Positions 1 to 64,000 of a stretch of DNA of 64,000 nucleotides are shown here, one piece after another. Source of the DNA: Halobacteriovoraceae bacterium (GTDB lineage Bacteria > Bdellovibrionota > Bacteriovoracia > Bacteriovoracales > Bacteriovoracaceae); the NCBI GenBank assembly GCA_963719505.1, contig CAVRCF010000005.1:1022369-1086368 (forward strand), written 5' to 3'. The position numbers and the translations under genes are program-made. Below the pieces are notes generated by a model. That model saw nothing but the letters and a program-made list of their open reading frames with translations, made no database searches and was not told the DNA's origin. Positions within the stretch are counted from its first letter, which is position 1. Each line of letters starts with the position of its first letter.

Positions 1-2856
1 TTCATTCTTCTTTACATCAATAAGCAATTGTCCTTTTTTGGACTCTTTAAATTGATAAAGACTAGAGCTACCAAAGTCAGACTCAACCCCCATCACACCA
101 AAAGCTAGTTTTGCAAGTTGGTCATACTCCTCATTTGTTATCCCTAATAGTGGAAGAAGATCCTTCTTTTCTTGCACGAGTGAATTCACAAATTCCTGTG
201 TCGATTCCGACTTATAACGATTGTCTATAATATGAGCGGAGATGGGCTTAAAAGAGGTCGCTGGCTCAAAGGTATTGTAGTCTCGATCGCAGTCTGAGCA
301 GTTGACTTCGAAGGCCAACGTACTTTCTTTAACAACAAAGTCGGCAATATTAGATTCTGGAAGAACGTAAAAGGGACACCCCTCTTTTGAAAATTTTTGC
401 AAGATTTTATTATAGTCATCCGACTCCATATTGATAGAGCCATTTGTGACTCTATTATTAGAGGGATCATTATCGTTAAGAAGTAATCTTCGTTGAGCCG
501 CGCTCTTGGGGATTGAAGACAAAGACAGAGCAGAGTTTTTATTTTGTGTGTTGAGATGAAGAACACCAGAGCGATCTTTATTTCCAATAAAATAAATCCC
601 TGCCCCTGTTTTATTGTTCGGAATATTTGCTTTGTAATCCCTATACAGAGTTCTCTCATCCCCAACAGCTGATCCTAAGAGAACCTCTTTTCGATAAATT
701 GAATCCCCTTCATTATTATAAACATTTAAGGAGCTATCATTTTTATCGATGACAATATATTGCTCACACTTATTGGCATAGTTTTTATGAAACTCCTGAA
801 CCTTTAGAAATGAGTTCGGCTTTTTATTTACAATGTCAGCTTTTCTTTTTACTTCATTACTTGAAACACTCAAGGGGGTTGATGCACTAATCTCCCTTTT
901 GATAACCTTTCTCTTACCGGTTCTCGCATCATAAGTATTCGCCTCGTATTCAAAAGAGGGTTGTTTATTTAAAATAGCAATCGCATTAGCTTGTAGATAG
1001 GGTTCATCAAAAGTTTGTAGTTTTCCAAGTGTATCAACATCAAAGTGTTCTTTATGATTTTCAACAATTTTTATCGCCTCTTTCTTATCGATCACTTGAA
1101 GTTTTAAAAGATTTACGGGTTTAGACTTGTCAGTAAAAGCGACTTTCTTATCAGCAAAAGCTTTTTTAACTTTCTCTAAGCTAATATCGTTTTTCTTTGC
1201 GAACTGCTCAATTTTCTTGGAGGATGGAAAGCTTTCAAGTTTCTCTCCTTTTATTGCAGACATATTACCTTGATCAAAAGTGCGTTTTGCTCGAGACCTT
1301 TCTTGCTCAAAATCAATGGGAACGCCTGAGATATGAAAAGCTTGTCCTTCTTTATTGAAATAGGACCTATTTCCAAGATTAATTTCATGCGCCATCTTAC
1401 CCATAGAAGATTCATCAAAATCAAGCTGTTTTGCATTTTCACTTGCTGGTAACTTAAAGGCTAGTAGCGCCTCCTTGGTACCTTCTATAAGGGAACCATC
1501 ATCAACTCGGTAGAGTTTTCCTTTAAAGGAAAAAGCGATCTTTTGACCTTGGTTTTCCTTTTTATTTTGCCAGGTTTTTACAAAACTCTCTTTTTCACTT
1601 TGTCCTATTCCATTATTTTTTGGCACTGTATAATCATCACCAAAAAGGGCATTTCCTAAATTGTCCCAGTTTTGGCTCAAGATTTTCTTTAACCTATTAC
1701 CTTCATAGTTTTTATTCCAAAGCTCTGGGATATAATAAGCTTCACCTTTATAGAAATACTTTCTGTCTTTTCCTTTTTTTGTTAAGACTCCCGCATCAAT
1801 AGCCTGGGCCAGGCCAAGAGTTAGCGACTTATCATTCTTTAAATCTTCTCTTTCAAAAAAGTAGGGCATATTACTTAGAACGTGATCAATGAGGTACTCG
1901 TGAATAACGGTCTCGTGATCGACGGGTTTCGTTTTCTCAATTTTGGTTGTCGATTCTTTTAGTTTCCCACTTTGGCTTCTTTTTTCAATTTGCTTCTTTG
2001 TCGCAAAAGCTGTTCTCAGCCATACATCTCCGTAGCGAAGTTCTTTATCTTTATCAACTCCATCTACAGATTCCACCGCTTTTAAGATGGCGGTAAGCTG
2101 ACTTTCTTTTAAGACCTCTGAAGGACTCTGAGACCCTGGGACACAAGAGACAACCTGTTCCTTAGCGCAAACGGTACCATCGAAGATAGCTTCGAGAGTT
2201 TTGGTGGATTCTCTATGAACGCGATTCAATTGAAGGTCAAATGTTTGAACCATCTGTTCAGATTTTGTATTAGTGTTTCGTATTGAGGAGTTAATGATTT
2301 TTATAAAATTTAAGATTCCACTATCACTCTCTCTCCTACTAGAGAGAAGACTTGCATATTTACCGTATTTATCAACGGACTCTTTTTCTGACAGAATCGA
2401 AAGCATTCTAATATCACTTGTTCCCAAGTTTAGCTTTTCTCTTTTATCAGGATCTAACTCTTTATTCTGCTCGTTTAAAATATCCATTAAAAAGGGTAAG
2501 ACATTAGTAAGAGCATTTCGCGAGAGCTTATTATTTGGATCTCTAAAGTCATTGTAAACTTTTTCAAATTCTGGTTCTTTTCTTTGATCTTTCATGTTCT
2601 CTAAAAGAGTTAGTATTTTATTTTCAACCCTAAACCCTTCTTTTGGTTCATTTTTTAAAAAGGCGTAGGCTAACTTATGCAGGGTAATTTCAGACTGAAG
2701 TCTTAAATACTTCTCTAGCAGCTCTTTCTTATTTGGATTTTTACTTACAATTTGATTAATATCACTCAGGCATGTGAAGTCTGCGCCAGCAAAACTGATC
2801 TGACTCACCGTCAAGAAGAGAAAAAAAGTTAATTTAATGAAGCTAAATTCTTTCAA
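1..2856 (-). CDS. Large secreted cell-wall-enzyme-like protein, partial (C-terminus lies beyond the left edge). It has a YkuD-like domain with Ser at the catalytic Cys position, followed by an SLT-like ES motif.
   Basis: Absent from the ORF track because no stop codon lies in the window. Hand translation of the minus strand gives an open 952-codon frame from TTG at 2856 (GAGGT 5 nt upstream; overlaps the upstream gene stop by 14 nt). Signal peptide KEFSFIKLTFFLFLTVSQISFAGA. IVIDKNDSSLNVY..KTGAGIYFI..LHL..TNGSINM..CPFYVLP parallels the YkuD layout of the upstream paralog. VMGVESDFG lies near nt 75-100. Confidence 0.7.
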   Translation of the reverse strand, partial: MKEFSFIKLTFFLFLTVSQISFAGADFTCLSDINQIVSKNPNKKELLEKYLRLQSEITLHKLAYAFLKNEPKEGFRVENKILTLLENMKDQRKEPEFEKVYNDFRDPNNKLSRNALTNVLPFLMDILNEQNKELDPDKREKLNLGTSDIRMLSILSEKESVDKYGKYASLLSSRRESDSGILNFIKIINSSIRNTNTKSEQMVQTFDLQLNRVHRESTKTLEAIFDGTVCAKEQVVSCVPGSQSPSEVLKESQLTAILKAVESVDGVDKDKELRYGDVWLRTAFATKKQIEKRSQSGKLKESTTKIEKTKPVDHETVIHEYLIDHVLSNMPYFFEREDLKNDKSLTLGLAQAIDAGVLTKKGKDRKYFYKGEAYYIPELWNKNYEGNRLKKILSQNWDNLGNALFGDDYTVPKNNGIGQSEKESFVKTWQNKKENQGQKIAFSFKGKLYRVDDGSLIEGTKEALLAFKLPASENAKQLDFDESSMGKMAHEINLGNRSYFNKEGQAFHISGVPIDFEQERSRAKRTFDQGNMSAIKGEKLESFPSSKKIEQFAKKNDISLEKVKKAFADKKVAFTDKSKPVNLLKLQVIDKKEAIKIVENHKEHFDVDTLGKLQTFDEPYLQANAIAILNKQPSFEYEANTYDARTGKRKVIKREISASTPLSVSSNEVKRKADIVNKKPNSFLKVQEFHKNYANKCEQYIVIDKNDSSLNVYNNEGDSIYRKEVLLGSAVGDERTLYRDYKANIPNNKTGAGIYFIGNKDRSGVLHLNTQNKNSALSLSSIPKSAAQRRLLLNDNDPSNNRVTNGSINMESDDYNKILQKFSKEGCPFYVLPESNIADFVVKESTLAFEVNCSDCDRDYNTFEPATSFKPISAHIIDNRYKSESTQEFVNSLVQEKKDLLPLLGITNEEYDQLAKLAFGVMGVESDFGSSSLYQFKESKKGQLLIDVKKNE

Positions 2857-4825
2857 ATTCTACCTCATCCGCTTTGTCTATAACTGCTTTTTCATCAACT
2901 GAGTTGTCAAAGTCTTCTTTATATCTTTTTAATATCTTTTTTCTTTTCCGTTGCTGTGAGAGTTTCTCCTGCGCGTTTTCACGATACATTGAATTATAAA
3001 GGTTTAAGAAGATCGATTTTGCCTCTTTTGGGTCTTTTGTTAGACCAAAAGTCATCGCCACTAAATCTTCAAAGTCATCTGTTTCTATAAGCCTTGCTCT
3101 TTGATACAACTCTTCTTTTTCCTCCAGAAGAGTTGATAAAACAGCAGATGAAGCAGCAAGCCCTTTGATCCCTACAACCTTATTCGTCTTATCTATTGGT
3201 GAGAAACGGTACTGATTGTAATTATTTGGATCTTCTGTCTTGGTTCCGTCTGAATAGGTCATCTGGGAATGCTCTTCATTTTTCTTTCTTTCATCAAGTC
3301 TCGTTGAGAATTTAATGCTTCCATTTTTGACAAAGAAATAATTATCTTTATCCTCAGGCAAGATATAGATTGGACATTTATTTTGCATAAATTCATTTAT
3401 GATATCGTAGGAATACCCCTCAAGGTTAACACATCCAGTTGATAACTTTCGCTCTGATGCTCCACCGGCAAAAGATCTCATCCTCTGGTCTTTGTTTTTT
3501 ATCCAACTCTCATTGGGAACGCCATGAATGGCTTGAACTTCTTCATTTTCGGGGTCATCTTTATCAGAGTACAAGACCAAGACCCTATCGTTAAACTCAA
3601 GATCATATTTTCGATCTATTCTCTCTTTCTTAGTCAGTGACTTCTTTACATAATAAGTACCGGCGCCCGTTGTTCGAGTGTATTTGTATATAGGCTTTCC
3701 GTTCTTTAATAGAGGTTTCCCTTCACGATCAAGGACTGGCCATTTTCTTAAAACTGAGTCGGGGTTAAAGTTCTTATACTCATTCATCTGCCCAGTCCCC
3801 ATAATGGCATTGACTCTAAAAATTTCACTTCCATCGCTATCGTAAAGAGTTGTGGTGGACTTCTTTTTATCTACTGTAACGAAAGCATTACAACTATCTT
3901 GAATAAGACCACTTTTATAAGCCTGCGCGATTCGATTCTCGTTACCCGCAATTTTATTAATTTGATCTTGAATCTCTCTTGGATTTTGAGTTTTTTTCGA
4001 ATTTAAAGACAAGACTGGAGTCTTTAAAGAGAGCCTCTCTCCATCAACAATATCTTCAATCGCTTGCAAAAGGGACTCGTCAATAATCTTGCTCTCTTCC
4101 ATCCGACATAGAGCAAACACAGAGGTATTTTGAGCATTTGAGTTTTGATCGCCATAAAAATCTAAGCATTCTTCTTTATGCTTTTCATAAACGGCAGCTT
4201 TAATCTGTGCCATCTTGGCTTTCACCTTCAGTCGAGCACGAACAAGATTGGCTTCCAAATCCTCTTTGTCTTTAAACTGCGAGATAAAGTCACTAATGAT
4301 ATAACTGTCTTTGCCAGTACTAATACTCGAGGCTTGAGAAACCAAAGCTGTAAAAGCAATATCACTTTGGTCAAAGCCAAAGTCATCTTGACCTTTCCAA
4401 GTCTCTTGTAAAGATGCCATTAATATAGAAACATCAGCGTCACTTACTCTTTCTAAGCTTTTTAGTCTTTCAAGTTGTAAGGTTGGGTTTAAATACTTTT
4501 TTGATCCTTGATACTTGTTCATAAGGTCAAAAACTTCGTTTTGAATTTCTGTGCTATTTGCAAGTCTCTCAAAGGTTTTGTTGCCAATGATAGAGTTTGC
4601 GTAGCTCTCAAGGGTATCTGTTCCTGTTCTCTTTTGAACTTTCTGAAGTAACTTTATACCCGTCACTTGCAGTTTTGCTGAAATAAGCCCTTCATCTTTT
4701 TCCAAAATCGTCTTGAACTCTTCAAAAAAAAGGGCACGACATTCTGTGCCTCCTGAAAAAGCTGGCAAAGATATAACAAAGAATAGGAATAAAAGAATAC
4801 ACTTCATCAGTTTCCTGATCGGCAA
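2843..4825 (-). CDS. Secreted YkuD-type L,D-transpeptidase-domain protein
   Basis: 660-aa ORF. The likelier start is ATG 4807 (AGGA SD), giving signal peptide MKCILLFLFFVISLPAFSG. VTVDKKKSTTTLYDSDG..TTGAGTYYV..AIHG..KLSTGCVNLEGYSYD..CPIYILP fits the YkuD His/Cys catalytic layout. Confidence 0.75.
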   Translation of the reverse strand: MPIRKLMKCILLFLFFVISLPAFSGGTECRALFFEEFKTILEKDEGLISAKLQVTGIKLLQKVQKRTGTDTLESYANSIIGNKTFERLANSTEIQNEVFDLMNKYQGSKKYLNPTLQLERLKSLERVSDADVSILMASLQETWKGQDDFGFDQSDIAFTALVSQASSISTGKDSYIISDFISQFKDKEDLEANLVRARLKVKAKMAQIKAAVYEKHKEECLDFYGDQNSNAQNTSVFALCRMEESKIIDESLLQAIEDIVDGERLSLKTPVLSLNSKKTQNPREIQDQINKIAGNENRIAQAYKSGLIQDSCNAFVTVDKKKSTTTLYDSDGSEIFRVNAIMGTGQMNEYKNFNPDSVLRKWPVLDREGKPLLKNGKPIYKYTRTTGAGTYYVKKSLTKKERIDRKYDLEFNDRVLVLYSDKDDPENEEVQAIHGVPNESWIKNKDQRMRSFAGGASERKLSTGCVNLEGYSYDIINEFMQNKCPIYILPEDKDNYFFVKNGSIKFSTRLDERKKNEEHSQMTYSDGTKTEDPNNYNQYRFSPIDKTNKVVGIKGLAASSAVLSTLLEEKEELYQRARLIETDDFEDLVAMTFGLTKDPKEAKSIFLNLYNSMYRENAQEKLSQQRKRKKILKRYKEDFDNSVDEKAVIDKADEVEFERI

Positions 4826-4871
4826 AATCGGGTAACTCTTTAGTCGCTCAAAAACGGTAACGTATTTTCAG

Positions 4872-5879
4872 CTACTTAAATGAAAAATCTGGTCTTAAAA
4901 GGTGACAATTATAGCCATTTGGATTTTTGACAAGATAATCCTGATGAACATCTTCAGCGTCAACAAACTTACTCAGTGGCTCTATCTTTGTCACAACTGG
5001 ATCTTCGAGGTCACCAGATTTATTAATCTTCGCGATGAGTTCTTGGACTGTTTTCTTTTCCATTTCATCATTAGTAAAGACCGAACTTCTATATTGAGTT
5101 CCCTTGTCATTACCTTGTTGATTAAGTGTGGTTGGATCATGAATTCTAAAAAAATATCTTATTAAAGATTCATAGCTTAATTTATCTGAATCGTACTCAA
5201 CTTTAATGGCCTCAGCATGTCCAGTTGTTCCAGTTTTGACATATTTATAAGCCGCTTGTGTTGGCTCTCCGCCGGTATAACCGACTTCAGTGTTAATAAC
5301 GCCATCGAGTTTTCTAAGATACTTCTCCATCCCCCAAAAACACCCACCAGCAAGATATGCAGTTTTCATATTAGTTACCTTTTTTTTTTCAAAGAGTTTT
5401 AAATATTTTTCATATCCTCTTTCTTTAAGCTTCTCTTTGGGAATGAATTCTAGACTCGCAGAGTTCATGCAATACCTAAGCCCCGTCGGCTCGGGTCCAT
5501 CTTTAAAGAGGTGACCTAGATGAGAGTCTCCATACTTTGATCTTATTTCTGTACGAGGCAAAATGAGTTTAAAGTCTGTTTCCTCTACAATATTTTCTTT
5601 CTCAAGTGGTCTTGTAAAACTTGGCCATCCAGTTCCAGACTTGTATTTATCAAGAGAACTAAAAAGGGGCTCTTTAGAGACGATATCAACATAGATTCCC
5701 TCTCTTTTATTATCCCAGTACTCATTCTTAAAAGGAGGTTCAGTGTCCTCGTCTTGAGTCACTTTATACTGCATATCATTTAGTTTTTTCTTTAAATTTT
5801 TAACAGGCTTTTTGGTCTTCCAATCAACTGGATTAGCTAAGGCTGATACACAAAAAATAGACAATAAAATTTTTAACAT
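4872..5879 (-). CDS. msrAB: Secreted peptide-methionine sulfoxide reductase, MsrB-MsrA fusion
   Basis: The N-terminal half has the MsrB motifs GTGWPSF and [11 protein letters not shown]. The C-terminal half has the MsrA motifs GGCFWGME and [11 protein letters not shown]. Signal peptide [15 protein letters not shown] from ATG 5879 (the track start 5885 is a GTG two codons upstream). Confidence 0.9.
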
Positions 5880-5886
5880 AAACACC

Positions 5887-5981
5887 TCTTACCTCTTACC
5901 TCTTACCTCTTACCTCTTACCTCTTACCTCTTACCTCTTACCTCTTACCTCTTACCTCTTACCTATTACCTATTACCTATT
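5887..5981. repeat. Heptanucleotide tandem repeat: (TCTTACC)x11 perfect copies, then (TATTACC)x2 plus a partial unit
   Basis: Counted unit by unit. Eleven perfect 7-nt units span 5887-5963 and variant units span 5964-5981. The repeat directly abuts the msrAB ribosome-binding site. Confidence 0.95.
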
Positions 5982-6082
5982 GGTGAAATTTGAAGACATT
6001 TTATTACAGTCTTTTTTTCATCTTAACACTTAAAGAGGAGAAAAATGTTTAGTTATCTCCACAGTTGCCTGCAAACTACCGA

Positions 6083-6946
6083 TTATAGGAGCTCGATAGA
6101 TCCATTAAGATCTATTTTTATGAGATCAAATCTTTTGTAGGTCGGAAATAGCCTGCTCCCCACTGCTCCTATCGCAAGGTTTTGACAATCATAGGGACTT
6201 GGGTCGATATGATAATCCATAAAGCAATAAGCCTTGTCTCCATCTGTAAAAAGTTGAGAATCAATTGTCGAAAGGTATTCCTTATAGGCCGGATTCAACC
6301 AAAGAAACTTAAAGTCTAAGGGCTTTGGTTGGTACCTCTTGTAGAGAATAAATTTAGTCTCTCCTTTTTGAAAAAGAAAGTCTCCAGCTTTAAGATCTAT
6401 TATTTGAGTTGTAACCTTTTGATCTTCTGGGAGAAAGTGAAAAGCATCTCTTGAAAAAGTTAAAGTTTGCAAAAGTGTAACTTTACCTTTTTTTACTTCA
6501 AGAAATGATTGAGCAACCATTTCAAATTTGTAATCAGCAGTCTTAGCTGAGTGTAAATCTCTTAAGAAAAATTTAAATCCAACACCGCTGTATTTCTTTT
6601 CAAGAATTTCTTCTTTTAAAAGAACTTTTTGATCTTTTAATTGAGTCTTTAAATCAATACTTTTAAAGCCTGGGAAATCAGCCAGAGTAAATTCTCTTTT
6701 ATTTAAACAACTTGTTTTTGAATAGTTAATGGAGTTTTGATAAAAATGAAGTTTTAGACATTTATTAAATCTTTCAACAACAACCTTTGGAAGGTTATTT
6801 TCGTAAAAGTAAGGAGTCACTCGTCTATAGTTTTGGTAGTAAGATTCACCAAGACGTTTACTTAACTCACTTACTTTCTTTGCATCTACGATCAAGTCCG
6901 CAGCACTGGCACCAAGGGAAATAATCAATATTAGTAATATCCGCAC
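6083..6946 (-). CDS. Hypothetical secreted protein
   Basis: 287-aa ORF with GTG start after GGAG. N-terminal signal peptide MRILLILIISLGASAA. No family recognised. Confidence 0.55.
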   Translation of the reverse strand: MRILLILIISLGASAADLIVDAKKVSELSKRLGESYYQNYRRVTPYFYENNLPKVVVERFNKCLKLHFYQNSINYSKTSCLNKREFTLADFPGFKSIDLKTQLKDQKVLLKEEILEKKYSGVGFKFFLRDLHSAKTADYKFEMVAQSFLEVKKGKVTLLQTLTFSRDAFHFLPEDQKVTTQIIDLKAGDFLFQKGETKFILYKRYQPKPLDFKFLWLNPAYKEYLSTIDSQLFTDGDKAYCFMDYHIDPSPYDCQNLAIGAVGSRLFPTYKRFDLIKIDLNGSIELL

Positions 6947-6984
6947 GATAACTCCTTTTTTAAGGATTTTATATCACGATTTTT

Positions 6985-7017
6985 TTCAAAAAAAAGCCCT
7001 CTTTTACAAGAGGGCCT
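6985..7017 (-). terminator. Rho-independent terminator downstream of the E2 remnant
   Basis: GCCCTCTT/AAGAGGGC 8-bp stem (6996-7015) with a 4-nt loop. On the minus strand it is followed by a run of 8 T (plus-strand A run 6988-6995). Confidence 0.6.
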
Positions 7018-7042
7018 TAGACATTATCTAAATATTCGTTTT

Positions 7043-8358
7043 TTAAAGAAGATCTGTCGGATCCATTGTCTCGAGAGTGTTTTTTACATGCATCAAGAAC
7101 TTCGAACCAACCTCACCATCAATCAATCTGTGATCGTAAGTATGGGTCGCATACATAATATCTCTAATTGCCATGGAGTTGTCTGGCATAACTTCAACTG
7201 ACTTTTTAATCGTACCAACACAGAAGATACCAACTTGAGGCTGAAGTATGACCGGTGTCGCAGCTATGACTCCAAATGAACCATTGTTAGTGAAAGTGTA
7301 TGTTCCTTCACTCAAATCATCCATTGTAAGCTTCTTATTTCGCGCTTTAATAACGAGGTCATTTAGGCTTCTGGCAAGACCTGTAAGATTTAAATTATCA
7401 GCTCCTTTAATAACAGGAACGATTAAACCATTTCCAGGAACCGCAACTGCACAACCGATATTAATATCTTTTTTGTAGACGATATTATCTCCATCAATTG
7501 ATGCATTAACTGTTGGAAACTCTTTAAGAGCTTGAACTAAAGCATACATAACAAAGTGAGAGTAAGTTAAAGAGAAACCCTCTTCTTTTTTAAATTATCT
7601 TTTAAACTATTCTCTAATTTTCACAAGATTAGTCATATCGATATCATCAATTGAATTAACGTGAGGAGAAGTGAGCTTACTTGCCTGCATATTTTTAGCA
7701 ATCGCTTTTCTCATATTATCCATTGGTACGATTTCAACTTTTTCACTTGACGTGTAAGCTGGAACAGTCGAGAACTGAAATCTGATGAACCACCGGAGCT
7801 TGCACCTTTTTTCGAAGTCGATCCAGTCCCTCTGGTTTTTAGAAAATTTTCAAAGTCTTCTTTATTAACTCTTCCACCAGCTCCTGATCCGTCAATATCT
7901 TCTAAGCTCAGCTTAAGATCAACATCATTGTCACTGCTAATTTCTTAACAAGTGGAGTATAAAATCTTCTTCTCTGCGATTATTCTGACTTCGCTGAAGG
8001 CTTTGGCTTTTGAAGTTAGCCTTATCTTTCGGATCTTCTTCTTCATTTTTAGCAGAGTCTTCAGTTTTTTCTTCTTTTTTATCGGCTGAACCTGAGTCTG
8101 AAACTTCTGCATCCATATCTTCATCGATATACGGCAATAAGTTTTCCAACATCAATTGTCTCACCTTCAGGATAAAGTAATTTCAACAATCTTTCCTTCA
8201 ACTGGACTTGGAATTTCTGATTCAACTTTGTCAGTTGAGATCTCTAAAAGGATTTCATCAATTTCAATTTTATCTCCAACATTTTTATTCCAACTTGTGA
8301 TTGTACCAGTTGTGATTGACTCACCCATTTGAGGCATAACAACTTCAACGCGTGCCAT
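7043..8358 (-). pseudogene. Dihydrolipoamide acyltransferase (E2 of a 2-oxoacid dehydrogenase complex), multiply frame-disrupted
   Basis: Lipoyl domain MARVEVVMPQMGESITTGTITSW..ISTDKVESEIPSPVEGKIVEI (8167-8358). An E3-binding segment reads FYTPLVKKLA, then SDNDVDLKLSLEDIDGSGAGGRV in another frame. The catalytic domain has DHRLIDG (7043-7549). In-frame TAG and TAA occur near 7570-7600. At least five frame changes or stops were seen by hand translation. Confidence 0.75.
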
Positions 8359-8437
8359 ATTTATACTCCTAATAATTTTTATTTATATTTTACTCTATTT
8401 TATAGCGGTTCTAGATTATCATTAAAAATTCAGTGCT

Positions 8438-9815
<1,378 letters not shown>

Positions 9816-9947
9816 GGGTATATCCTTTATAAAAACATTTCATTAAATCAGATAAAGAATTAGAAAAAACGAGGGGTTATGTCAATCACACCATGCAACA
9901 ATTAACGCGGTTGGCTTAGTCGTCTAGGCCTTCATAAGGTATCTGAG

Positions 9948-10847
9948 ATGCCTATGACAAAAAGGTTAGAAACATCCATCCCCTTGGAACCATCTGAGAT
10001 TGAGATTCTACTCGCCCACTTCCCAAAAGGGATGGTGGCTTTTGATTTAGAAATGACTGGCTTGTCCGCCACTTTCGACAAGATTATTGAAATTGCGGCA
10101 GTTAAAGTGGACGCCAATGGAGAAGTTTCGACCTTTCACGAAATGATCAACCCGCTCATCACTATTCCAGAATATACTATTGAGTATCACGGCATCACTA
10201 ATGCAATGGTCAGAGATTGCCAGACTTTAAAACTTCCCCTTAAAGAATTTACAGCCTTTTATGGCAACCTTCCCCTTTTGGCCCATAACGCCCAATTTGA
10301 CATGGGCTTTATCGTGAAAGGAAACCATGAGTTCAACTACCCATTTTCCATGAGTGATGTCTATGACAGTTGCAAGTTCTCTCGGGCCCTCTACAAGAAA
10401 GAGACTGGTGCTAAACCAGAGAATTTTAAACTATCAAGTCTTGCAACGTTTTTTGAGTTTGAGTTTAATCACCATCAAGCCCTCGATGATGCCCTTATCT
10501 CACTTAAGGTTTTTATCAAGTGCCTTAAAAAATTTGAAAGCTTCACAGGAAAAAGAACTCTCAGAGATCTTTGTTACCTTTTCAAAATAAACTCTTTTAA
10601 AAAGCCAATAGAATACGAACTACCAAAAAAACTTAGACCCATTCAAGAATCTTTAAGAACTCGCTCCCAGATCAGTATAAAATACAAAGGCTCAAGCACT
10701 GGCGATGACTTTAGACAGGTCAAACCCATTGCTCTTATTCCTATGCCCCAAGGCCTTATACTTTACGCTGAGTGTCTAAAAGATAATATGAATAAACACT
10801 TCATGGTCAAAAAAATCAAAGAGTTAAAGCTAGATCCACCTGCATAA
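9948..10847 (+). CDS. DnaQ/epsilon-like DEDDh 3'-5' exonuclease with an extra C-terminal domain
   Basis: Exo motifs FDLEMTGL, LLAHNAQFDMGF and HHQALDDAL. About 110 aa of additional C-terminal sequence has no recognised family. Confidence 0.8.
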   Translation: MPMTKRLETSIPLEPSEIEILLAHFPKGMVAFDLEMTGLSATFDKIIEIAAVKVDANGEVSTFHEMINPLITIPEYTIEYHGITNAMVRDCQTLKLPLKEFTAFYGNLPLLAHNAQFDMGFIVKGNHEFNYPFSMSDVYDSCKFSRALYKKETGAKPENFKLSSLATFFEFEFNHHQALDDALISLKVFIKCLKKFESFTGKRTLRDLCYLFKINSFKKPIEYELPKKLRPIQESLRTRSQISIKYKGSSTGDDFRQVKPIALIPMPQGLILYAECLKDNMNKHFMVKKIKELKLDPPA

Positions 10848-10896
10848 TCTAGACAATGACCGACATAAAAGATAAGGTTAAAACTCGGAGACTATT

Positions 10897-11103
10897 ATGA
10901 GCGAGATGATCAAATCTATTGACTGGTTAAAAACCACACAAATTTTTTTCTTGGGCCTAAATTTTCTTGTTTTTGCATGGATCGTTTTTCTTATTACCCA
11001 TACTAAAGAGATCCCTTTTTCATCACTTTGCCTCAACTACGCAATTGTGTTGCCAATTGTTATTGCGCTTTTTCGTTTAAATAAAAAAGTTATTCAACAT
11101 TAA
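10897..11103 (+). CDS. Small membrane protein (two hydrophobic segments)
   Basis: 68-aa ORF. Its stop overlaps the next start (TAAATG). Hydrophobic stretches IFFLGLNFLVFAWIVFLI and YAIVLPIVIALF. Confidence 0.4.
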   Translation: MSEMIKSIDWLKTTQIFFLGLNFLVFAWIVFLITHTKEIPFSSLCLNYAIVLPIVIALFRLNKKVIQH

Positions 11104-12138
11104 ATGAATTTAAATCATTGGTCGTCTGATTATCGGGACTCTTTTAAAGACCATGCTGCTCTCGAATCATTTCTATCTTCCAAACTTGATGAAACAAAAT
11201 ATCCTATTTTAATTCCTCGAAACTTTGCACAGAAAATCAAAGAAAGCGGTATCGATTCACCTCTGGCAAAACAGTTTCTACCAAGCCGTGAAGAGGAAGA
11301 GGAACAAAGAGGTGGGCTCATTGATCCAATAGGTGATCAAAAATTTGAGCAGCAAGGTGGAATCATTCACCGGTATAAGAGTCGTATCCTCTACAGCCCT
11401 ACAACTGTTTGCCCTATAAATTGTCGCTACTGTTTTAGAAAAAATGAACTTTTTGAAGACCTCGATACTTTTAAAGCGTCCTTAGACCTTTTAAAGAAAT
11501 ACTTAGAAAACCATCATGATGTTGAAGAGGTTATTCTCACAGGAGGTGATCCCCTCATCCTATCCAATAGCAAACTGGAAAAAATATTTTCAGCGATTAC
11601 TCAGTTTCCTCACGTTAGATACGTAAGAATTCACTCTCGCACGCCTGTCATTCTTCCAAAGAGAATGGATACACAATTATATGATCTTCTGAAGCGATTC
11701 GAGAAAGTTTTGGACACCATCACTATCGCGATTCATATTAATCATGAAAGCGAGATCTCCGAAGATTTTGAAACCCATATTAAAGCGTTTCAATCTTTTA
11801 ATCTTTTATCTCAATCAGTCCTTTTAAAAGGTGTTAACGATAATAAAGAAGCTCTCGTCTCACTTTTCAAAAGAATAAATAAACTAAAAATAAAACCTTA
11901 CTATTTACATCACCCGGATCTTGTCAAAGGAGCAATGCATTTCTATCTTCCTCTTCGAGAGGGAAGAGAGATTTACGGAAGCCTCAGAGATGATCTTCCC
12001 GGTTGGCTAATCCCCCACTATATAATCGATTCAAGTCGTGGCACGGGAAAAAACTTGGCCTATAATAGCGAGAATCTAAACCCAAGTGGTCAAATCCTTG
12101 ATCGTTTTGGACAAGTTCATCCTCTTGATCTTAAATAA
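11104..12138 (+). CDS. epmB: Lysine 2,3-aminomutase-family radical SAM enzyme (EpmB/KamA-like)
   Basis: CPINCRYCFRK (CxxxCxxC) radical SAM cluster motif and GGDPLIL. The 344-aa length is typical of the EpmB (YjeK) branch rather than the longer KamA branch. Confidence 0.7.
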   Translation: MNLNHWSSDYRDSFKDHAALESFLSSKLDETKYPILIPRNFAQKIKESGIDSPLAKQFLPSREEEEEQRGGLIDPIGDQKFEQQGGIIHRYKSRILYSPTTVCPINCRYCFRKNELFEDLDTFKASLDLLKKYLENHHDVEEVILTGGDPLILSNSKLEKIFSAITQFPHVRYVRIHSRTPVILPKRMDTQLYDLLKRFEKVLDTITIAIHINHESEISEDFETHIKAFQSFNLLSQSVLLKGVNDNKEALVSLFKRINKLKIKPYYLHHPDLVKGAMHFYLPLREGREIYGSLRDDLPGWLIPHYIIDSSRGTGKNLAYNSENLNPSGQILDRFGQVHPLDLK

Positions 12139-12187
12139 AATTGGACTAAATCGCCTAGTGTAAAAAATCAGCACTTTAGGTTACAAT

Positions 12188-13522
12188 TTGTACATGAGCC
12201 AAACAATTTTAATTCATGACAATCAAGATTTAAGAAAGCTTTATTCAATAAATCTTAATACATATGCTGCAACTGATATTGTTGACAGGGGAAATGCGAA
12301 AGAGACCATTGAGCTTTTGGCGATTTTACCAACGATAAATCTCATTATTTCAAAAAATAATATTGGTAATGAAAATACCGCCGAAGATATTTATGACTAT
12401 CTCCAAGATAATAATCTAGATATCCCACTAATCGTTTTAGGCGAATGTCCGGAAATTTCTCACGACACCCTATGCTTAAAGTCACCTATTGACTGGGAGA
12501 TACTGGTAAAACATGCCAGTCAACTTTTAGGAATAACAGAAGAAGAAGTTAAGAAAAAGATTGTCCCCAACCACGTTCCCATAAAATTAACCTATTTTTA
12601 CGAGATAGATCACACTCCGTGTGAAATCTTTATTCGAATAAAGAAAGGTCCTGGCGAGTATGAATTTATCAAAAGACTCCATGCTCAGGATAACTTTGAT
12701 GCCTCAGACATCGATAAATATGAAGCACAGGGACTAACTGAACTCTATATTCCAAAAGATTATCAGCAGTACTTTGTTAATTTTGTGACAAATAATATTA
12801 TAAGAAAGCTTGAACTCTCTGACATTGGAATCCAAGACAGACTTAACGCAACCTCTTCGGGCTATGAGCTCGTTCGCGACAGAGCAGATGAGATCGGTAT
12901 AGACGAGAATATTCAAGAGCTCGCTCAACAAAGTATTCAGTCAATGATCAAGGCCATTCAAGAAAACACTAAACTCTCTAGCCTTCTGAAAATGCTTTTG
13001 TCCTCAAAAATTTCTTATGCCTATCAGCATGCTCACCTTGTTTGTGTTATCGGTAATTTTATTTTATCGAAACAACCTTGGTACGAACAAAAGCATCTTA
13101 ACATCTTCGCATCAGCAGCTTTTTTCTCCGATATAACTTTAAAGTCAATCGATCAGATTAGAGTTAACTCCAATGACGATCTTGCCATGGTCGAGCTAAC
13201 TGAAGAGCAAATACAAGAAGTTCATTCCCACGCAAATGATGCTGCAGAAATTATTATAGGGACCCCAATTTACAGTGAGTACCTGTATGCTGTCATCCAA
13301 CAGCACCAAGGAAGCCTAAATGGTCTGGGCCTGCCAGATGATCCTAGCGAGGATATTCACCCACTAGCGAAGGTCTTTGTCATAGCTGACTACTTCGTCA
13401 AACTTATGCTTGATCCTAAAGCTCCTAAAAATAAAAAAGATATTTTGACTATTATCTATGCTCGTTTTAACAACACGAGTTATCAGAAGATTATTAAGGT
13501 CTTAGAACTCAAAATAGACTAA
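12188..13522 (+). CDS. Receiver-like domain fused to a degenerate HD-type domain
   Basis: N-terminus ILIHDNQDLRKLY..LIISKNN..PLIVLGE resembles a receiver fold, but no clear phospho-Asp context was seen. The C-terminal helical domain has YQHAHLV and FFSDITL where HD/HD-GYP proteins have LHDIGK. ATG 12194 is an alternative start. Confidence 0.5.
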   Translation: MYMSQTILIHDNQDLRKLYSINLNTYAATDIVDRGNAKETIELLAILPTINLIISKNNIGNENTAEDIYDYLQDNNLDIPLIVLGECPEISHDTLCLKSPIDWEILVKHASQLLGITEEEVKKKIVPNHVPIKLTYFYEIDHTPCEIFIRIKKGPGEYEFIKRLHAQDNFDASDIDKYEAQGLTELYIPKDYQQYFVNFVTNNIIRKLELSDIGIQDRLNATSSGYELVRDRADEIGIDENIQELAQQSIQSMIKAIQENTKLSSLLKMLLSSKISYAYQHAHLVCVIGNFILSKQPWYEQKHLNIFASAAFFSDITLKSIDQIRVNSNDDLAMVELTEEQIQEVHSHANDAAEIIIGTPIYSEYLYAVIQQHQGSLNGLGLPDDPSEDIHPLAKVFVIADYFVKLMLDPKAPKNKKDILTIIYARFNNTSYQKIIKVLELKID

Positions 13523-13574
13523 TTTCTTTGATTGACATCTTTCTTCATTTTCACTATTTTAATTGAACGTTTAA

Positions 13575-13650
13575 GCGGTAGTAGCTCAGCTGGTAGAGCA
13601 TCTCGTTGCCATCGAGAAGGTCGTGAGTTCGAATCTCATCTACCGCTCCA
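13575..13650 (+). tRNA. tRNA-Gly (anticodon GCC), CCA encoded
   Basis: Cloverleaf folded by hand: acceptor GCGGTAG/CTACCGC, D arm GCTC-AGCTGGTA-GAGC, anticodon stem TCTCG/CGAGA with loop TTGCCAT, T arm GTGAG-TTCGAAT-CTCAT, discriminator T, then CCA. Confidence 0.93.
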
Positions 13651-13667
13651 TTTTATTTGATGATGTT

Positions 13668-13689
13668 GCTCCATTCGGGGCTTTTTTTA
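13668..13689 (+). terminator. Short hairpin plus T-run after the tRNA
   Basis: GCTCC-ATTC-GGGGC (one G-U pair) followed by TTTTTTT. Confidence 0.4.
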
Positions 13690-13815
13690 TTCTTTCTAAC
13701 TACTTACAAACATTAGAACTGTATACACTCAGTTTTTAAATCTTTCCGTTTATTTCTCCATCTTTCACTTAGTGCTTACCAAATGCTTACCAGTATTTTG
13801 AATTAGTAGCACCGT

Positions 13816-13896
13816 TAAGCACATGCTTGCATTTCGAGGCACAGTTTTTTGTAAACCACTAAAACCCTTAGCTTTTGTCTGTAAGCATATGCTTGC
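13816..13896 (+). promoter_or_regulatory. Two palindromic operator-like sites upstream of the tandem-HTH regulator
   Basis: TAAGCACATGCTTGC (13816-13830) and TAAGCATATGCTTGC (13882-13896; the core AAGCATATGCTT is a perfect palindrome), 66 bp apart. Also a direct repeat TGCTTACC-AAA-TGCTTACC at 13773-13791. Confidence 0.45.
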
Positions 13897-13944
13897 TTAA
13901 AAGAGCTACCACCACCTCACTTAAAATTCACAAGGAGAACAACT

Positions 13945-14580
13945 ATGAAAGAAATTACAGAAGTAATTAATCAAGACTATATTTCAAATAACGCAATCAT
14001 CTTAAAAAAAATGCGCCTGCTTAAAAGATTAAATCGCCAACAAGCCGGCCTACTATTCGACTTCTCATTCAAATATATTGAAAAGCTTGAAAATGGCAGA
14101 GGTGCGATTACACCTGAAAGATTTAGAGAGTTTCAAGAAAACTATGGCTTCTCTGACCGAGAAGTTGAAGATCTTAGGTCAGGAAAACTCGAGGCTCCAA
14201 CCGATGCTAATTGTATAAGAAGGACAATCTCAACTGACAAGAGACTTGATAAAAGGTTTCGGCACAAAAGAATTACACGTGAGTGCAAAGTTTTAAAAGA
14301 GCTAAGGCTTAGAATTAATCTAGACCAGTACTCCGCATCTAGTAGGTGTGGCGTTGGAAAAAATACTATAGGCTGGATTGAAAATGGCCGAGTCACCTTA
14401 ACAGATAAGAAGATCAGAACAATTGTAGAATCCTACGGCTTCACAATGGAGCTATTCAACCAACTCTTAAAAGTAAATCCCTTAAGGCATGAAATGATTG
14501 AGCAGTGTAGCGAGATCATTTCAAGCATGGATGAGAATAAGCTTAGGGTAATAATGCCGATGCTCCAAAGTATGAACTAA
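13945..14580 (+). CDS. Transcriptional regulator with two XRE-type HTH domains
   Basis: Two internal repeats of the pattern LK..R....L.Q......G.....I..IENGR..(I/L)T: LKKMRLLKRLNRQQAGLL..IEKLENGRGAIT and LKELRLRINLDQYSASSRCGVGKNTIGWIENGRVTLT. Confidence 0.7.
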   Translation: MKEITEVINQDYISNNAIILKKMRLLKRLNRQQAGLLFDFSFKYIEKLENGRGAITPERFREFQENYGFSDREVEDLRSGKLEAPTDANCIRRTISTDKRLDKRFRHKRITRECKVLKELRLRINLDQYSASSRCGVGKNTIGWIENGRVTLTDKKIRTIVESYGFTMELFNQLLKVNPLRHEMIEQCSEIISSMDENKLRVIMPMLQSMN

Positions 14581-14606
14581 TAATTAAACTAATAAAGGAA
14601 TAAAAT

Positions 14607-14756
14607 ATGAAATTGAATAATATCTTTAGAGTAGGCTTACAATTATCTGTAAGCTTAACTTTGAAACTTACAACCATTATGTCGTACTTATTCAGGCCAC
14701 TTCTCCATTTTTATTTAACTTGGGTAGTTCTTAACCTCATAAAGCTATATATTTAA
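14607..14756 (+). CDS. Possible 49-aa hydrophobic peptide (below the track cutoff)
   Basis: ATG 14607 preceded by AAAGGA. Translation MKLNNIFRVGLQLSVSLTLKLTTIMSYLFRPLLHFYLTWVVLNLIKLYI. There is no other support. Confidence 0.2.
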   Translation: MKLNNIFRVGLQLSVSLTLKLTTIMSYLFRPLLHFYLTWVVLNLIKLYI

Positions 14757-14819
14757 ATAAGTTTGTCTGCCGACTTGTCCACCAACACAATATCCCTTAG
14801 CCTATAGTTCGTATCTCCA

Positions 14820-15776
14820 TTATTTTCTATGAAAAGAAATAATTCTTACAGTCTCATTCCTCACAACAAATACTAATTTCCAATTTTTATTTAAATCGTC
14901 AGTAAGAATTATCTCTTGACGTGACTCATCACCATCTTTATTTGAATCTCTTTGTATCGTGCTAGGATAAAATTTGACAAACATTTTTACGACCTCTTTA
15001 AAACTAGGTCGGTCTTTCTCTTCATTTAATATCGATTTGTTTACATCCCATTCAAATTTAAACCTAACAAGCTCTCCCGGCATAATTTCTACCCTTTGAG
15101 ACAGATATCGATTTCCATCCAATAGCTCAACTCCAGTACCAATGATTTCTAAATAACCTAGAGCATCACATATAACTTGAGGGTGAAACTGGACAGTTGG
15201 AGAATTGTCAAAATCATGTGTATAAACGGATTCGTAAATTCTATTGTCAGTATTTTCAATTTGAATAAACGGCGGAACATACGGCATTATTCTATGGGCC
15301 GATGAGTTCCTAAAATCAGTGACGTGTTCGCTCAACCAAGTATGGTGCTTATTTAAAATCTCAACTAAACCATTGGGTAAAATTTCTTTAAAATCTTTCT
15401 TTTTAAATGATATGTCGAAGTGACTTTTATGATCAAAGTTATGTTCAAGTGCGTACACCCAAGCCAAATTATCAATCCCTCCGGAAATATTCATAAAAAA
15501 GAAGTTCAAAAGCACAGTTTGGTCAAAACGAACTCTTCTAGAAATTTCTTTGCCATCAATTTCTAGTTGAAATATTTCATAAAATCTTTCAACACATTCT
15601 TTTAAGTATAAAGTCCTCCGTGCCAATCCATGTTGTGAGTACTTTATAGCTTCTTTAGAAATTAGTTTATTATTTTTATTGATGTTTTTTATTAAAATAT
15701 CATCAAACTTTTCTATTACCTCTAAGTATTTAGTACAAATTTTATTCTGCGTTTCACGGTCATGTAAATAAGTCAT
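14820..15776 (-). CDS. HEPN-like (R-x4-H) domain fused to a C-terminal BrnT/DUF497-like toxin domain
   Basis: DFRNSSAHR (R156-x4-H161). The C-terminal 80 aa read FKFEWDVNKSILNEEKDRPSFKEVVKMF...WKLVFVVRNETVRIISFHRK, which parallels the BrnT hallmark FEWD-x-NK..N..KHG.SF.E...F ... (V/I)RIISAR(K)A. Confidence 0.6.
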   Translation of the reverse strand: MTYLHDRETQNKICTKYLEVIEKFDDILIKNINKNNKLISKEAIKYSQHGLARRTLYLKECVERFYEIFQLEIDGKEISRRVRFDQTVLLNFFFMNISGGIDNLAWVYALEHNFDHKSHFDISFKKKDFKEILPNGLVEILNKHHTWLSEHVTDFRNSSAHRIMPYVPPFIQIENTDNRIYESVYTHDFDNSPTVQFHPQVICDALGYLEIIGTGVELLDGNRYLSQRVEIMPGELVRFKFEWDVNKSILNEEKDRPSFKEVVKMFVKFYPSTIQRDSNKDGDESRQEIILTDDLNKNWKLVFVVRNETVRIISFHRK

Positions 15777-15787
15777 TTATAACTCCT

Positions 15788-17068
15788 TTAGTAGGATAAA
15801 AATAAGTCAGAATATTCAAGAGAATTAATTGCATCATAGATTATCCTCCACTCACCTCCACCCATATTTCGAGGAATTGTCTCTCCACTAGTATCAACAT
15901 ATAACAATCTAATCGTAGCACTCACAACTTTTTCATCTTCATCTGTTCTCTGGAAGTATACTTTAACATTTACATTTGTCGCAGCTGATGCTTGATCCTC
16001 AACACTTTCAATCTTATAATAATTAATAGTCTTACTTTTTAATTTTGCTCTAAGTTCTCCAGCGACTTTACTTATTTCCAATTTTTCTGAGCTAAAAGCA
16101 CTTTTTGTAAGACTCACTGCCTTTCCATAGTTGGCAGTGATTAAGTAATCTAAATACAAACCACAAGTATACTCAGGAGTACCAATCTCTAACTTGGAAC
16201 TGTCTATAGATTTAATCAGCTTTCTAGGTTTCCACTCTTTCATTGCACTCTTCTGCTGTTGTGTTTTGTATATTTGATTAATTAAGGTTTCCAAGGAATA
16301 TTTCTCTTCAATTTCTGGCTCATTATTAAGACTATGAGCCCAGTCACCTACAGCAAAAAGTAAACTCCAACACTTTGCTGCTAAGATTTTATTATCGTAA
16401 CCTAGGTCTCGGCCATGTAATATTCCATGCCGATAAGGCAAATATAAAGGATCGGCATTTGTCTTTTTTCTATTTTTAGTGAGTATCTTCTTTAAAGCTT
16501 TAAGGCCTTTCTCATGTCCCGAAATTGAATCATAGGAAGTCACATTAGATGAATCTGTATAGAGACCATTATTAGAAAGATCTGCCACCATTGCATCCGT
16601 CAAGCTTAGTAAAACTAAAACAACGGAGTAGTATCGACCCTCCAAATAATCTTTTAATATCTTATCAATAAGATTCATCCGAACCATATAACTCGGAATT
16701 GATTTCAAACGAGTTTTCAGAAATGTAATTTGTTCTTCTGTATAAAAATTTACTAATATATTTTCAGCTTCGTCTATATTTGATGAGTCTGCCTTATCAA
16801 CAGCAGCTTTCATAGTCTCATGGTTTAATGATTCATAGGCGATCCAACCTAGCTTAACAAAATGGTCATTAAATCGATCTGGCATTTGGATAAGCTCTTT
16901 AGCCAGTTTAAATTGTTTGGGTGCCTCTTTTGAAAGTCTTTCAATTAACTCTGCTTTAAATCCTAATTTACCTAATGCTTTCGCCCCCCAAATAAAGGGT
17001 TTGAGAATCTTCATTTGTTCTTCTAATTTTTTTAAAGATATATTCTCACTAATTTTTATTTCTTTCAT
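15788..17068 (-). CDS. Hypothetical 426-aa protein with a HEPN-like R-x4-H-G motif
   Basis: LPYRHGILHGRD (R213-x4-H218) sits in a helical context. The C-terminal ~150 aa are unassigned. The gene lies 11 bp upstream of the HEPN-BrnT-like gene on the same strand. Confidence 0.5.
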   Translation of the reverse strand: MKEIKISENISLKKLEEQMKILKPFIWGAKALGKLGFKAELIERLSKEAPKQFKLAKELIQMPDRFNDHFVKLGWIAYESLNHETMKAAVDKADSSNIDEAENILVNFYTEEQITFLKTRLKSIPSYMVRMNLIDKILKDYLEGRYYSVVLVLLSLTDAMVADLSNNGLYTDSSNVTSYDSISGHEKGLKALKKILTKNRKKTNADPLYLPYRHGILHGRDLGYDNKILAAKCWSLLFAVGDWAHSLNNEPEIEEKYSLETLINQIYKTQQQKSAMKEWKPRKLIKSIDSSKLEIGTPEYTCGLYLDYLITANYGKAVSLTKSAFSSEKLEISKVAGELRAKLKSKTINYYKIESVEDQASAATNVNVKVYFQRTDEDEKVVSATIRLLYVDTSGETIPRNMGGGEWRIIYDAINSLEYSDLFLSY

Positions 17069-17253
17069 AAATAATCCTTAATACTACTACGAATGATAGC
17101 TTCTCAAAGCATCTTTGGAAAGGACTCAAGGTAATGTTGTTAGCAAGTCAAGCCGTAAGCATAAAAGAATCACAACCATAAAGTGTTAAAGCTCCATTAT
17201 TCAATCTTATTTTTTTGAATATTCTTAAGTGTTACAGGTCTATCTTTTAAAAA

Positions 17254-17988
17254 TCAACTTAGCGTAGATCGTTGGTCATCATTTTTTGCTAAATCTCTTA
17301 GAAGAAAATAAGTAACTCTATTCATGAAGTATGCATTTGCAGGAAATGTTAAGCTGAATTGAACTTGTTTTTTCTTTAGTAAATCTGAATGAATTGTATA
17401 TTTCTGAGCTAAATCAAAAACGATGAAGTCATCATCTTCCTCATCTGTCATTCCCTGAAGTTCAGAAGGAGGTAGACTTAGTAATCTTGCTTTTTTATTT
17501 TGAAAAATCCCTGCTCTAGGATTAGGAGGACGAACACCTAGTAGCGATAAACTTTCGTCTTTTATTAGCTCTTCATATCTATACCCTGGGATAATGACTG
17601 AAAAAGCTTCTTGCTCTACAACACAGGTTTGGCTTAAAACAATCCAAAATGAAGTCATTAAACCAGATGCCTCCGTCGGAAAATCAGTATCTGATCTAAA
17701 AACATCCCCCTGCCTTACAAACTCAACAGGCCTAGAATACAAGTTTTCAGAAGATAACAACAATGATCTTTTTGTATGTTCTCCTAGTACTGACTCTATT
17801 TTAAAATTTCCGGTTGTAGGAGGATATTTTGGAATATAATCACGAAAAAAAATACCTGTTTTTGAGAAATATGACCTATTAAGATCAAAATATGATGCAT
17901 TAAAAGGGAATGACTCTAATTCATTGTGGGTTATTAAGTAGTCGTGATATTCGTCTAAGTCAGTAAACGTCCAGCTTGTATGGGTCAT
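17254..17988 (-). CDS. Hypothetical 244-aa protein in the toxin position of an Xre/DUF2384-type pair
   Basis: ORF 22 bp downstream of the HTH gene. No RES-type or other toxin motif was recognised. The acidic stretch MTDEEDDDF is notable. Confidence 0.45.
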   Translation of the reverse strand: MTHTSWTFTDLDEYHDYLITHNELESFPFNASYFDLNRSYFSKTGIFFRDYIPKYPPTTGNFKIESVLGEHTKRSLLLSSENLYSRPVEFVRQGDVFRSDTDFPTEASGLMTSFWIVLSQTCVVEQEAFSVIIPGYRYEELIKDESLSLLGVRPPNPRAGIFQNKKARLLSLPPSELQGMTDEEDDDFIVFDLAQKYTIHSDLLKKKQVQFSLTFPANAYFMNRVTYFLLRDLAKNDDQRSTLS

Positions 17989-18010
17989 ATTATATTAAGG
18001 CCTTAATTTT

Positions 18011-18457
18011 TTATTTAAATTTTGATACAACCGTCTTTATTACTGTAGATAATAATTTATTTTCAGGATTATCAACAATATGATCCAGTAGTGACAGATC
18101 TCCTTCATCACCAACAGGTTCATTTAATACATTCAAGATGTCACCATCGTTAATACCCTGCGAATAAATCTCCTCAACACAGCGATATAAACATTGAAGC
18201 CTACGAAATTTTGAAGGTACACTTGTTTGAGTAATCGTATATGCAGTCCAATTAGTTAAGGTTCTTTCTGACACCCCCAAAAGTGCAGCGATCATAGTTA
18301 CACGAACATTAAGTCGTTTTTCCAATATTGCAATTGCATCACTTCCTGTGACTTCAAAGTACTGATCTTCTTGCTCTAAATCTCTTGCTGCACCCATGAC
18401 ACTTCCTTGTATAGCAGGACTCTTTTTTACTAGTTCTGTGTGTTGTCCCATATTCAT
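18011..18457 (-). CDS. Xre-type HTH protein with a DUF2384-like C-terminal region (antitoxin-like)
   Basis: The likely start is ATG 18457 (AAGGAG 7 nt upstream); the track ORF extends to 18547. HTH segment VTMIAALLGVSERTLTNWT. C-terminal VLNEPVGDEGDLSLLDHIV resembles the Xre/MbcA/ParS toxin-binding region. Confidence 0.5.
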   Translation of the reverse strand: MNMGQHTELVKKSPAIQGSVMGAARDLEQEDQYFEVTGSDAIAILEKRLNVRVTMIAALLGVSERTLTNWTAYTITQTSVPSKFRRLQCLYRCVEEIYSQGINDGDILNVLNEPVGDEGDLSLLDHIVDNPENKLLSTVIKTVVSKFK

Positions 18458-18505
18458 TTTATACTCCTTAGTAGTATCGGTACATCTAGGCATAATTTTA
18501 CCACT

Positions 18506-18539
18506 TTTTCCGAAAAAAATCACCTTATTTTCCGAAAAA
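18506..18539 (-). promoter_or_regulatory. Direct repeat TTTTCCGAAAAA x2 upstream of the Xre-like gene
   Basis: Exact 12-mers at 18506-18517 and 18528-18539 (22-bp period), 50-80 bp upstream of ATG 18457. Confidence 0.4.
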
Positions 18540-18654
18540 CACATCATTTATTCATGCTGTCAGTACAAAACAAACATAAACTACTGATTTCTCGTGATCT
18601 TATCCGCCAGAACTATATCCAAAGCTAAAACCACCTGATCCTTCACCACCTACG

Positions 18655-21171
18655 CTACTGAACATAAAACCCTTTCCCTTGTACCTTCTTAATCCAATAA
18701 GGCACCTTAATATCTTCTCTTCTTTTTCCTGTCGCTAAATAAATATTTCTAAAACCGAGATCAAAGATTTCTTTGCTTAGTTCTTCTCCTTTGAGACCTT
18801 CCCCCAAATCAGAGTCAATATATATAGAAGTATTTTTATTGTAAGAAGTAGATGAACTTAAAAACTCTACCACACTAAAGTATGAAGAGAATTTTATATC
18901 ATTATTCTTTGCTGATCTTTTCCAATTTAAATGTGTAAATTTATCATCATCTATTAAAACAACTTCCTTAGGAGCCGATTGTTTAGTGAAACTTACAGCA
19001 ATATTTAAAACTGATTCTTTGGGGATCATTTTAATCCCAAACTTGGAACACATTTCTTGTACATCTAAATCTAAAAAATGGCTTGTAACCAAAGTACTAC
19101 GGTTATGAAGCTGATATGCATTGATTAAGTTTATACCTGTATCTAGTGAGCCAATAAGTTCTAAATCAATTAGATAAGAATACTCCTTTAAATCTTTATC
19201 CATTGCCCAATTTTCAAATTCTTTAGAGCTATATAAGTGAACTAATTTTGCATCAAGTGGGTTTAGTTTTTCATTCCAAAGCTTGTGAATTGACTCATCA
19301 TCATCAACGATTACAACTTGCTTAGAGGAAAGCTTAATTTTAGCAGTATACCAAGCCGGAGCCTCGATTTCATTCAAGGAAATTTTTAAAACAGTTCCTT
19401 GATCAGGATTCGATTCTATTAAAAGCTCTCCATTTTCTGATTCTATATAATCTTTTGCCTGATTAAGGCCTATTCCTGTACTATTTTTATTAAAACTTTT
19501 TCCATATTCAAAAACATCATTTAAATATTCTTTTTTAATTCCAATTCCATTATCTGAAATAATAATACTTACGTTTTCTTCATCTCGTTCTACATGAACC
19601 ACAATATAAATGGGGCTATTAGGCTTTTGAGCCTCGACAGAATTATTAATAATATTTGAAATAGCCCTATTAAAATCCGACTTTCTGATTTCTAAAAAAT
19701 AATCTTTAGAAGCAATTGAATCGAGTGATATATGAACATCTGGTCGATTTTTAAACTCAATACGTTTTTCAGAAACAATTCTTTTTAAAAGAGGATAAAT
19801 TGCTATTATTTCCTTTTTACTGCTTTCTTCAAGAATACTCTCTTCCTCATTGATTTTAAGGGTATTAATAATGTCTTGAATACGATTAAGGGATTGCCTT
19901 CCCATTAGTCTCAAGTCTTCTGTAACGCTATTTCGAGCTTCTAGCATAAAGAATTCTAGAGAAGTAAGAGGCGAATCAATATCATGTTGAAGCTTCTTAA
20001 TTATTTTAATATTTCCATTAGTGATCATTTGATGCATGCTTGCATTGGTAATAATTTTTGCCTCCTCAAATAGAGTTCGCACCATAACGGCCCCTAAAAT
20101 GAATATTTCGACGAGCAAACTAACTTTAACTAAATAGTTAACTTGAATTTCATTTATGTTCATAATACCTAGGTCTTTAAGCGTGAATGCAAGAGATGAA
20201 AAAAGAAACAGAGAAAAGCTAAACAAAAATGATTTTGAGTACTTTAACTTTCTAACCATCGCATAAATACATATACTCAAACTTGATACAGACAGCAATA
20301 GGGTTAAGTAACTGGTTAGCTTAATAATTGCTTGGTTATAAAATAATACACATAAAGCAAAGTGTACTACTGCCACAAACATTACTTTTCCATATGCCTT
20401 AATAAAGCGATCATTTTTTCTTTGATTTAGAAATGTTTTGTATATTAGCCCTACTGTTCCAAAGGTTAATATCCCACAGGCAAATACAACAGATCGGCTT
20501 ATGAAATACTGAGGCATAAATCTTAACATTGAAAATAAATAGCCTGAAAATGCTAATTGGATAATAAACAATGCAAAGATATGCATTGAGTAATAAATGA
20601 TTTCAACTTTTTTTCTAATATAGTAAAAAGCAAAAGTAAGTAAAATTGTTACAAATAAGACACCAAACCACAAACCATCAAAAATCCATTTTTGCTTCAA
20701 AAAAGACTGAAATTCATCTCGACTATTAAAAAGCATATATGGGAGTTGAATTGAACTCTGGGTATTAGTAATAGCAATAATTGTAGTATCTGATTCTCCT
20801 ATATTATCGAAATAGACATATTCGTCACCTTTATTGTCATTTTTTGAATAAGATTTCTCTTTTACTAATTCATTATTATTAAATTTATAGAAATTTATTT
20901 GATGAATCATTGGGAATGAAAAATAAAAAAGTTTATTACTTAGCTCATCATTAAGAATAAATGCGACTTTGTTTGTATTTTTAAAACCTAAGTTATTTTT
21001 CTTTGTCGACTTGGCACATTCAGAAATCTCCGCAATATTAATCTTTGAATTCACAAATGAATTGATAACGTCAATATCAGTACAATATTTGACGTTCGCT
21101 TGTACCGAGATTGAAATAAGAAGAATTAATAAGAAAACAAACTTATTGAGCACTATACCCCCCATCAACAA
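18655..21171 (-). CDS. Hybrid sensor histidine kinase: 7TMR-DISM-type sensor, HisKA/HATPase core, two receiver-like domains
   Basis: Signal peptide plus a ~160-aa extracytoplasmic domain, then seven hydrophobic helices. H-box LQHDIDSPL, N-box NNSVEA, G-boxes DNGIGI and GIGLNQA, then VVIVDDDESIH and VVLIDDDKF receiver-like segments. The start may be ATG 21165 or GTG 21153. It overlaps the SDR stop. Confidence 0.8.
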   Translation of the reverse strand: MLMGGIVLNKFVFLLILLISISVQANVKYCTDIDVINSFVNSKINIAEISECAKSTKKNNLGFKNTNKVAFILNDELSNKLFYFSFPMIHQINFYKFNNNELVKEKSYSKNDNKGDEYVYFDNIGESDTTIIAITNTQSSIQLPYMLFNSRDEFQSFLKQKWIFDGLWFGVLFVTILLTFAFYYIRKKVEIIYYSMHIFALFIIQLAFSGYLFSMLRFMPQYFISRSVVFACGILTFGTVGLIYKTFLNQRKNDRFIKAYGKVMFVAVVHFALCVLFYNQAIIKLTSYLTLLLSVSSLSICIYAMVRKLKYSKSFLFSFSLFLFSSLAFTLKDLGIMNINEIQVNYLVKVSLLVEIFILGAVMVRTLFEEAKIITNASMHQMITNGNIKIIKKLQHDIDSPLTSLEFFMLEARNSVTEDLRLMGRQSLNRIQDIINTLKINEEESILEESSKKEIIAIYPLLKRIVSEKRIEFKNRPDVHISLDSIASKDYFLEIRKSDFNRAISNIINNSVEAQKPNSPIYIVVHVERDEENVSIIISDNGIGIKKEYLNDVFEYGKSFNKNSTGIGLNQAKDYIESENGELLIESNPDQGTVLKISLNEIEAPAWYTAKIKLSSKQVVIVDDDESIHKLWNEKLNPLDAKLVHLYSSKEFENWAMDKDLKEYSYLIDLELIGSLDTGINLINAYQLHNRSTLVTSHFLDLDVQEMCSKFGIKMIPKESVLNIAVSFTKQSAPKEVVLIDDDKFTHLNWKRSAKNNDIKFSSYFSVVEFLSSSTSYNKNTSIYIDSDLGEGLKGEELSKEIFDLGFRNIYLATGKRREDIKVPYWIKKVQGKGFYVQ

Positions 21172-21862
21172 ATAACTCAGAGCCAGTCATAAATGATGTA
21201 TTATTTTCTATTATAAATTTCACGTACGTTGCTATTTCATCTGCTGTAGCAATACGCTTAACAGGATGAATTTGTTCTAAAGCAGTTGTACTTCCCATTC
21301 TTTTTTTCAAATCTGAAATGAGATTCGTATCTACTCCCCCTGGAGAAATACAGTTGATTTGAATATTTTGTTGAGCATACTCAATGGCCAAAGACTTTGT
21401 CAGTGCGACTATTCCTGCTTTGGAAGCTGAGTAGTAAGAGCTCCCAGTCATTCCACAGCTAGCGAGAACAGATGCTATATTTACGATTTTCCCATTACCG
21501 ACCTTGGCCATGTCTTCTAATTCTTTTTTCATCATTATAAATGTTCCTCTTAAATTCACACTTATAATACGGTCAAACTCTTCAATCGTTGACATAGTGA
21601 GAGGTTTATTTGGCCCCGGCATTCCAGCGGCATTTACAGCATAATTGATTAGGATATTCTTAGAGTTTAATTCCTTGAAAAGATTTTCAATTTCACCTAC
21701 ACTAGAAATATCACATTTGATTGCAATAACTTTATCGTTTTCAATTTCTATTGCGTTTATGTCAACTAAAACAATTTGATCAAAAAGGTTTTGATTCAAG
21801 CTTTCATAGGTTGCTCTTCCAATTCCACTCGCAGCTCCAGTAATAAGGATATTATTTTTCAT
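21143..21862 (-). CDS. Short-chain dehydrogenase/reductase (SDR)
   Basis: TGAASGIGRAT cofactor motif, NAAG, and the catalytic YSASKAG. Confidence 0.85.
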   Translation of the reverse strand: MKNNILITGAASGIGRATYESLNQNLFDQIVLVDINAIEIENDKVIAIKCDISSVGEIENLFKELNSKNILINYAVNAAGMPGPNKPLTMSTIEEFDRIISVNLRGTFIMMKKELEDMAKVGNGKIVNIASVLASCGMTGSSYYSASKAGIVALTKSLAIEYAQQNIQINCISPGGVDTNLISDLKKRMGSTTALEQIHPVKRIATADEIATYVKFIIENNTSFMTGSELFVDGGYSAQ

Positions 21863-22047
21863 TGTATTTCCTTTAATTGCATCTTTTCTAAGATCAGTAA
21901 AATTTCCTCTTCTCTATCAAGTGCAATTTCCAACATCTCTTTTGTGTCTTCATTATTTATAACTGCATCTTCTTGGATGCATTTAAGGAGGTTGGCTACG
22001 TTATGAATATAGCCATTGATTGAATGAAATGCTTTGTCTTTACTCAA
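21859..22047 (-). CDS. Small 62-aa helical protein of unknown function
   Basis: 4-nt overlaps with both neighbours suggest translational coupling. No family recognised. Confidence 0.4.
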   Translation of the reverse strand: MSKDKAFHSINGYIHNVANLLKCIQEDAVINNEDTKEMLEIALDREEEILLILEKMQLKEIQ

Positions 22048-23399
22048 TGTAATCTCCCAACTTTAAAGTTCTTATCTTTATGAGTTTGTAAATAACGAGA
22101 CACATGAGCAGGAGAAACATCCATAGCCTTTGAAGCAGTCCTAACTATTCCATTATGTCTCTTAGTCATACCCTGAATGAGCTCTTTCTTAAAAATAACT
22201 AAAAAATCCTTCAGCCCCATTTCTTCAACAAGATCCAAATGTTCGTCAGTGACAAGTCCTTTAGACTCAAAGGTATTATTTTTAACCCTTGAAGGTAATA
22301 CATCCGGAGTTATTAAACGATGGCCATGTACAACCCAATTCTCGACTAAATCTTGGATTTCTCTTGTATTTTGAGGCCATGAATAGTTATGTAAACATTC
22401 AAGCGCCAAGTCATTAATTAAAATACGGAATGGTTGTTTTGAAATAAAATAATGAAATAAAAGTTCTATATCTTCTCTTCTCTCTCGTAGTGGTGAAAGA
22501 GAAATTTGAAAGGTACTAATTCTTGCATATAAATCTTTTCTAAAAGTTCCCATTTCAATCATTGAATGGATATCTTCACAAGTTGCACTCATAACTCGGA
22601 AGTCAGATTTAACTTTACGGTTAGAACCGACAGGATAAAACTCTTTTTCTTCTATAGCTTTTAAAAGAGTCTTTTGAGATTTTGATGAAAGAGAATGTAT
22701 TTCATCAAGAAAGATGACTCCTCCATCTGCTAGTTCTAAAAGTCCTTTCTTCTCCTTCTTTGCACCTGTGAATGCATTATCAGTATGGCCAAATAGTTCA
22801 CCAACAAATAATTCATCTGAATACTGTGAGCAATTTATTTCTATAAAATTTTCGACTTTGAGAATATCTCTAATAAGATGGGCAACTACCCTTTTACCTG
22901 TTCCTGTTTCGCCATGAACAAAAATGGGCTTATTAGAAAAAGAAAGATTTTTAATCTGATAGAGTTCTTCTGATAAAGATTGAGATTTAGTAATAAAGCT
23001 TTGGTTAATTATGTTTTCAAACTCTATATCTTTTCTGTGATTTTCAAATCTTCTCCAAACAATGTCTAATTTGTGATTATTAAACGGTTTATTCAAAAAA
23101 TCTTTAGCACCATTTATAAATGCTTCTTCAAGAGTCTCTTTTGCAGTTTCTCCAGATACAACGATTGAATATATGTTCAGATGATTGGCCAGTTTTAAAA
23201 GCCTTAGCCCATCAAGCTCTCTAGATAAGTTTAAATCAAAAAATGCGATATCAATATCTTCTGCCTTTATTAAATGGTGTGCATCATTCACATCATTTGC
23301 AACGACAACATTCCCAAAAGAGGCCAATAACCTCTTATTTAATTGAGCTGTTAATAAATCATCTTCAACAATTAAGATTTTAATTTTTTGTTTATTCAT
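22044..23399 (-). CDS. Sigma-54-dependent response regulator (NtrC family: REC-AAA+-HTH)
   Basis: Receiver ILIVEDD..DIAFFDLNL. AAA+ Walker A GETGTGKRV, ELFGH, the GAFTGA-type loop as NAFTGA, and Walker B VIFLDEI. C-terminal Fis-type HTH ASKAMDVSPAHVSRYL. Confidence 0.88.
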   Translation of the reverse strand: MNKQKIKILIVEDDLLTAQLNKRLLASFGNVVVANDVNDAHHLIKAEDIDIAFFDLNLSRELDGLRLLKLANHLNIYSIVVSGETAKETLEEAFINGAKDFLNKPFNNHKLDIVWRRFENHRKDIEFENIINQSFITKSQSLSEELYQIKNLSFSNKPIFVHGETGTGKRVVAHLIRDILKVENFIEINCSQYSDELFVGELFGHTDNAFTGAKKEKKGLLELADGGVIFLDEIHSLSSKSQKTLLKAIEEKEFYPVGSNRKVKSDFRVMSATCEDIHSMIEMGTFRKDLYARISTFQISLSPLRERREDIELLFHYFISKQPFRILINDLALECLHNYSWPQNTREIQDLVENWVVHGHRLITPDVLPSRVKNNTFESKGLVTDEHLDLVEEMGLKDFLVIFKKELIQGMTKRHNGIVRTASKAMDVSPAHVSRYLQTHKDKNFKVGRLH

Positions 23400-23556
23400 A
23401 AATGGCTATTAACCAAAATTATTTTAAAAACTCAAAGAAAAAGATGATTAAATGTAAGGTTTATTGACTTTTAGTCAACAATGAGACAACTAAGCAACTG
23501 ATTTCACGAAGAGAGAATCAAATGAATTGCAAGAGTTATATTGTTTCTTCTTTAAA

Positions 23557-23814
23557 TTACAATTTGGAAAGTATTTTATTGAATTCTTCAGTTGTGGGAA
23601 TTCCCAATGAACATCCTCCACCATTCGCTTCACCACCAAGAATAACTTTATCATTTTTGATTACAGTCGGAGAGGTATAATTATTATAATCATCTTTTCC
23701 ATCAAGAATATTTTGATCTAATTCAACAAATTCTATTTCTGATTCTTGAAGTGCTTGCCTAACTCTTTCAGCATTTGGGCATCCTTCAAAGAAAATAAGT
23801 TTAATGTCATTCAT
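23557..23814 (-). CDS. Small glutaredoxin/thioredoxin-fold-like protein
   Basis: 85 aa. IKLIFFEGCPNAERV, SPTVIKNDKVILGG and GGGCSLG. Last gene of the mer-like operon. Confidence 0.45.
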   Translation of the reverse strand: MNDIKLIFFEGCPNAERVRQALQESEIEFVELDQNILDGKDDYNNYTSPTVIKNDKVILGGEANGGGCSLGIPTTEEFNKILSKL

Positions 23815-23825
23815 TTGTCCTCCGT

Positions 23826-24077
23826 CTATTTGTTACAGGAATAATGTTTAATGAACGCAATATTATCAGCAAAACAGCATTTTCCAGAAGGATTTGCTGT
23901 TTCACAGAAACATCCGGGGACTTTCATTTTAGATTTAATATCATCTAGTATATCTTTTTCTCTACCCTCTTGAATGGCATTAAATAATTCTTGCTTAGAA
24001 TGTTTAAAACAGTAACAAATTAGTCCTTTAGTATTAAATTCAACTTCCGCTTTTTCTTTTTTGGCACAACAGCTCAT
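23826..24077 (-). CDS. Cys-rich small protein, BFD-like (CxC ... CxC ... CC) metal or Fe-S binding candidate
   Basis: 83 aa with MSCC, ICYCF, PGCFCETANPSGKCCF. 4-nt overlap with merTP. Confidence 0.45.
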   Translation of the reverse strand: MSCCAKKEKAEVEFNTKGLICYCFKHSKQELFNAIQEGREKDILDDIKSKMKVPGCFCETANPSGKCCFADNIAFIKHYSCNK

Positions 24078-24718
24078 AATAAACCTTCACAAGGTTTTTT
24101 ATTCTCAAAAGTCCAAAAAGCAACATATCCAGGACTCTTTTTTATTTCTTTGATTACTTTACAACCTGCTTCATCTGAAACTTTAATGACTGCACTTCCA
24201 ATGGTTTCTTTCGGCTTTGGATTGGAGTGGTCTATACTTAATATATCTGCATCTTTTAAGCCTGCTCTTTTTAAAGCTTCTCTCACTCCTAGCTCACATC
24301 CTCCACAAGTCATACCTTTGATGTATAAGGTTTTAACCTTGCCTATAGAATCGCTTGGTTGATTTTGTGCCTGAGCTACTGAAGAGAGCAACATTGGAGA
24401 GATCATGAACAGTATAGCTATAAATGTTCCAATACCTAAGCTAGTTCTTCTAAATCTCTTTTTCTTATGATCTGCACACATTGTTCCATCTTTGCATTCT
24501 TTTTGTTCAAGTCTGTAATTCATAATCCAACCTATTGTTATTAAAATAACCACAACTACTAAAATTATACTTCGATAATCTTCCAAAAAGAGTAAAGATG
24601 ATGCACCTCCTAATCCTAAAAAACCTAAAATCAATGGGCCGATACAACAAATAGAACTAGCGGTAGCCGCAATAATACCACCGCTAGTTAGACATTTTAT
24701 TAGCTTACTTTCTTTCAA
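24074..24718 (-). CDS. merT: MerT-MerP fusion (mercuric-ion transporter fused to a periplasmic HMA domain)
   Basis: TM1 Cys pair SSICCIGPLILGFLGLGG and loop pair ECKDGTMCA, as in Tn501 MerT (ACCLGPLVL, ACKPGEVCA). C-terminal HMA domain has GMTCGGCE. Confidence 0.75.
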   Translation of the reverse strand: MKESKLIKCLTSGGIIAATASSICCIGPLILGFLGLGGASSLLFLEDYRSIILVVVVILITIGWIMNYRLEQKECKDGTMCADHKKKRFRRTSLGIGTFIAILFMISPMLLSSVAQAQNQPSDSIGKVKTLYIKGMTCGGCELGVREALKRAGLKDADILSIDHSNPKPKETIGSAVIKVSDEAGCKVIKEIKKSPGYVAFWTFENKKPCEGLL

Positions 24719-24990
24719 TTACTACCAATTCCGGCGGCTCTTAAAGATTCCTCTGATGGGCCACCTCCATTAACACAACAATCGAGTAATTTTCCATTTA
24801 CAGCAACCGCTGGGTAACTAGATACTCCATACTTCTTTGCTAAATCTCTGCAAACATTGGTGTCACAACCTTTTTTTACATCATAAACAATAACTTCACA
24901 GCTATCACAGGCCAATGACTTAACTAAATCAACTGTAGGTAAACATTTAGAACACCCTTCAGTAAATACCTCTACTTTTCTTTTATTCAT
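24715..24990 (-). CDS. Thioredoxin-fold protein with CxxC
   Basis: Start ATG 24990 after GGAGG. VEVFTEGCSKCLP..YGVSSYPAVAVNGKLLDCC. Confidence 0.55.
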   Translation of the reverse strand: MNKRKVEVFTEGCSKCLPTVDLVKSLACDSCEVIVYDVKKGCDTNVCRDLAKKYGVSSYPAVAVNGKLLDCCVNGGGPSEESLRAAGIGSN

Positions 24991-25408
24991 TTTTTCCTCC
25001 TTGGAAATTCGAACAAGAACTACAACTCTCTTTTTTTGGAATAATATTCCAAATTGTTGCAATTACTAATATTATTATTCCAATATAGAACATTATTTCT
25101 ATGTTAAAAAATCTTCCTGAGATGCCTAAAAAAATAGCTACCGTCCCCAACCAAAAAGGCCTATAACCTCTGCGTGACTTAGCTCTAAAAGCTAAACCAA
25201 ACAGTGAGATTGAAATGAACAAACTAACAAGAATATCAAAGTAGAGACCTTCAAATAAAAAGCCTAAACCTATACTTGTTAAGAATCCACCTATAGCTGG
25301 GTAGCAAAAAGGACAAGAAGCCTTGGCTAAGATTGCAACCCCAATTCCTGGGCCAACAGACGCGGCACCAATTTCACCAGCTATTTTAGCATTACCTTTC
25401 TCATTCAT
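24983..25408 (-). CDS. merC: MerC-family membrane transporter
   Basis: SCPFCYPAIGGFLTSIGLGFLFEGLY parallels Tn21 MerC GCAACFPALASFGAAIGLGFLSQYEGLF. Four hydrophobic helices. C-terminal CSSC pair. Confidence 0.65.
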   Translation of the reverse strand: MNEKGNAKIAGEIGAASVGPGIGVAILAKASCPFCYPAIGGFLTSIGLGFLFEGLYFDILVSLFISISLFGLAFRAKSRRGYRPFWLGTVAIFLGISGRFFNIEIMFYIGIIILVIATIWNIIPKKESCSSCSNFQGGKNE

Positions 25409-25824
25409 TTTAATCCTTTTTCAAAGTTCTCTAAAATCGGGCATTGTGAAATAGACAAATCATTTCTCCCACAAGATTCAGATAAATTCTTTAGAGTTTT
25501 CTTTATTTTTTGAAGGTCTTTAATTTTTAGTTCAACTTCAACTATCTTCAAGTCCGCCTTGTTTTTTACTGATGAACATTTCGCTGTTCTACTTACTTTC
25601 AACTCAAGTAAATCTTTGGCTTCATTTAACGTGAAGCCTAGCTCTTGGGCTCTTTTGATAAATTTTATTTTTATTACGTCTTCGAAAGGATATTTTCTGA
25701 AACCTTCAGAGCTTGAAGGCTGTTTTATAAGACCTTTACGTTCATAAAATCTAATAGTATCAATTTTAACCCCAGCCTCTTTAGCTAGTTTTCCAATTGT
25801 AAATTTTATTTCTTTCTTATTCAT
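25405..25824 (-). CDS. merR: MerR-family metal-responsive regulator
   Basis: TIGKLAKEAGVKIDTIRFYERKGLI HTH segment, a coiled-coil region, and three Cys (AKCSSV, SESCG, SQCPILE) placed like the MerR metal ligands. Confidence 0.85.
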   Translation of the reverse strand: MNKKEIKFTIGKLAKEAGVKIDTIRFYERKGLIKQPSSSEGFRKYPFEDVIKIKFIKRAQELGFTLNEAKDLLELKVSRTAKCSSVKNKADLKIVEVELKIKDLQKIKKTLKNLSESCGRNDLSISQCPILENFEKGLK

Positions 25825-25830
25825 GAACTA

Positions 25831-25862
25831 ATTCTATACTCTGGACTATAGTCCAGAGTCAA
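25831..25862 (-). promoter_or_regulatory. MerR-type promoter/operator: TTGACT, 20-bp spacer containing a 22-bp perfect palindrome, then TAGAAT
   Basis: The minus strand reads TTGACTCTGGACTATAGTCCAGAGTATAGAATTAGTTCATG. The palindrome ACTCTGGACTATAGTCCAGAGT spans 25838-25859. Only 6 nt separate the -10 element from the merR ATG. Confidence 0.7.
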
Positions 25863-26138
25863 GTGTGAGCGAACATCAACAATATTAGACAGTTACAATT
25901 TGTACTACGCGGTGATACTTCAATTTTTCTAATTTTAGCTTTTGGATATTTTTAAAGGTACCTAAATGATTTTCTCCATAGCCAAAAAAAATAGAAGTAT
26001 AGTCATCACCTATCAAGAGTACTTAGAGAATAAGAAAATGGTAAAAAAAGATTGAACTACAAATCATAATCCGACGAAGCTACTTTTATAATGATACTAC
26101 GTATACAATCCCCCACCTAAGACTATAACTCTAAAAAC

Positions 26139-26398
26139 TTAGATTAAATTTCTCTGCAAGTAAGAATCTAAGAAAAAAAATAATAATGATTTTGGTATTG
26201 CTACAAGCACGCTCTTAGCATACTCAAATGATTGCTTTGCATCCCCCCACTCCATATGTGAAAAGGACAAAGCACACGCAAAGCAGTAAGAGGCAGGGCT
26301 GCTAAAAACCCTGCCAGTCCCCGTCCTCTTCTCCGAAGCCAAGAGACAAAACTAATTAATATTGCAGCAAAAACAGTTTTACCTACCGTTAGCCACAT
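26139..26398 (-). pseudogene. DUF3147-like small membrane protein, apparently frameshifted
   Basis: Two overlapping frames read MWLTVGKTVFAAILISFVSWL..LAGFLAALPLTAL and then ..ALSFSHMEWGDAKQSFEYAKSVLVAIPKSLLFFFL. Together they resemble one ~85-aa DUF3147-type protein. Identification is from memory of the family. Confidence 0.3.
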
Positions 26399-26470
26399 AT
26401 ATTAATCAAATAATTAAATATCTGATTACTCATAAATTCTTTATTCTAATTTTTTCGATATCCATTTATT

Positions 26471-28654
26471 TTAAATTTTTGTCATTTTTAATCTCAATGA
26501 ATTTGCAATAACCGAGACCGAGCTAAAGCTCATTGCTGCAGCGGCTATCATTGGACTCAATAAAATCCCAAACCATGGATAAAGCAATCCCGCCGCGATT
26601 GGAACTCCTGCAGCATTATAAATAAATGCAAAAAATAAATTTTGTTTTATATTTGCCATAGTGGATCGACTCAACCTTCTTGCTCTTACAATTCCTCGAA
26701 GATCCCCCTTAACCAATGTTACAGAAGCACTTTCCATTGCAACATCAGTTCCAGTTCCCATGGCAATTCCAACATCTGCAATGGCAAGTGCGGGCGCATC
26801 GTTTATTCCATCTCCGGCCATCGCAACCACTTTCCCTTGGGCTTGCAATTTTAAAATTACTTCTACTTTTTGTTCTGGAAGAACTCCTGCAATGACATTA
26901 TCAATATTTAACTTGCTCGCAACAGCTTCTGCAGTTGTCTTACTATCTCCAGTAAGCATAACAATATCTAAACCTTCTCCATGTAATTCGGCTATTGCTT
27001 GTATACTAGTTTCTTTAATCGGATCGGCGACTCCAATTATTCCTGCGAACTCATTATCTATTGAGACAAACATAACTGTCTGCCCTTCTTTTCTATAACT
27101 TTCGACCTCATCAATAATATGATCAACCGTAATATTTTCAGCGTTCATTAATGCTTTATTACCAAGAGCAATATTTTTTCCATTAATACTGCCTTTAACA
27201 CCTTTACCCGTTATTGAAGAAAAATTCTCAACATCGACAAGGCTTATATTTTCCTTTTTAGCTCCTCTCACAATCGCCTCTGCAAGTGGATGTTCACTAC
27301 CATTTTCTAAACTTGCGACAAGAGTCAAAAACTCTTCATTTTTGATTGTTGCTATAGGTTTAATCGTTACTAATTCAGGTCTTCCCATAGTTAGTGTACC
27401 CGTTTTATCAACGACCAAAGTATCAATCTTTCTCAACACTTCAATCGCCTCGGCATTTTTAAACAATACTCCCATGGTGGCAGCTCTACCAGTTGAGACC
27501 ATTATCGACATAGGAGTTGCCAGTCCAAGAGCGCATGGACAAGCAATTATTAGTACTGCGACTGAATTTATTATTGCATAGGCCATTGCTGGGCTTGGAC
27601 CAAAAGATGCCCAAACAATAAAGGTTACTACTGCGACCAATAAAACGATTGGCACGAAGCACCCTGCCACTGTATCTGCTAATTTTTGAATGGGAGCTTT
27701 ACTTCTTTGTGCTTCTGCAACCATATGAATAATTCGAGACAGTAAAGTATCAGAACCAATTTTAGTCGCTTTCATAACAAAGCTTCCGGTTCCGTTTATG
27801 GTAGCACCGACAACGTGACTTTCTTTAAATTTTTCGACAGGAATTGGCTCACCAGTAATCATTGATTCATCAACATTGCTTTTACCTTCTAATACAATCC
27901 CATCGACAGGAATTTTTTCTCCAGGTCTAACTCTTAATTTGTCATTTAATTGGACATTTTCAAGAGGAATATCTTCCTCTTCTCCATCTTTATTTATTCT
28001 TCTGGCCGTTTTGGCGGCAAGACCCAGTAGTTTTTTTATTGCCTCTCCAGTTTGGCTTCTTGCTTTAAGCTCCAATACTTGTCCCAAAAGAATCAAAGTA
28101 ACAATAACTCCTGCTGCTTCAAAATAGACTGACACATGTCCATTACTATCTCTAAACGAAACGGGAAATAGATCTGGAATTAATGTTGCAATTAAACTGT
28201 AGATAAAAGCAACGCTGACCCCAATACCAATGAGGGTAAACATATTTAAATTTCTTCTAACAATTGAACTTAGTCCTCTTTCGTAAAATGGCCACGCTGA
28301 ATATAGACACACAGGTATAGCGAGTATCAACTCAATATAATTTTTCATTTTTGCTGAAAACATGTTTGAAATAGGCTGACCTGGTAAGAGGTCCCCCATT
28401 GAGATTATGAATAAAGGAATGGTGAATAAAGCAGCAAGCCAGAACCTTTTCGTCATATCCTTTAATTCGACATTTTCTCTGTCATCAGCAATAAGAGCTT
28501 CTAGTGCCATACCGCATTTCGGACAATTTCCAGGCCCGATCTGCCTTATCTCTGGATGCATGGGACACGTGAAGATAGAAGTACTTTCTACATTTACTTT
28601 TTTGCCATCACTTTTATGCTTATGTTCGGAATGACAGTTTTTATGATCTTCCAT
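26471..28654 (-). CDS. copA: Copper-translocating P1B-type ATPase
   Basis: N-terminal [25 protein letters not shown] metal-binding domain, TGEP, CPC ([12 protein letters not shown]), DKTGTLT, HP (SEHPLA) and [10 protein letters not shown]. Confidence 0.92.
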
Positions 28655-28833
28655 ATTGTTCCTTTAATGGATATTCTGAATGAGACTAATTGCTTCTGCT
28701 TTGGCCAAAATATTTGTAAACTCAAGTGATGATTCCCTATATCGTTGTCAATATCTATAGCTTAGAATACCCCTCTTTATTAAGATTCTAGCGAAGCAGA
28801 AATAAATTTTCACTTCACTAGATCATTTAATAT

Positions 28834-29160
28834 TTATCGTCTATCACCAGCGGTCCAGAAACGATTTGCTCGTTCGATATTTTGTTCAATATTTTCCTTA
28901 AACTTATTCATTTTCTCTTCAGAGGAAAAGTAATAAGTTTCACCGTGGTGAATAATTTTATAATCTTCATTACCCGCGACATGAGAATCCCCCATGGCCA
29001 ATGACATCGCACAGTGTTTGTTAAAGACTTCACCATTGTCACTATGCATCTCACAATTTTTTTCACATTTATGATGATGATGTCCGCCATCACTTTTATG
29101 ATGGTGAGCACAAGAGCTAAATAAAAACAAACTTAAAATTGATAATAAAAATAATTTCAT
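28834..29160 (-). CDS. His-rich lipoprotein with a YHS-like domain
   Basis: Lipobox LFSSC, HHHKSDGGHHHHKCEK, then NEDYKIIHHGETYYFSSEEKMNKF resembling YHS/TRASH. Confidence 0.6.
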   Translation of the reverse strand: MKLFLLSILSLFLFSSCAHHHKSDGGHHHHKCEKNCEMHSDNGEVFNKHCAMSLAMGDSHVAGNEDYKIIHHGETYYFSSEEKMNKFKENIEQNIERANRFWTAGDRR

Positions 29161-29183
29161 AAAATTTCCTTTATAGATTTATA

Positions 29184-29795
29184 TTAATAATTTGAATCTT
29201 GATTTCCACAATGAGCCATACCAGAAACATAAGGGCTATGATTTTCAGATACTTTCTTAGAACTTTGAAGCCATTTCTTTTTAACCATGGGACAAGAGTA
29301 AGCATCATAGTCTTTACCCACGTCATAGGTGTTGACTATATAAATGAGTGCCATAGATACAATATGGTCATTTTGGTTATTCATCTCTCTACTGCTTGAT
29401 GCTTTAATATTAAGAAGCTTCTCTTTTGAAAAATTTAATGATTTTGCAATTTCTGAATGCGAAATATTCTCAATTTCATTTTTTAATTTTTTTGCACTCA
29501 ATTCAACTTTTGCAGCGTCAAAAGTAAAGAATGCATCATGCAATTTTTCATTAACAGCCAAGACTACCAAAACTTGATTTTTTGATTTTTCGTCCAAGTC
29601 TTTCCGGTCTTCATTACTCATCTTTATTTGTTCACCGTTACTCATTTTGTTATCAGTGCTTGAACCGAAAGTTTTTAAACTGTAGATCCCAACTGCGACA
29701 ATAGTTAGAGTGAGGAGCATTTTTTTAAATGAAAATCTTTTTTCACATTTTGGACATGTCATGTTCTTCACCTTGTTCAATATTTCTCTATTCAA
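29184..29795 (-). CDS. DUF3347-like protein (common copper-ATPase neighbour)
   Basis: C-terminal YSCPMVKKKWLQSSKKVSENHSPYVSGMAHCG matches the remembered DUF3347 signature CPM..WLQ...NPY.G..M..CG. N-terminal CPKC plus one TM. ATG 29763 is an alternative start. Confidence 0.6.
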   Translation of the reverse strand: MNREILNKVKNMTCPKCEKRFSFKKMLLTLTIVAVGIYSLKTFGSSTDNKMSNGEQIKMSNEDRKDLDEKSKNQVLVVLAVNEKLHDAFFTFDAAKVELSAKKLKNEIENISHSEIAKSLNFSKEKLLNIKASSSREMNNQNDHIVSMALIYIVNTYDVGKDYDAYSCPMVKKKWLQSSKKVSENHSPYVSGMAHCGNQDSNY

Positions 29796-29894
29796 AATAA
29801 ATTAATGCTACAGAAGCTGTAATAAGTAAGCATTTCCTTCAGTCTCTGTATTGCCATATGCTACATCATTTCAAACTTGATAATTGTAACCACT

Positions 29895-29913
29895 TATACC
29901 CCTTATGGGTATA
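29895..29913. promoter_or_regulatory. CsoR-type operator candidate, box 1
   Basis: TATACCCCTTATGGGTATA (arms TATACCC/GGGTATA), 100 bp upstream of the DUF3347-YHS-copA genes. Confidence 0.6.
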
Positions 29914-30143
29914 AAAAAATAATTTATGTCATATTCCTTAATACAAAAGTAAATATGCAGGAAAAGACTTTAAGCATCTTATTAACACTTTCTTGCAATA
30001 AGTATATTTCTGGAGTCTTAAGGTTGACTAATAAAGAAGGCTTTCTATTTTTTCTCTTTGAATTTACTTTTATATTTTATTGTTGGCATGAGATTATTAT
30101 TTTTTTATCTCATTGTTAGAAATCAAATTAATCTAATCATGTA

Positions 30144-30170
30144 TGGGAGTTCGGTCTATAGGAACTCCCA
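30144..30170 (-). terminator. Stem-loop downstream of the MCO-CopB gene (no clear U-tract)
   Basis: TGGGAGTTC/GAACTCCCA 9-bp stem with a 9-nt loop, 13 nt after the stop codon. Confidence 0.35.
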
Positions 30171-30182
30171 CGTTCTTATTGT

Positions 30183-32330
30183 TTAAAACAGAGGTTTTTT
30201 TCTCTTTTTCTTCTTCGTTCGTCCTCGATTGAGATTAACCCTGACGCCCACGCCAACAGTTGGTCCAATATTGGAATCATATCTATAATTAACTCCAACG
30301 CTTGTTCTCGGAGTTGCTTGATAGTACAGGCCGGAATTAAATTCCCACTCAGGACTGTCACTAATACCAAACGCTCCTCTTCCAGCAAAATCAATGCTAA
30401 CTCTTTTGGTTATTGGAAACATTTTGGAGAGCGAAACAATTAACTTACCATCGGATCTCACATGAGTTTTCACTTCTACCCTTAACGGTATGGTGTATGC
30501 GGCACCAAGCACACTGTGCATTTGACCATCATCATACTCAACACCGGCATAAATGTTTAAGAAGCGATCAATATACCGTTTAAATAATAATTCACCATCA
30601 AGGTTGTTCAGATCATACTGATCCATCTCTAAGTTTATATCAACTTGATACTTACCTTTAGATATTTTGACTTCTAATTCAGAAGAGTTTGTTGCAACTC
30701 CAAGTTCAGCACTAGTGAAAGCAGAATCATCATGAGTCATGTAGCGAGTCCATCTTCTTTCATTTTCAACAAGTGTATCTGGTCTTTTGAAGTTTTCGTA
30801 CTTAACCAATCTCGCCATTCCCATCTTCATGTGGTAGAGGTTGTGACAGTGTAAAAACCAAATTCCCGGTTCATTTGCATGAAATTCAATTGTGATCTCT
30901 CCCATTGGTGGAACATCTACAGTATGGAATTTTGGAGCAAAATGACCTTGACCGTTTAGCACTCTAAAGAAGTGACCATGAAGGTGCATCGGATGATGCA
31001 TCATCGTTTTATTTACATATTTAATTCTAACAACTTCATTATATTTAACCATCAAGTATTTATCTTCAGAAAACGCTTTACCGTTAATCGTCCAGTTGTA
31101 TCGGTCCATATCTCCGTTTAATTCTAAAGTGTAGTCTCTTCTAGGAAGCGACATATCAAACATTGTCATTTTTGGAGATTTAATATCTTTGTAGTTTAAT
31201 CTTTTTGTCATTGGCATCTGCTCAATCTCTTCTTGAGAAACTTTCATTGTATGGCCATCGTGTCCACCACCGTGACCTCCACCGTCGCCCATACCACCAC
31301 CATGATCCATATCACCCATACTATATGGACTTGGTCTCATTTTCATGGGTACTTTTTCAATATGATGACCTTTTCCTAAAATTAAACTTCCCGCTCCAGT
31401 AATATCTTGGGCCGTAGCTTTAAACTCTAAAGCTTTATGTGCTGGCATAGTAAAAATAACATCGTAAGTCTCAGCTATACCGATTAATATTTCGTTTACC
31501 TCAAGAGGTTGAATTTCAACTCCATCTTTTGTAATGACTTTGAAGTTAAATAATTTTCCAAGGTTGGCGTAAAAGTAAGTTGAAGCTGAAGCATTTATAA
31601 GACGCAGTCTAACTGTTTCGCCAGCTTTTATATTCATTAGGTGTTGTTGTTGTTTACCATTAATTAAAAAAGCATCATACCCAACATCACTCAAGTCCAT
31701 AGGACCCATTTTAGTCCATTCACTTTTAACATAATCCCAAAACTTACCTGCTCTTATGGCACTGTAAATAGAGGCATCTGTGTTTTTCTTATAAACGTAA
31801 TAATCTCCATCCATCTTTAAGTTAGCTAGAACTTGATCTGGATGTTCATTAGTCCAATCACTCATTACGACTTCAATATCATGGTCTGTTTTAAATCTGT
31901 CATGATCGTCTTCAATTACGATTGCACCGTATAGTCCTCTTTGCTCTTGAAGTTCAGTATGTGAGTGATACCAAAATGTTCCCGTATGAATTAATGGGAA
32001 TTCAAAAACATGAGTTTTCCCCGGTTCAATAATAAGCGTATTGGAGAACTGCGGTCCATCTTGATCCCAAGGTACTAATAAGCCATGCCAGTGAAGAGTC
32101 GTTGGTTCATCAGTTTTATTATTAACTGTAATTAGGGCCGTATCACCTTTACTAAATTTTAAGGTTGGAGCAGGGATTGATCCATTAATGGCCAAAGCGT
32201 GCTTAACCTCAACTCCAGTGAAATTGACTGTTTTGTGTTCTACATTTAGTTCGTATTCTACAATCTTTGCAAATGAACTAAAACTTAGAAGAAGTGCTAA
32301 TAATAAGAAAAATTTATTCGAGATAAACAT
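30183..32330 (-). CDS. Multicopper oxidase (CopA/PcoA type) fused to a C-terminal CopB-like beta-barrel domain
   Basis: Signal peptide. Copper ligand motifs LHWHG, WYHSH, HPMHLHGH and HCHNLYHMKMGM. A Met/His/Gly-rich insert MGDMDHGGGMGDGGGHGGGHDGH. About 200 extra C-terminal aa have alternating beta-strand patterns resembling CopB (FLNIYAGVEYDD...GVNYRYDSNIGPTVGVGVRV) and end in F. Confidence 0.85.
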   Translation of the reverse strand: MFISNKFFLLLALLLSFSSFAKIVEYELNVEHKTVNFTGVEVKHALAINGSIPAPTLKFSKGDTALITVNNKTDEPTTLHWHGLLVPWDQDGPQFSNTLIIEPGKTHVFEFPLIHTGTFWYHSHTELQEQRGLYGAIVIEDDHDRFKTDHDIEVVMSDWTNEHPDQVLANLKMDGDYYVYKKNTDASIYSAIRAGKFWDYVKSEWTKMGPMDLSDVGYDAFLINGKQQQHLMNIKAGETVRLRLINASASTYFYANLGKLFNFKVITKDGVEIQPLEVNEILIGIAETYDVIFTMPAHKALEFKATAQDITGAGSLILGKGHHIEKVPMKMRPSPYSMGDMDHGGGMGDGGGHGGGHDGHTMKVSQEEIEQMPMTKRLNYKDIKSPKMTMFDMSLPRRDYTLELNGDMDRYNWTINGKAFSEDKYLMVKYNEVVRIKYVNKTMMHHPMHLHGHFFRVLNGQGHFAPKFHTVDVPPMGEITIEFHANEPGIWFLHCHNLYHMKMGMARLVKYENFKRPDTLVENERRWTRYMTHDDSAFTSAELGVATNSSELEVKISKGKYQVDINLEMDQYDLNNLDGELLFKRYIDRFLNIYAGVEYDDGQMHSVLGAAYTIPLRVEVKTHVRSDGKLIVSLSKMFPITKRVSIDFAGRGAFGISDSPEWEFNSGLYYQATPRTSVGVNYRYDSNIGPTVGVGVRVNLNRGRTKKKKRKKPLF

Positions 32331-32371
32331 TTGAAGACTCCATTATTAATAATTTACAGTTACCCTATATA

Positions 32372-32388
32372 AGCAATATAGGTGCCAA
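32372..32388 (-). promoter_or_regulatory. Consensus sigma-54 (-24/-12) promoter upstream of the MCO-CopB gene
   Basis: The minus strand reads CTTGGCACCTATATTGCTTAT, that is TGGCAC-N5-TTGC with exact GG-N10-GC spacing. About 40 nt upstream of ATG 32330. It overlaps the inverted repeat CCTATAT-N5-ATATAGG (32364-32382). Confidence 0.65.
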
Positions 32389-32578
32389 GTAAACTGGAAT
32401 TTCAGACAGGATTACAGGGACATAGATAGCATCTCCTTTCAAAAGCTTTATAGATGTATAATAACAAGACAAGACAAGCCAATGAAATATTGCCAATACT
32501 AGATGAAAGGTTCAAAAAAGACAGAGTTTAAATAAAATTGAAGTTATCTGCCACAATATCAGTTATGAGGGGAGAAAT

Positions 32579-32863
32579 TTATTTACAAGTATTTTTAATA
32601 ATTTTCATTAGTTCATCAATTTTCTCATCAATATCTTTTTTATCATTTTTCATAGCCGCATCTTTCACACACCAATTGAGGTGTTCTTCTAAAATAATAA
32701 ACTCAATGGACTTTAGAGCACTTCTAATTGCTTTAATCTGATTGATAATATCAACACAATATTTTTCATTTTCAATCATGGCTTTGATACCACGAACTTG
32801 GGCTTCAATTCGATTGATTCGCGTTATTTGTTGTTTATGGTTTGCACCAACTTTTTCTTTCAT
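32579..32863 (-). CDS. csoR: CsoR-family copper-sensing repressor
   Basis: 94 aa. RINRIEAQVRGIKAMIE, with a C...H...C ligand set (EKYCVD, EEHLNWC). Confidence 0.85.
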   Translation of the reverse strand: MKEKVGANHKQQITRINRIEAQVRGIKAMIENEKYCVDIINQIKAIRSALKSIEFIILEEHLNWCVKDAAMKNDKKDIDEKIDELMKIIKNTCK

Positions 32864-33009
32864 TTAAACCTCTTTTAATAAATATACGAAAGAATCTCTA
32901 CATAATCCATTAATAATGTCTCTATTTAGTTGTTTTCTCGATAAATAACATCGATTTTTTTAACTTTTTAGTTTTGTTTAAATTGTTCCTATAAAATATT
33001 AAAATATCA

Positions 33010-33028
33010 TATACAATGGGGGGGTATA
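33010..33028. promoter_or_regulatory. CsoR-type operator candidate, box 2
   Basis: TATACAATGGGGGGGTATA lies between divergent csoR (start 32863) and the DUF1624-like gene (start 33050). Confidence 0.55.
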
Positions 33029-33049
33029 AAATTATTTTTAAAGGTTTTT

Positions 33050-33751
33050 TTGTCTATGCAAAAAGAGTTAGATATTAAGACTAATGGTCGATTTGATTCA
33101 TTAGATCATATAAAAGCAATTGCTGTCATCATGATGATTATCTATCATCTATTTTTTGATCTTAGCTATTTTCGTTTGGTTGGGTTTAATGTTGAACGTG
33201 AGACTTTTTGGGTATTACAACCCAAGATCATTGTTTTTCTTTTTCTCATGTCCGCAGGTATAAGTTTATCTATAGTTCACTCAAAAAGTATAAATTGGAA
33301 AAAAATATTTCATAGGACTATTAAATTACTGGTCGTTGCCTTATCAATAAGTGTCGTCACTTATTTTATTTTTCCCACGAGGTGGGTATATTTTGGTGTC
33401 ATTCACAACATAGCAATTTCATCACTTATTTGTTTAGCATTTTTAGGAAAACCAAAACTCTCGCTTTTCGTTGGATTGTCTCTACTTTTTCCATCAGTTT
33501 TTTATCAATACGATTATCCACTGCCAAGACTTGTCCCTGCTCCTGTAGATCACGTCGCTCTCCTACCTTGGTTGGGATGCATGCTTATGGGTATATACTT
33601 CTATCACATTGGACTTCATAAGGTGGCGATTCCTGAGCACCGCTTAAAGTCTTTCTTTCGATTCTTATCGAAGAATTCATTATTAATTTATCTAGGTCAT
33701 CAAGCAGTACTCTTTCCTGTGATTTATTTAATCTTTAAACTTAAAAACTAG
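33050..33751 (+). CDS. DUF1624-type (acyltransferase-like) polytopic membrane protein
   Basis: N-terminal RFDSLDHIKAIAVIMMIIYH followed by multiple TM helices. Identification is from memory of the family signature R..slD..RG.a...M...H. Confidence 0.55.
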   Translation: MSMQKELDIKTNGRFDSLDHIKAIAVIMMIIYHLFFDLSYFRLVGFNVERETFWVLQPKIIVFLFLMSAGISLSIVHSKSINWKKIFHRTIKLLVVALSISVVTYFIFPTRWVYFGVIHNIAISSLICLAFLGKPKLSLFVGLSLLFPSVFYQYDYPLPRLVPAPVDHVALLPWLGCMLMGIYFYHIGLHKVAIPEHRLKSFFRFLSKNSLLIYLGHQAVLFPVIYLIFKLKN

Positions 33752-33765
33752 ATTTCTTTCAAGGT

Positions 33766-35058
33766 CTAGTTCTTTTGGGAAATAAAGTACTTTTCATAAA
33801 AGTAAATAATAATCATTAACACCAAAGAAATAACGATAACCGTTGGGTCATCTTTTCCTTTAACATATAAGAGACCTCCCAAGACAACGAAATCAAGTAA
33901 AAGTGAAACCTTTAATATCCAAGAAGAAAATTGAACCTCGTCTCGATTAGCATTTTTAAGCACTCCAAAATGAATAAGCATGTCCATCACTAAATAGAAA
34001 AGTGCTCCCATTGCAGCAATTCTACCAACATCAAATGTAATTGTTAATACACCAGCTAATACCGCGATATAAACAAGTACATGGTTTTGAACTGTTCCAG
34101 GCATTCCAAAGTGTTTATGAGGAACAAGTTCCATATCGGTCAGCATCTTTAGCATTCTTGTCACTGCAAACATACTTGCAATAATTCCAGAAACTGTAGC
34201 AATTAGTGCAACTCCAACAGTTAAGCTGACTCCGAGTTCTCCCAATATTGGTCGCGAAGCCTCGGCTAGTGAATAATTCTTAGCTTTTAATATTTCCTCT
34301 AAACTGAGACTGCTACCTACTGCCAAACTGACAAGTACATAGACGACTGTACATATAGCTAAAGAGATCAAGATTGCACGCCCAACATTCTTTTTGGGTT
34401 CTACAATTTCTCCCCCACTATTGGTAATTGTCGTAAACCCTTTGAAAGCTAAAACTCCAATGGCGATAGCTCCTATAAAGTTTAAAGGTGTCGTTCCCAG
34501 TTCGTTGGCATTAAGCGAAGGGAGTGAAACTCCACTTGCAACTAATCCTCCAACGGCCAACAAAACCAGACCAACGGCTTTTAGAATTGCCATTACAAAT
34601 GAAAAGCTTTGAATTGATTTATTACTAAGTATATTTATTAGAAATGAAAAGACTATAAGTCCTAAGCCCAACCACGGAATATATTCTGCACCAAGGCTTA
34701 TATACTTTGATTGAACAAGATAGTTACCAAATGTTCTTGCGACTAAACTTTGATTAATGATCATCGAGACGAGCATTAGAATTGCACCCCAAGCAGCTAT
34801 AACTCCTTTGCCATAAACCTTGACGAGGATCATTGCAATTCCACCAGACGAAGGATAACTATTAGACATTTTAATGTAAGTATAAGATGTGATGGATGAA
34901 ACAATGCCTGCCCCAATAAATGCCCACATCAATAAATTTCCAGCGTAGTTGGCTATTTGGCCAGTTAGAGCAAAGACTCCAGCACCAATCATTACACCAG
35001 TGCCCATTGAAACGGCACCAAGCAAAGAAATATTACTTTTTGAATCAGACTTTTCCAA
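33766..35058 (-). CDS. APC-superfamily amino acid/polyamine permease
   Basis: 430 aa with about 12 TM helices. N-terminal SLLGAVSMGTGVMIGAGVFALTG is typical of APC transporters. TTG start. Confidence 0.8.
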   Translation of the reverse strand: MEKSDSKSNISLLGAVSMGTGVMIGAGVFALTGQIANYAGNLLMWAFIGAGIVSSITSYTYIKMSNSYPSSGGIAMILVKVYGKGVIAAWGAILMLVSMIINQSLVARTFGNYLVQSKYISLGAEYIPWLGLGLIVFSFLINILSNKSIQSFSFVMAILKAVGLVLLAVGGLVASGVSLPSLNANELGTTPLNFIGAIAIGVLAFKGFTTITNSGGEIVEPKKNVGRAILISLAICTVVYVLVSLAVGSSLSLEEILKAKNYSLAEASRPILGELGVSLTVGVALIATVSGIIASMFAVTRMLKMLTDMELVPHKHFGMPGTVQNHVLVYIAVLAGVLTITFDVGRIAAMGALFYLVMDMLIHFGVLKNANRDEVQFSSWILKVSLLLDFVVLGGLLYVKGKDDPTVIVISLVLMIIIYFYEKYFISQKN

Positions 35059-35110
35059 AATAGGCTCCTCAATAAAATAGATAAAAACGTCAATAAATTC
35101 TTCTTAGAAG

Positions 35111-35129
35111 TATACACCACGGGGGTATA
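35111..35129. promoter_or_regulatory. CsoR-type operator candidate, box 3
   Basis: TATACACCACGGGGGTATA, 53 bp upstream of the APC permease start. Confidence 0.55.
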
Positions 35130-35185
35130 TCTGTCATTTTAAGAAGTTATCTAGTTTTCTAAACATTTTATAGTTTCACCTCAAC

Positions 35186-36052
35186 TCACATTGAAGAAAT
35201 TTGATCTACTGTTTCAAGTTTTAAGTTTTTATTTTCACAAGACTTATTCAATAGCCAACCAAAGATTCTTCTTCTTTGACTTCCAAAGTTAATCTCAGGA
35301 TGAAACTGTGTTCCAAGAATAGGTCTATTTTCAAACTCCATTGACTCAGCTATTTGTCCGCTATTTGAAAAAGAAGTTAACTTTATTTTTGGCCATCTTT
35401 CTTTTTTAAATTGATTAAAATAATCTACACGAACACCTTGATGGTGATACTTATAGCCTCGAAAGTGAGAATACTTTAATATTGATTTAATCAGGGAAGG
35501 TCCTTCATTTAAGCGAACTCTATCAAAAAGATATCTACGGTTTTTAATACCAAGTTCTTCTTTAATATCGACGTAAAGTGGAATCCCTTGGGATACCGCA
35601 AGCATCTGCATCCCACGACAAATTCCGAGTACAGGAAGACTCTTATAGTTTGAGTTAGCAAAATAACTTTTTAATACATCTCTTTCAAAGGGATCGCGAA
35701 TCTCACCTTCAGTACTATAGTCAACAAGAGAATCCAGCTGTTCGATTCTGGCCCTTAAATCAGGCTCTACATTTGCTGTATACAATTTGGGATTTATATC
35801 TGCACCACCAGGAATAACAATTCCATCAATATCAGAGAAGTCTGATTGGATCTGTTTTTTGTACATATCGACAATTTCAATTTTATAACCATACTTACGG
35901 GCTATCTTTTTTAAAGCTCTCCCATAGAAATATTTACATTTTGTCGTACAACCAATTTTTAGAACTTCATTTTTTGGAAGCTTACAGGTTTGGTCATGGG
36001 CCAATAAAAAAGAAGACTGAATCAATAGCGAGAAACTTAAAATTTTATACAT
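35186..36052 (-). CDS. Secreted class-I glutamine amidotransferase / peptidase C26 (gamma-glutamyl hydrolase-like)
   Basis: Signal peptide. GGADINP, the nucleophile elbow LGICRGMQML, and GTQFHPE. Confidence 0.8.
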   Translation of the reverse strand: MYKILSFSLLIQSSFLLAHDQTCKLPKNEVLKIGCTTKCKYFYGRALKKIARKYGYKIEIVDMYKKQIQSDFSDIDGIVIPGGADINPKLYTANVEPDLRARIEQLDSLVDYSTEGEIRDPFERDVLKSYFANSNYKSLPVLGICRGMQMLAVSQGIPLYVDIKEELGIKNRRYLFDRVRLNEGPSLIKSILKYSHFRGYKYHHQGVRVDYFNQFKKERWPKIKLTSFSNSGQIAESMEFENRPILGTQFHPEINFGSQRRRIFGWLLNKSCENKNLKLETVDQISSM

Positions 36053-36200
36053 AGTTATACTCCATCAATATATTGTCTATCAAAACATACTGATATTTAT
36101 ATAGGGAAAATGTTTACGTATCAACAAATTAAGTCAGTTATAAATTACTTATAGGTCGCTCTATAGAACTTTTACACAACCTGTAATATGATATACTTGT

Positions 36201-36217
36201 ATACACTATGGGGGTAT
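36201..36217. promoter_or_regulatory. CsoR-type operator candidate, box 4
   Basis: ATACACTATGGGGGTAT lies between divergent peptidase C26 (start 36052) and the CxxCH lipoprotein (start 36232). Confidence 0.55.
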
Positions 36218-36231
36218 GCTATAAAACGAAT

Positions 36232-36621
36232 ATGAGAAGATCTATGAAACAATTACTTGTCATTACTACTCTATCGCTGATGACTTCTTGCTATCAAGAA
36301 GTCAATTCCAATAGCTTTGACGACCGCTACTCAGTGTCTAATGGTATTGATACTAGTACAGCAAATGGTAAAAGACTCTCCGATGCATATGATGTCTTAA
36401 GTAATAAATGCATGAATTGTCACACTGGTTATCATAATAATTGGTCAGATTTTACTACTGATTCAAAGTGGATAGAAGCAAACCTCGTTGAGTCCAATAA
36501 TGCTTATCTCTCATCACTGGTGCTTCGAATGAAAAACACTGGTGGAAATATGCCTAAAGACAATCCACAAATAAAAGAAGAAGATTTTGATATTATTATT
36601 GAGTGGATCGATAATATTTAA
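36232..36621 (+). CDS. Small lipoprotein with one CxxCH motif (cytochrome c-like domain)
   Basis: Lipobox LSLMTSC, CMNCH, later GGNMPKD..EEDFDIIIEWI. The track ORF begins at 36208, inside box 4, so ATG 36232 or 36244 is preferred. Confidence 0.6.
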   Translation: MRRSMKQLLVITTLSLMTSCYQEVNSNSFDDRYSVSNGIDTSTANGKRLSDAYDVLSNKCMNCHTGYHNNWSDFTTDSKWIEANLVESNNAYLSSLVLRMKNTGGNMPKDNPQIKEEDFDIIIEWIDNI

Positions 36622-37436
36622 AAATAAGTTCTTAAATCCAACCCCCAAAAGCTAGATGGATACTCATTAAGACTTCCTAGTGTGATCGCAAATGATATGT
36701 TCTCAAAACTCCATTCTCCAGAGAATTGATATCCAAAAGAGAAACTCTCTTCCCCATCAATTCTTCCTCCTGAAGGAGCATTATAGTCGCCTCGTTTAAA
36801 TAAAAGAGGAATACCAAACTTAACAAAGACTCTGTCTTTTGGTCGCCAAATAAGACTTGTCATAGACATCAATGCATCAACTGGAATGTCGCTTTGGATA
36901 AACTTTATACTATTTGAATCTTCGCCAACTGTTGCTGTGAGGTAAGCATAGCAAAGACTCGACTCAATTCCCCATAAGGCATTCATTTTTCGATAGCCAC
37001 CACCTAAACATGGGCCTCTTTCTTTAGAGTTTAGAGAAGTTACATTTCCAGAAGAGTCTTTTAGTTCAAGGTCATAGTTCCAAGTTAGATAACTCAGACT
37101 AACAAAGTAGTCTGAGTTAAATTTACTTCTATTAAACTTATCAAGTTCTACATCGTAGAGTTCATATAGTACTTCAAAGTCATACTCATCACTTTGCTCA
37201 AATGAGTCTGATTCCTCAAGCATACTGAATAGCTCTTGAAAAACAGAGGACGAAGGCTTTGTAACACCTCTTTGGATCTCTACCAGTTGTGTTTCAATCT
37301 CATGATAAAAGCTTTGTTGATTTTTAGCCTCTAGTGAGCTTGCTATAGCGGAGCTCACCTGAACAAAAGTAAAAAAAGCAATAAATATATAAATCGATCT
37401 TAAAACCATAAATGTAATTGTCCTGCAAAATCCCAA
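36618..37436 (-). CDS. Putative outer-membrane beta-barrel protein
   Basis: Signal peptide (from ATG 37409: MVLRSIYIFIAFFTFVQVSSAIA). Alternating-hydrophobicity strands. C-terminal LDLRTYF ends in an aromatic residue. Confidence 0.45.
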   Translation of the reverse strand: MGFCRTITFMVLRSIYIFIAFFTFVQVSSAIASSLEAKNQQSFYHEIETQLVEIQRGVTKPSSSVFQELFSMLEESDSFEQSDEYDFEVLYELYDVELDKFNRSKFNSDYFVSLSYLTWNYDLELKDSSGNVTSLNSKERGPCLGGGYRKMNALWGIESSLCYAYLTATVGEDSNSIKFIQSDIPVDALMSMTSLIWRPKDRVFVKFGIPLLFKRGDYNAPSGGRIDGEESFSFGYQFSGEWSFENISFAITLGSLNEYPSSFWGLDLRTYF

Positions 37437-38548
37437 GAGTCATCAGTAACTGAATTGGGGCTATAACTTTTCGTGTTGTACAAATCAATTCGTAACTCAA
37501 CACCCTGGACAAGGAAATACTGTAATCCAGGGCCAAGTCTATATGTTTCGGATTCCAAAGTTACATCTGGTTGAAAGTATTCACCTGTCACAAATAGATA
37601 TGTTCCCCTTCGAAGTAGAATGTGGTTTTGAACAAAAGCAAAGGAGCTCTCAACTTGTTCCTGAGTTGCCAAAAATTTCTGTCTCTTTCTTCCAAGTTCC
37701 ACTAAAATACTCGAGCCTTTGGAGAGACCAAACTTTCCATGAACAGAAAGTAAAGTATTTTCAATATAGTCAGATGTTGAGTTTAAAAATGAAAGACCTG
37801 GCTTTGATGAATTTGAAAAGTTATATTCTAATTTTGTTGAAAAACCTTTTTGTCGAAGATCTTCAGACTGGTACAAACTTCCAATAAATCCGTTGACTCC
37901 TATCTCATATTTATCTTCGTTAAAATGTAGCAATACTCCGTGTGATTGATCGTTTTGAGCTAGCTCAGTGACAGATCGACTAAAGGCAATATGATCTGGG
38001 ACTCTAATCCCATAAACCTTATCCATCATTCCAATATAGAAACCAAAGTTATTAGTTGGTCTTAGACCTATATAATGTTCTCTGGATCGATAATTTCCAA
38101 CATCCTCTCCTTTTTGTGACCTAGGTGTAGGCGCGTAGCCATAGCTAATTGATGCAATATACTTATCATTTCCCTGGAGCCGAAAAACAGTATTGATGTC
38201 AGCTTGCATGTGTATATATTCAGCCTCACTACCGCCTTTATCTATATTTCTCTTCAAGCTTAGACCACGGTAATTTACCGAAGGTCTAATCCAAGAATTA
38301 AAGGCCTTCATATATAGGAAACCACTATCTTGTGCAATTTCATCCTCAGATTTCTCGGAGTCATGCACCCACCTATCAGAGATGGCCGTCGCAGAAACTG
38401 CTCTTCCATAATCATTTAATGGTCCATTACCATAAGGGTTATAATGGCACGTGAGGCAAGCGTTATAGCCTTGCCCTATAAAATTGGGATAAGAATAAGA
38501 ATTAAAACTAAGAAGTGTAAAAAAAAGAATGAGTGATTTTTTATTCAT
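37400..38548 (-). CDS. Putative outer-membrane beta-barrel protein with an N-terminal CxxCH motif
   Basis: Signal peptide. GYNACLTCHYNPYGNGPLNDYGRA right after the cleavage region. The body is beta-strand-like and ends QLHLWF. Confidence 0.5.
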   Translation of the reverse strand: MNKKSLILFFTLLSFNSYSYPNFIGQGYNACLTCHYNPYGNGPLNDYGRAVSATAISDRWVHDSEKSEDEIAQDSGFLYMKAFNSWIRPSVNYRGLSLKRNIDKGGSEAEYIHMQADINTVFRLQGNDKYIASISYGYAPTPRSQKGEDVGNYRSREHYIGLRPTNNFGFYIGMMDKVYGIRVPDHIAFSRSVTELAQNDQSHGVLLHFNEDKYEIGVNGFIGSLYQSEDLRQKGFSTKLEYNFSNSSKPGLSFLNSTSDYIENTLLSVHGKFGLSKGSSILVELGRKRQKFLATQEQVESSFAFVQNHILLRRGTYLFVTGEYFQPDVTLESETYRLGPGLQYFLVQGVELRIDLYNTKSYSPNSVTDDSWDFAGQLHLWF

Positions 38549-38569
38549 TTGTTACTTTATACATTAAAA

Positions 38570-38596
38570 AGCACGTCTGCATTGAGAAGACGTGCT
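38570..38596. terminator. Bidirectional hairpin terminator
   Basis: AGCACGTCT/AGACGTGCT 9-bp stem and 9-nt loop, flanked by an A-run and a T-run. It lies between the 94-aa gene stop (38621) and the next gene start (38548). Confidence 0.6.
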
Positions 38597-38620
38597 TTTT
38601 CTATTTTAATTATTTAAAGA

Positions 38621-38905
38621 CTAGTTAGCTCTGTGACACTCAAATGGGTCAGTAGCATCGTGTCTGTGACAAGAATAACCAATACTTGTTCCATCAGTTA
38701 GATAAAGTTTTACACTTACACCTTGGCTCATGGGAGAAGCTTTAATACCTTTGAATAGATTGATCTGTGCAACAGTAGCGTCCGCTTCAAACTGAACTAA
38801 TGAGGCCGTTACTGCTTCACTTGTATCAACTAAAACATCACCAGGATTTGCGAAAAGTCCTGTTGAAATTGTAAGAAAACTTAAAGTTAATAATAATTTC
38901 TTCAT
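38621..38905 (-). CDS. Small secreted protein carrying a C-terminal CHRH-x5-P-[FY]-ECH motif
   Basis: 94 aa with a signal peptide. Ends GYSCHRHDATDPFECHRAN. Paralogous to the C-terminal domain of the upstream gene. Confidence 0.6.
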   Translation of the reverse strand: MKKLLLTLSFLTISTGLFANPGDVLVDTSEAVTASLVQFEADATVAQINLFKGIKASPMSQGVSVKLYLTDGTSIGYSCHRHDATDPFECHRAN

Positions 38906-38924
38906 TCTAAATTCCTTTGTTTAT

Positions 38925-39701
38925 TTATTTATTACCCGTAAGATGGCACTCATACGGGTCACTATCTTCATGTCTGTGACATGAGTAACTCTTTATTTGA
39001 TTTGCTAATGAAATATTAACTGTAACTCCATCTGCTTTTAATACTGACTCTATGCTAAGTAAAGACTGCGAGCCATCATTACTTTGAGAAGCAATAAAAG
39101 ATTTAACGCTGGCACTAACTGCATCTTTTACATTTTGTATATTTGCTAGACCAATAACAGCAGTTGGTTCTTCATCATCATCTCCCCAGTCATCATCCCA
39201 ATCGTCATCATCTTCGTCATCCTCGTCGCTAGTTGGACATTCTGATGGAATCTGTTGAAGCTCATCTTTAGGTGCACAAGCTTCAATCCATTTTTTTATA
39301 AAATCAATTTCTTCCTGCTGAAGTGATCCTTCAATTGGCATATCTCCACTTTTGACCGATAAAAACAAGCGACTAATCTGAGGTTTTCCTTTAACCAATA
39401 AAGGAACAAACCTATCAATCATTGCTTTCTCATAAGTAGAAAAGTCAATAGGATCGTTTACAGGTTTTGCATCGGGACCAGAGTGACAAGACATACACTT
39501 TGGTTTTAAAATGTATTTCTTTAAAGATTCATAGCTCAGCGGAGCCTCACCTCTAATTAATTGATTATCTCTGACTAAATTATTTGTCTCTACAAACTCC
39601 AACTTACTTGGATTTCTCTCCATACAGCCAAAAGCCAACAGAAAAACGCTAAATATAAAAAAGATATTTGTTTTTTGCATAACTAGACTATATCTCCTCA
39701 A
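38925..39701 (-). CDS. Lipoprotein: CxxCH cytochrome c-like domain, acidic linker, CHRH...ECH domain
   Basis: Lipobox LLAFGC. KPKCMSCHSG...GDMPIEG..EEIDFIKKWIEA. Acidic linker DEDDEDDDDWDDDWGDDDEE. C-terminus SYSCHRHEDSDPYECHLTGNK. ATG 39680 is an alternative start. Confidence 0.6.
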   Translation of the reverse strand: MRRYSLVMQKTNIFFIFSVFLLAFGCMERNPSKLEFVETNNLVRDNQLIRGEAPLSYESLKKYILKPKCMSCHSGPDAKPVNDPIDFSTYEKAMIDRFVPLLVKGKPQISRLFLSVKSGDMPIEGSLQQEEIDFIKKWIEACAPKDELQQIPSECPTSDEDDEDDDDWDDDWGDDDEEPTAVIGLANIQNVKDAVSASVKSFIASQSNDGSQSLLSIESVLKADGVTVNISLANQIKSYSCHRHEDSDPYECHLTGNK

Positions 39702-39715
39702 TTTATTATTTGCAA

Positions 39716-39732
39716 ATACCCAGTAGGGGTAT
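39716..39732. promoter_or_regulatory. CsoR-type operator candidate, box 5
   Basis: ATACCCAGTAGGGGTAT, 15-36 bp upstream of the 38925-39701 gene. Confidence 0.55.
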
Positions 39733-40094
39733 GGTAAATTCTACAAAGAGTGTAGAGAGTATTGACGATTTAATAAAAGAACTATGTATAAAGTATTAAA
39801 TATTCAGCACCTTGGTAGCCATTACGACTTAAATTTTTAATTGTGACACTCTTTTTACAAAACCTTCAAAAGATCAACTACACAGCAGCTACAGCAAGCC
39901 TACAAAGTGAAATTTGTCTTAGGTTGAGTCTTTTGACAATTTTATTTTTTATGTATTCTTCTTCAGTATCACTTTGTCACTGAATAAGTATTATATATCA
40001 TAGAGACTGTAAGATTACCCTGAAAAACTAGTTACTTTTTGATACCACTAAAGATCTAACCAACTAACTTCATGAAGATTTAATCATTAATAAT

Positions 40095-40111
40095 GTACCC
40101 CCACCCCCTAT
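40095..40111. promoter_or_regulatory. Atypical C-tract box (GTAC-C5-A-C5-TAT), box 6
   Basis: GTACCCCCACCCCCTAT lies 83 bp upstream of ATG 40194. It has the ATAC-like flanks and C-tracts but is not a true inverted repeat. Confidence 0.35.
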
Positions 40112-40193
40112 TGAGAAGTTAGACTTTTTTCACTGACCTTAGGACTCGGATAGAAGATATTAAACCCACAAATATTTTTCATAGGAGTTAAAA

Positions 40194-40640
40194 ATGAAAA
40201 TCACACTTGCTTTTATTATATTACTAAGTTTCTCAAATGCCTTTGCTCGTTGTTACAATGCAAACCAAATTTCAAGAAGTGCTCATCAACTTGCAAATGA
40301 AGCAAGTAGATTTGACAATGTTATAGACCACATGAATGGCTACTCTCATCTATCAAGGGAAATCCATCAACTAGAAAATGAGGCTAAACATTTTCACAGA
40401 ACAGTGGAACGTGGATCAAGTTGTAACCATATTATAAGAGACTTCAATGATGTTTCTCGAAAATTCCAACATCTATCTAGTTCACTCAGAAGAGCGCACT
40501 CAACTCACCACAACCACCATGTAATGAATGATTTTTACAGCCTCCAACATTCTTTTCAAGACCTAAGATCAGAAGTAATGAGATTACGAGGTGGTGGACA
40601 TCACGGAAATGGCGATCACTGGAAATCTGATAGTCTTTAA
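40194..40640 (+). CDS. Secreted His-rich helical-repeat protein, paralog 1
   Basis: Signal peptide. Repeats AHQLANEASRFDNVID and IHQLENEAKHFHRTVE. His-rich tail HSTHHNHH..GGGHHGNGDH. Confidence 0.6.
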   Translation: MKITLAFIILLSFSNAFARCYNANQISRSAHQLANEASRFDNVIDHMNGYSHLSREIHQLENEAKHFHRTVERGSSCNHIIRDFNDVSRKFQHLSSSLRRAHSTHHNHHVMNDFYSLQHSFQDLRSEVMRLRGGGHHGNGDHWKSDSL

Positions 40641-40677
40641 AAATCAACTTTATAACAATTAAACCTGGAATGTATTT

Positions 40678-41241
40678 ATGAAAAAGATATTACTACTTTT
40701 AACACTTTTAATTTTACCAACACTATCTTTTGCTGGCTGTAACTCATACATGATTGATAACTATGGAGACGGTGAAGTAATACAATCTTTTCGAAGTCGT
40801 GGTTTCATCTTTTCTTGTTACAGAGTTGCTAAAAAGTGTAGACGAGCTCTAGCGTTTTCTCCGGAAGACGCTGTTTGTATCGATTCAAGAGTTTTCGCAT
40901 GGAAAATGGTCACTGAGTTATCTCACGATCTAGAAAAGTCATCAAAGCTACTTCATCGCAACCTAGAAAATATCTTAGGTGATCATGATGAAAGTCAGTC
41001 ACCAGAAGTTAATCACTTAATTGAGTATGCCCATGAACTGTCTGAATCCTCTAAGGAGCTCCATGAAGCCGTTGAGAGATATAGAGTTCAATCTAGAGAC
41101 ACAAGGTCTGAATATAATAAAGTTTTGTTTTATATAAATAAAATAAACGCAACTTTTACACATGACCACTTCTCACATGAAACAGTCGAACTACACATGG
41201 AGATAAAAAAACTTTTTAGAGACTTAAGACGATTTTACTAA
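40678..41241 (+). CDS. Secreted His-rich helical-repeat protein, paralog 2
   Basis: Signal peptide ending SFAGC. Repeats SHDLEKSSKLLHRNLE and AHELSESSKELHEAVE. Confidence 0.6.
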   Translation: MKKILLLLTLLILPTLSFAGCNSYMIDNYGDGEVIQSFRSRGFIFSCYRVAKKCRRALAFSPEDAVCIDSRVFAWKMVTELSHDLEKSSKLLHRNLENILGDHDESQSPEVNHLIEYAHELSESSKELHEAVERYRVQSRDTRSEYNKVLFYINKINATFTHDHFSHETVELHMEIKKLFRDLRRFY

Positions 41242-41269
41242 CTATTAATAAAGAACCAAAGGGTTATAA

Positions 41270-42049
41270 ATGAAGAATCTATTTCAGCCACTACTTATCG
41301 TATTTGTCATGCTTTTAGGAAGTATGTCAGCATATGCGCATCAAATTACAATTGAAGATCTTAAACTTATTAAAGAGTTCGCCCATGATCTTGAAAAAGA
41401 ATCTAAAAAGCTTCACGATCAAGTTGAGTTGATCATTGCAACACCTACTCAAAATGATGAGGAACTGATTGAGCAACTTCATCTTTTTGAGAAATCAGCA
41501 AAACGATTCCATATGGATGTTGAAAGTCACTACTCACAGCCAATGCTTACTAGAAATAAATTCTTCGAACTAATGACCCAATATAATATTGTGTCCAGAA
41601 CGATTGAGGAATTTAATATTTACTCGCAAGTTGAAAACCAATATCTTGGAATTCTCTCATTAGTTGAATCGATAAACATCTATTATAACTTCTGGAACTA
41701 TATTCAAATAAAAGAGATCGCTCATCACATTAACAAAGTATCTAGCAAGATTTATCGCGCAATAGACTCAGATTTAACGGGTGGACGAACTTCACACGAA
41801 CGAGGAGCACTGAGAGCATTGAATAATTTCACACTCGCTTCTCATGATTTTCATAATGGAGTGGAAGATAACTTCAGCTCTCCAGAGAATACAAGAGTGA
41901 CACTAGCTCAACTTCTAGACTCACACTTTGATGCTGAATTTGAACTGGATTACATATCTGTATCTCCATTACTTATGAATGCTTTCATTGATTTAAAAGT
42001 TGACCTAAGAAAGTTACAAGAAATATATAAATGGAATTGGTACTTATAA
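41270..42049 (+). CDS. Secreted His-rich helical-repeat protein, paralog 3
   Basis: Signal peptide. Four repeats: AHDLEKESKKLHDQVE, LHLFEKSAKRFHMDVE, AHHINKVSSKIYRAID, LASHDFHNGVE. Confidence 0.6.
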   Translation: MKNLFQPLLIVFVMLLGSMSAYAHQITIEDLKLIKEFAHDLEKESKKLHDQVELIIATPTQNDEELIEQLHLFEKSAKRFHMDVESHYSQPMLTRNKFFELMTQYNIVSRTIEEFNIYSQVENQYLGILSLVESINIYYNFWNYIQIKEIAHHINKVSSKIYRAIDSDLTGGRTSHERGALRALNNFTLASHDFHNGVEDNFSSPENTRVTLAQLLDSHFDAEFELDYISVSPLLMNAFIDLKVDLRKLQEIYKWNWYL

Positions 42050-42084
42050 AAGTTTCCAACAAATTACTAAGAAAAGGAAAAAAA

Positions 42085-42520
42085 ATGAAACATTTTAATA
42101 TCTTTAAAGTTTTAATTGTACTTATAACTCTAAGCTTAAGCGCTAGTGTACTTGCCTCTGACAATAACTGTCGTGGTACATACGATATGTATGACGACAC
42201 CTGTTATATGGATAATGGAGAATACACCCACTACAATTACGACAATGGAAGAAGACTCATCCATGGAAATAATGGCTCTTTTACTTTACACGACTGGAGA
42301 GGTGGAAGTCATATTGGTAGTCACTCAGGTAGACATTACAATACTCATCAAAGCTACCGATACTCTAGAAATGTTGATCATCGCTACGGACATCAAAATC
42401 GTGGTCAATGGAAGATATGATAATCAAAATCGTGGTCATGGAAGATATGGTAATCAAAATCGCGGACACGGAAGATATGGTAATCAAAATCGTGGACATA
42501 GCCGAAGACACACCTATTAA
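42085..42520 (+). pseudogene. Secreted His/Tyr/Gly/Asn/Arg-rich low-complexity protein, with its frame broken inside a 30-nt repeat
   Basis: ATG 42085 gives the signal peptide MKHFNIFKVLIVLITLSLSASVLA. The frame stops at 42420 (..GHQNRGQWKI). The repeat continues in the +1 frame to 42520 (GRYGNQNRGH units). GGTCAATGG versus GGTCATGG in the other units indicates one extra A at 42407-42408. Confidence 0.5.
42382..42499 (+). repeat. About 4 tandem copies of a 30-nt unit encoding G-R-Y-G-N-Q-N-R-G-H
   Basis: Unit GGAAGATATGGTAATCAAAATCGTGGTCAT with a few substitutions. The first copy is the most diverged. Confidence 0.85.
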
Positions 42521-42529
42521 CATAAACCC

Positions 42530-42559
42530 TATGCATAGACTCGTTTCGGTCTATGCATA
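42530..42559 (+). terminator. Strong stem-loop after the paralog cluster (no U-tract)
   Basis: TATGCATAGAC/GTCTATGCATA 11-bp stem with an 8-nt loop. Confidence 0.4.
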
Positions 42560-42794
42560 AAGACAATCACTAAAAAGTAATTAAATAACAGCCTTAACTA
42601 ACAGGATCTTTTCACCTAGTTTTTCGGACAGCCTTACTTAGTAAATGAAAGCGCAATACAAAAGAGATCAAGTAAGAAGGAACAATCAGGTTTAATGGCG
42701 TAATTATTAGACAGTTGAAAATTCAGATAATCCCATAATCAAGTAAACTCTGACACACCAAAGACTTGCCGCTAAATCACAAGTAAATATGAGT

Positions 42795-43325
42795 TTAGTT
42801 CTCTTCTTGCCGGAGAATTAGTTTTGAATCCTTAATCCACTTATTTACTTCGAAAATCTCGTTTTCTGTCAGCCCAGAGTCCCAATGTATAATTTTATAT
42901 TTCAATGGAGGCATTTCATCTTTTTTAATAGTTTTAAACAATGCATTTAGGTCATCAACTGGACTACCGTGTCCCCCGAACGGGAAGTCATGAGACATAT
43001 CCATGTGTTTCTTTGCTTCTTCCATATCGTTGTCCATCGTTTGTTTTACACCCGGAATATTATAGTACCAAGGAAGGTCATTATTAACACCGTGACAAGA
43101 AAGACACTTCTTTGCAAATATCTGTTTAACACCGTTTAAATATTTACTATTAATTTGCTCTAAAGACTCTTCTGATGGTCCATTTGAAATAATCTCAAAA
43201 CCATCTGAGTCAAACTCAGTCTGTTCCATTAATGAAGATTCATTATGCCCCCCTTCTCCGTCGGCATAAGCAGAAGAAGAAGAGAATATAAAAATCGTTG
43301 CAAAAATTGTTAGTAGCTTATTCAT
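42795..43325 (-). CDS. Secreted heme-binding-domain (Haem_bd-like, CxxCH) protein
   Basis: Signal peptide. KKCLSCHGVNNDLPWYYNIPGV and DEMPPLKYKIIHWDSGLTENEIFEVNKWIKD. Family assignment is from memory (PF14376-like). Confidence 0.6.
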   Translation of the reverse strand: MNKLLTIFATIFIFSSSSAYADGEGGHNESSLMEQTEFDSDGFEIISNGPSEESLEQINSKYLNGVKQIFAKKCLSCHGVNNDLPWYYNIPGVKQTMDNDMEEAKKHMDMSHDFPFGGHGSPVDDLNALFKTIKKDEMPPLKYKIIHWDSGLTENEIFEVNKWIKDSKLILRQEEN

Positions 43326-43328
43326 TAA

Positions 43329-43751
43329 CTATTTCGCTTTTTTAATTCCATTCACGATAATCATATTCACACTACTACTAGTAAAAACTTTTCCTTTTAC
43401 AGCAACTTGTTCTTCAGCATATTTTAGAAATTTTTTATTTGTTTCTCTCAAGTCGGCATGGCCTTCACCTGAGATTTGATAAATCTTGTTGTCTTTAGTT
43501 AAAATACCTATTGGAAGTCCTTTTTCGGCACAATCTTTAAAGCAATCTTTATGATTCGACCCTTTTGAATCGTGCTTTATATAGCAAGTTAACCCTACTA
43601 GTTGTCCAGAAATTAAAACATCAGCTTTTTCAATTGAATCATGACTTGAACTCGCCGCTTTCCCTTTGGCATGTTCTTCGTCACCATGAGCAAAAACTGA
43701 ACTTGTCGACACCAATACTAATAAAGAAAAGATTGTTAATATTTTATTCAT
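43329..43751 (-). CDS. Secreted 140-aa protein with a His-rich N-terminus, unknown family
   Basis: Start ATG 43751 after GGAGG; the track ORF extension to 43991 runs through box 7. Signal peptide MNKILTIFSLLVLVSTSSVFA followed by HGDEEHAKGK..SSHD. Confidence 0.55.
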   Translation of the reverse strand: MNKILTIFSLLVLVSTSSVFAHGDEEHAKGKAASSSHDSIEKADVLISGQLVGLTCYIKHDSKGSNHKDCFKDCAEKGLPIGILTKDNKIYQISGEGHADLRETNKKFLKYAEEQVAVKGKVFTSSSVNMIIVNGIKKAK

Positions 43752-43772
43752 ACTACCTCCGATGAAAAAACG

Positions 43773-43789
43773 ATACCCCCCAAGGGTAT
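43773..43789. promoter_or_regulatory. CsoR-type operator candidate, box 7
   Basis: ATACCCCCCAAGGGTAT lies between divergent starts 43751 (-) and 43918 (+). Confidence 0.55.
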
Positions 43790-43917
43790 GCCCAAAAAAG
43801 AAAAAATACAATACCTTATCGTATTTAACTGTTATTCGGTAAATATTGATCCTATATTTACGAATTTTCTCCTCAAACGGACCTTTAATTATCAAAGGAA
43901 ACCTAATAAGATTATGT

Positions 43918-45207
43918 ATGAAGAAAGACTCAAATGATCGGAATGAAGAGATAAGCGCAGAAACTCTAAATAAAGGGTGCTCATGCATCACTTTTGATAA
44001 AGAATTACTAAAGTCAAATTTCCCTACAAATTCGCTTAAATTTCATTTATTAGAAAACTTAATCTTAACTCATCCAACAATATTTTCCTCTATAGCTGTT
44101 TTTTTATCTAAAGCGAATTACGAAATAATAACTCAAGTCATTTTTACGATTGAAAAAATAATTAGTTCATCCTTGTATCAAGAACAAAGTTTAAATAGAA
44201 TCTCAGGAATTTCTCCATTTCATTTTGGTCCAAAAGGAGTTTTTATGGGTTACGACTTTCATATCTCGAGTGAAGGTCCAAAACTGATAGAAATCAATAC
44301 AAACGCTGGAGGTGCGCTGTTGAGTCTAGAATTAGCCAAAGCCCAACAGCGCTGTTGCATATCTCAGGACTTATACCACAAGTCTACAATTGAGCTTTCT
44401 AAACTTGAATCTATATTTATCGAAATGTTTATTAACGAGTGGAAAAGTCAAAAGGGTAATATAAAAATGGGATTAGTCGCAATTGTCGACAATGAACCTG
44501 AATCACAATTTCTCTATCCAGAGTTTCAATTATTTCAATACCTATTTTCAGAATATAGTATTCGCTCAATTATAGTTGCCCCTCGTGACTTAAAATGGAC
44601 AAATGGAAATCTAACCTTCGGCAATGAAGTAGTCGATCTCGTCTACAATAGGTTAACCGATTTTTATTTCGAAGAAGAAGAAAATAGTGATCTTCTCAGT
44701 GCTTATAAATCAGGTTCTACAGTTTTTACGCCTTCCCCTATCCATCATGCTCTTTATGCAAACAAGTTAAACCTTATCAAACTTAGTAATAAGCATGCGC
44801 TAGATAAATTAAAGGTCTCCACAAAAGATCAAGAGATACTTTTAAAAGTTATCCCCGAAACGGAAGAAGTTCTAAAAGAAAACAATTTAGAATTATGGAG
44901 TAGAAGAAAATCACTATTTTTTAAACCTATTGCCGGTTATGGTAGTAAAGCTGCCTATCGCGGAGATAAAATCACAAGGAAAGTCTGGGAACACGTACTT
45001 AACAGTAGCTATATCGCTCAAAAAATTGTTCCACCAGGAGAAAGACTTGTAACAGTTGATAATAATAAAACAAACCTCAAGTTAGATTTAAGAGCTTATG
45101 TTTTTGATGGCAAGATACAACTTATGTCGTCACGACTTTATTCCGGTCAGACTACTAACTTCAGAACGGAAGGTGGAGGCTTCGCTCCAGTATTTATAAT
45201 TCCATAA
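43918..45207 (+). CDS. ATP-grasp-fold-like enzyme (family unresolved)
   Basis: GYDFHISSEGPKLIEINTNAGGALL, FFKPIAGYGSKAAYRG and LDLRAYVFDGKIQLMSSRLY..NFRTEGGGFAPV resemble ATP-grasp ligase strands. Start chosen at ATG 43918 (track 43846). Confidence 0.5.
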   Translation: MKKDSNDRNEEISAETLNKGCSCITFDKELLKSNFPTNSLKFHLLENLILTHPTIFSSIAVFLSKANYEIITQVIFTIEKIISSSLYQEQSLNRISGISPFHFGPKGVFMGYDFHISSEGPKLIEINTNAGGALLSLELAKAQQRCCISQDLYHKSTIELSKLESIFIEMFINEWKSQKGNIKMGLVAIVDNEPESQFLYPEFQLFQYLFSEYSIRSIIVAPRDLKWTNGNLTFGNEVVDLVYNRLTDFYFEEEENSDLLSAYKSGSTVFTPSPIHHALYANKLNLIKLSNKHALDKLKVSTKDQEILLKVIPETEEVLKENNLELWSRRKSLFFKPIAGYGSKAAYRGDKITRKVWEHVLNSSYIAQKIVPPGERLVTVDNNKTNLKLDLRAYVFDGKIQLMSSRLYSGQTTNFRTEGGGFAPVFIIP

Positions 45208-45320
45208 TAAATAGAAATATTAGGGAGACTCCAATTTGTTTTATATTCTTATTGGATTAAGAAATGTGTGGTTTAACTCTTATCAAGTCCTTTAAAAGAT
45301 AAAGTTCCTATGCCTGCCAA

Positions 45321-45888
45321 TTACCAGATATAAGAAATTCCGGCTCCTGCTCCAAAACGGCTTTCATAACTTGTAAAAATGGATAGATTCTTTGTTGCAA
45401 TATATTCAAGGCCCAGGTTCCAGACATAATCTTTTTCCCAAGTAGTTATTATCTGGCAACTGTTCTTTCCAACCAAAATCATTCGTAACTTCCCAGTACC
45501 CATAAATTGCAACTCTTGAAAAAAGTAAGTAATCCACATCGAAAGAGAGTTGAAGGTTTAAATCAGAGTCAATTCTCACATTTGAATCTACAAAGTAAGG
45601 TAAGAGCCATTTAATACCTAACGTTCCAACCGTCTCAGTCGCATCAAGTTCTTCCTCTACCTTATTTTCTGTATTTGCTCCTAAATAAACTCTAAAGTAA
45701 TCAGATAAAAAACGATCATAACTTATATCCGCCTCTAGGTTTTTATTCCAACCGTATTCAGCACCGAGGTTCAATTGATTTCGTGTGTTTGAACTTGTTA
45801 TTTCAATTGAACTATAATGACTTGCAGCTTTTGTCTCGGCCCATGTATACCAATGCTTATCCATGTCTAAAACATTTGATAAGTGCAA
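45321..45888 (-). pseudogene. CopB-like beta-barrel region, split from the MCO gene and internally frameshifted
   Basis: Two overlapping frames (45406-45888 and 45321-45539) together parallel the C-terminal CopB-like domain of the 30183-32330 protein. There is no signal peptide at the ATG 45888 start. Ends GAGAGISYIW. Confidence 0.55.
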
Positions 45889-47482
45889 AATTATCTAACC
45901 TTGAATCTCTCTTGTCTCCATAACTAAAGATTCGCGCCATCCCTCCCTTCATATGGTAGAGAACGTGGCAGTGAAAAAACCAATCTCCCGCTTCATTTGC
46001 TGGAAATTCAATAGTTACTGACTTCATAGGTTCAACGTCTACAGTATGCTTAAGAGGAGAATATTCTCCATTTTTATTTAACACTCTGAAAAAATGTCCG
46101 TGCAGATGCATCGGATGGTGCATCATCGTTTTATTATTTAACACAATTCGAATTACTTCACCTCGTCTAATCTTAATCTTATCGACTTCTGATAAAGTTT
46201 TCCCGTTTAAACTCCAGACATAGCGCCACATATTTCCCGTAAGATTTAATTTAATATTTCTGACATTATTATCAGAGAGGTTTGTTTTGACAGGAGACTT
46301 TAAAATATCATAACTAAATTCTGCCTTATTAGAGTTCATCTTCTCATCCACTTCCATGTCATCACTTTTCATATTATGATCCATCATTTTATGTGATGAG
46401 TGGTCCATCTTTTTCATATTAGACATTGAGTGATCCATTTCCATACCAGAACTCATATCCATGTTGTGATTCATGCCACCTGAGTTTTTCGTTCTCTCAA
46501 TATAATCAGGAGCTTTTACGACCATCGCTTTATGGACTTTACCACGGCCAAGTATTGCAGTGGTAAAACCCGAACCATCTTGAGCCGAAGCCCTAAATTC
46601 AATACTTCCGGCGCTAGGAATTGTAACAATATAATCATAAGTCTCGGCAATTGCATGGAGTACTTTTGATGTCTTAACTGGAACAACATCGACACCATCA
46701 GAGGAAACCAACTTTGCATTAGCATCTCCAATTGTCGTCCAGAAATAAGTTGAAGCTGCTGCATTTATAACTCTAACTCGAACTCTTTCACCGGCTTTTA
46801 ATTCGGGGTACTGAATCCTCTTTTTACCATTAATTAAAAATGCATCATAATAAACATCAGAAATATCTATTCCCGGCATTCTCATTTTCCAAAGCCCTAA
46901 AAGACCGCCTAAGGCTCCATTTGAGATTGCATCAGCGATACTAACAGCCGTTTTCTTTTTTATGCTGTACCAATCACTCCCTCTTTTTAGAGTTCGCAAA
47001 ACCTCATTTGGATTTTCATCTGTCCAATCAGATAGTACAAGCACAAGATCTCTATCATATTTTAACTTTTGATTTTTAGGTTTAATAACAATTGAGCCAT
47101 AAACGCCTTGTTGCTCCTGTAAACCTGTATGCGAGTGATACCAATATGTCCCCGAATGTGATATTGGAAAACGGTATGAAAACGTCTCACCGGGCCTAAT
47201 AGGTGGTGTTGTTAAGTAAGGCACGCCGTCTTGAAAGTTAGGTAAAATGAGCCCATGCCAATGAATAGAGGTCTCAACATCCATATTATTAGTGACATTA
47301 ATCTCAGCAGTGTCCCCCTCTGTGAATGTTAATACCGGTCCCGGAATAGAATCATTTATGGCCATTCCCACTCTTTCTTTACCAGAGAATGAAACATTTT
47401 TTTCATCTATTGTAAGATCATAGCTTTTTGCAAAACTAGAAAGGCTTATAAGAATTGAAAGCATAAGAATGAGTAACTTCAC
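45857..47482 (-). CDS. Multicopper oxidase (second copy, CopA/PcoA type)
   Basis: GTG 47482 after GGAG gives signal peptide VKLLILMLSILISLSSFA. Motifs IHWHG, WYHSH, HPMHLHGH and HCHVLYHMKGGM. Met/His-rich insert MNHNMDMSSGMEMDHSMSNMKKMDHSSHKMMDH. Confidence 0.85.
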   Translation of the reverse strand: MKLLILMLSILISLSSFAKSYDLTIDEKNVSFSGKERVGMAINDSIPGPVLTFTEGDTAEINVTNNMDVETSIHWHGLILPNFQDGVPYLTTPPIRPGETFSYRFPISHSGTYWYHSHTGLQEQQGVYGSIVIKPKNQKLKYDRDLVLVLSDWTDENPNEVLRTLKRGSDWYSIKKKTAVSIADAISNGALGGLLGLWKMRMPGIDISDVYYDAFLINGKKRIQYPELKAGERVRVRVINAAASTYFWTTIGDANAKLVSSDGVDVVPVKTSKVLHAIAETYDYIVTIPSAGSIEFRASAQDGSGFTTAILGRGKVHKAMVVKAPDYIERTKNSGGMNHNMDMSSGMEMDHSMSNMKKMDHSSHKMMDHNMKSDDMEVDEKMNSNKAEFSYDILKSPVKTNLSDNNVRNIKLNLTGNMWRYVWSLNGKTLSEVDKIKIRRGEVIRIVLNNKTMMHHPMHLHGHFFRVLNKNGEYSPLKHTVDVEPMKSVTIEFPANEAGDWFFHCHVLYHMKGGMARIFSYGDKRDSRLDNFALIKCFRHG

Positions 47483-47484
47483 AT

Positions 47485-47587
47485 TTTTCTCCAAATTGTA
47501 TTTTTGAATTAGAATCTTTTGAGACTCTTTTATCCAATTATTAATCACTTTAATTTCGGCTACCGTTAATTTATAGTCCAAGTGCAT
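47485..47587 (-). pseudogene. Remnant of the 3' end of a Haem_bd-like gene, read through into the MCO frame
   Basis: HLDYKLTVAEIKVINNWIKESQKILIQ parallels HWDSGLTENEIFEVNKWIKDSKLILRQ at the C-terminus of the 42795-43325 protein. Nothing homologous lies upstream. Confidence 0.4.
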
Positions 47588-47770
47588 CTGTCTATAATTG
47601 CTCTATTAGTAAGGTGTAATATAAGATTGCACATTACGTAATATAAAACAAAAAGACTTACCATCAATATAAGAAACCAGCTCCTATATTGAATCACCCT
47701 AATGGCTAGACAAAACTGATTTCTCCGGACTTAAAACTTATTTAAAGCCTGCGTTCTACAAACAATTCTT

Positions 47771-48241
47771 TTAATATTTTTCAAATATTTTTGTGTGTCC
47801 TGTACTATCAAAAGAATAAACATTGAACTTCTCTTTATGTTTTCCATACTCCATTCCGGGACTTCCCATGGGCATATCAGGAACAACTAAACCTTTTTTA
47901 CGATTTACATCTTCAAGAAATTTTTTGATGCTAGCGGCAGGAACATGTCCTTCAAAAACAAATTTCCCCATAACAGCGGTGTGGCAACTTCTTTTATCTT
48001 GCGGAACACCTAAGGAGTCCTTCATTTCTGATAAGTTATCAATTGGTTTTTCTGTTAGTTTGAATCCATTATCCCTCATATGCTCAACCCACTTAGTGCA
48101 ACATCCACAACTAGGATTTTTATAAACAATCATTTCTTGCTCTAAGTATGAAGTTTCAGTTGTTGTTTTTGAAGTAGGAGCATCATTTGTGCAAGACACT
48201 CCAACAAACAATAAAAAGACTAAAATTAAATTTTTTCTCAT
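47771..48241 (-). CDS. copG: DUF411/CopG-like periplasmic metal-binding protein
   Basis: Start ATG 48241 after AGGGAG. Lipoprotein-like signal LFVGVSC. CGCC motif (PSCGCCTKW), RSCHTAV, PDMPMGSPGME. Confidence 0.75.
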   Translation of the reverse strand: MRKNLILVFLLFVGVSCTNDAPTSKTTTETSYLEQEMIVYKNPSCGCCTKWVEHMRDNGFKLTEKPIDNLSEMKDSLGVPQDKRSCHTAVMGKFVFEGHVPAASIKKFLEDVNRKKGLVVPDMPMGSPGMEYGKHKEKFNVYSFDSTGHTKIFEKY

Positions 48242-48378
48242 ACCAACTCCCTGTTTGAAAAATCTTTTGTAATATTTATAATCTGAAAGCATTTCAATTT
48301 TGGATAATTTCCCACTCTCTCATCAATAAGGTTATTGACTATTTGTTGTAAATTAATTAAATTGTATTCATAGGCACC

Positions 48379-48395
48379 ATACCCCCCACTGGTAT
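48379..48395. promoter_or_regulatory. CsoR-type operator candidate, box 8
   Basis: ATACCCCCCACTGGTAT lies between divergent copG-like (start 48241) and YceI-like (start 48614) genes. Confidence 0.55.
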
Positions 48396-48562
48396 ACGAT
48401 GTATATGACTTTTATCAATTTTAAGAAGTAAGAGTTGTAATCGATATCTACGCATTGCTAAATGCCCAAAAGTAATTTAATCTACAAATGTGAAAGATGA
48501 AAGATCATATAGAACATTTAAGAACAAACATCCTGACAAAGCAGAGCTGTTTAATATTAATT

Positions 48563-48577
48563 TGGCATACAACTCGC
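48563..48577 (+). promoter_or_regulatory. Sigma-54-like promoter candidate upstream of the YceI-like gene
   Basis: TGGCAT-ACAAC-TCGC with correct GG-N10-GC spacing, 37 nt upstream of ATG 48614. Confidence 0.35.
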
Positions 48578-48613
48578 GGTGATGATAATCTCAGGCTATT
48601 CAAAGGAGACAAA

Positions 48614-49111
48614 ATGAAGTTACTCATTATATTCACACTTTTATTACAAGCTAATATCAGTTTCGCACTTAATAAGTCTATATCTATAGATGTAGAGCTA
48701 TCCCCTGCCGGCTCTTTTAAAATAAAGTCTAATCGAATTAAAGGAAAAGTTTATCTAAAAGATGGAAGCCTTGAAGCTAATGATATAAAAATATTAGTTA
48801 AAAACCTTAAAACAGGTATAGACCTTAGAGATGAGCATTTAAAGAAAAAGCTTGGGATTGAAAATGATCCTAAAGCGGCTCTAAATTTGATCTCTGCGCA
48901 AGGAAAAAATGGAACTGGAAAAGGTATTTTTAAAGTCCTAGGAAAAACTCAACAGTCAACATTCACTTACAAAAAAGTTGGAAACTCCGAGATAGCCGCT
49001 TCTTTCACGCTAAGTCTCAAGGAATTTGGAATTGATGGTGTTAGTTATATGGGTATAGGAGTCCAGGACATAGTTACAATAAATATAACCTTACCATATA
49101 TAGAAAAGTAA
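48614..49111 (+). CDS. YceI-like periplasmic protein
   Basis: ATG 48614 after AAAGGAG. Signal peptide. TGIDLRDEHLKKKL resembles the YceI motif (T....RD.HL). Confidence 0.55.
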   Translation: MKLLIIFTLLLQANISFALNKSISIDVELSPAGSFKIKSNRIKGKVYLKDGSLEANDIKILVKNLKTGIDLRDEHLKKKLGIENDPKAALNLISAQGKNGTGKGIFKVLGKTQQSTFTYKKVGNSEIAASFTLSLKEFGIDGVSYMGIGVQDIVTINITLPYIEK

Positions 49112-49201
49112 TATTTTTCATTTCAAAGAAAGCATTTATCCTCCGTTAAGAGGTAGACGCCAAGAGTGAGGTCGCGAAAAAGAGTTAGTATTCTTATAAT
49201 G

Positions 49202-50764
49202 CTATATTTCTTTAGAGTTATTAGAGAGACACTGAATAGGTGAATTTTTCTTAATATAATCCTCCATAATGTCCCAATAAAAGATCCCAGTATGATGAAA
49301 GTATGGCAGCTTGTTCTTTAGCTTTCTAGGAACTAAAGATCTTAAAGTATGTGCAACTTCCAAAGGCATTGATAATGAATATAATTTATTTCGCTTTACC
49401 TTTTTATTACCAACTCTAAGTTTCCAAATTAAAGTTCTTCCTCCAATAATTGGAACTCTACGAGGTACTACCCACCTCTTAAAGCTAATGCCATCAAGAT
49501 TGAGTCCAGCTGTCATGGAACTGTTTTGGAGTACGATCATAAGCAACTTTAAATACTTACCGTGAATTGAAAACTTAGTTATCTCCCATCCATTATCTTC
49601 ATATTTACCTAAGTGAGGAAAGTTATCAATCATATCAATAAATCGAATTGGCCCTGCAGGAATAAAATCTCCCTCAAAATTTGCCAAATGAAGTCCTACA
49701 TCAGAGTCAAGAGCTTCTTTTTGCATCCTTGCCATATGTTTTCCCCAACATGATGGTCGCAGCACCAGAACACCATTTTGAAAGCCCGAAAGATCAATTT
49801 TACTGTATCCTATCACTTGCTCAAGATTACGATCAAAGTATTTTGATAAGTTATTATATGCTTTTTGTACAAATAACTTAATTCCTACATCTTCAGTTGT
49901 ATCCTCTTCTATTGGAATTAAATTATATTTTAAAACTTTAACTGGCTTGCCCCTGACAACATCAATTAAAAGAGAGCCAACATATCGTGAGTTTGATCCA
50001 GCTTGCACTATGGGAATTGGTTGGTTCATTTTATTAAAAATTATTTTTTCTTCGTTTAAAGCAGTATGACTATGTCCACCAATAATAAGATCAATGTTCT
50101 TTGATTTTGCAGCTAATTTTTTATCTTCACTTAAACCTATATGTGTTAATGCAATGACTAAGTCTTTGCCTTCACTTTTGGCCTTGTCTGCCTGATCATT
50201 ACCAACTTTTAAATATGGTGCAATATGTCCAGGTTTTATAGGATATTGAAAATGGGGAGCAGAAGTTGTTAGTCCTATTACCCTTATGGAAATCTTATTC
50301 TTAGTTGTATCAAAAAAAGGTTTTACAGTATCACCAATATTCATTTCAGGTGTTGCATGCAAGTTTGCTGATATAATTTGGGTCGATATATTGGCACGAT
50401 TTATTTGTGAACTAAGTACATCTCCCCCTAACATATAATCATGATTTCCAAGGACACTAACCTCAACACCAAGTTTTTCTAATGCTTTAAAAGAATCGAC
50501 TCCTTCATTTGATAAGAAAAATGATGTCCCCTCTCCAAAGTCTCCTGCATCAACTTGCAAAACTTCAATATTATTATTTTTTGCTTCTTCGTGAATAGTA
50601 TTAATTATCGACTTTACTTTTGCATACCCTCCGCTACCAACACGAGGTCCCTTAAAGTAAGAGTGTAAGTCGTTTGTATGGATAATTTGTAATAATTTGC
50701 AATGTCCGACTGTGGGATAGCAAAAGAAAAATAATAAAAAAATGATATACTTCAATTTTTCCAC
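49202..50764 (-). CDS. Secreted metallophosphoesterase / 5'-nucleotidase (UshA-like)
   Basis: HTNDLHS, DAGDFGEGT, GNHDY, GGHSHT, plus a C-terminal nucleotidase-like domain. Confidence 0.8.
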   Translation of the reverse strand: MEKLKYIIFLLFFFCYPTVGHCKLLQIIHTNDLHSYFKGPRVGSGGYAKVKSIINTIHEEAKNNNIEVLQVDAGDFGEGTSFFLSNEGVDSFKALEKLGVEVSVLGNHDYMLGGDVLSSQINRANISTQIISANLHATPEMNIGDTVKPFFDTTKNKISIRVIGLTTSAPHFQYPIKPGHIAPYLKVGNDQADKAKSEGKDLVIALTHIGLSEDKKLAAKSKNIDLIIGGHSHTALNEEKIIFNKMNQPIPIVQAGSNSRYVGSLLIDVVRGKPVKVLKYNLIPIEEDTTEDVGIKLFVQKAYNNLSKYFDRNLEQVIGYSKIDLSGFQNGVLVLRPSCWGKHMARMQKEALDSDVGLHLANFEGDFIPAGPIRFIDMIDNFPHLGKYEDNGWEITKFSIHGKYLKLLMIVLQNSSMTAGLNLDGISFKRWVVPRRVPIIGGRTLIWKLRVGNKKVKRNKLYSLSMPLEVAHTLRSLVPRKLKNKLPYFHHTGIFYWDIMEDYIKKNSPIQCLSNNSKEI

Positions 50765-51007
50765 CTTTTGTTCTACTAGCTAAGAAACTCCATACATGCT
50801 TGTTGGTAACACAAGAATACCTCACCTTGGGTACAGTTATAAAGATGGAAAATAAGTCGATATACTTTTGAATTAAACAATTATTAAGAAAATTTTACGG
50901 ACTGTAGTCCAAAAATATCTTGAGAATGTACCCTTTGCCACAAAGCAGCCACATAAAACCAAGGCAAGATAGATGATATCAACTACTTAGATATTATAAG
51001 CGTAATT

Positions 51008-51470
51008 GACAATTTGGCAGTCAGAACAATGACTCCTGCTCCGATCATTACACCAGTCTCCATTGAGACGGTACCAAGCAAAGAAATATTACTCTTTTGA
51101 ATCCGACTTGTCTAAAACAGGCTCCTCAGTAAAAAAGATATAAACTTCAATAATATTTTTTACTACTGAGGTACACCATGGGGATATAATTCTCATCTTT
51201 AGAAAGTCTCTAGTTACTTTTTAACATTTTATTATTTTGCCTTTAATCCAATTTAGAGAATTACTCTATTAATTGAAGTTTTAGTTTTTTATTTTTCAAG
51301 GTTTTTCCATTAGCCAATCAAGTCTTCTTCTTCTTTGGCTTCCTATTATTTTTAGGATGAAACTGAGTTCCAAAATTCGGACTACGTCAAACTCCATTGA
51401 TTTTGAAATTTTCCCATCATTTGCAAAAAAATTAATTTTATCTGTGGGCACCTATGTTTTTGAGGGATTC
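51008..51470 (-). pseudogene. Decayed duplicate of the permease-5'-end / CsoR-box / peptidase-C26-3'-end junction (copy of about 34955-35410)
   Basis: By-eye alignment finds shared runs such as ATCATTACACCAGT, CCAAGCAAAGAAATATTACT, AGGCTCCTCA, a degenerate box GTACACCATGGGGATAT (51171-51187), CTTCTTCTTTG and GGATGAAACTG. The permease fragment SNISLLGTVSMETGVMIGAGV lacks a start and ends after ~35 codons. Confidence 0.6.
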
Positions 51471-51603
51471 AACCCAACAAAACATATCGATTTGATCCTT
51501 GTTGTTACAGCGAGGTTTTATAATTATGTCGACGCAACCTTTGCCTTTTCACGTGGAAACTGACTACTTCGTAACTAAGATTTTTTCAATTATTATAATT
51601 ATG

Positions 51604-52542
51604 TTAATGAACACAAGTCCTTTCTTCAATAATTAGATGTTCTATGTCAAACTTACTTAATATAATATCTCTATAATATTCACTCCCCTTTAGTGAGTTA
51701 TTATAAATGACAACCTCACAGGCATGGGCACTCGGAGCAATTCTCCATATATGTAAATCTGTTACCTCTACCTCCTTATCTTCTGTAAAAAGTGATTTAA
51801 TCGCATCAGCATCTATTAACTTTGAATTTCCATCAAGTAGCTCCCATACAGTAGCCTTACAAAGACCGTAGGCCCATTTCAATATAACGAGAGAACCGAC
51901 GATTCCCATAACTGGATCTGCCCAAGTCCAACCGTAATACTTACCAAGGACTAAAGCTACAATTGCTAAGACAGAGGTAAATGCATCAGCAATAACATGA
52001 ACAAGAGCACTTTTATGATTATGATCATGCACATGATCGTCATGGTGATGATGTTTGTGACTATGGTCATGCCCATGATGATGATCGTGATCTCCAGATA
52101 ACAATAATGCACTTACAAGGTTTACAATAAGCCCAAGAATTGAAACTCCAATCGCTGTTGTAAAATTTATTTGTTCAGGGTTCAGAAAACGATGAAAGGA
52201 TTCAACTCCCATGAATATTGCAACTAATCCAAGCATTAATGCACTTGTATAACCTCCTAACGGAATGAACTTACCTGCTCCAAAAGTAAATTTTGAATTA
52301 AGCTTTTCTGATCTTGCTAGTTTATATGCAATAACTGAAATACCTAAAGCTCCAACGTGGCTGGCCATATGCCAACCATCAGCGAGTAAAGCCATTGATC
52401 CAGTAATATAACCAAAATAAACTTCTACTATCATTGTTACAAAAGTCAGTAAGACCACAAAAATGGTTCTTTTTTCATTGGAACCAATTTTATCATCTTG
52501 GATTACATAATCATGTGTATGAGTGTGTGATGCGTGTGACAT
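51604..52542 (-). CDS. Cation diffusion facilitator (CzcD/DmeF-like divalent metal efflux)
   Basis: Six TM helices. ADGWHMASH and HVIADAFTS metal-site motifs. His-rich loop DHDHHHGHDHSHKHHHHDDHVHDHNHK. C-terminal cytoplasmic domain. Confidence 0.88.
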   Translation of the reverse strand: MSHASHTHTHDYVIQDDKIGSNEKRTIFVVLLTFVTMIVEVYFGYITGSMALLADGWHMASHVGALGISVIAYKLARSEKLNSKFTFGAGKFIPLGGYTSALMLGLVAIFMGVESFHRFLNPEQINFTTAIGVSILGLIVNLVSALLLSGDHDHHHGHDHSHKHHHHDDHVHDHNHKSALVHVIADAFTSVLAIVALVLGKYYGWTWADPVMGIVGSLVILKWAYGLCKATVWELLDGNSKLIDADAIKSLFTEDKEVEVTDLHIWRIAPSAHACEVVIYNNSLKGSEYYRDIILSKFDIEHLIIEERTCVH

Positions 52543-52550
52543 ATTTCTTC

Positions 52551-52829
52551 CTATTTCCAGTAAGTTTTTAATAATTTTATAAGTTCTAGTGAAGATTTAT
52601 CCTTAGCTGACTTTGGATTCGTTTTATTTGTCATAACATGCTCTTTAATATGATCTTCCACAAGAGACCCCATTAATCCATTTAAACCACCTCGACATGC
52701 ACTAAGCGTTTGTAAGACCTCAAAACAATCCTTACCCTCTACAAGTCCTCTTTCTACTGCTTCAAGCTGTCCTTTAATTCTCTTAATTCGTGAAATGATC
52801 TTTTTGTTATCTTCAGCTAAATGCCCCAT
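52551..52829 (-). CDS. rcnR: RcnR/DmeR-like Ni/Co-type CsoR-family repressor
   Basis: 92 aa. The residues line up exactly as His3, Cys35, His60, His64 (MGH.., KDCFEV, EDHIKEH), which is the RcnR fingerprint. Confidence 0.8.
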   Translation of the reverse strand: MGHLAEDNKKIISRIKRIKGQLEAVERGLVEGKDCFEVLQTLSACRGGLNGLMGSLVEDHIKEHVMTNKTNPKSAKDKSSLELIKLLKTYWK

Positions 52830-52854
52830 AGGAATCCTTTGACTTACAATACTA

Positions 52855-52869
52855 TACTATACCCCAGTA
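52855..52869 (-). promoter_or_regulatory. RcnR-type operator candidate
   Basis: The minus strand reads TACTGGGGTATAGTA (TACT-G4-TAT-AGTA; compare E. coli RcnR TACT-G6-N-AGTA). It lies 26-40 bp upstream of the rcnR-like start. Confidence 0.5.
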
Positions 52870-52880
52870 TATTATATTTA

Positions 52881-52924
52881 TTAAAGATCAAAGTAAAGTA
52901 TGCTCCCTTAGCATTGATCTTTAA
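52881..52924. repeat. Inverted repeat: 11-bp perfect arms with a 22-nt loop
   Basis: TTAAAGATCAA ... TTGATCTTTAA, between the rcnR promoter region and the conjugation module. Confidence 0.3.
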
Positions 52925-53056
52925 TCAACACTCAATTGCCTTTAAATCAATCTCAATATTAACGCCCTCAATTAAGTAATTAATTTCATTCGCAAGATTC
53001 AAACTCAAAAGTTGGCATCATTCTTGACTTACAAATGCTAAACACAAGGAGTGAAC

Positions 53057-53140
53057 ATGAATCAATATTTTTCAATTGCAGGAAACAAAATTCCAATCGA
53101 ATTCAAAAATCTTTACGAAGAAGTCTCACGAGACTTTTGA
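53057..53140 (+). CDS. Small ORF, 27 aa
   Basis: AAGGAG 7 nt upstream of the ATG. MNQYFSIAGNKIPIEFKNLYEEVSRDF. Below the track cutoff. Confidence 0.3.
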   Translation: MNQYFSIAGNKIPIEFKNLYEEVSRDF

Positions 53141-53184
53141 GAGAAAAGTTATGGGTGCAATAAAAACTAAAAAGGAGAACAAGA

Positions 53185-53298
53185 ATGAAAAGAATAAAAA
53201 GATTTCTAAAGAATCTTCTCATCCACGAAGACTACATTAAACGTCTTGAGAGAGAACAACTAGAAATAATAAAAAACTCTTACCCAAAATTCCTATAG
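53185..53298 (+). CDS. Small ORF, 37 aa
   Basis: AAGGAG 7 nt upstream. MKRIKRFLKNLLIHEDYIKRLEREQLEIIKNSYPKFL. Confidence 0.3.
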   Translation: MKRIKRFLKNLLIHEDYIKRLEREQLEIIKNSYPKFL

Positions 53299-53309
53299 GA
53301 GGAAATGAC

Positions 53310-53480
53310 ATGGAAAAAAGATACTCAAAACTAAAAGAAGAAGTCATGGATCTATTTGGGACTATTAGTATCGAAGAGATCGTATGTAATAGGCCTTTAT
53401 CTAAACTCATGAAAGAGATTGCTCTCTCGCTAGATAATATTTCTATCATAGAGCGATATAACACAAGGGAGAACATTTAA
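53310..53480 (+). CDS. Small ORF, 56 aa
   Basis: GGAGG 7 nt upstream. MEKRYSKLKEEVMDLFGTISIEEIVCNRPLSKLMKEIALSLDNISIIERYNTRENI. Confidence 0.35.
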   Translation: MEKRYSKLKEEVMDLFGTISIEEIVCNRPLSKLMKEIALSLDNISIIERYNTRENI

Positions 53481-53626
53481 TGAAAAACTTAAATCCTGAG
53501 AACATAAGAATTAAGATTGAACTTTTAGAGAAGCTTATATCTAAAAAAGAACTTAGACGAATTTCAATATCAAAAAGACTTATTCGAATTAGAAAGCAAC
53601 TCAATTGCCTTATGGCATTCAACTAA
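53480..53626 (+). CDS. Small basic ORF, 48 aa
   Basis: TAATG overlap with the previous sORF. MKNLNPENIRIKIELLEKLISKKELRRISISKRLIRIRKQLNCLMAFN. Confidence 0.35.
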   Translation: MKNLNPENIRIKIELLEKLISKKELRRISISKRLIRIRKQLNCLMAFN

Positions 53627-53636
53627 CGGAGAATTT

Positions 53637-55550
53637 ATGAATTATTTATTATTGATTATATTAATATTTAGTACCGCTTGCTCATTTAAAAGTGAAAATA
53701 AAAAGAAAGAAGATTCGATAACTTCAACAAGAGAGCCTCAAACGGGAATACCTGAAGATGAATTAAAGAAGCTCGACTCTGATGGTGACAAGATAAGTGA
53801 TTATGATGAAATTCAAAATGGATATGATCGTCATATAGCAAACCTACCCAAGTTAAGAGTAAATTTCCTTCAGGACTATAACATTACTGTGAATTTTGAT
53901 AATGAAACAAATTTTGTTATGGATACAAAGATTGCCCGAGATAATCCAGACTTTAAGTATCGAGTTGGTAATTTATTTTTAAAAGAAAACTCATACGATA
54001 ATGCAGCAAAGCTGGGCCGGTTCTCTGGTGTGTCATGGGGAGAAATTAAACAACAGGACTTCACATGGATAAAATATCCTGAGATCGACAAAGATTTTTA
54101 TTTTAAAAAAGCACGAGAATATCGATATTGGTCAAAAAGTAATATTAAAGACTCTACGATCTCACTAGAAAACACTCTTAAGTTAATGGAATCACCACTT
54201 TTTGAAAGTATCGAAGAAGTCGAATTAAACTTTTACTATTATAGTTACTCAAAAGAATCTTATGTATTACTGCATACTGAAAAACTCGATCGTGTATTTC
54301 AGTCAGGAACAAGAGAAGATTTCCAAATCAAAATTATGAATCCTCCAGCAGAGTTAATTGAAGATACATATTTTCGTCATGGGGAGTTTATTATTTCAGA
54401 AGTTAAGGACTTTTTTATTCCTAGTATGAAAATGAAGTATTCTGATCTACTTGCATCTGTAAAGGCTAAAACAATTCCGATCTATAAGACGACTCCGTTT
54501 GAGTTTGATTTAAACTATGTTGCAATCAAACAGAATGGAGAAAAGTTCATTGATATCTTAACTAAACTCTACTCAGATAAATTCACAGTCTCTGAAGATA
54601 GTTTAACGCAAGTTGAGCAATTCACAACAAACCTCCCCGACTACTCGTATCTTCATGAAGTAAACAAAGAAGATAAACTCGGTAAGTGGTTTATTATGAC
54701 AAATAAAATCAAAGATCATTATTTGAAACATAACTTCACAGCAAATGATGCAATTACTTTATCCTATTTAACTGGAACTGAGTTATCAAAAAGAGTTGAT
54801 GAGAAAGTGTACTCTTTTTCAAAAGAGGTTAAAAGTAAAGATAACGGAAAACTCTATGCTCTAGGGAATATAACCAATAATAGTGAAATGGAGATTTCAA
54901 TCTTTCTAAATGAACTTGAAGGTGTAGAGCTCAACGTAAAAGATGGACGTTTTGCATATCGCCCGCCTAATTGTAGGAATTGTACTGGTACTAACTGGTC
55001 TGTTTCATCTGAATTTCAAATCAACTCCTTTTCAAACTTTAATCGTCAATGGTTTGTACAAAATATTGATGAAGCAAAATCTTCTTTTGAGATACTCATT
55101 AATAACAAAGTTTTAAATCTAGAAGAGCTAATTGCCTTAAACCATCTAACTTTAGAGTTTAAAGGAGATGAATCCTACAAGTATCTCCATATAGTTCTAA
55201 AAGATCTACACGAGCTAGAAGTTATTGAAGCAGGAAAAGAAAACGTCGCTTTTATAAGAATGCTTCCTATTAAAGTTGGTGAGATTGGAGAAGGTGTCCA
55301 GATCAATTCTATGGGAGGTCACAACATAGATAAAGTCTTTCATGCTGGATTAATTTGTCTTCAAGAGTCTGCAAAGAGAAAGGTTCCTTTAGCAGTAACA
55401 AGTTGGAAGTTTGAAGACTGGCAGAAAAAAGTTCCTTGGGGACAACCTGATCGAAGAACAGGCTACAAACCATCAAAAGGCCAATTAAAGAAATACTGGA
55501 CTGGAACGATTGTAGATCTAATTTCAACGATAACTAACAACTATAACTAG
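53637..55550 (+). CDS. Large lipoprotein of unknown function, first big gene of the T4SS operon
   Basis: Lipobox IFSTAC. Calcium-binding-like LDSDGDKISDYDEIQNGYD near the N-terminus. No other family recognised. Confidence 0.55.
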   Translation: MNYLLLIILIFSTACSFKSENKKKEDSITSTREPQTGIPEDELKKLDSDGDKISDYDEIQNGYDRHIANLPKLRVNFLQDYNITVNFDNETNFVMDTKIARDNPDFKYRVGNLFLKENSYDNAAKLGRFSGVSWGEIKQQDFTWIKYPEIDKDFYFKKAREYRYWSKSNIKDSTISLENTLKLMESPLFESIEEVELNFYYYSYSKESYVLLHTEKLDRVFQSGTREDFQIKIMNPPAELIEDTYFRHGEFIISEVKDFFIPSMKMKYSDLLASVKAKTIPIYKTTPFEFDLNYVAIKQNGEKFIDILTKLYSDKFTVSEDSLTQVEQFTTNLPDYSYLHEVNKEDKLGKWFIMTNKIKDHYLKHNFTANDAITLSYLTGTELSKRVDEKVYSFSKEVKSKDNGKLYALGNITNNSEMEISIFLNELEGVELNVKDGRFAYRPPNCRNCTGTNWSVSSEFQINSFSNFNRQWFVQNIDEAKSSFEILINNKVLNLEELIALNHLTLEFKGDESYKYLHIVLKDLHELEVIEAGKENVAFIRMLPIKVGEIGEGVQINSMGGHNIDKVFHAGLICLQESAKRKVPLAVTSWKFEDWQKKVPWGQPDRRTGYKPSKGQLKKYWTGTIVDLISTITNNYN

Positions 55551-55558
55551 GAGAAAAG

Positions 55559-55816
55559 ATGGCTTTGCTCATAAGTATATATTTATTTTTTTCACAAAAT
55601 GTATTTGCTCGAAGCCTAAAGGCTACAGCAGATAAGCTAGCGCAAGAAACTAACAGAATCGGACTTGGAGTTGCTCTATTTGGACTATGCTTGGCAGGGA
55701 TATATTTCATGCTAGGAAAGCAAGATGCATCAGCAAAAATGACACAAGTTTTAATGGGGATTGGAATAGTGATTTTAGGCCCAAGTATTCTAACTTTTAT
55801 CAAAGGATTAGCATAA
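55559..55816 (+). CDS. VirB2/TrbC-like pilin
   Basis: 85 aa with a long signal peptide and two hydrophobic helices (GLGVALFGLCLAGIYFML, VLMGIGIVILGPSILTFI). Sits directly before the VirB3/VirB4-like genes. Confidence 0.55.
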   Translation: MALLISIYLFFSQNVFARSLKATADKLAQETNRIGLGVALFGLCLAGIYFMLGKQDASAKMTQVLMGIGIVILGPSILTFIKGLA

Positions 55817-56067
55817 TGGAACGATTTCCAAAATTCTTAAGTACAAATCCAGTGATTTATGGACTGAGTTTCTATGAGATCGGAGCATTAGTATTAGCTC
55901 TATACATTGCAATGATACTAAATCTTTCCTCTTTTCACAGTTTGATAATTTGTTTGGGATTTATCATTGTTATCAAATTCATTAAAAAGAACTTTGACCT
56001 AAAAGGCTTTTTATCTAAAAAATCTAATCAAATGGATTTAACACAATTTAAAGGTGGTCGAAAATGA
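55816..56067 (+). CDS. VirB3/TrbD-like small membrane protein
   Basis: ATG 55816 overlaps the pilin stop (ATAATG). 83 aa with a hydrophobic hairpin. The track ORF starts further upstream at 55687. Confidence 0.5.
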   Translation: MERFPKFLSTNPVIYGLSFYEIGALVLALYIAMILNLSSFHSLIICLGFIIVIKFIKKNFDLKGFLSKKSNQMDLTQFKGGRK

Positions 56068-57938
56068 TTCCTTTATATCATGTAAATGGACACGAATTGA
56101 TTTCATTAAGTGGTAAAGTTAGTTCTTTTTATAAAATCACTCCCTCAGATATTGAGGGGGTGACTAATTCAAAAAGCGAAAAAATATTTACTGATATTGA
56201 AAAAGACATCATTAACTGTAATGGAGAGATAAAGTTCTACTGGATAGAAGGAAAAGTATATGTAAATTCATTCTCAGACTTTAAAATCAGTCAAGGTATT
56301 CAAAAACCATCAACAACACCATTAGAAGACTTTTTTGGTACGTATCCACAGGAAGTTAACTTTCACGAAAATTACTTAACTTGTGGAACTGATTTTGTAA
56401 GACTGTTTTCAGTTAAAGAGTTTCCTACCTTCATTGAAAAGCTAGATACCCTATCATGGCCTGATTTTGTTCTTCACATTAGAAAGCAAGAATCAAATAA
56501 AGCAAAAGGAATCATTAACTTCAGAAGGAAGTTGCACTACTCAAGTCTATTTAAGGGAATGAAAGATATAGATTCTGAGAATGCTTATGAAGAAGCCGAG
56601 ACTATGCTCCAAAATCTTTCTCATGGTGAGATTGCGTTACTTGATATTGAATGTTTTATTATTTTAAAGGCGAAAGATAAAATTGAATTAGATCAAAAAT
56701 CAAAAGACTTAGTTCATGAATTTAAAAGCGTAGATTCATTATTATTTCAAGAGGAAAAAGGACTTTCATTCTTTTTCCAAAGTTTAATTCCTGGAGTTGA
56801 ACCTAGTTTTAAGAGGTCGCAACTATGCTCATCAAACTATATCAGTAAAATGCTTCCATTTCATATAGATTTTATTCATGATGGTGGTTTGAAGTTAACA
56901 GCAAGAAGTCATAAAGAGCTATACTGGGATCTTTTCAATCCAACATCTATTAATTATAATGTTTTAATAACTGGTACATCAGGACAGGGTAAGTCAATGA
57001 TGGCCAATAAAATACTTAAATATGAACTTGGAAAAGGAACTAAGGCAGTTGTCCTTGATCTTGGAAATAGTTTTTATAAAACAACTAAGTATTATCACGG
57101 TGAAGTCTTATCTCATAAGTTTAATCCACTTCAATTTAAAAACCCTACTTACTTAAAAGAATTTGTACTATCTGTAATTGAAGATAAAACAACAAAAATG
57201 GAAGAAGGTAGGCTATTTTCTGTAATTCAAGATATTTTGGAATTGAAAATTATAAATTTCGATCATTTTCTAATTGAACTTGAAAAAGAATTTGAAGGAA
57301 TTAGTTTTTATTTCTCAGAGATTAAAGAATACTTCTCCGATGAAGATATTCAACTAAATGATTTAACGTATTGTGATTTCTCAGATTATCCAGAAGCTAT
57401 GAAAGCTCCTTTGATCATATATCTAATTGAGTATTTTAAAAACTTAGAAGGCAAAAAAGTCTTTGTTTTTGATGAATGTTGGCATCTTTTAAACAAGAAT
57501 GCTGACTATATTGCTGAATGTTTCAGAACATTTAGAAAACATCATGCGAGTGCAATTGCCATTTCTCAAAATTTAGATGATTTTTCAATAACACAACTCG
57601 GTAGAGTCATTATTCAAAACACACATTGGAAACTCCTTTTCAGGCAAAGCTTATCTGAATCTGAGTTTATAGATTATCAGTCAATTGAGTTGCTAGAGAG
57701 TATTTATTCAAAAAAAGGGGCATACAGTGAATTCTTATTACTTTCAGAAGGTATTAAAAAGCCTATTCGTTACTATCCTACTCATCTGGAGTACGAGTTA
57801 TTTAATACAAACAAAGATGAATCCATCAAGTTCAATACTTACTTGGTTGAAAACAACAAGTACCTCTCTTTCACAGAGTGTATAGAAAACTATTGTAAGC
57901 TCAAAAATCCTTTTTGGGAGTTTACTAATGAAGATTAA
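56064..57938 (+). CDS. virB4: VirB4/TrbE-family T4SS ATPase (short, 624 aa)
   Basis: Walker A ITGTSGQGKSMM and Walker B VFVFDECWHLL. ATGA overlap with the upstream gene. Confidence 0.85.
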   Translation: MIPLYHVNGHELISLSGKVSSFYKITPSDIEGVTNSKSEKIFTDIEKDIINCNGEIKFYWIEGKVYVNSFSDFKISQGIQKPSTTPLEDFFGTYPQEVNFHENYLTCGTDFVRLFSVKEFPTFIEKLDTLSWPDFVLHIRKQESNKAKGIINFRRKLHYSSLFKGMKDIDSENAYEEAETMLQNLSHGEIALLDIECFIILKAKDKIELDQKSKDLVHEFKSVDSLLFQEEKGLSFFFQSLIPGVEPSFKRSQLCSSNYISKMLPFHIDFIHDGGLKLTARSHKELYWDLFNPTSINYNVLITGTSGQGKSMMANKILKYELGKGTKAVVLDLGNSFYKTTKYYHGEVLSHKFNPLQFKNPTYLKEFVLSVIEDKTTKMEEGRLFSVIQDILELKIINFDHFLIELEKEFEGISFYFSEIKEYFSDEDIQLNDLTYCDFSDYPEAMKAPLIIYLIEYFKNLEGKKVFVFDECWHLLNKNADYIAECFRTFRKHHASAIAISQNLDDFSITQLGRVIIQNTHWKLLFRQSLSESEFIDYQSIELLESIYSKKGAYSEFLLLSEGIKKPIRYYPTHLEYELFNTNKDESIKFNTYLVENNKYLSFTECIENYCKLKNPFWEFTNED

Positions 57939-58590
57939 ATTAACTGCAAGTGTTCTAGCGCTATCTTTATCAATGCCTGTTTATTCTTCTATGTTTGGAG
58001 AGGAAACTGCGGTTCTAATTGAAATTGCCTCTACAACTGCAAGTCAGCTAAATGAGCTGGAACAACTTGTAACAAATACACAGAAATATACAAAAAAGAT
58101 GCAAGAGTACAATGAACTAATGATGGATCACTATTGGCGAGCTGAAAGAATACTTTTTGTAGCTGAATCATTGGCAGCAAAAAAAGAAGCTAAAAACCTC
58201 GGGGATCTTAATTGGGCCATAAGAGAACTAAAATACTCAATGGCAGAACTAAAAGGTCTCATGAATGAGTATAAAGACATTAAAAACGAAGAAGATAGGA
58301 CAAAGTTTCTAGTTAAAAGACAAAAGAAGATAAACGAAAAAAAAGGAAAACTTGCAGAACATCAGATCAAATCAGCAAAAGATGCAAGCACTACAGGAAG
58401 AGCGACGCAAGTAACTGCTCAAAATACAGCTTTGATTTATGAGCAGAATGTAGAGATGCATAATACTCAGTTAGAGATTTTAGAAAAAATGTCCACTAGT
58501 AATCGACTGCAAGCTGAACAACTAGAAGAAAAAAGACTGGAGCAAATACAAAAGCAAAAGTTTTACGGAATTGATAAGGATAAAAAATGA
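57928..58590 (+). CDS. Secreted coiled-coil protein in the VirB5/TrbJ position
   Basis: Signal peptide followed by heptad-rich Q/E/K sequence. The call rests on gene order. Confidence 0.4.
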   Translation: MKIKLTASVLALSLSMPVYSSMFGEETAVLIEIASTTASQLNELEQLVTNTQKYTKKMQEYNELMMDHYWRAERILFVAESLAAKKEAKNLGDLNWAIRELKYSMAELKGLMNEYKDIKNEEDRTKFLVKRQKKINEKKGKLAEHQIKSAKDASTTGRATQVTAQNTALIYEQNVEMHNTQLEILEKMSTSNRLQAEQLEEKRLEQIQKQKFYGIDKDKK

Positions 58591-59936
58591 TTAATATTCT
58601 AAAAGATATGCTTTTAATTGAAGATCAAAGTGTATTTAGATTGTACGAAGAGCTTATTAAGATCACTAATTACTTTATAGCTCCTGTTTTTACAATTTCA
58701 TTAATTCTAGAGTTTTTTGGAGAGATGAATTTTGCAGAGCCTGTTAAAAAATTATTTCTTGTTGTTATATTTATGGGTGCATTTTACAGCTTCCACACAG
58801 AAGCGACCAAAATTGCATTAGAAAGTGCGAGTATAACTCTAAAAAAAGTAAGTCCTACGAATTTGTTTGTAAAAAAATGGACTCAGATCAAAGTTCAAAC
58901 CAAAGAAAAAAAAGGATGGGATTCATTAAAGAGTATATTAATTCCGAATATCAATGATGTTATTGCGACTACATTTTTTATGCTTGCAAAAATATTCATA
59001 TGGCTTTTAAAGTTAATATATTCGAGCGTATATCATCTTACTTATGTATTTGCTGGTTTTACAGCAATACTCTACTTTCTGGGATGGACTAAAGACGCTT
59101 TAAAAGGAACTATTCAAGCAAGTATTTGGTGCATGGCCATGCCGTTTGTTATTGTTGCGATACTTTCTTTAGTTGGTAACAGTATCCAAACAAGTGCTTT
59201 AAATGGAGAATTACTGATTGCCAAAATAGATTCCATTATATGGCTGTTTGGGGTGACTCTTCTTTTACTTATAAGTCCTCTTATTACCTATGGAATGGTT
59301 CGTGGAGATGGAATTCATTCGTTTGGTTCTAAGATGGGGTCAATGGTAGTCAGCTCAGGCCTAAAAGCAATGGCACTATATCCAATGCTAGCAACAACAT
59401 TTAAAGGTGCAACTCGCAGTTTTGGTAAATCTGGAGCTAATTCATTCTTAGAGCCTCCAATTAAAGACTTACTAAAAAAAGACTTAGCTCCAGATAATAA
59501 AAGTCTAAAACTTGTTGAGAGCAAGGGGAAAATAAAATCTCCTTTCACTCAGGGCCGACCACTCGATCAAAGGCTAAAATCAGTTGGTTTAACAAAAGAT
59601 GATGCTATTAAGCTATCAAAGATAAATTCAACCACACAGCAAACGAATCAGACTTCAAACAAGTCAAAACAATCACAAGCGTTTAAGAAAAGCCCAATGA
59701 GTAAGAATCAACCCAAGATGGGAGAATTAAAACCTATTAAAGATTCTAGTACTCAAGCAGACCCATTCGTAAGATTACGAAAACAAAATTTTAAATTTAA
59801 CGAAAAATACTGGAATGGAATTAATCCTCATAAAGCACAGGCCATTAAGAAAAAGTACGGCATTCGTGGCACAAATGTTGATCCCAATAAAGTACATAGA
59901 CCTGTTAAAAACAATAATTTAAGAAAGGAGAAATAG
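58587..59936 (+). CDS. VirB6/TrbL-like polytopic membrane protein with a hydrophilic tail
   Basis: At least five hydrophobic helices, then a Lys/Ser/Gln-rich C-terminal tail. The call rests on gene order. Confidence 0.5.
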   Translation: MINILKDMLLIEDQSVFRLYEELIKITNYFIAPVFTISLILEFFGEMNFAEPVKKLFLVVIFMGAFYSFHTEATKIALESASITLKKVSPTNLFVKKWTQIKVQTKEKKGWDSLKSILIPNINDVIATTFFMLAKIFIWLLKLIYSSVYHLTYVFAGFTAILYFLGWTKDALKGTIQASIWCMAMPFVIVAILSLVGNSIQTSALNGELLIAKIDSIIWLFGVTLLLLISPLITYGMVRGDGIHSFGSKMGSMVVSSGLKAMALYPMLATTFKGATRSFGKSGANSFLEPPIKDLLKKDLAPDNKSLKLVESKGKIKSPFTQGRPLDQRLKSVGLTKDDAIKLSKINSTTQQTNQTSNKSKQSQAFKKSPMSKNQPKMGELKPIKDSSTQADPFVRLRKQNFKFNEKYWNGINPHKAQAIKKKYGIRGTNVDPNKVHRPVKNNNLRKEK

Positions 59937-59938
59937 AT

Positions 59939-60388
59939 ATGGATTTTGATAGCTACAAAGCATCCTACTTAAAAGAGAATAAAAAACTTAAAGTCGCATT
60001 AGCAATTACTCTTATTGTCACATCACTAACGACATTAAGTGTTTTTCTTCAACAAAAGCATTATCTTTACAAAGGAAAAGCAATATTTGAGGAAAGACTT
60101 TTATCTGTAGAAGTTTGTCGTATTGGATTTGAAAGTTTAGCAAGTAATGAGCCAAATTCTTATGTGATAACGGACGGAATTTTAGATTTAGTTAACAAAT
60201 CCCCTTTTTCACTCATTATAGATAAAATACTCAAGCTAGAATCGCTGGAAGAGAAGTCTTGTAAAATTATTCTAAAATCAGAGGGTAAGTTACTAGCATT
60301 CAAGATCAACTTAGAAGAGAGCATCTTTTATCCATTTCATTATAAAATCATTCAACTAGACGAGCTTGCAATCAAAGAGGAACTATAA
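59939..60388 (+). CDS. VirB8/TrbF-position bitopic protein (149 aa)
   Basis: A single N-terminal TM (VALAITLIVTSLTTLSVFL). The call rests on position only. Confidence 0.35.
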   Translation: MDFDSYKASYLKENKKLKVALAITLIVTSLTTLSVFLQQKHYLYKGKAIFEERLLSVEVCRIGFESLASNEPNSYVITDGILDLVNKSPFSLIIDKILKLESLEEKSCKIILKSEGKLLAFKINLEESIFYPFHYKIIQLDELAIKEEL

Positions 60389-60858
60389 TGATGTTCTATA
60401 TTTTAATGAATCAGATTACCACATTGTTTTTAAGTCTTAATCTTCTGACTACTCTCAGTTTCGATTCTGAAATTGTGAGTTATTTATATGGTGGGGGTAA
60501 AGAAGAAGTGTTTTTTCAAGTTACAAATAATAATAGAACTTTGGCATTAAAGCCTCTCATGGATGGAAATTACTCCAATTTACTCGTTATTACTAAAGAG
60601 AGAAAATACTATTTTGACTTAAGGCAGTCTTCAAATATTCCACATCAATTTATAGAAATAAAAGATGGAATTGGAAGCCATGCACTTACAAAAAAAATCA
60701 AAACCGATAAGTACGAAATACTTGAAGGACAATCTTCAATTCTATTTATTAATAACTCTGAAAATGAAGTTGGGGTGAACTCTATCAAAGTAAAAAAAAG
60801 AGAGTACTTCTCAAAAGGAGTACCCATTCTACTAAATGGAAAACGCATTCTTAACTAA
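60388..60858 (+). CDS. VirB9/TrbG-position secreted protein (156 aa)
   Basis: Signal peptide. The KYYFDL strand motif is reminiscent of VirB9/TrbG. Much shorter than canonical homologs. Confidence 0.35.
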   Translation: MMFYILMNQITTLFLSLNLLTTLSFDSEIVSYLYGGGKEEVFFQVTNNNRTLALKPLMDGNYSNLLVITKERKYYFDLRQSSNIPHQFIEIKDGIGSHALTKKIKTDKYEILEGQSSILFINNSENEVGVNSIKVKKREYFSKGVPILLNGKRILN

Positions 60859-60878
60859 GTAACAAAAAAGGCATTTAT

Positions 60879-61637
60879 ATGAAATTTTTAACAATTATTT
60901 TAATTGTCATGGGTAGTTTTACTCAAAATACAGAGTTATGGGCAAAAGAGCCAAGGATAACCATGCTTAAAAAGAAAGAATTAAAAAAAACTGTTTCAAT
61001 AAAAAGGAGAACTAAGAATGATTTACTTGAAAACCTTATTCAGAACAACAAAAGACTCAATGAATTACTTAAATCAAGGACGACTTTACCTGTTATTTGG
61101 GAAGGACAAAAGACAATCCTCACAGGAAAAACATACCGTGGTACTCTTCTAAACACAATTGTATCAACCAATCAAGCAAGTCCTGTTTTAGTAAGAGCCC
61201 ATCTTAATCAAGGTCTCCCCTATAACAGTAAATTTTCTTGTCAGGCCATAACCCAAAACAAGCGAGTATTTTGTATTTGTAATAAGTTGATTACTAGCGA
61301 CAAAGAAATACAGATATCAGCACAACTACTAAATATTGATGGTTCAAGTGGCCTTCAAGGGATTTATGAAGATGGTAAAGAAGATCTAATAACTGGTGCA
61401 ATTATTAGTGACTTTTCTCAAGGGATGCTATCAGCAGCACAAAACAGAGTAACAACTCCTTTTGGAACGATACAAGACGGCTCACTAAAAAATCAATTGC
61501 TACAAGGTGCAATAAATTCAGCAGGAACAACATCTAAAATATTGCTAGAAGAAATAAAATCAACGATTCCAATCGTCACAATTGAAGCTGGCACTGAAAT
61601 ATTGATCTACTTCATGGAGGCTTTAAATGAAAATTAA
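60879..61637 (+). CDS. VirB10/TrbI-like protein (252 aa)
   Basis: N-terminal TM or signal. C-terminal beta-rich region ending IPIVTIEAGTEILIYF, like the VirB10 C-terminal barrel. Confidence 0.45.
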   Translation: MKFLTIILIVMGSFTQNTELWAKEPRITMLKKKELKKTVSIKRRTKNDLLENLIQNNKRLNELLKSRTTLPVIWEGQKTILTGKTYRGTLLNTIVSTNQASPVLVRAHLNQGLPYNSKFSCQAITQNKRVFCICNKLITSDKEIQISAQLLNIDGSSGLQGIYEDGKEDLITGAIISDFSQGMLSAAQNRVTTPFGTIQDGSLKNQLLQGAINSAGTTSKILLEEIKSTIPIVTIEAGTEILIYFMEALNEN

Positions 61638-62133
61638 CATTTTATTAATTCTACTTTTTTGCTCATCTTGCTCTACCTTAAAAAAATCGGTTGCCAGCGG
61701 CACTTTAATCGGTGGTTTAGTGGGAGGAACAGGAGGTGCTGTGTTTTCCCCTGATGAAGAGTCGACAAATAAGAATGCTTATCTAGGCGGTGTTATTGGT
61801 GCTCTGGCAGGAGCAGGAATAGCTTACTTAATGCACGACTCACCTAAAAAGAAAGTAAAAGAATCAATGTTATTAGATCAACCAATGCAAAATCACAAGG
61901 AGGTTCCTTTATTTGATTTCTCCCCAGAATTAAAAAACATTAAACCAGAAGTAAACTTCAAACCAATTAAAAAGTACGAAGTACCACTAGAAAAGTTACC
62001 AAAAGAGCTTGAGGGAAAGGTAAAAAAACAATTTATTCTCGAATATCAGTCGGAAGCTCAAACAATTGAGGTCGGCAATAGAACAATTCAAATAAGTCCT
62101 TTTAAGGCATGGGAGCATATTTATGAACAATAA
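61627..62133 (+). CDS. Glycine-zipper lipoprotein (VirB7/TraV-like role)
   Basis: Lipobox LFCSSC. GTLIGGLVGGTGGAVF and GGVIGALAGAGIAY. Confidence 0.45.
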   Translation: MKINILLILLFCSSCSTLKKSVASGTLIGGLVGGTGGAVFSPDEESTNKNAYLGGVIGALAGAGIAYLMHDSPKKKVKESMLLDQPMQNHKEVPLFDFSPELKNIKPEVNFKPIKKYEVPLEKLPKELEGKVKKQFILEYQSEAQTIEVGNRTIQISPFKAWEHIYEQ

Positions 62134-63502
62134 GAAACAATCACCTCAACTTGATATTTTTTCACCTATTTATGAAATCTTTCATGAACTATGTTTGTTG
62201 ATAGCTGAACTGGGAAAAGAATTCATTAAGTGGGTCTTTAAAAAAATGTTTAGTAAAAATCTTGTTTTGGAGAAGATTGATAGAAAGGCTTTAAATGTCA
62301 AGAAGACAACGGATCTTGAAGATTCATTAGGAATAGATACTAAAAACCGTAAAGATTTCCTTTTAGATGAAATCGACTTTAGACGTCACAGTTTTATTGT
62401 TGGTGCATCAGGTTTTGGTAAAACAAACCTTATGAGTATTCTCCAAGAACACACATTAAGAAAGAATAAACCCATTATCTTTTTTGATCCAAAAGGAGAT
62501 ATGGAAGCACTTAACACATTTAAAGAAATTTGTGAGAGGTATAAAAAGCCCTGCTATATTTTCTCTGAGCACTACCATGATTCGATTTCACTCAATCCTG
62601 TTCTTGAAGGTACAGTAAACCAAGTTACAGATCGAATAATGAGGGCATTTGAATGGTCAGAGCCTTATTACCGAGATGCCTCTAGAAGAAGCTTAACAAA
62701 ATCACTAAAGATTTTAGAAGCATCTGATCAAGCCTTTACCCTACAAGCAATCTTTGAAGAACTTGAAAAGATGGAAAGTAAGGAAAATATAGGACTCATA
62801 GCAAAGATAGAAGCAATTTTAGAATCTGATTTTGGAAAGATCTTAAACTCTGACAATGAAGGCCTTACCCTTTCAAAAGTTCGTGAAGAGAGAGCATGTC
62901 TTTACATTGGTCTATCTACTCAAGGCTATGGAGAAACAGCAATGGCGGTAGGCAAACTCTTTTTAGGGGAACTTCTTTATAACTCTTATAAAACACTCAG
63001 TGATGAAAAAGATCCCAGGGCAGGACTTAAAAATCCAATTAGTGTGTATTTTGATGAGTTTGGCTCTTTAGTAACTCCAGAATTCATAGAGCTTCAAAAT
63101 AAATGTAGAGGTGCTGGTATTGAATTAACTCTTGCAGTTCAAACAGCCTCAGATATAGATCGAATTAATTCTGATCTTACAAAGCAAATAGTAGAGAATT
63201 CGGGCAACTTATTTATTCTAAAGCAAAGACTAGATGAGTCAGCTTCATTCTTTGCTAATGCCATTGGAACAATTCTTTCAAAGAAAGAAACACTTATGAT
63301 GGAAGATGGCGAGCTTCAAAATAGAGGAAGCATTAGAGAAGTTAATGAGCTTCTTGTGCATCCAGATATCATAAAAAATTTAACAATAGGACAAGCAGTT
63401 CTCTTAAGACAAGGTCCTACAAGATTAAATTTAATCAATGTACGAAACAGGAGTATGGACGACTTAAAAAAGTTAAATGAGCTTATCAATAAAAATAAAT
63501 AA
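62123..63502 (+). CDS. Type IV coupling protein-like ATPase (VirD4/TraD/TrwB family, short)
   Basis: Walker A IVGASGFGKTNLM and Walker B ISVYFDEFGSL. LTLAVQTASDI is also seen. No clear pair of N-terminal TM helices. Confidence 0.7.
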   Translation: MNNKKQSPQLDIFSPIYEIFHELCLLIAELGKEFIKWVFKKMFSKNLVLEKIDRKALNVKKTTDLEDSLGIDTKNRKDFLLDEIDFRRHSFIVGASGFGKTNLMSILQEHTLRKNKPIIFFDPKGDMEALNTFKEICERYKKPCYIFSEHYHDSISLNPVLEGTVNQVTDRIMRAFEWSEPYYRDASRRSLTKSLKILEASDQAFTLQAIFEELEKMESKENIGLIAKIEAILESDFGKILNSDNEGLTLSKVREERACLYIGLSTQGYGETAMAVGKLFLGELLYNSYKTLSDEKDPRAGLKNPISVYFDEFGSLVTPEFIELQNKCRGAGIELTLAVQTASDIDRINSDLTKQIVENSGNLFILKQRLDESASFFANAIGTILSKKETLMMEDGELQNRGSIREVNELLVHPDIIKNLTIGQAVLLRQGPTRLNLINVRNRSMDDLKKLNELINKNK

Positions 63503-63528
63503 TAAGCATAAAAGTTTAAGGAGAAGCA

Positions 63529-64000
63529 ATGACCCAATTTACTCATTTAAATAGCATTTACATGAACTACCTAGCACCATTACAAAAGTGGAGAATTATG
63601 GATTTAGAAAGCCTAAGGAGAGCATGTGACACAGAACCAAACTACTTTCATTTTGCTAGAATTATCAGAGAAATGGAGAAAGAAAAGATTGTTGAATCAT
63701 TTAAACATAGATTCAATGGGAAAAAATATATCTTTTTTAGCTCATTCGGAGAACGCCAAATATCGAATGAAAAGAATCCAACCGCTATATCAAAAGATTC
63801 TTTGATACATGATATGAAGGTGTCAGAATTAGCACAAAGTTTTTTTAATCTAAACTGGGTTGATTACATAAGTCTTGAGCATGAATTGTTAAATAAAAGA
63901 GACTTTAGGCAAACATTCAAAGTCATACCTGATGCAATGATGGGTATCAAAGTCGGTGGTAAAAAAATTAATATTGCCTTAGAGCTAGAATTAACCCAAA
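63529..64000 (+). CDS. Replication-relaxation (Replic_Relax)-like protein, partial
   Basis: AAGGAG before ATG 63529. wHTH-like N-terminus. IPDAMMGIKVGGKKINIALELELTQ resembles the PD...ExE core remembered for PF13814. The frame is open to the window edge. Confidence 0.45.
   Translation, partial: MTQFTHLNSIYMNYLAPLQKWRIMDLESLRRACDTEPNYFHFARIIREMEKEKIVESFKHRFNGKKYIFFSSFGERQISNEKNPTAISKDSLIHDMKVSELAQSFFNLNWVDYISLEHELLNKRDFRQTFKVIPDAMMGIKVGGKKINIALELELTQ

Follow-up and report, generated by a model that had tools for sequence, protein, structure and literature searches.

A cluster of seven putative CsoR operators predicts a large copper regulon in a Halobacteriovoraceae bacterium

Within 18.5 kb of the genome of a Halobacteriovoraceae bacterium, a marine predator, lie seven copies of a short G/C-tract palindrome, and these boxes are likely to be the operators of a Cu(I)-sensing CsoR encoded among them (32579-32863), a canonical repressor with an expanded regulon. 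Judged from the genes beside the boxes, a single CsoR switch probably controls an unusually large gene set, many members of which are of unknown function; the best reading is that of seven operators serving up to 11 transcription units, or about 20-21 genes. The analysis covered a stretch of 64,000 nt of contig CAVRCF010000005.1 (hereafter, the window) and, for comparison, 80 loci around homologues of p382, a protein encoded in the cluster, of which the five closest are referred to as L001 to L005.

Results

A palindrome with a fixed spacing recurs upstream of genes in the cluster

The seven boxes have the form ATAC-N9-GTAT and start at positions 29896, 33011, 35112, 36201, 39716, 43773 and 48379, each being found where the original prediction had placed it. 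That prediction counted at least eight boxes; seven are intact, and the eighth is a decayed duplicate in pseudogene debris (see below). In the window, to which all our motif statistics refer, ATAC-N9-GTAT occurs 10 times as against 0.70 times expected, and none of 100 shuffled sequences reached 10; the three further matches (16154, 18461 and 52854) are without C/G tracts. The enrichment is specific to the nine-nucleotide spacing, spacings of 5-8 and 10-13 giving 0-2 matches each. A position weight matrix built from the seven boxes scored them at 20-27 bits and the next best site in the 64 kb at 8.3 bits, a test that is circular, as the same sites were used for building and scoring. Independent of this matrix is the published pattern, TAC-N9-GTA with a C3 or G3 tract, which matches the window exactly seven times, at the boxes and nowhere else.

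As had been claimed, all seven boxes fall between genes, with 83% of the region being coding (chance of seven out of seven, about 3.6e-6), and several, in fact four (33011, 36201, 43773 and 48379), lie between divergent genes. They are found 15-150 nt from start codons, inside core promoters. A generic sigma-70 consensus scan gave no enrichment of promoter-like matches in the region (72 vs 75.9 expected) and thus lends the promoters no independent weight; they were therefore assigned by eye. In the boxes at 33011, 35112 and 36201 just one side has a G-tract; these three are less palindromic than the boxes of related genomes, and their affinity may therefore be low.

The boxes are GC-rich palindromes within AT-rich DNA and the consensus scan flagged the sixth as terminator-like, two features that would suit sites of no regulatory role, whether chance occurrences in AT-rich spacers, copies of a small repeat (mobile or REP-like), or structures at the RNA level (hairpins or terminators). 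Against this stand the shuffled sequences and the enrichment of the 9-nt spacing alone, as well as the flanks of the seven boxes, which are mutually unrelated (35% mean identity). Three of the boxes pair through arms of 4 bp only and would form no useful hairpin, and the sixth has no co-directional gene upstream to terminate, so that its call as a terminator was dropped. Moreover, the sites are kept at orthologous promoters in spacers that are otherwise unalignable (see below), and a non-regulatory origin is essentially refuted. An Rfam scan of the window returned a tRNA only, with no known RNA element at the boxes, and no att-like repeat of the 3′ end of tRNA-Gly, of at least 13 nt, was found in the window.

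The cluster encodes a CsoR with a Cu(I)-type ligand set

The presence of a csoR gene at 32579-32863, on the minus strand, was confirmed: the 94-residue product matches Pfam PF02583 (Trns_repr_metal) over residues 9-90 with E = 3.8e-27, and agrees with the size and fold of that family (about 90-120 residues, all-helical). Its best relatives of solved structure are the CsoR proteins of Streptomyces lividans (4adz; E = 4e-18) and G. thermodenitrificans (4m1p). In the alignment, the Cu(I) ligands C36, H61 and C65 form the x-C-H-C fingerprint, with the Cys on helix 2 and the His and second Cys four residues apart, and align with YC...EEHLRHC of S. lividans CsoR; the Cys-His-Cys triad is kept in all five CsoRs of the clade (those of the window, L001, L003, L004 and L005). 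CsoR contacts DNA through helix 1, with an R-L-x-R motif, and through helix 2, with a conserved Gln (PMC3902906), and the corresponding RxxR and Gln are both present here by sequence comparison, R15-I-N-R18 and Q42 aligning with R54-L-R-R57 and Q81 of the S. lividans protein.

The consensus operator of streptomycete CsoR is ATATACCCCTNAGGGGTATAT, and the TAC-X9-GTA core is common to CsoR operators (PMC3902906). The seven boxes of the window and 24 boxes of the related loci all have this architecture, a G/C-tract pseudopalindrome with TAC-N9-GTA, and the consensus of the 31 sites is ATACCCCc-n-gGGGGTAT.

A second protein of the CsoR/RcnR family is encoded at 52551-52829, about 4 kb from the cluster, with an H-C-H-H fingerprint of the Ni/Co type in which a His replaces the last Cys of the CsoR triad. 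This probable RcnR/DmeR-type member, its own box and a CDF exporter lie at 51604-52870. Given this neighbour, and the likeness of CsoR-family operators to one another, the boxes might be read by the paralogue or by some other factor, the signal not being copper. This we consider very improbable. The paralogue has a different box of its own, TACT-GGGG-TAT-AGTA (52856-52870), which lies 24 nt before its start codon, is RcnR type-1 in style and is the only TACT...AGTA site in the window; the seven boxes, with TAC/GTA arms and mostly split C/G tracts, fit the CsoR consensus and not the type-1 operator of RcnR and DmeR. Furthermore, no homologue of the paralogue was found in the five boxed related loci, four of which have csoR, and the gene content of the cluster is mostly of copper functions (CopA, two multicopper oxidases [MCO], DUF411 and YHS proteins).

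Transcription units beside the boxes

Box 1 (ATACCCCTTATGGGTAT; 29896-29912) precedes a minus-strand operon (26471-29762), with 134 nt between the box and the ATG (29762). The operon codes for p203, a protein with weak similarity to the Leptospira LIC13259 family, for a His-rich protein with a YHS domain and for CopA, a P1B-type ATPase. Box 2 (ATACAATGGGGGGGTAT; 33011-33027) is placed between csoR, 148 nt from its ATG, and a divergent gene for a DUF1624/HGSNAT_cat membrane protein (33050-33751, plus strand; PF07786, E = 2.4e-48), 29 nt from its ATG, and by this position is the predicted autoregulatory site of csoR. The csoR gene and the copA operon are the canonical targets of CsoR, with CsoR sites at -20 to -180 (PMC4938975); in silico, autoregulation would be served by box 2 and control of the P1B ATPase by box 1, and this csoR/copA arrangement of boxes is conserved in the related genomes.

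Box 3 (ATACACCACGGGGGTAT; 35112-35128) is found 54 nt upstream of the TTG start of an APC-family amino-acid permease gene (33766-35058, minus strand), where it falls on a promoter-like site of the minus strand, ATGACA-17-TATACT, in the spacer and the -10 region. Box 4 (ATACACTATGGGGGTAT; 36201-36217) separates the gene for a secreted peptidase C26 or class-I glutamine amidotransferase-like protein (35186-36052, minus strand; 149 nt) from the divergent gene for cyt137, a Haem_bd-related CxxCH lipoprotein (36232-36621, plus strand; 15-27 nt). Box 5 (ATACCCAGTAGGGGTAT; 39716-39732) precedes the four-gene operon p258-p94-p382-p272 (36618-39680, minus strand) by 36 nt, counted to its ATG (39680), a spacing that recurs, at 35-39 nt, in the five related loci. 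In this operon, p258 is a CxxCH lipoprotein with a C-terminal SCHRH...ECH domain that is also found at the C-terminus of p94, and p382, which has more than 800 homologues, is a porin-like outer-membrane barrel of 16 strands, its N-terminal CxxCH being invariant. A separate look-up of p382 gave a 5.3-kb duplicate contig as the sole match.

Box 6 (ATACCCCCCAAGGGTAT; 43773-43789) has on one side, at 22 nt and just upstream of a GGAGG ribosome-binding site, the operon for p140 (Cys/His-rich, secreted) and a Haem_bd protein (PF14376) (42795-43751, minus strand), and on the other, at 129 nt, the divergent gene for p453, a circularly permuted ATP-grasp-like enzyme (43918-45207, plus strand). p453 itself has no sequence matches in Pfam, NCBIfam or the PDB and its assignment rests on the annotations of its homologues, which run into thousands: some match PF14403 or PF03738, and one UniRef entry is named 'circularly permuted type 2 ATP-grasp'. 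The closest homologue adjoins Haem_bd and CusCBA-like genes, at a locus where no CsoR box was found. Box 7 (ATACCCCCCACTGGTAT; 48379-48395) lies between an operon for DUF411 (CopG-like) and MCO2, after which comes a frameshifted CopB-like barrel (45406-48241, minus strand; 87-138 nt), and the divergent gene for a YceI-like protein (48614-49111, plus strand; PF04264; 102-219 nt, depending on the start codon). No copZ gene was seen, and neither CopC/D nor CusCBA genes are present in the cluster.

The family labels first given to these proteins from the DNA hold: DUF1624/HGSNAT_cat, APC permease, peptidase C26, YceI and DUF411 as they stood, the CxxCH lipoproteins as relatives of Pfam Haem_bd, the beta-barrel as porin-like, the ATP-grasp-like enzyme as a member of the circularly permuted family, and the His-rich paralogues with the proviso that their paralogy is weak.

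Unboxed genes, a half-site and a decayed box

Two units within the cluster have no box. One is MCO1 (30183-32330, minus strand), a fusion of a multicopper oxidase with a CopB-like barrel; upstream of it there is a perfect sigma-54 promoter (32373-32387), and its transcription is predicted to come either by read-through from csoR or from this promoter. The other is the operon for four secreted His-rich proteins, H148, H187, H259 and p129 (40194-42420, plus strand). The 'C5-A-C5' sequence upstream of it, TACCCCCACCCCCTA (40096-40110), had been listed as an atypical box, and the His-rich genes as boxed; it has a single TAC arm and falls outside the pattern. With only this half-site, membership of the His-rich operon in the regulon is not supported by a box.

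The degenerate copy reported at 51171 does exist: GTACACCATGGGGATAT (51171-51187), in which one arm has changed from GTA to ATA, lies in a pseudogene relic (50765-51603), flanked by remnants of the N-terminus of an APC permease and of the C-terminus of a peptidase C26. The relic is therefore a decayed duplicate of the C26-box-APC junction that carries box 3.

Boxes and genes are kept together in related genomes

The five closest of the 80 loci have 24 boxes in 79 kb, and csoR lies within 10 kb in four of the five. The other 75 loci together gave five weak matches in 1.27 Mb, and among these the four paralogous loci from the same four genomes had no box in 73 kb. In the four other genomes boxes occur at orthologous promoters (csoR/yceI, copA, MCO, the p258 operon, Haem_bd, C26 and p203), the flanking DNA not being alignable, with a constant distance of 28-39 nt from box to start codon. 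All 31 boxes have the start of an open reading frame within 150 nt on at least one side, which is within the -20 to -180 range (PMC4938975). At the yceI promoters of four related loci the box lies 28-33 nt before the ATG and fills the spacer between TTGACA-like -35 and -10-like hexamers, as box 3 does in the window.

Taken unit by unit, p258-p94-p382-p272 is boxed in L001 to L005; orthologues of copA and p203 are boxed among L001 and L005, that of p203 in L001 only (thus in two genomes, with the window); the DUF1624 orthologue is inside a boxed yceI-cyt137 operon in L001 and L004; the C26 orthologue has its own box in L004 and is within a boxed operon in L001; and L003 and L004 have a boxed Haem_bd orthologue. 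Pairing of site and gene is found in three to five genomes for csoR, copA, MCO, p258-p94-p382-p272, yceI-cyt137(-DUF1624), Haem_bd and C26. No orthologues of the APC permease, the ATP-grasp enzyme, DUF411, p140 or the His-rich proteins were found in the related loci, so that the membership of the boxed permease, ATP-grasp, DUF411 and p140 genes rests on this genome alone.

These pairs bear on the possibility that CsoR binds the boxes and yet has a meaningful effect on no more than its canonical targets (csoR, the copA operon, MCO and DUF411), the accessory genes (DUF1624, APC permease, C26, ATP-grasp and yceI) being bystanders that share a spacer with a true target, or served by weak sites of small consequence. 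Such a restricted regulon would agree with the four boxes that lie between divergent genes, where one side may be uninvolved; with the position of the least palindromic boxes (33011, 35112 and 36201) beside accessory genes; with the lack of boxed orthologues just noted; and with the distance of yceI from box 7 in the window. However, box 3 serves the APC permease only and box 5 the p258 operon only, and C26, DUF1624, yceI, cyt137, Haem_bd and the p258-p382 operon are boxed or in boxed operons in three to five genomes, where the box is 28-39 nt from the accessory gene's own start codon. We therefore hold a regulon confined to the canonical targets to be unlikely, and favour the expanded one, although a box between divergent genes may truly control just one of them.

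Some features of the related loci stand apart from this question. L001 has dual boxes upstream of its MCO gene, and cyt137 is present in 66 of the 80 loci. The relatives have an ECF sigma factor, of which the window showed no homologue. A search for a palindrome shared by the upstream regions of the YceI-cyt137-p382-p272 module across the 75 unboxed loci gave nothing beyond the level of shuffled sequences, with the best dyads present in 4-5 loci. In Peredibacter and B. stolpii the neighbours of the module are unrelated housekeeping genes, and the context therefore gives no functional hint there.

Discussion

The clustered CsoR copper regulon originally proposed agrees with all of the in-silico tests that we ran (operator match, CsoR residues and conserved boxes). 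From the established mechanism of the CsoR family, we infer that CsoR binds the boxes and that the boxed units respond to copper and are induced together. At low copper, tetramers of apo-CsoR (two per operator in S. lividans) would bind the TAC-N9-GTA/G-tract pseudopalindromes, which are inside the core promoters or directly follow them, and so block RNA polymerase; rising cytoplasmic Cu(I) would be bound by C36, H61 and C65, and CsoR would leave the DNA. Its release would jointly derepress up to 11 transcription units (about 21 genes): the operon of the CopA efflux ATPase, csoR itself and the DUF411-multicopper oxidase operon; an outer-membrane and periplasmic module (CxxCH lipoproteins, porin-like barrel, YceI) with the Haem_bd proteins; and a possible small-molecule group (secreted peptidase C26, APC permease, DUF1624 membrane protein and ATP-grasp enzyme). 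Both regulator and operator are textbook, and no new mechanism is therefore implied; they are known in kind, and it is the content of the regulon that is new.

The closest parallel in the operator is S. lividans CsoR, with the same TAC-X9-GTA inverted repeat flanking G-tracts, the Cys-His-Cys triad, the RLXR-type motif and the Gln, autoregulation and control of a P-type ATPase (PMC3902906). In that Gram-positive organism, however, three scattered operators (csoR, copZA1 and copZA2) serve only csoR and copZA, whereas here seven operators in 18.5 kb of the genome of a Gram-negative predator would serve periplasmic and outer-membrane proteins as well. The CsoR regulons of Firmicutes (copZA of B. 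subtilis, csoR-copA-copZ of L. monocytogenes and the meta-regulon of gut Firmicutes) share the motif, its position 20-180 bp upstream of starts, self-regulation, control of copA and dual sites about 26 bp apart, as upstream of the MCO gene of L001 (PMC4938975); they consist essentially of csoR and copA, with or without a chaperone, whereas roughly 18 further genes are involved here. E. coli RcnR and rhizobial DmeR, sensors of Ni/Co, have the same fold and G/C-tract operators but differ in their H-C-H-H ligands, as opposed to x-C-H-C, and in a type-1 site, where TACT/AGTA flank one G-tract.

Known CsoR regulons are small, mostly csoR and copA with or without a chaperone, and the largest known relative is that of RicR in M. 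tuberculosis, with about six promoters (ricR, lpqS, mymT, socAB, Rv2963 and mmcO; PMC3944814). The present cluster would be at least of this size; next to RicR, 'unusually large' is a relative term. RicR, too, is a Cu(I) repressor of the CsoR family; its motif is palindromic, and it has targets beyond the efflux ATPase (multicopper oxidase, lipoprotein, permease). Its loci, however, are dispersed on the chromosome and include other gene families (metallothionein, small ORFs), whereas the units described here are contiguous and include the copA operon and an outer-membrane module that is impossible in a mycobacterium. In gene content, the cluster resembles the proteobacterial cop/pco and cue/cus clusters (CopA-type MCO, CopB, CopC/D and CusCBA), with an MCO and CopB-like outer-membrane barrel, DUF411/CopG periplasmic copper proteins and a P-type ATPase. 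Those clusters are under two-component (CopRS, CusRS) or MerR-type (CueR) control; here the regulator would be CsoR, MCO and CopB are fused, and CopC/D and CusCBA are absent from the cluster.

Our literature search found no paper on CsoR or copper in Halobacteriovorax, Bdellovibrio or Bdellovibrio-like organisms, and none relevantly linking YceI to copper resistance. The cluster would be the first such regulon described in Bdellovibrio-like predators, and would place the periplasmic and outer-membrane copper functions of a Gram-negative bacterium under CsoR instead of CueR, CusRS or CopRS. Its practical value lies in annotation, as about a dozen families of no known function acquire a testable link to copper, among them the SCHRH...ECH domain of p258 and p94, p382, p272, p140, the His-rich proteins and the ATP-grasp family.

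Widespread among the Bdellovibrionota is a four-gene operon, so far wholly uncharacterised, that codes for YceI, a Haem_bd-type CxxCH lipoprotein, the 16-strand porin-like barrel and another putative barrel. As a tentative and rather doubtful extension, a single CsoR in one marine clade of Bacteriovoracaceae might have taken over the whole copper defence of the envelope, including a dedicated paralogous copy of this operon and a possible peptide or small-molecule route, to which the secreted C26 peptidase, the APC permease, the DUF1624 membrane protein and the circularly permuted ATP-grasp could belong. If so, the families of the four-gene operon and of the small-molecule route would be copper-handling proteins, which might form a porin-cytochrome-like conduit in the outer membrane or a copper-ligand pathway, and their regulation by CsoR would offer the first functional handle on them.

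Candidate CsoR operators in the window

All seven box sequences listed in the original prediction were found where it had placed them (boxes 1–7, at 29896, 33011, 35112, 36201, 39716, 43773 and 48379). The window contains 10 instances of the arrangement ATAC-N9-GTAT where 0.70 would be expected; identical arms with a spacing of 5–8 or 10–13 nt occur 0–2 times each. A position weight matrix built from the seven sites scored them at 20–27 bits, the runner-up position in the 64 kb reaching 8.3 bits; because scoring a matrix on its own training sites is circular, the published architecture of CsoR operators was applied as well, as TAC-N9-GTA in which the first half contains three or more consecutive C or the second half three or more consecutive G. 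Across the whole window, this pattern returned exactly the same seven sites and no others. Coding sequence makes up 83% of the stretch, and the seven sites are without exception intergenic (chance of seven out of seven, ~3.6e-6). That the boxes arise by chance, belong to a repeat or are hairpins was rejected: none of 100 dinucleotide-preserving shuffles reached the count of 10; the flanks of the seven boxes are mutually unrelated (mean identity 35%), so that copying of a mobile repeat does not explain them; and three of the seven pair through their 4-bp arms alone, and are therefore not hairpins.

An eighth box had been proposed at 51171. This site has lost one GTA arm and lies between remnants of the N-terminus of the APC permease (51007–51096; 73% identity over 30 amino acids) and of the C-terminus of the secreted peptidase C26 (51284–51448; 45% identity over 56 amino acids); it is thus a decayed duplicate of the junction that bears box 3. 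The 840-bp non-coding stretch at 50765–51603 is a pseudogenised duplicate of the junction at 35058–35186. The C5-A-C5 site, also put forward as an operator box, proved to be a half-site, and the His-rich operon behind it (40194–42420) has no orthologues in the relatives. A 30-bp tandem repeat (42392–42499; 3.6 copies, 91% matches) runs across the stop codon of the ORF for the His-rich protein p129 (hereafter, p followed by a number designates a window protein) and encodes YGNQNRGHGR repeats in another frame, so that p129 may end elsewhere than annotated, or vary in where it ends. The 5′-nucleotidase-like gene (49202–50764) has no linked intact box.

CsoR as the likely regulator

The csoR gene (32579–32863) encodes a 94-amino-acid protein of family PF02583 (E = 3.8e-27). 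Of the proteins with a known structure, it matches best the CsoR proteins from S. lividans (4adz) and Geobacillus thermodenitrificans (4m1p). Residues C36, H61 and C65 align to the Cu(I) ligands, and R15-x-x-R18 and Q42 to the RLXR motif and the Gln required for DNA binding by CsoR (PMC3902906). In streptomycetes the CsoR consensus is ATATACCCCTNAGGGGTATAT; the TAC-X9-GTA inverted repeat flanking G-tracts is needed for binding, as established by ITC and mutagenesis, and is common to CsoR operators in several species (PMC3902906). The consensus of 31 sites from the window and its relatives, ATACCCCc-n-gGGGGTAT, matches this published form, and the operator type is, judged by its sequence, canonical CsoR.

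Two members of the CsoR/RcnR family, with distinct operators, are found side by side in the window. The second (52551–52829) carries H3, C35, H60 and H64, the H-C-H-H fingerprint of Ni/Co sensors; it adjoins a His-rich CDF exporter and has its own box, TACT-GGGG-TAT-AGTA, 24 nt ahead of the start codon. The region 51604–52870 is probably an autoregulated rcnR/dmeR-dmeF pair. With this fingerprint, this neighbour and a different box of its own, the RcnR-like paralogue is a poor candidate for the seven boxes, and it is unlikely that a regulator other than CsoR acts there.

Conservation of the boxes in related loci

Homologues of p382, the central 382-amino-acid protein, are found in Halobacteriovorax, in Bacteriovoracaceae and in other Bdellovibrionota. 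An alignment of 45 of them led to 80 loci (L001–L080), taken with 10-kb flanks from species-representative genomes. The five closest (L001–L005; p382 identity 62–77%) have the gene set of the window, in a rearranged order (the genes for a multicopper oxidase (MCO), p258, p94, p382, p272, C26, DUF1624, cyt137, YceI, CsoR and CopA) and hold 24 boxes in 79 kb, as against five weak matches in 1.27 Mb for the remaining 75 loci. Of the five boxed loci, four have a csoR gene no more than 10 kb away; the remaining loci have none at that distance. Four unboxed loci (L076, L014, L070 and L015) stem from the four genomes that also supply boxed loci, and carry a more distant paralogue of the p382 module (see below); a search over their 73 kb found zero boxes, and hence the boxes do not merely track phylogeny or genome composition.

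Boxes recur between yceI and csoR, and upstream of the MCO gene, p258, Haem_bd, C26, p203 and copA. The spacers around them are unalignable, yet the boxes keep a nearly constant distance to the start codon (35–39 nt for p258 in six loci; 28–33 nt for yceI in four). Some promoters of the relatives carry two boxes (L001, 6337 and 6363; L002, 3077 and 3266; L005, 12932 and 13142); those of the L001 MCO promoter are 26 bp apart, one of the dual-CsoR-site spacings reported in gut Firmicutes (PMC4938975). In four related genomes, a box is located 58–96 nt upstream of a gene for an ECF-type sigma factor (Sigma70_r2 and r4), divergent from Haem_bd (L001 16823, L003 10520, L004 9676 and L005 20974), and CsoR may drive a secondary sigma-factor cascade in those four relatives. 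No homologue of this sigma factor was found in the window.

Promoter placement and the candidate regulon

Each of the 31 boxes has an ORF start no more than 150 nt away on one side or both, most often at 20–40 nt; these distances fall within the range reported for CsoR sites, −20 to −180 (PMC4938975). In the yceI promoters of L001, L003, L004 and L005, the box is bordered directly at its 5′ end by a TTGACA-like hexamer and followed by a −10-like one, and box 3 of the window sits inside the spacer of an ATGACA-17-TATACT site. The promoter assignments were made by inspection, since a generic promoter scan showed no enrichment overall. Such placement suggests that repression would work by occluding the core promoter.

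In the window, box 1 would serve p203-YHS-copA; box 2, csoR, with possible read-on into the gene for the multicopper oxidase MCO1, and DUF1624; box 3, the APC permease; box 4, C26 and cyt137; box 5, p258-p94-p382-p272; box 6, p140-Haem_bd and the ATP-grasp-like gene; and box 7, DUF411-MCO2 and yceI. The candidate regulon would thus comprise as many as 11 units with some 21 genes. Regulation may be partial, with a response at the canonical targets only, where boxed genes are known from this genome alone. For C26, DUF1624, yceI, cyt137, Haem_bd and the p258 operon, with boxes in several genomes, such partial regulation is unlikely.

MCO1 (30183–32330) has no CsoR box. The only exact match in the window to the sigma-54 −24/−12 consensus, TGGCACctataTTGC (TGGCAC-N5-TTGC; 32373–32387, minus strand), is found 43 nt before its start codon, and in four relatives the MCO orthologues have boxes and no such sigma-54 element. 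Genes for a 7TMR-DISM histidine kinase (18655–21171) and a sigma-54 activator of NtrC type (22044–23399) lie 9–14 kb away. The MCO1 promoter may have been replaced, placing the oxidase under a different signal.

Gene content and the envelope module

The recognisable copper genes code for CopA, two multicopper oxidases fused to CopB-like barrels, DUF411 and a YHS protein. The MCO2 and CopB-like ORFs (45406–47587) overlap in different frames and jointly match the single MCO-CopB fusion MCO1, which points to a frameshift (pseudogene or sequencing error). Matching the C-terminus of the Haem_bd protein at 47% identity, the opening ~34 codons of the MCO2 ORF are what is left of an upstream gene since lost.

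A CxxCH domain is common to p258, the lipoprotein cyt137 (36232–36621) and the Haem_bd protein. A C-terminal domain is common to p94 and p258 (38621–39701); its conserved motif, SCHRH-x4-DP-x-ECH, with two Cys and three His, looks like a metal site and has no significant Pfam or NCBIfam model. The predicted structure of p382, which has good confidence (pLDDT 83, pTM 0.80), is a 16-strand porin-like barrel with OmpT, PorB and OprP as top matches (E down to 2e-12); the N-terminal CxxCH of p382 is invariant in the homologue alignment. The ATP-grasp label derives from the annotation of homologues as circularly permuted type-2 ATP-grasp (PF14403 or PF03738); the closest homologue adjoins Haem_bd and CusCBA-like genes.

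YceI, cyt137, p382 and p272 (36232–38548 and 48614–49111 in the window) are encoded by a compact four-gene operon in most of the 80 loci (59–80 of 80), across Bdellovibrionota; two members have no Pfam family. The neighbours of the module elsewhere are unrelated and uninformative. Several genomes have two copies, with CsoR boxes on the copper-cluster copy only. As the module is widespread, with unrelated neighbours elsewhere, the boxed clade appears to carry a copper-dedicated paralogous copy of a phylum-wide module.

Genomic setting and relation to known systems

As the features at 13575–13650, 24074–25824 and 53637–63502 show, the metal genes (MerR/MerT-like, the CsoR cluster and RcnR-CDF) are located between a tRNA-Gly gene and type IV secretion/conjugation genes, with a TraG P-loop ATPase (56064–57938) and a coupling protein (62123–63502); the GC skew flips at ~54 kb. 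The metal cluster may travel as cargo on an integrative conjugative element; the window yielded neither an att-like repeat of the tRNA end nor an integrase.

In regulator, operator and logic alike, the system is a CsoR one. Typical CsoR regulons consist of csoR and copA, with or without copZ (PMC4938975), and a multi-promoter copper regulon of the same family, including a multicopper oxidase, a lipoprotein and a permease, is that of RicR in M. tuberculosis (PMC3944814). Our literature search turned up no publication dealing with CsoR in Bdellovibrio-like organisms. For the boxed units, CsoR binding and a response to copper are predicted; what would be new is the host lineage, the tight clustering, and a content of envelope genes and genes of unknown function.

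Follow-up and report, generated by a model that had tools for sequence, protein, structure and literature searches.

The E. coli system ZraSR (HydHG) is a sigma-54 two-component system for metal and envelope stress; its signal is zinc or lead, its target is zraP, its regulator gene is adjacent and divergent to this target, and its sensor is periplasmic. In Myxococcus xanthus, the response regulator CorR of the CorSR system, which consists of a receiver, a Sigma54_activat domain, and HTH_8, up-regulates MXAN_3421, the oxidase gene cuoA, and copA with copper (PMC3707914). The copper operon carries four putative -24/-12 promoters, and its dependence on copper was shown by lacZ fusions and a deletion mutant (PMC3707914). 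Sigma-54 control of a copper oxidase is therefore already known, and all components of the locus described below are of known kinds.

The stretch of DNA analyzed here (hereafter the window, 64,000 nucleotides in full) encodes metal genes on either side of a multicopper oxidase gene that is preceded by csoR (Table 1). Because these metal genes occur together with type IV secretion genes and a tRNA-Gly(GCC) gene, the region is identified as cargo for metal resistance on an integrative conjugative element (ICE) that lies beside tRNA-Gly. The host is Halobacteriovoraceae-like, a marine predatory bacterium within Bdellovibrionota; the best protein matches came from metagenome bins named Halobacteriovoraceae, Bacteriovoracaceae, or Bacteriovoracales. 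Pfam identified the three cupredoxin domains of the oxidase (Cu-oxidase_3, Cu-oxidase, and Cu-oxidase_2), which scored 369 bits against the NCBIfam copper_res_A subfamily, and its last 205 aa matched CopB (PF05275) weakly (E 1e-4, below the Pfam cut-off). The 5' end of its ORF, read by eye, encodes a hydrophobic leader that resembles a signal peptide and has no twin-arginine motif. The window CsoR retains the Cys-His-Cys pattern of copper ligands and closely resembles the CsoR of the related locus L081. After the CopA ATPase, the minus strand continues with a merR, merC, thioredoxin, and merT operon, two small ORFs, an NtrC-type activator, a dehydrogenase, and a kinase; the oxidase and activator genes both lie on one 1.26-Mb contig. 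Further right in the window, another oxidase gene is accompanied by a short CopB-like one, and the gene of another repressor, resembling CsoR/RcnR, by that of a cation-diffusion transporter. Canonical CsoR boxes were found in the window at 29895, 39715, and 43773.

Table 1. Coordinates of the features discussed in the text (positions in the window).
Feature	Position	Strand	Remarks
tRNA-Gly(GCC)	13575-13650		Adjoins the element
7TMR-DISM histidine kinase, two receiver-like C-terminal segments	21171-18655	-	Partner of the activator
Short-chain dehydrogenase	21862-21143	-	Partner of the activator
NtrC-type sigma-54 activator (receiver, AAA+ sigma-54 interaction domain, diverged Fis-like helix-turn-helix)	22044-23399	-	Candidate
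CopA-type ATPase	28654-26471	-	Follows 203-aa gene and YHS protein
Canonical CsoR box TATACCCCTTATGGGTATA	29895-29913		Precedes operon of 203-aa gene, YHS protein, and CopA ATPase
Multicopper oxidase, copper-resistance type, 715 aa, fused CopB-like C-terminal domain	30183-32330	-	Pfam, NCBIfam
GGAG ribosome-binding site	32338-32341	-	7 nt 5' of the ATG
Predicted transcription start, A32361	32359-32363	-	From usual sigma-54 geometry
Perfect 7-5-7 dyad CCTATAT-TGCTT-ATATAGG	32364-32382		Spans about -21 to -3; arms 32382-32376 and 32370-32364
-12 element TTGCT	32372-32376	-	Exact GG-N10-GC spacing
-24 element TGGCAC	32382-32387	-	Preceded by T (YTGGCAC); part of the window's sole exact consensus match
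Lineage-specific 190 bp 5' of the promoter	32390-32578	-	Expected enhancer region; no homology to any fetched locus
csoR, 94 aa	32579-32863	-	Pfam Trns_repr_metal, E 4e-27; directly 5' of the oxidase gene
Type IV secretion genes	53637-63502		Right of the metal genes listed above

Upstream of the oxidase gene the minus strand reads ...CAGTTTACTTGGCACCTATATTGCTTATATAGGGTAACTG... across the promoter (32393-32357: TTTACTTGGCACCTATATTGCTTATATAGGGTAACTG), i.e., TGGCAC, the spacer CTATA, and TTGCT. Exactly 10 nt separate the GG at 32386-32385 from the GC at 32374-32373, with CTATA as the 5-nt spacer. When set against the consensus YTGGCACG-N4-TTGCW, the sequence T-TGGCAC-c-TATA-TTGC-T has its sole mismatch at the weakly conserved G that follows TGGCAC, and it agrees with TGGCAC-N5-TTGCW at 11 of the 11 specified positions as well as at the preceding pyrimidine. 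The exact pattern TGGCACNNNNNTTGCW occurred once on the two strands of the 64-kb window (128 kb), where 0.03 matches were expected from 100 dinucleotide-preserving shuffles. With one mismatch allowed, three further matches were obtained, every one within ORFs; that at 26738-26753 (TGGAACTGATGTTGCA) corresponds to the GTDVA codons of a P-type ATPase. The GC of the -12 element lies 42 nt from the oxidase ATG at 32330, in a non-coding spacer and on the same strand as the oxidase gene. Transcription would be expected to start at A32361, 12 nt past the C of this GC and within the 11-13 nt usual for sigma-54, which would give a leader of 31 nt. Taking about 5% of positions in the window as comparable, the exact motif would be expected here by chance approximately 0.0015 times, and on these counts the sigma-54 motif is very unlikely to be a chance match.

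An earlier note on this DNA had reported TGGCAC-N5-TTGC with exact GG-N10-GC spacing on the minus strand, about 40 nt 5' of the ATG at 32330 and with GGAG in between, and an overlap of this promoter with the inverted repeat CCTATAT-N5-ATATAGG. Re-reading of the sequence confirmed the motif and its spacing; the distance was measured as 42 nt, the GGAG was placed at 32341-32338, and the repeat proved to be perfect (32382-32364). The coordinates given for the site, 32364-32388, were one base short (the quoted 26-mer corresponds to 32389-32364), which is trivial. The flanking genes also agreed by Pfam with their earlier description as oxidase, CsoR family, NtrC-type activator, and 7TMR-DISM kinase, the CopB match being weak.

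Among the matches listed, five distinct close relatives shared the csoR-oxidase order (L081/L082, L089, L090/L099, L100, and L115), with oxidases 85-88% identical to that of the window and spacers of 95-132 bp between the two genes (e.g., CATTGCTGCAAGTAACCCCCGGGGGGTATTATTG in L081, GCGTTGCGTCAAGTAGCCCCCGGGGGGTATATTAG in L100, and CATTGCGTCAAAGAACCCCCTCAGGGTATATTAAT in L115). The corresponding spacer in the window measures 248 bp, roughly twice as long. In all relatives csoR adjoins the oxidase gene. The promoters of the close relatives are composed of TTGC(G/T)N, followed by (A/G)(A/C)CCCCC..GGGGTAT and then by TAT(A/T)(T/A)T, that is, a -35-like TTGCNN and a -10 hexamer TAT(A/T)(T/A)T that are 18 nt apart, with a textbook CsoR operator filling the gap. 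Likewise, the more distant loci L083, L084, L088, L093, L095, and L097 have CCCC..GGGG CsoR boxes beside A/T-rich -10 hexamers. A CsoR box of the ATACCCC-N-GGGGTAT type is absent from positions 32331-32578 of the window. Only the last 45 nt or so of the spacer can be aligned between the window and its relatives, and the counterpart of the ancestral promoter varies with the alignment, being either the TTGC of the window for the -35 TTGC or the TATATT of the window (32380-32375) for the -10 hexamer (MAFFT); the left half of the CsoR box, CCCCC, is gone from the window under either alignment.

Conversely, TGGCAC-N5-TTGC was absent from all 12 close or medium relatives among the matches listed. 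In 74 distant oxidase-CopB loci, all of them from phyla other than that of the window, the 300 nt 5' of the gene contained no sigma-54-like site with at most 2 mismatches other than the ATPase-codon string TGGAACTGATGTTGCA, which also occurs 5' of the oxidase gene in Flavobacterium loci and is presumed to derive there from a neighbouring ATPase gene. The motif was kept only in near-identical copies from seawater and biofilm metagenomes, where the promoter is unchanged; the stretch was recovered in DNA contigs only, and no RNA run contained it. We also considered the TGGGAG-N5-CTGCA of L081-type relatives as an ancestral sigma-54 site and rejected it, because of its 3 mismatches and because L100 and L115 lack it. 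Exact-product look-ups of the window oxidase, of its 93% relative P0001, and of the window CsoR returned no record; the genome matches listed were mostly distant oxidase-CopB fusions, no relatives were found in viral contigs, and a plasmid search retrieved only distant oxidase matches. Taken together, the comparison suggests that CsoR-repressed sigma-70 transcription was the ancestral state and was lost specifically at the oxidase gene of the window, since the ligands of the window CsoR are intact and canonical boxes persist at the three other window promoters. CsoR appears to be still in use at these other promoters, but its control of the oxidase gene seems to have been lost, because the box is missing here, is present in every close relative, and is retained elsewhere in the window.

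Comparison of the 248-bp spacer with the fetched loci and with the remaining sequence of the window revealed no similarity. The spacer would leave room for an enhancer, which fits the need of a sigma-54 promoter for activator sites about 80-150 bp upstream. No enhancer site was identified within positions 32390-32578, where all repeats were at chance level (TGT-N11-ACA at 32471-32455, the palindrome TATTGGCAATA at 32498-32488, and CCTTTCA/TGAAAGG), and no IHF consensus was found upstream of the promoter. The overlap of the dyad with the promoter is mildly unexpected and not compelling, as about 2% of random 16-nt sites in the window are overlapped by a perfect repeat with 7-bp arms. No second copy of the dyad is present elsewhere in the window, and it may be an operator for some repressor or a by-product of rearrangement. 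Binding of CsoR to this AT-rich dyad was rejected because its GC and AT blocks stand in the opposite order to those of CsoR boxes and because canonical boxes are retained at other promoters.

Any sigma-54 promoter depends on an activator, and the window encodes a candidate. Its receiver (Response_reg, E 2e-15) has the Asp and the acidic pocket, and its AAA+ domain (PF00158, E 1e-51) has Walker A (GETGTGK), Walker B (FLDEI), and an arginine finger (RKDLYAR). The C-terminus (...GIVRTASKAMDVSPAHVSRYLQ...) appears Fis-like by eye, and Pfam did not report HTH_8. The sigma-54 contact loop, ELFGHTDNAFTGA, is of the NAFTGA form, in which FTGA is kept; in the family, which comprises about 90 clusters at 50-96% identity, GAFTGA (n=51) and GSFTGA (n=51) prevail and NAFTGA is found only in the clade of the window. 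There was no equivalog match to any named activator, and the match to ZraR of NCBIfam was partial (199 bits vs a cut-off of 760).

The loci L107-L112 encode an activator that is 96% identical and a kinase that is 90-93% identical to those of the window; across kinase, dehydrogenase, and the two small ORFs the range is 82-95%, and for dehydrogenase and kinase taken together it is 90-95%. In these loci merR-merT precedes the module, and the 10 kb around it contain no oxidase gene. L113 and L114 encode activators of 58-60% identity in the same layout of activator, 62-68-aa ORF, enzyme, and kinase; type IV secretion genes that are homologues of the window genes, with 32-76% identity, are located a few kb from the module. 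These two loci have unlike sensors, cargo, and accessory enzymes (PNP/periplasmic-binding protein, or cupin). Since the module is kept in L107-L114 with differing cargo and, in L113 and L114, with differing sensors, the arrangement of activator, small ORF, enzyme, and kinase is a conserved backbone of the ICE family. No intergenic sigma-54-like site with at most 2 mismatches was found within 10 kb of the module in L107-L114 or near it in the window. Exact sigma-54 matches in about 1.9 Mb numbered three, namely that of the window and two in fetched loci; the latter two do not exceed the chance expectation. A conserved linkage of activator and oxidase was considered and rejected, as the activator that lies near another oxidase in L088 is only 31% identical. 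Altogether, the surroundings of the activator gene make it less likely that the activator serves copper specifically.

Given a real promoter, control by the activator at 22044-23399 is conceivable, though we would put it somewhat short of an even chance; the link between the two is one of proximity alone, because the module is backbone, and neither an upstream site in common nor another sigma-54 promoter was found. A fuller version of this idea, which is a sub-case of the explanation that we prefer (a working sigma-54 promoter), holds that the ICE-borne activator is phosphorylated by the 7TMR-DISM kinase on copper or envelope stress and binds 5' of position 32390. In its favor, the activator is the only one in the window and is complete (receiver Asp, AAA+ motifs, and C-terminal Fis-like helix-turn-helix), the 50 kb of the ICE that are visible contain no consensus sigma-54 promoter besides that of the oxidase gene, and a search near the module, both here and in six ICEs related to this one, found no alternative target of the activator. 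However, the backbone nature of the module, its unrelated cargo in L113 and L114, and the lack of an oxidase gene within 10 kb in L107-L112 speak against the circuit, as does the weak resemblance of the L088 activator. Moreover, a 7TMR-DISM sensor beside a dehydrogenase would suggest an organic ligand and not a metal, the loop is NAFTGA where most of the family has G(A/S)FTGA, and the conserved dyad TTGACTTTTAGTCAA, located ahead of the activator gene at 23464-23478, does not recur 5' of the oxidase gene. On balance we regard this circuit as unlikely.

Two further explanations dispense with sigma-54. Promoters of the MerR family have -35 and -10 hexamers 19-20 bp apart with a dyad between them, and the oxidase promoter could be read as such a sigma-70 promoter whose resemblance to sigma-54 is coincidental: a 5/6 -35-like TTGGCA (32388-32383) and a next hexamer of GTAACT or TAACTG enclose a gap that the perfect 19-bp dyad fills exactly, and an overlap of dyad and site is expected by chance in only about 2% of cases. 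It could also be read as TTTACT (32393-32388), N16, and TATATA (32371-32366), or as a remnant in which the ancestral -10 TATATT (32380-32375), which MAFFT pairs with the -10 hexamer of the relatives, would be weakly constitutive without a -35 after loss of the CsoR box. Yet no combination reaches 9/12, and a search of the minus strand from 32331 to 32578 detected no sigma-70-like site of at least 9/12. The -10 candidates of the MerR-type form have no A at -11 or no T at -7, the sole MerR-family gene of the window is preceded by a ZntR-like operator of another sequence (ACTCTGGACTATAGTCCAGAGT), the CueR-type copA promoter of a related element uses the GC-rich dyad CCTCCCC-CGA-GGGGAGG, and the dyad lacks a second copy in the window. 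From base composition, a promoter would match all 11 sigma-54 positions by chance with a probability of about 1e-4 or lower, even with TTGC granted. A sigma-70 promoter in any of these forms thus appears decidedly unlikely. Finally, there may be no functional promoter at all, with the motif an inert chance match and the oxidase gene expressed as part of a csoR-oxidase operon from the csoR promoter. No intrinsic terminator was found between the two genes and the RNA fold of their junction is unremarkable (z = 0.6), so read-through could express the oxidase gene without a local promoter; in addition, the genes share a strand, csoR is adjacent in all relatives, and a C7-tract site flanked by TATAC/GTATA lies 5' of csoR (33028-33010). 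Against this stand the position of the relatives' regulated promoter, which is located between csoR and the oxidase gene and not only 5' of csoR, the length of an untranslated spacer of 248 nt, which is long for an operon junction, and the low chance expectation of the exact motif at this place. We consider read-through alone very improbable.

Our preferred reading, held with moderate confidence, is that the motif is a real sigma-54 promoter that replaces, and is not layered on, CsoR control of the oxidase gene. This reading is based on the unique 248-bp spacer without a CsoR box or a good sigma-70 promoter, as opposed to the CsoR-box promoters of the relatives. Sigma-54 RNA polymerase would form a closed complex at TGGCAC/TTGCT, and transcription would start near A32361 only after remodelling by an AAA+ activator. 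The promoter would have arisen recently on the ICE cargo, displacing a sigma-70 promoter whose -35 and -10 enclosed a CsoR operator, and the oxidase-CopB gene, once repressed until copper was present, would have come to depend on an activator. Some portions of the motif may have descended from sigma-70 elements (TTGC as -35, or TATATT as -10), and TTGGCA is itself -35-like. If sigma-54 drives 1-3% of the promoters in a bacterium that uses it, and if a few percent of such promoters have the full consensus, while a full match arises by chance in a given upstream region of 100-150 nt with a probability of about 1e-5 to 1e-4, the odds would, as a rough estimate, favor a real sigma-54 site by more than tenfold. 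The roughly 90 clusters of the activator family in Bacteriovoracales-type metagenome bins, named 'sigma-54-dependent' at the source, provide a supporting context; so many activators in the clade, together with the activator on the same contig, imply that Bacteriovoracales-type hosts use sigma-54 and, indirectly, that rpoN is present. No ORF with an RpoN box was found in the window and about 2 Mb of fetched loci, and the literature searched on Bdellovibrio or Halobacteriovorax yielded no usable information on sigma-54. Counter to the preferred reading, the motif lacks conservation beyond near-identical strains, no enhancer or IHF site was recognized, and read-through from csoR could express the oxidase gene.

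The sigma-54 reading of the earlier note thus holds for the full consensus, the position, the orientation, and the presence of an activator 9 kb away, and has to be amended in three respects. The circuit had been proposed to be layered on top of CsoR, but the CsoR box of the relatives is missing at this promoter, with boxes staying elsewhere (e.g., 29895-29913). The activator had been named as the obvious regulator, but its module is ICE backbone with varying cargo, and no site was found that it shares with the oxidase promoter, to which it is tied only by proximity (9 kb). The circuit had also been called unusual, for which the action of CorR on the oxidase cuoA and on copA in M. xanthus is a precedent to the contrary (PMC3707914).

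What is particular here would be the carriage on a conjugative element, the fusion of oxidase and CopB, and a sigma-54 element that appears to have replaced a CsoR/sigma-70 promoter over a very short evolutionary distance. If the preferred reading is true, it would represent a natural replacement of promoter class between csoR-oxidase pairs that are 85-88% identical, and would show how fast a mobile element can change the regulatory logic of its metal-resistance cargo. Copper oxidases under sigma-54, so far known from Myxococcus, would then occur in Bdellovibrionota as well, and the promoter would provide a first candidate target for the activator-kinase module conserved in a marine ICE family. 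A more far-reaching scenario, to which we attach little likelihood, is that the module, carried as backbone by a family of ICEs in marine Bacteriovoracales, captured the cargo oxidase gene in this member by swapping its CsoR/sigma-70 promoter for a sigma-54 promoter. In that case, copper detoxification would answer a signal sensed by the element through 7TMR-DISM, possibly a non-metal one, and not cytoplasmic copper, and a mobile element would have rewired its cargo onto element-encoded, enhancer-dependent control. The promoter finding opens no long-standing question.

Compared with known systems, the locus combines features of several. It resembles CorSR-curA of M. xanthus in that a sigma-54-dependent response regulator and a kinase would act on a multicopper oxidase gene in a predatory host of the former Deltaproteobacteria; however, the regulator genes of M. 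xanthus are inside the copper operon, whereas the candidate activator of the window is 9 kb away in the ICE backbone, and the circuit of the window is predicted from its sequence. With ZraSR it shares a metal-linked envelope gene under an NtrC-type regulator and a sigma-54 promoter, and ZraR of NCBIfam is a partial match of the window activator; the target of ZraSR is zraP and not an oxidase, and its periplasmic sensor differs from the 7TMR-DISM sensor of the window. As regards pco/cop (PcoA-PcoB and CopA-CopB) and cueO, the likeness resides in a copper_res_A-type oxidase with a CopB-like outer-membrane part, but those systems rely on OmpR- or MerR-type regulators (PcoRS/CopRS and CueR, respectively) at sigma-70 promoters, and in the window oxidase and CopB are fused in one polypeptide without a twin-arginine motif. 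Lastly, the locus is similar to CsoR operons such as copZA of B. subtilis and the cso/RicR regulon of M. tuberculosis in that a Cys-His-Cys csoR lies directly 5' of the oxidase gene and ATACCCC-N-GGGGTAT operators overlie sigma-70 promoters in the relatives and at three other promoters of the window. It differs from them at the oxidase promoter itself, which is without a box and has a -24/-12 element where the CCCCC half stood.

The part of the window that starts at about 13.6 kb and extends past 63.5 kb looks like an integrative conjugative element (ICE) inserted at tRNA-Gly. The end genes of L109, one of the loci in which the NtrC-type activator is 96% identical, matched those of the window, with an HTH_31 product 97.6% identical and an HD_5 gene adjoining as in the window. 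Coordinates of the features of this element are listed in the table.

Features of the putative ICE and its metal-resistance cargo
Feature	Position in window	Remarks
tRNA-Gly(GCC)	13575-13650	followed by HTH_31 regulator gene
merR-like gene	25405-25824	immediately after MerR/ZntR-type promoter
GTDVA-codon sigma-54 mimic	26738-26753	also in L024, L030 and L032, where it precedes the oxidase gene by about 280 nt
CsoR operator TATACCCCTTATGGGTATA	29895-29913	canonical; before 203-aa/YHS/CopA operon
CsoR operator AATACCCAGTAGGGGTAT	39715-39732	canonical; before 258-aa gene at 39701
CsoR operator ATACCCCCCAAGGGTAT	43773-43789	canonical
Second oxidase and short CopB-like ORF	45406-47587	oxidase unfused, 576 aa; the two overlap
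Cation-diffusion transporter	51604-52542	downstream of second CsoR-family gene
Second CsoR-family gene	52551-52829	Cys/His-x3-His pattern; nearest models FrmR and RcnR
RcnR-like site TACTGGGGTATAGTA	52855-52869	precedes second CsoR-family gene
Type IV secretion genes	53637-63502	right end; TraG/VirB4-like P-loop, TrbI, CagX-like, coupling protein

Genes encoding a copper-resistance oxidase and a CopB-like C-terminal domain in one polypeptide of about 700 aa were widespread (30183-32330 in the window and loci L001-L080), occurring in Bdellovibrionota, Bacteroidota, Verrucomicrobiota, Acidobacteriota, and others. This fusion joins a periplasmic oxidase to an outer-membrane-type domain, and the N-terminus of the window protein is without a twin-arginine motif. 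The second oxidase and its CopB-like ORF (160 aa, with a weak match to PF05275) are a classical copAB-type pair, and the same element carries both the fused and the unfused versions. Past this pair, beyond a gap of 183 bp, are genes for a DUF411 (CopG-like) protein and for YceI.

Sigma-54-like sites were also found elsewhere. The codons of the GTDVA motif of the P-type ATPase (GGAACTGATGTTGCA) match the sigma-54 consensus with one mismatch, and are a recurrent false positive in -24/-12 scans of copper loci. Another one-mismatch site, TGGCATAAGTCTTGCT then CTATATAAAAG, was kept in two Halobacteriovorax-type contigs (L068 11707-11722 and L104 5707-5722, minus strand), where it lies some 600 nt downstream of an oxidase homologue. 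Among the close csoR-oxidase relatives, L081, L089, L090, and L099, which form one group, carry TGGGAGCATTGCTGCA at about 80 nt before the oxidase ATG, directly upstream of the CsoR box. It has the GG-N10-GC spacing and three mismatches to the sigma-54 consensus, and it is absent from the close relatives L100 and L115. Its occurrence is probably due to chance, but it could represent a weak proto-site.

Upstream of the activator gene lies the palindrome TTGACT-N3-AGTCAA (23464-23478), which was kept in the 96% relatives and is found about 65-80 nt upstream of the gene in L107. In the more distant L114, a similar TTGAAC-AAAC-GTTCAA precedes the activator gene by about 180-195 nt. The palindrome may serve as an operator, either for autoregulation or for an ICE regulator. 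In the window and its 79-96% relatives, the sigma-54-contacting loop of the activator (residues about 205-213) has the sequence NAFTGA; in the rest of the family it is GAFTGA or GSFTGA.

The MerR-family operon is preceded by a promoter (25838-25862, minus strand) in which the dyad ACTCTGGACT-AT-AGTCCAGAGT lies between TTGACT and TATAGA; this promoter is of the textbook MerR/ZntR type. After the merR-like gene come merC, a thioredoxin-like gene, and merT.

The three canonical CsoR operators seem to mark out a CsoR regulon on the ICE to which the oxidase gene does not belong. A further site, TATACCCCCCCATTGTATA (33010-33028, minus strand), is found upstream of csoR at a distance of about 150 nt, adjoining the divergent acyltransferase-like gene. 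With one C7 tract between inverted TATAC/GTATA, it resembles the 'type 1' sites of RcnR.

Follow-up and report, generated by a model that had tools for sequence, protein, structure and literature searches.

Two CsoR-type operators, at positions 36201-36217 and 39716-39732 of the window (the whole stretch of 64,000 nucleotides that was analysed), enclose five genes that we read, with about even confidence, as a copper-derepressed paralogue of a module for moving electrons across the outer membrane, with Cu(I) as the probable electron donor. The core of this module consists of a predicted haem-porin (C), a smaller partner barrel (B), a cytochrome c lipoprotein (cytA) and a YceI-like lipid/isoprenoid-binding protein, and is widely conserved in the Bacteriovoracaceae/Halobacteriovoraceae. 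Two further proteins belong to the copper version: E, a second cytochrome c lipoprotein, which has a polyacidic tail, and D, which is small, periplasmic and rich in Cys and His. The operators, genes and motifs described in an initial annotation, made from the DNA alone, were all found in place:

32579-32863, minus strand: CsoR repressor gene, outside the interval 36201-39732 (Pfam Trns_repr_metal, PF02583, 3.8e-27)
36201-36217: CsoR-type operator ATACACTATGGGGGTAT, one mismatch to ATACCCN4GGGGTAT, 5' of cytA and divergent from the GATase gene
36232-36621, plus strand: cytA, lipoprotein of ~129 aa, putative monohaem class I cytochrome c
36618-37409, minus strand: B, predicted outer-membrane protein of 263 aa: signal peptide, three helices in the periplasm, then an 8-stranded barrel with ..RTYF at its end
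37400-38548, minus strand: C, 382-aa predicted fusion of a monohaem motif and a 16-stranded porin
38566-38600, minus strand: stem-loop (-18.3 kcal/mol, z -4.85) with A5 and U5 runs at its flanks
38621-38905, minus strand: D, secreted protein of 94 aa with YSCHRHDATDPFECH (2 Cys and 3 His) at its C-terminus
38925-39701, minus strand: E, 258-aa lipoprotein, probable start ATG 39680
39716-39732: CsoR-type operator ATACCCAGTAGGGGTAT, perfect match to ATACCCN4GGGGTAT, immediately 5' of E
48379-48395: CsoR-type operator 5' of the YceI gene; an identical box lies 5' of YceI in the related locus L201
48497-49111, plus strand: YceI-like protein of the periplasm and fourth member of the core (Pfam YceI, 2.3e-10)

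C begins with a signal peptide (MNKKSLILFFTLLSFNSYS), continues with a YPNF...CLTCH head (mature N-terminus, YPNFIGQGYNACLTCHYNPYGNGPLNDYGRA) and ends its barrel in HLWF. We found 819 homologues. The CxxCH, which the initial annotation had noted, is invariant across 26 diverse homologues and occurs exactly once per C-family protein in 79 of 80 loci. The AF2 model of C has 16 strands (pLDDT 75.5) and was matched by Foldseek to OmpT, OprP, PorB and OprO (E 3e-12), including the structures of OprP (2o4v) and OprO (4rjw). The model has low confidence in the haem head (pLDDT < 50 for residues 12-55) and does not place it with respect to the pore. Several His and Met residues of the barrel are invariant or nearly so (M114, H158, H186, H203, H208, H270 and H379).

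The fusion of a porin with an N-terminal monohaem motif has already been described in Cyc2, the Fe(II) oxidase that combines cytochrome and porin in Acidithiobacillus, Zetaproteobacteria and Gallionellaceae and is a proven haem protein (Keffer et al., 2021; PMC8406198). The build that the initial annotation had called undescribed for copper resistance is thus known, although not in a copper context. Cyc2 proteins are recognised by a signal peptide, a single N-terminal CXXCH, a 16-stranded porin within a protein of 365 aa or more, (A)XPXFAR[Q/K][T/Y] N-terminal to the CXXCH and PXL just after it, by blastp at 1e-5 or the FeGenie Cyc2 HMMs, and by covalently bound haem and activity as an Fe(II) oxidase; OprP (2o4v) and OprO (4rjw) are their reported structural neighbours (PMC8406198). 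C resembles them in its signal peptide, its mature start x-P-x-F, a lone CxxCH placed exactly 10 residues past that Pro, an LNx[FY]G after the CxxCH, an aromatic C-terminus and a predicted 16-stranded porin with OprP/OprO neighbours, and at 382 aa it falls within their range of ~380-450 aa. The A-x-P-x-F and CxxCH spacing of the head is common to 48 Cyc2-type proteins. Sequence similarity is nevertheless only marginal, even between profiles: hhalign aligned the head of C with the Cyc2-type proteins at P 1e-4 (probability 58%), and an HMM of 48 motif-defined Cyc2-type ORFs found the C family as its top 12 among 3744 ORFs, with a best E of 0.0018. C has no diagnostic FAR[QK][TY], the family consensus being AYPNFIGxGY, with IGxG in place of AR[QK][TY], and no in-register P-x-L; in CLTCH-YN-PYG-NG-PLNDYG, LNxYG aligns after a 3-residue insertion. 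We conclude that C is predicted to have the Cyc2 architecture.

The open reading frame of B (36618-37436, minus strand) would encode 272 aa from a TTG, and the start conserved among homologues is the ATG at 37409 (MVL..., 263 aa). This ATG falls within the final codons of the C gene. The MVL start is conserved because ATGGTTTTAA is shared by the stop of C and the start of B, an arrangement by which B is predicted to be translationally coupled to C. A full HMMER search found 112 relatives of B. Its AF2 model (pLDDT 93.2) shows a helical N-domain and an OmpX/OmpA-like barrel of 8 strands, and Foldseek matched it to Ail, OmpX and the OmpA transmembrane domain (E 1.5e-7). The proposal that the 382- and 272-aa proteins are barrels thus agrees with both models, but the second is a small barrel with a helical N-domain and not a large porin.

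CytA lies in the open reading frame 36208-36621 (plus strand) and probably starts at ATG 36232, since the first ATG is overlapped by the operator box. It carries CMNCH and GGNMP...EEDFDIIIEWI, and its alignment to cytochromes c6 and c551 (c6: 1ls9, 1cyi) spans the CxxCH, the GxMP and the terminal helix. Assignment to class I rests on motif and alignment, as Pfam scores fall below gathering cut-offs (22.8 bits against 27 for Cytochrome_CBB3). Homologues of cytA were found in 57-61 of 80 loci, every one with the CxxCH and the MP. In E, a cytochrome c domain of class I (CMSCH...SGDMP, with SGDMP...EEIDFIKKWI as its C-terminal motif) is joined through a poly-Asp/Glu linker to a Cys/His domain resembling D; the cytochrome domains of cytA and E match each other at E 2e-8. 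The MP...EE.D.II.WI motif to which the initial annotation had drawn attention in these CxxCH lipoproteins is present, but is simply the axial-Met loop (GGNMP in cytA) and C-terminal helix of a class I cytochrome c. By these motifs, both cytA and the N-domain of E are ordinary class I cytochromes c that have an axial Met, and would carry covalently bound haem.

D is paralogous to the C-terminus of E, as had been proposed (BLASTP E 1e-10), and is a candidate periplasmic copper-binding protein. It had no relative in Pfam or in the PDB, and matches to a D-family HMM were confined to the 7 copper-type loci (0 of 76 other loci). E stops after the acidic tail in L002-L005, where D is a separate gene, and retains part of the D-like tail, without the Cys/His motif, in L001; in the window, D has a gene of its own and E ends in a D-like domain as well. 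The stem-loop, which had been described as a terminator, is indeed present and separates the genes for the soluble proteins (E and D) from those for the outer-membrane proteins (C and B). A hairpin occurs at the same D/C junction in L002, L003, L201 and L202, and a weak one in L004. A simple terminator scan did not pick up the stem-loop because of its 9-nt loop. It is likely a partial terminator or an mRNA-stability element, and together with the U-run it could restrict read-through from the boxed promoter into C and B in the window.

We scanned the window for ATACCCN4GGGGTAT, tolerating up to 2 mismatches, and found 14 strand-matches at 8 sites; 0.44 were expected, and none of 100 shuffles had as many. 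About 1.05 Mb of non-copper loci gave two hits, both with 2 mismatches. Boxes precede the E/C operon and YceI-cytA in all 7 copper-type relatives. At the position of ATACCCAGTAGGGGTAT, the box lies 5' of E in L001-L004, L201 and L202, and directly 5' of C in L005. The CsoR encoded in the window carries the Cu(I)-sensing Cys36/His61/Cys65 set (YC36...EEH61LNWC65); its closest PDB structure is the CsoR of S. lividans (4adz, 4e-18), and the top PDB matches are copper CsoRs. This Cys-His-Cys set, together with the recurrence of the operators, sustains the copper link that the initial annotation had drawn, and suggests that the module is induced by copper. Neighbours of the module are two multicopper oxidases, a DUF411 protein, a Haem_bd protein and a Cu P-type ATPase. 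The genes of the region sit on an element with conjugation genes, and the region is a mobile metal-resistance island of a marine predatory bacterium. Sequence matches were found in seawater and biofilm metagenomes only, with none among RNA runs.

The module itself is far more widespread than its copper version. The core set (YceI, cytochrome c, haem-porin and small barrel) is present in ~60-73 of 80 Bacteriovoracaceae/Halobacteriovorax loci devoid of copper genes or operators. B adjoins C in 62-73 of 80 loci and YceI adjoins cytA in 57-59, lying directly 5' of it, usually with abutting or overlapping genes; in the window, YceI is 12 kb from the rest of the module and has its own box. The copper clade comprises the window and seven loci (L001-L005, L201 and L202), and only this clade has CsoR boxes, a multicopper oxidase, DUF411, CsoR and the Cys/His protein, often with recombinase genes adjoining. 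The haem-porin, the partner barrel and the small cytochrome, which the initial annotation had placed under copper control, travel together mostly outside such control: ~75 of 83 loci hold the module without any copper gene or CsoR box. The resemblance of C to Cyc2, YceI as a fourth member and the copper-free state of the module in most loci had all been overlooked. The module as such is therefore no copper system and may have another basic substrate; what the window holds is a copper-regulated paralogue.

This distribution also bears on an alternative that we consider rather unlikely, namely that the core module does housekeeping work unconnected with copper (it might oxidise or acquire iron, or carry out some other redox reaction at the predator's surface) and that copper induces the island copy only to replace or supplement a housekeeping copy, the c-type cytochromes of which would mature or work badly under copper stress. 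Besides the many copper-free loci, it draws on the duplication of the whole core set, and not of a single gene, on the island, and on the distant second copies carried by MAGs with a copper-type copy (L067, L014, L015 and L064, from the same assemblies as L001-L005). Copper stress has also been reported to impair cytochrome c assembly. Nevertheless, the copper clade has gained D and an acidic-tailed E in the same operon, directly 5' of C and B, which argues for adaptation to copper rather than simple dosage, and its B is shorter than in other loci.

Considerably less probable is a function in which the N-terminal CxxCH of C binds copper by its Cys and His, with no haem, and the barrel is an outer-membrane channel specific for copper, serving to release the metal or to control its uptake, in a role like that of PcoB/CopB or OprC, with D and E as periplasmic chaperones. 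The conserved His and Met residues of the barrel, the Cys/His-rich D gene directly 5' of C and the copper operators at both flanks would suit such a channel. However, the CxxCH and the head are just as invariant in many copper-free paralogues, a genuine class I cytochrome c always accompanies the module, the Pfam CopB model matches neither barrel, and the head of C is like that of Cyc2, a proven haem protein (PMC8406198). Finally, it is very improbable that the boxes control only the flanking classical copper genes, with the envelope genes merely caught between them on a mobile element, as the conjugation genes and the D/C hairpin might hint, since the boxes of the window lie immediately 5' of E, cytA and YceI, and their positions recur in seven independent relatives despite rearrangements, with the box of L005 directly 5' of C.

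In the copper-oxidising module that we favour, binding of Cu(I) to CsoR would release the operators before E-D-C-B, cytA and YceI, and would also derepress the adjoining multicopper oxidases, DUF411 protein, Haem_bd protein and P-type ATPase. A haem at the mature N-terminus of C, at or in the barrel, would then exchange electrons with metal ions in the pore. The likeliest reaction would be oxidation of Cu(I), and perhaps also of Fe(II), by analogy with Cyc2. CytA and E would pass the electrons across the periplasm towards the respiratory chain, and D and the tail of E may hold copper. If so, the cell would have a haem-based capacity to oxidise Cu(I) without O2 at the site of oxidation, alongside O2-dependent multicopper oxidases; the Cyc2-like build and the copper operators suggest an undescribed, haem-based form of copper handling.

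In concept, the module recalls MtrAB, MtoAB, PioAB and the Pcc complexes of Geobacter, in which electrons cross the outer membrane through a haem-holding barrel served by periplasmic c-type cytochromes. Those systems thread separate multihaem cytochromes into larger barrels of at least 20 strands, whereas C joins one haem motif to a predicted 16-stranded porin and the putative periplasmic partners are monohaem and of class I. We rejected an MtrAB/PioAB-type complex, as only single-CxxCH proteins and barrels of 16 and 8 strands were found. The island also has genes of the kinds represented by CueO/PcoA multicopper oxidases, PcoB/CopB and CopG/DUF411, presumably co-regulated. With periplasmic copper detoxification systems the module would share the aim of controlling periplasmic Cu(I), but its proposed chemistry is that of haem c and not of copper centres and O2. 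Identity of B or C with PcoB/CopB was rejected, as neither matched Pfam CopB (PF05275) at E <= 1; another open reading frame of the window, 45406-45888, gave a weak match to CopB (E 0.008). Known CsoR regulons (B. subtilis copZA; S. lividans CsoR, 4adz) share with the one predicted here the Cys-His-Cys Cu(I) set of the repressor, operators that are G/C-tract pseudo-palindromes (here TACCC-N4-GGGGTA) and a Cu P-type ATPase among the targets. To these the predicted regulon adds two multicopper oxidases, several c-type cytochromes, two outer-membrane barrels, YceI, a glutamine amidotransferase-like protein and a permease. Enterobacteria pair YceI with cytochrome b561 (yceJ), and here too the gene for a YceI-like periplasmic lipid/isoprenoid-binding protein stands beside a cytochrome gene, but the partner is a predicted c-type lipoprotein cytochrome whose gene usually abuts or overlaps that of YceI. 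From Cyc2, finally, C differs in its constant company, an 8-stranded partner barrel that appears to be translationally coupled to it, plus YceI; in its hosts, which are predatory Bacteriovoracales and not iron oxidisers; and, in the window, in lying under CsoR operators.

The interval is bounded by two CsoR-type operators (boxes), and both the ORF list and the sequence confirm every gene item of the initial annotation in its place. The features are:

36201-36217, left bounding box, ATACACTATGGGGGTAT
36208-36621, plus strand, cytA ORF, small cytochrome c lipoprotein with CMNCH
36618-37436, minus strand, B, partner barrel
37400-38548, minus strand, C, haem-porin of 382 aa
38621-38905, minus strand, D, secreted protein of 94 aa
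38925-39701, minus strand, E, cytochrome c of 258 aa with a lipoprotein signal and CMSCH
39716-39732, right bounding box, ATACCCAGTAGGGGTAT

The whole window was searched for the box pattern ATACCCN4GGGGTAT with at most 2 mismatches. We obtained 14 strand-matches against 0.44 expected, a number reached by no shuffle, which define eight sites, at 29896, 33011, 35112, 36201, 39716, 43773, 48379 and, weakly, 3413. The box at 36201-36217 overlaps the first ATG of the plus-strand ORF at 36208-36621, and the start of cytA is therefore likely the ATG at 36232, for a product of about 129 aa. The box at 43773-43789 is a perfect match that lies within the overlap of ORFs 43329-43991 (minus strand) and 43846-45207 (plus strand), neither of which matches a known family; at least one of the two ORFs probably has its real start downstream of the box. 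A Haem_bd cytochrome gene comes after the minus-strand ORF.

Pfam and NCBIfam scans of C and B returned no match, and none of the 819 homologues found for C carries a Pfam domain. An alignment of 26 sequences (44-71% identity) shows C31, C34 and H35 to be invariant, as is the head of the protein around them (consensus AYPNFIGxGYxSCLTCHYNPxGNGPLTDYGRA). With this alignment, AlphaFold2 modeled C with 16 strands (pLDDT 75.5, pTM 0.76) and with low confidence for the head, residues 12-55. Foldseek matched the model to the 16-stranded porins OmpT, OprP (2o4v), PorB, Omp32 and OprO (4rjw), with E-values of about 1e-12 to 1e-9. The model of B (pLDDT 93) has three helices at the N-terminus, followed by an 8-stranded barrel like those of Ail, OmpX and the OmpA transmembrane domain. 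A word-indexed search found 2 relatives of B, as against 112 by full HMMER; most homologues have a length of about 360 aa and a more extended N-domain, which is helical and TPR-like. Membership of the PcoB/CopB family was rejected for both barrels.

The coding sequences of C and B overlap in ATGGTTTTAA (window 37400-37409), which contains the stop of the one and the start of the other. The last codons of C, ..TTA TGG TTT TAA, include the start of B, ATG GTT TTA, and the same 10 bases encode the conserved LWF C-terminus of C and the MVL N-terminus of B family-wide. Thus, the stop/start overlap explains why C ends in ..LWF and B begins with MVL across the family, and it indicates that C-B translational coupling is conserved. 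Between D and C lies a stable hairpin (38566-38600; -18.3 kcal/mol, z -4.85). Hairpins of unrelated sequence are found at the same junction in the related loci L002 (4163-4202), L003 (6071-6104), L201 (7966-7992) and L202 (7961-7993), and weakly in L004; a U-run follows in some of them only. Most likely, the hairpin acts as a partial terminator or stabiliser that would set the level of E and D above that of C and B.

Both cytA and the N-domain of E are ordinary class I cytochromes c. CytA aligned to cytochromes c6 and c551 over a stretch that begins with CxxCH, takes in the axial Met loop (G-x-M-P) and ends with the C-terminal helix; the E N-domain is paralogous to cytA (E 2e-8). This fold accounts for the 'MP...EE.D.II.WI' motif singled out by the initial annotation, which we reject as anything special: it is the axial-Met loop and terminal helix of the class. 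In E the cytochrome domain is followed by a poly-Asp/Glu linker and then by a domain paralogous to D (E 1e-10). D and the tail of E share an invariant ending, Y[SAG]CHRHx3[DE]P[FY]ECH, with a relative in neither Pfam nor the PDB. Pfam and NCBIfam scans of D gave no match, nor did PDB sequence searches with D and with E, and a word-indexed homologue search with D returned the query alone. The ending shared by D and E is a plausible copper site.

To place the genes in a comparative context, a scan with one genome per species yielded 80 loci, L001-L080, nearly all labelled Bacteriovoracaceae, Halobacteriovorax or Oligoflexia. The MAGs of L070 and L074 are labelled Flavobacteriaceae and Sulfitobacter; both loci are typical Bacteriovoracaceae-type modules, and the labels are probably binning or labelling errors. 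B stands beside C in 62 of the 80 loci by BLAST and in 73 by clustering, and a cytA homologue does so in about 57-61. In about 57-59 loci a YceI-like gene is near C; as a rule it immediately precedes cytA, and often the two genes abut or overlap. By these counts, YceI, cytochrome c, haem-porin and small barrel make up the conserved unit. In the window, the YceI gene lies 12 kb from cytA and retains its own box at 48379.

The copper genes, the boxes, E and D are confined to the closest loci, namely L001-L005 (62-77% identity) and two that were fetched separately, L201 (72%) and L202 (58%). A box lies upstream of E in these copper-type loci (7 of 7, with the exception that in L005 it is directly upstream of C), and a second lies upstream of YceI-cytA in all seven. 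The remaining loci, about 1.05 Mb, hold only two matches to the box, each with 2 mismatches, and no regulatory motif emerged when the sequence upstream of the non-copper modules was analysed for enriched k-mers. The C proteins of the copper type group in a single clade of a neighbour-joining tree, and L006 falls inside that clade. In 30-37 of the non-copper loci (L006-L080) the module is near two extra genes without a Pfam match, for a secreted protein of about 430 aa with its own CxxCH and a protein of about 500 aa with a twin-arginine signal (for example, L077 4908-6203 and L069 3576-5075); a gene resembling signal peptidase II lies close by as well.

The surroundings of the interval are a copper and mercury resistance island, with neighbours named by Pfam scans:

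24074-25824, MerR/MerT/MerC/thioredoxin
26471-28654, heavy-metal P-type ATPase, adjoining a YHS protein
30183-32330, multicopper oxidase, first of two
32579-32863, CsoR-family repressor
42795-43325, Haem_bd protein
45857-47587, multicopper oxidase, second of two
47771-48292, DUF411
48497-49111, YceI
51604-52542, cation-diffusion facilitator (CDF) transporter

The repressor has the Cys36/His61/Cys65 set, and its closest solved relatives are copper CsoRs. The Mer genes (MerR-MerC-thioredoxin-MerT) adjoin the copper genes; the module is neighboured by a Mer cluster in L202 and by a MerC gene in L201. Conjugation genes (53637-63502), among them those for a TraG/VirB4-like P-loop protein (56064-57938) and a coupling protein (62123-63502), lie to the right of the island and a tRNA-Gly (13575-13650) to its left, which suggests that the whole metal-resistance region is probably on an integrative conjugative element. 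The GC skew changes sign near 54 kb, and recombinase or integrase genes are found near L201 and L202.

Several other genes of the island deserve mention. An HGSNAT-like acyltransferase, an amino-acid permease and a C26/GATase-like protein (33050-36052) are encoded between the boxes at 33011, 35112 and 36201. In copper-type relatives (L001, L004, L201) the genes for the acyltransferase and the GATase are again found, placed between those of the barrels and cytA; they may thus share the regulon of the module. Just past the box at 39716, three consecutive genes (40194-42049) encode secreted helix-rich proteins of 148, 187 and 259 aa, the first with a His-rich C-terminus; none has a family match or a homologue in any of the 80 loci. 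A secreted protein rich in His/Gly/Arg/Tyr follows (42031-42520), with a 30-bp tandem repeat at its end (42392-42499; 3.6 copies, 91% match) coding for NQNRGHGRYG units. The reading frame seems to change between ORFs 42031-42420 and 42146-42520, possibly through a frameshift or assembly error within the repeat. Immediately 3' of the second multicopper oxidase, a 160-aa ORF (45406-45888) has a weak Pfam CopB match (E 0.008), suggesting that the two may form a PcoA/PcoB-like pair.

On the best-supported reading, the module is derepressed by copper and is a paralogue of a trans-outer-membrane electron-transfer module. The interpretation in the initial annotation, a copper-controlled conduit unlike described systems, is partly supported, and the observation behind it is confirmed. 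A haem on C would exchange electrons with metal ions in the pore of C, cytA and E would form an electron relay, and copper would be bound by D and the E tail. One rival explanation is that the genes are a reserve copy of a housekeeping module, which may have to do with iron; the MAGs of the copper-type loci also have a distant non-copper copy (L067, L014, L015, L064). In another, less likely, C would be a haem-free copper channel with its invariant CxxCH as a ligand. A third, that these are mere passenger genes, is unlikely in view of the boxes conserved across the copper-type loci. The locus was found in no RNA-seq run, and its sequence in seawater and biofilm metagenomes only.

C was also compared with Cyc2. 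Cyc2 is defined by a signal peptide, one CXXCH and a length of at least 365 aa, with AXPXFAR[QK][TY] upstream of CXXCH, PXL downstream and a 16-stranded porin modeled on OprO/OprP (Keffer et al., PMC8406198). A degenerate pattern for the upstream motif drew 48 full Cyc2-type ORFs from metagenomes, of the form ..A[IV]P[AS]FAR[QK][YT]xxxCxxCHxxxPxLxxFG.., with an aromatic last residue. Like these, C has x-P-x-F at the mature N-terminus, exactly the same Pro-to-Cys spacing and an LNx[FY]G stretch past the haem motif; unlike them, it has IGxGY in place of AR[QK][TY] and 3 residues inserted after CxxCH. The heads align at P 1e-4 (profile-profile, probability 58%). The top 12 of 3744 ORFs scored with a Cyc2-type HMM were C-family proteins, yet at E 0.002 or worse, and a head-only HMM was not specific, as it matched other CxxCH proteins. 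The null family scan says nothing on this question, because motif-defined Cyc2-type proteins also match no model. Given the marginal similarity and the motif differences, we describe the architecture of C as Cyc2-like and allow that C may be a very remote homologue; it is outside the family by the published criteria (PMC8406198). Literature searches (Cyc2/Bdellovibrio, Cyc2/copper resistance, Halobacteriovorax/copper, CopG/DUF411-cytochrome c, YceI/CsoR) found no description of the haem-porin family.

The aqueous Cu(II)/Cu(I) potential is below typical class I cytochrome c potentials. Together with the Cyc2 analogy, this makes Cu(I) oxidation, with electrons flowing inward, the most plausible direction. 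Taken furthest, in a proposal that we regard as rather unlikely, the module would be the first porin-cytochrome dedicated to copper. On this proposal a Cyc2-like haem-porin, together with its small barrel, a YceI-like protein, a pair of class I cytochromes c and a new copper-binding domain of Cys/His type, would oxidise Cu(I), either at the outer membrane or within the periplasm. The respiratory chain would receive the electrons by a route separate from the O2-dependent multicopper oxidases, and the whole would spread among marine predatory bacteria on a conjugative element.

Copper aside, YceI, cytochrome c, haem-porin and small barrel together define an envelope module of four genes, near-universal in sampled Bacteriovoracales; its haem-porin has more than 800 homologues and neither a Pfam nor an NCBIfam model, and the copper-regulated paralogue offers a testable handle on it. 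Known bacterial copper defences are efflux pumps, chaperones and O2-dependent multicopper oxidases. The case described here is one of a fused cytochrome-porin, Cyc2-like and paired with a barrel of its own, that has been recruited to a CsoR regulon on a mobile island. If the proposal is true, copper homeostasis would gain a new arm, a haem-based redox route across the envelope, and the role of fused cytochrome-porins would extend past lithotrophic iron oxidation. The module also advises caution in taking every Cyc2-like gene as a marker of iron oxidation.
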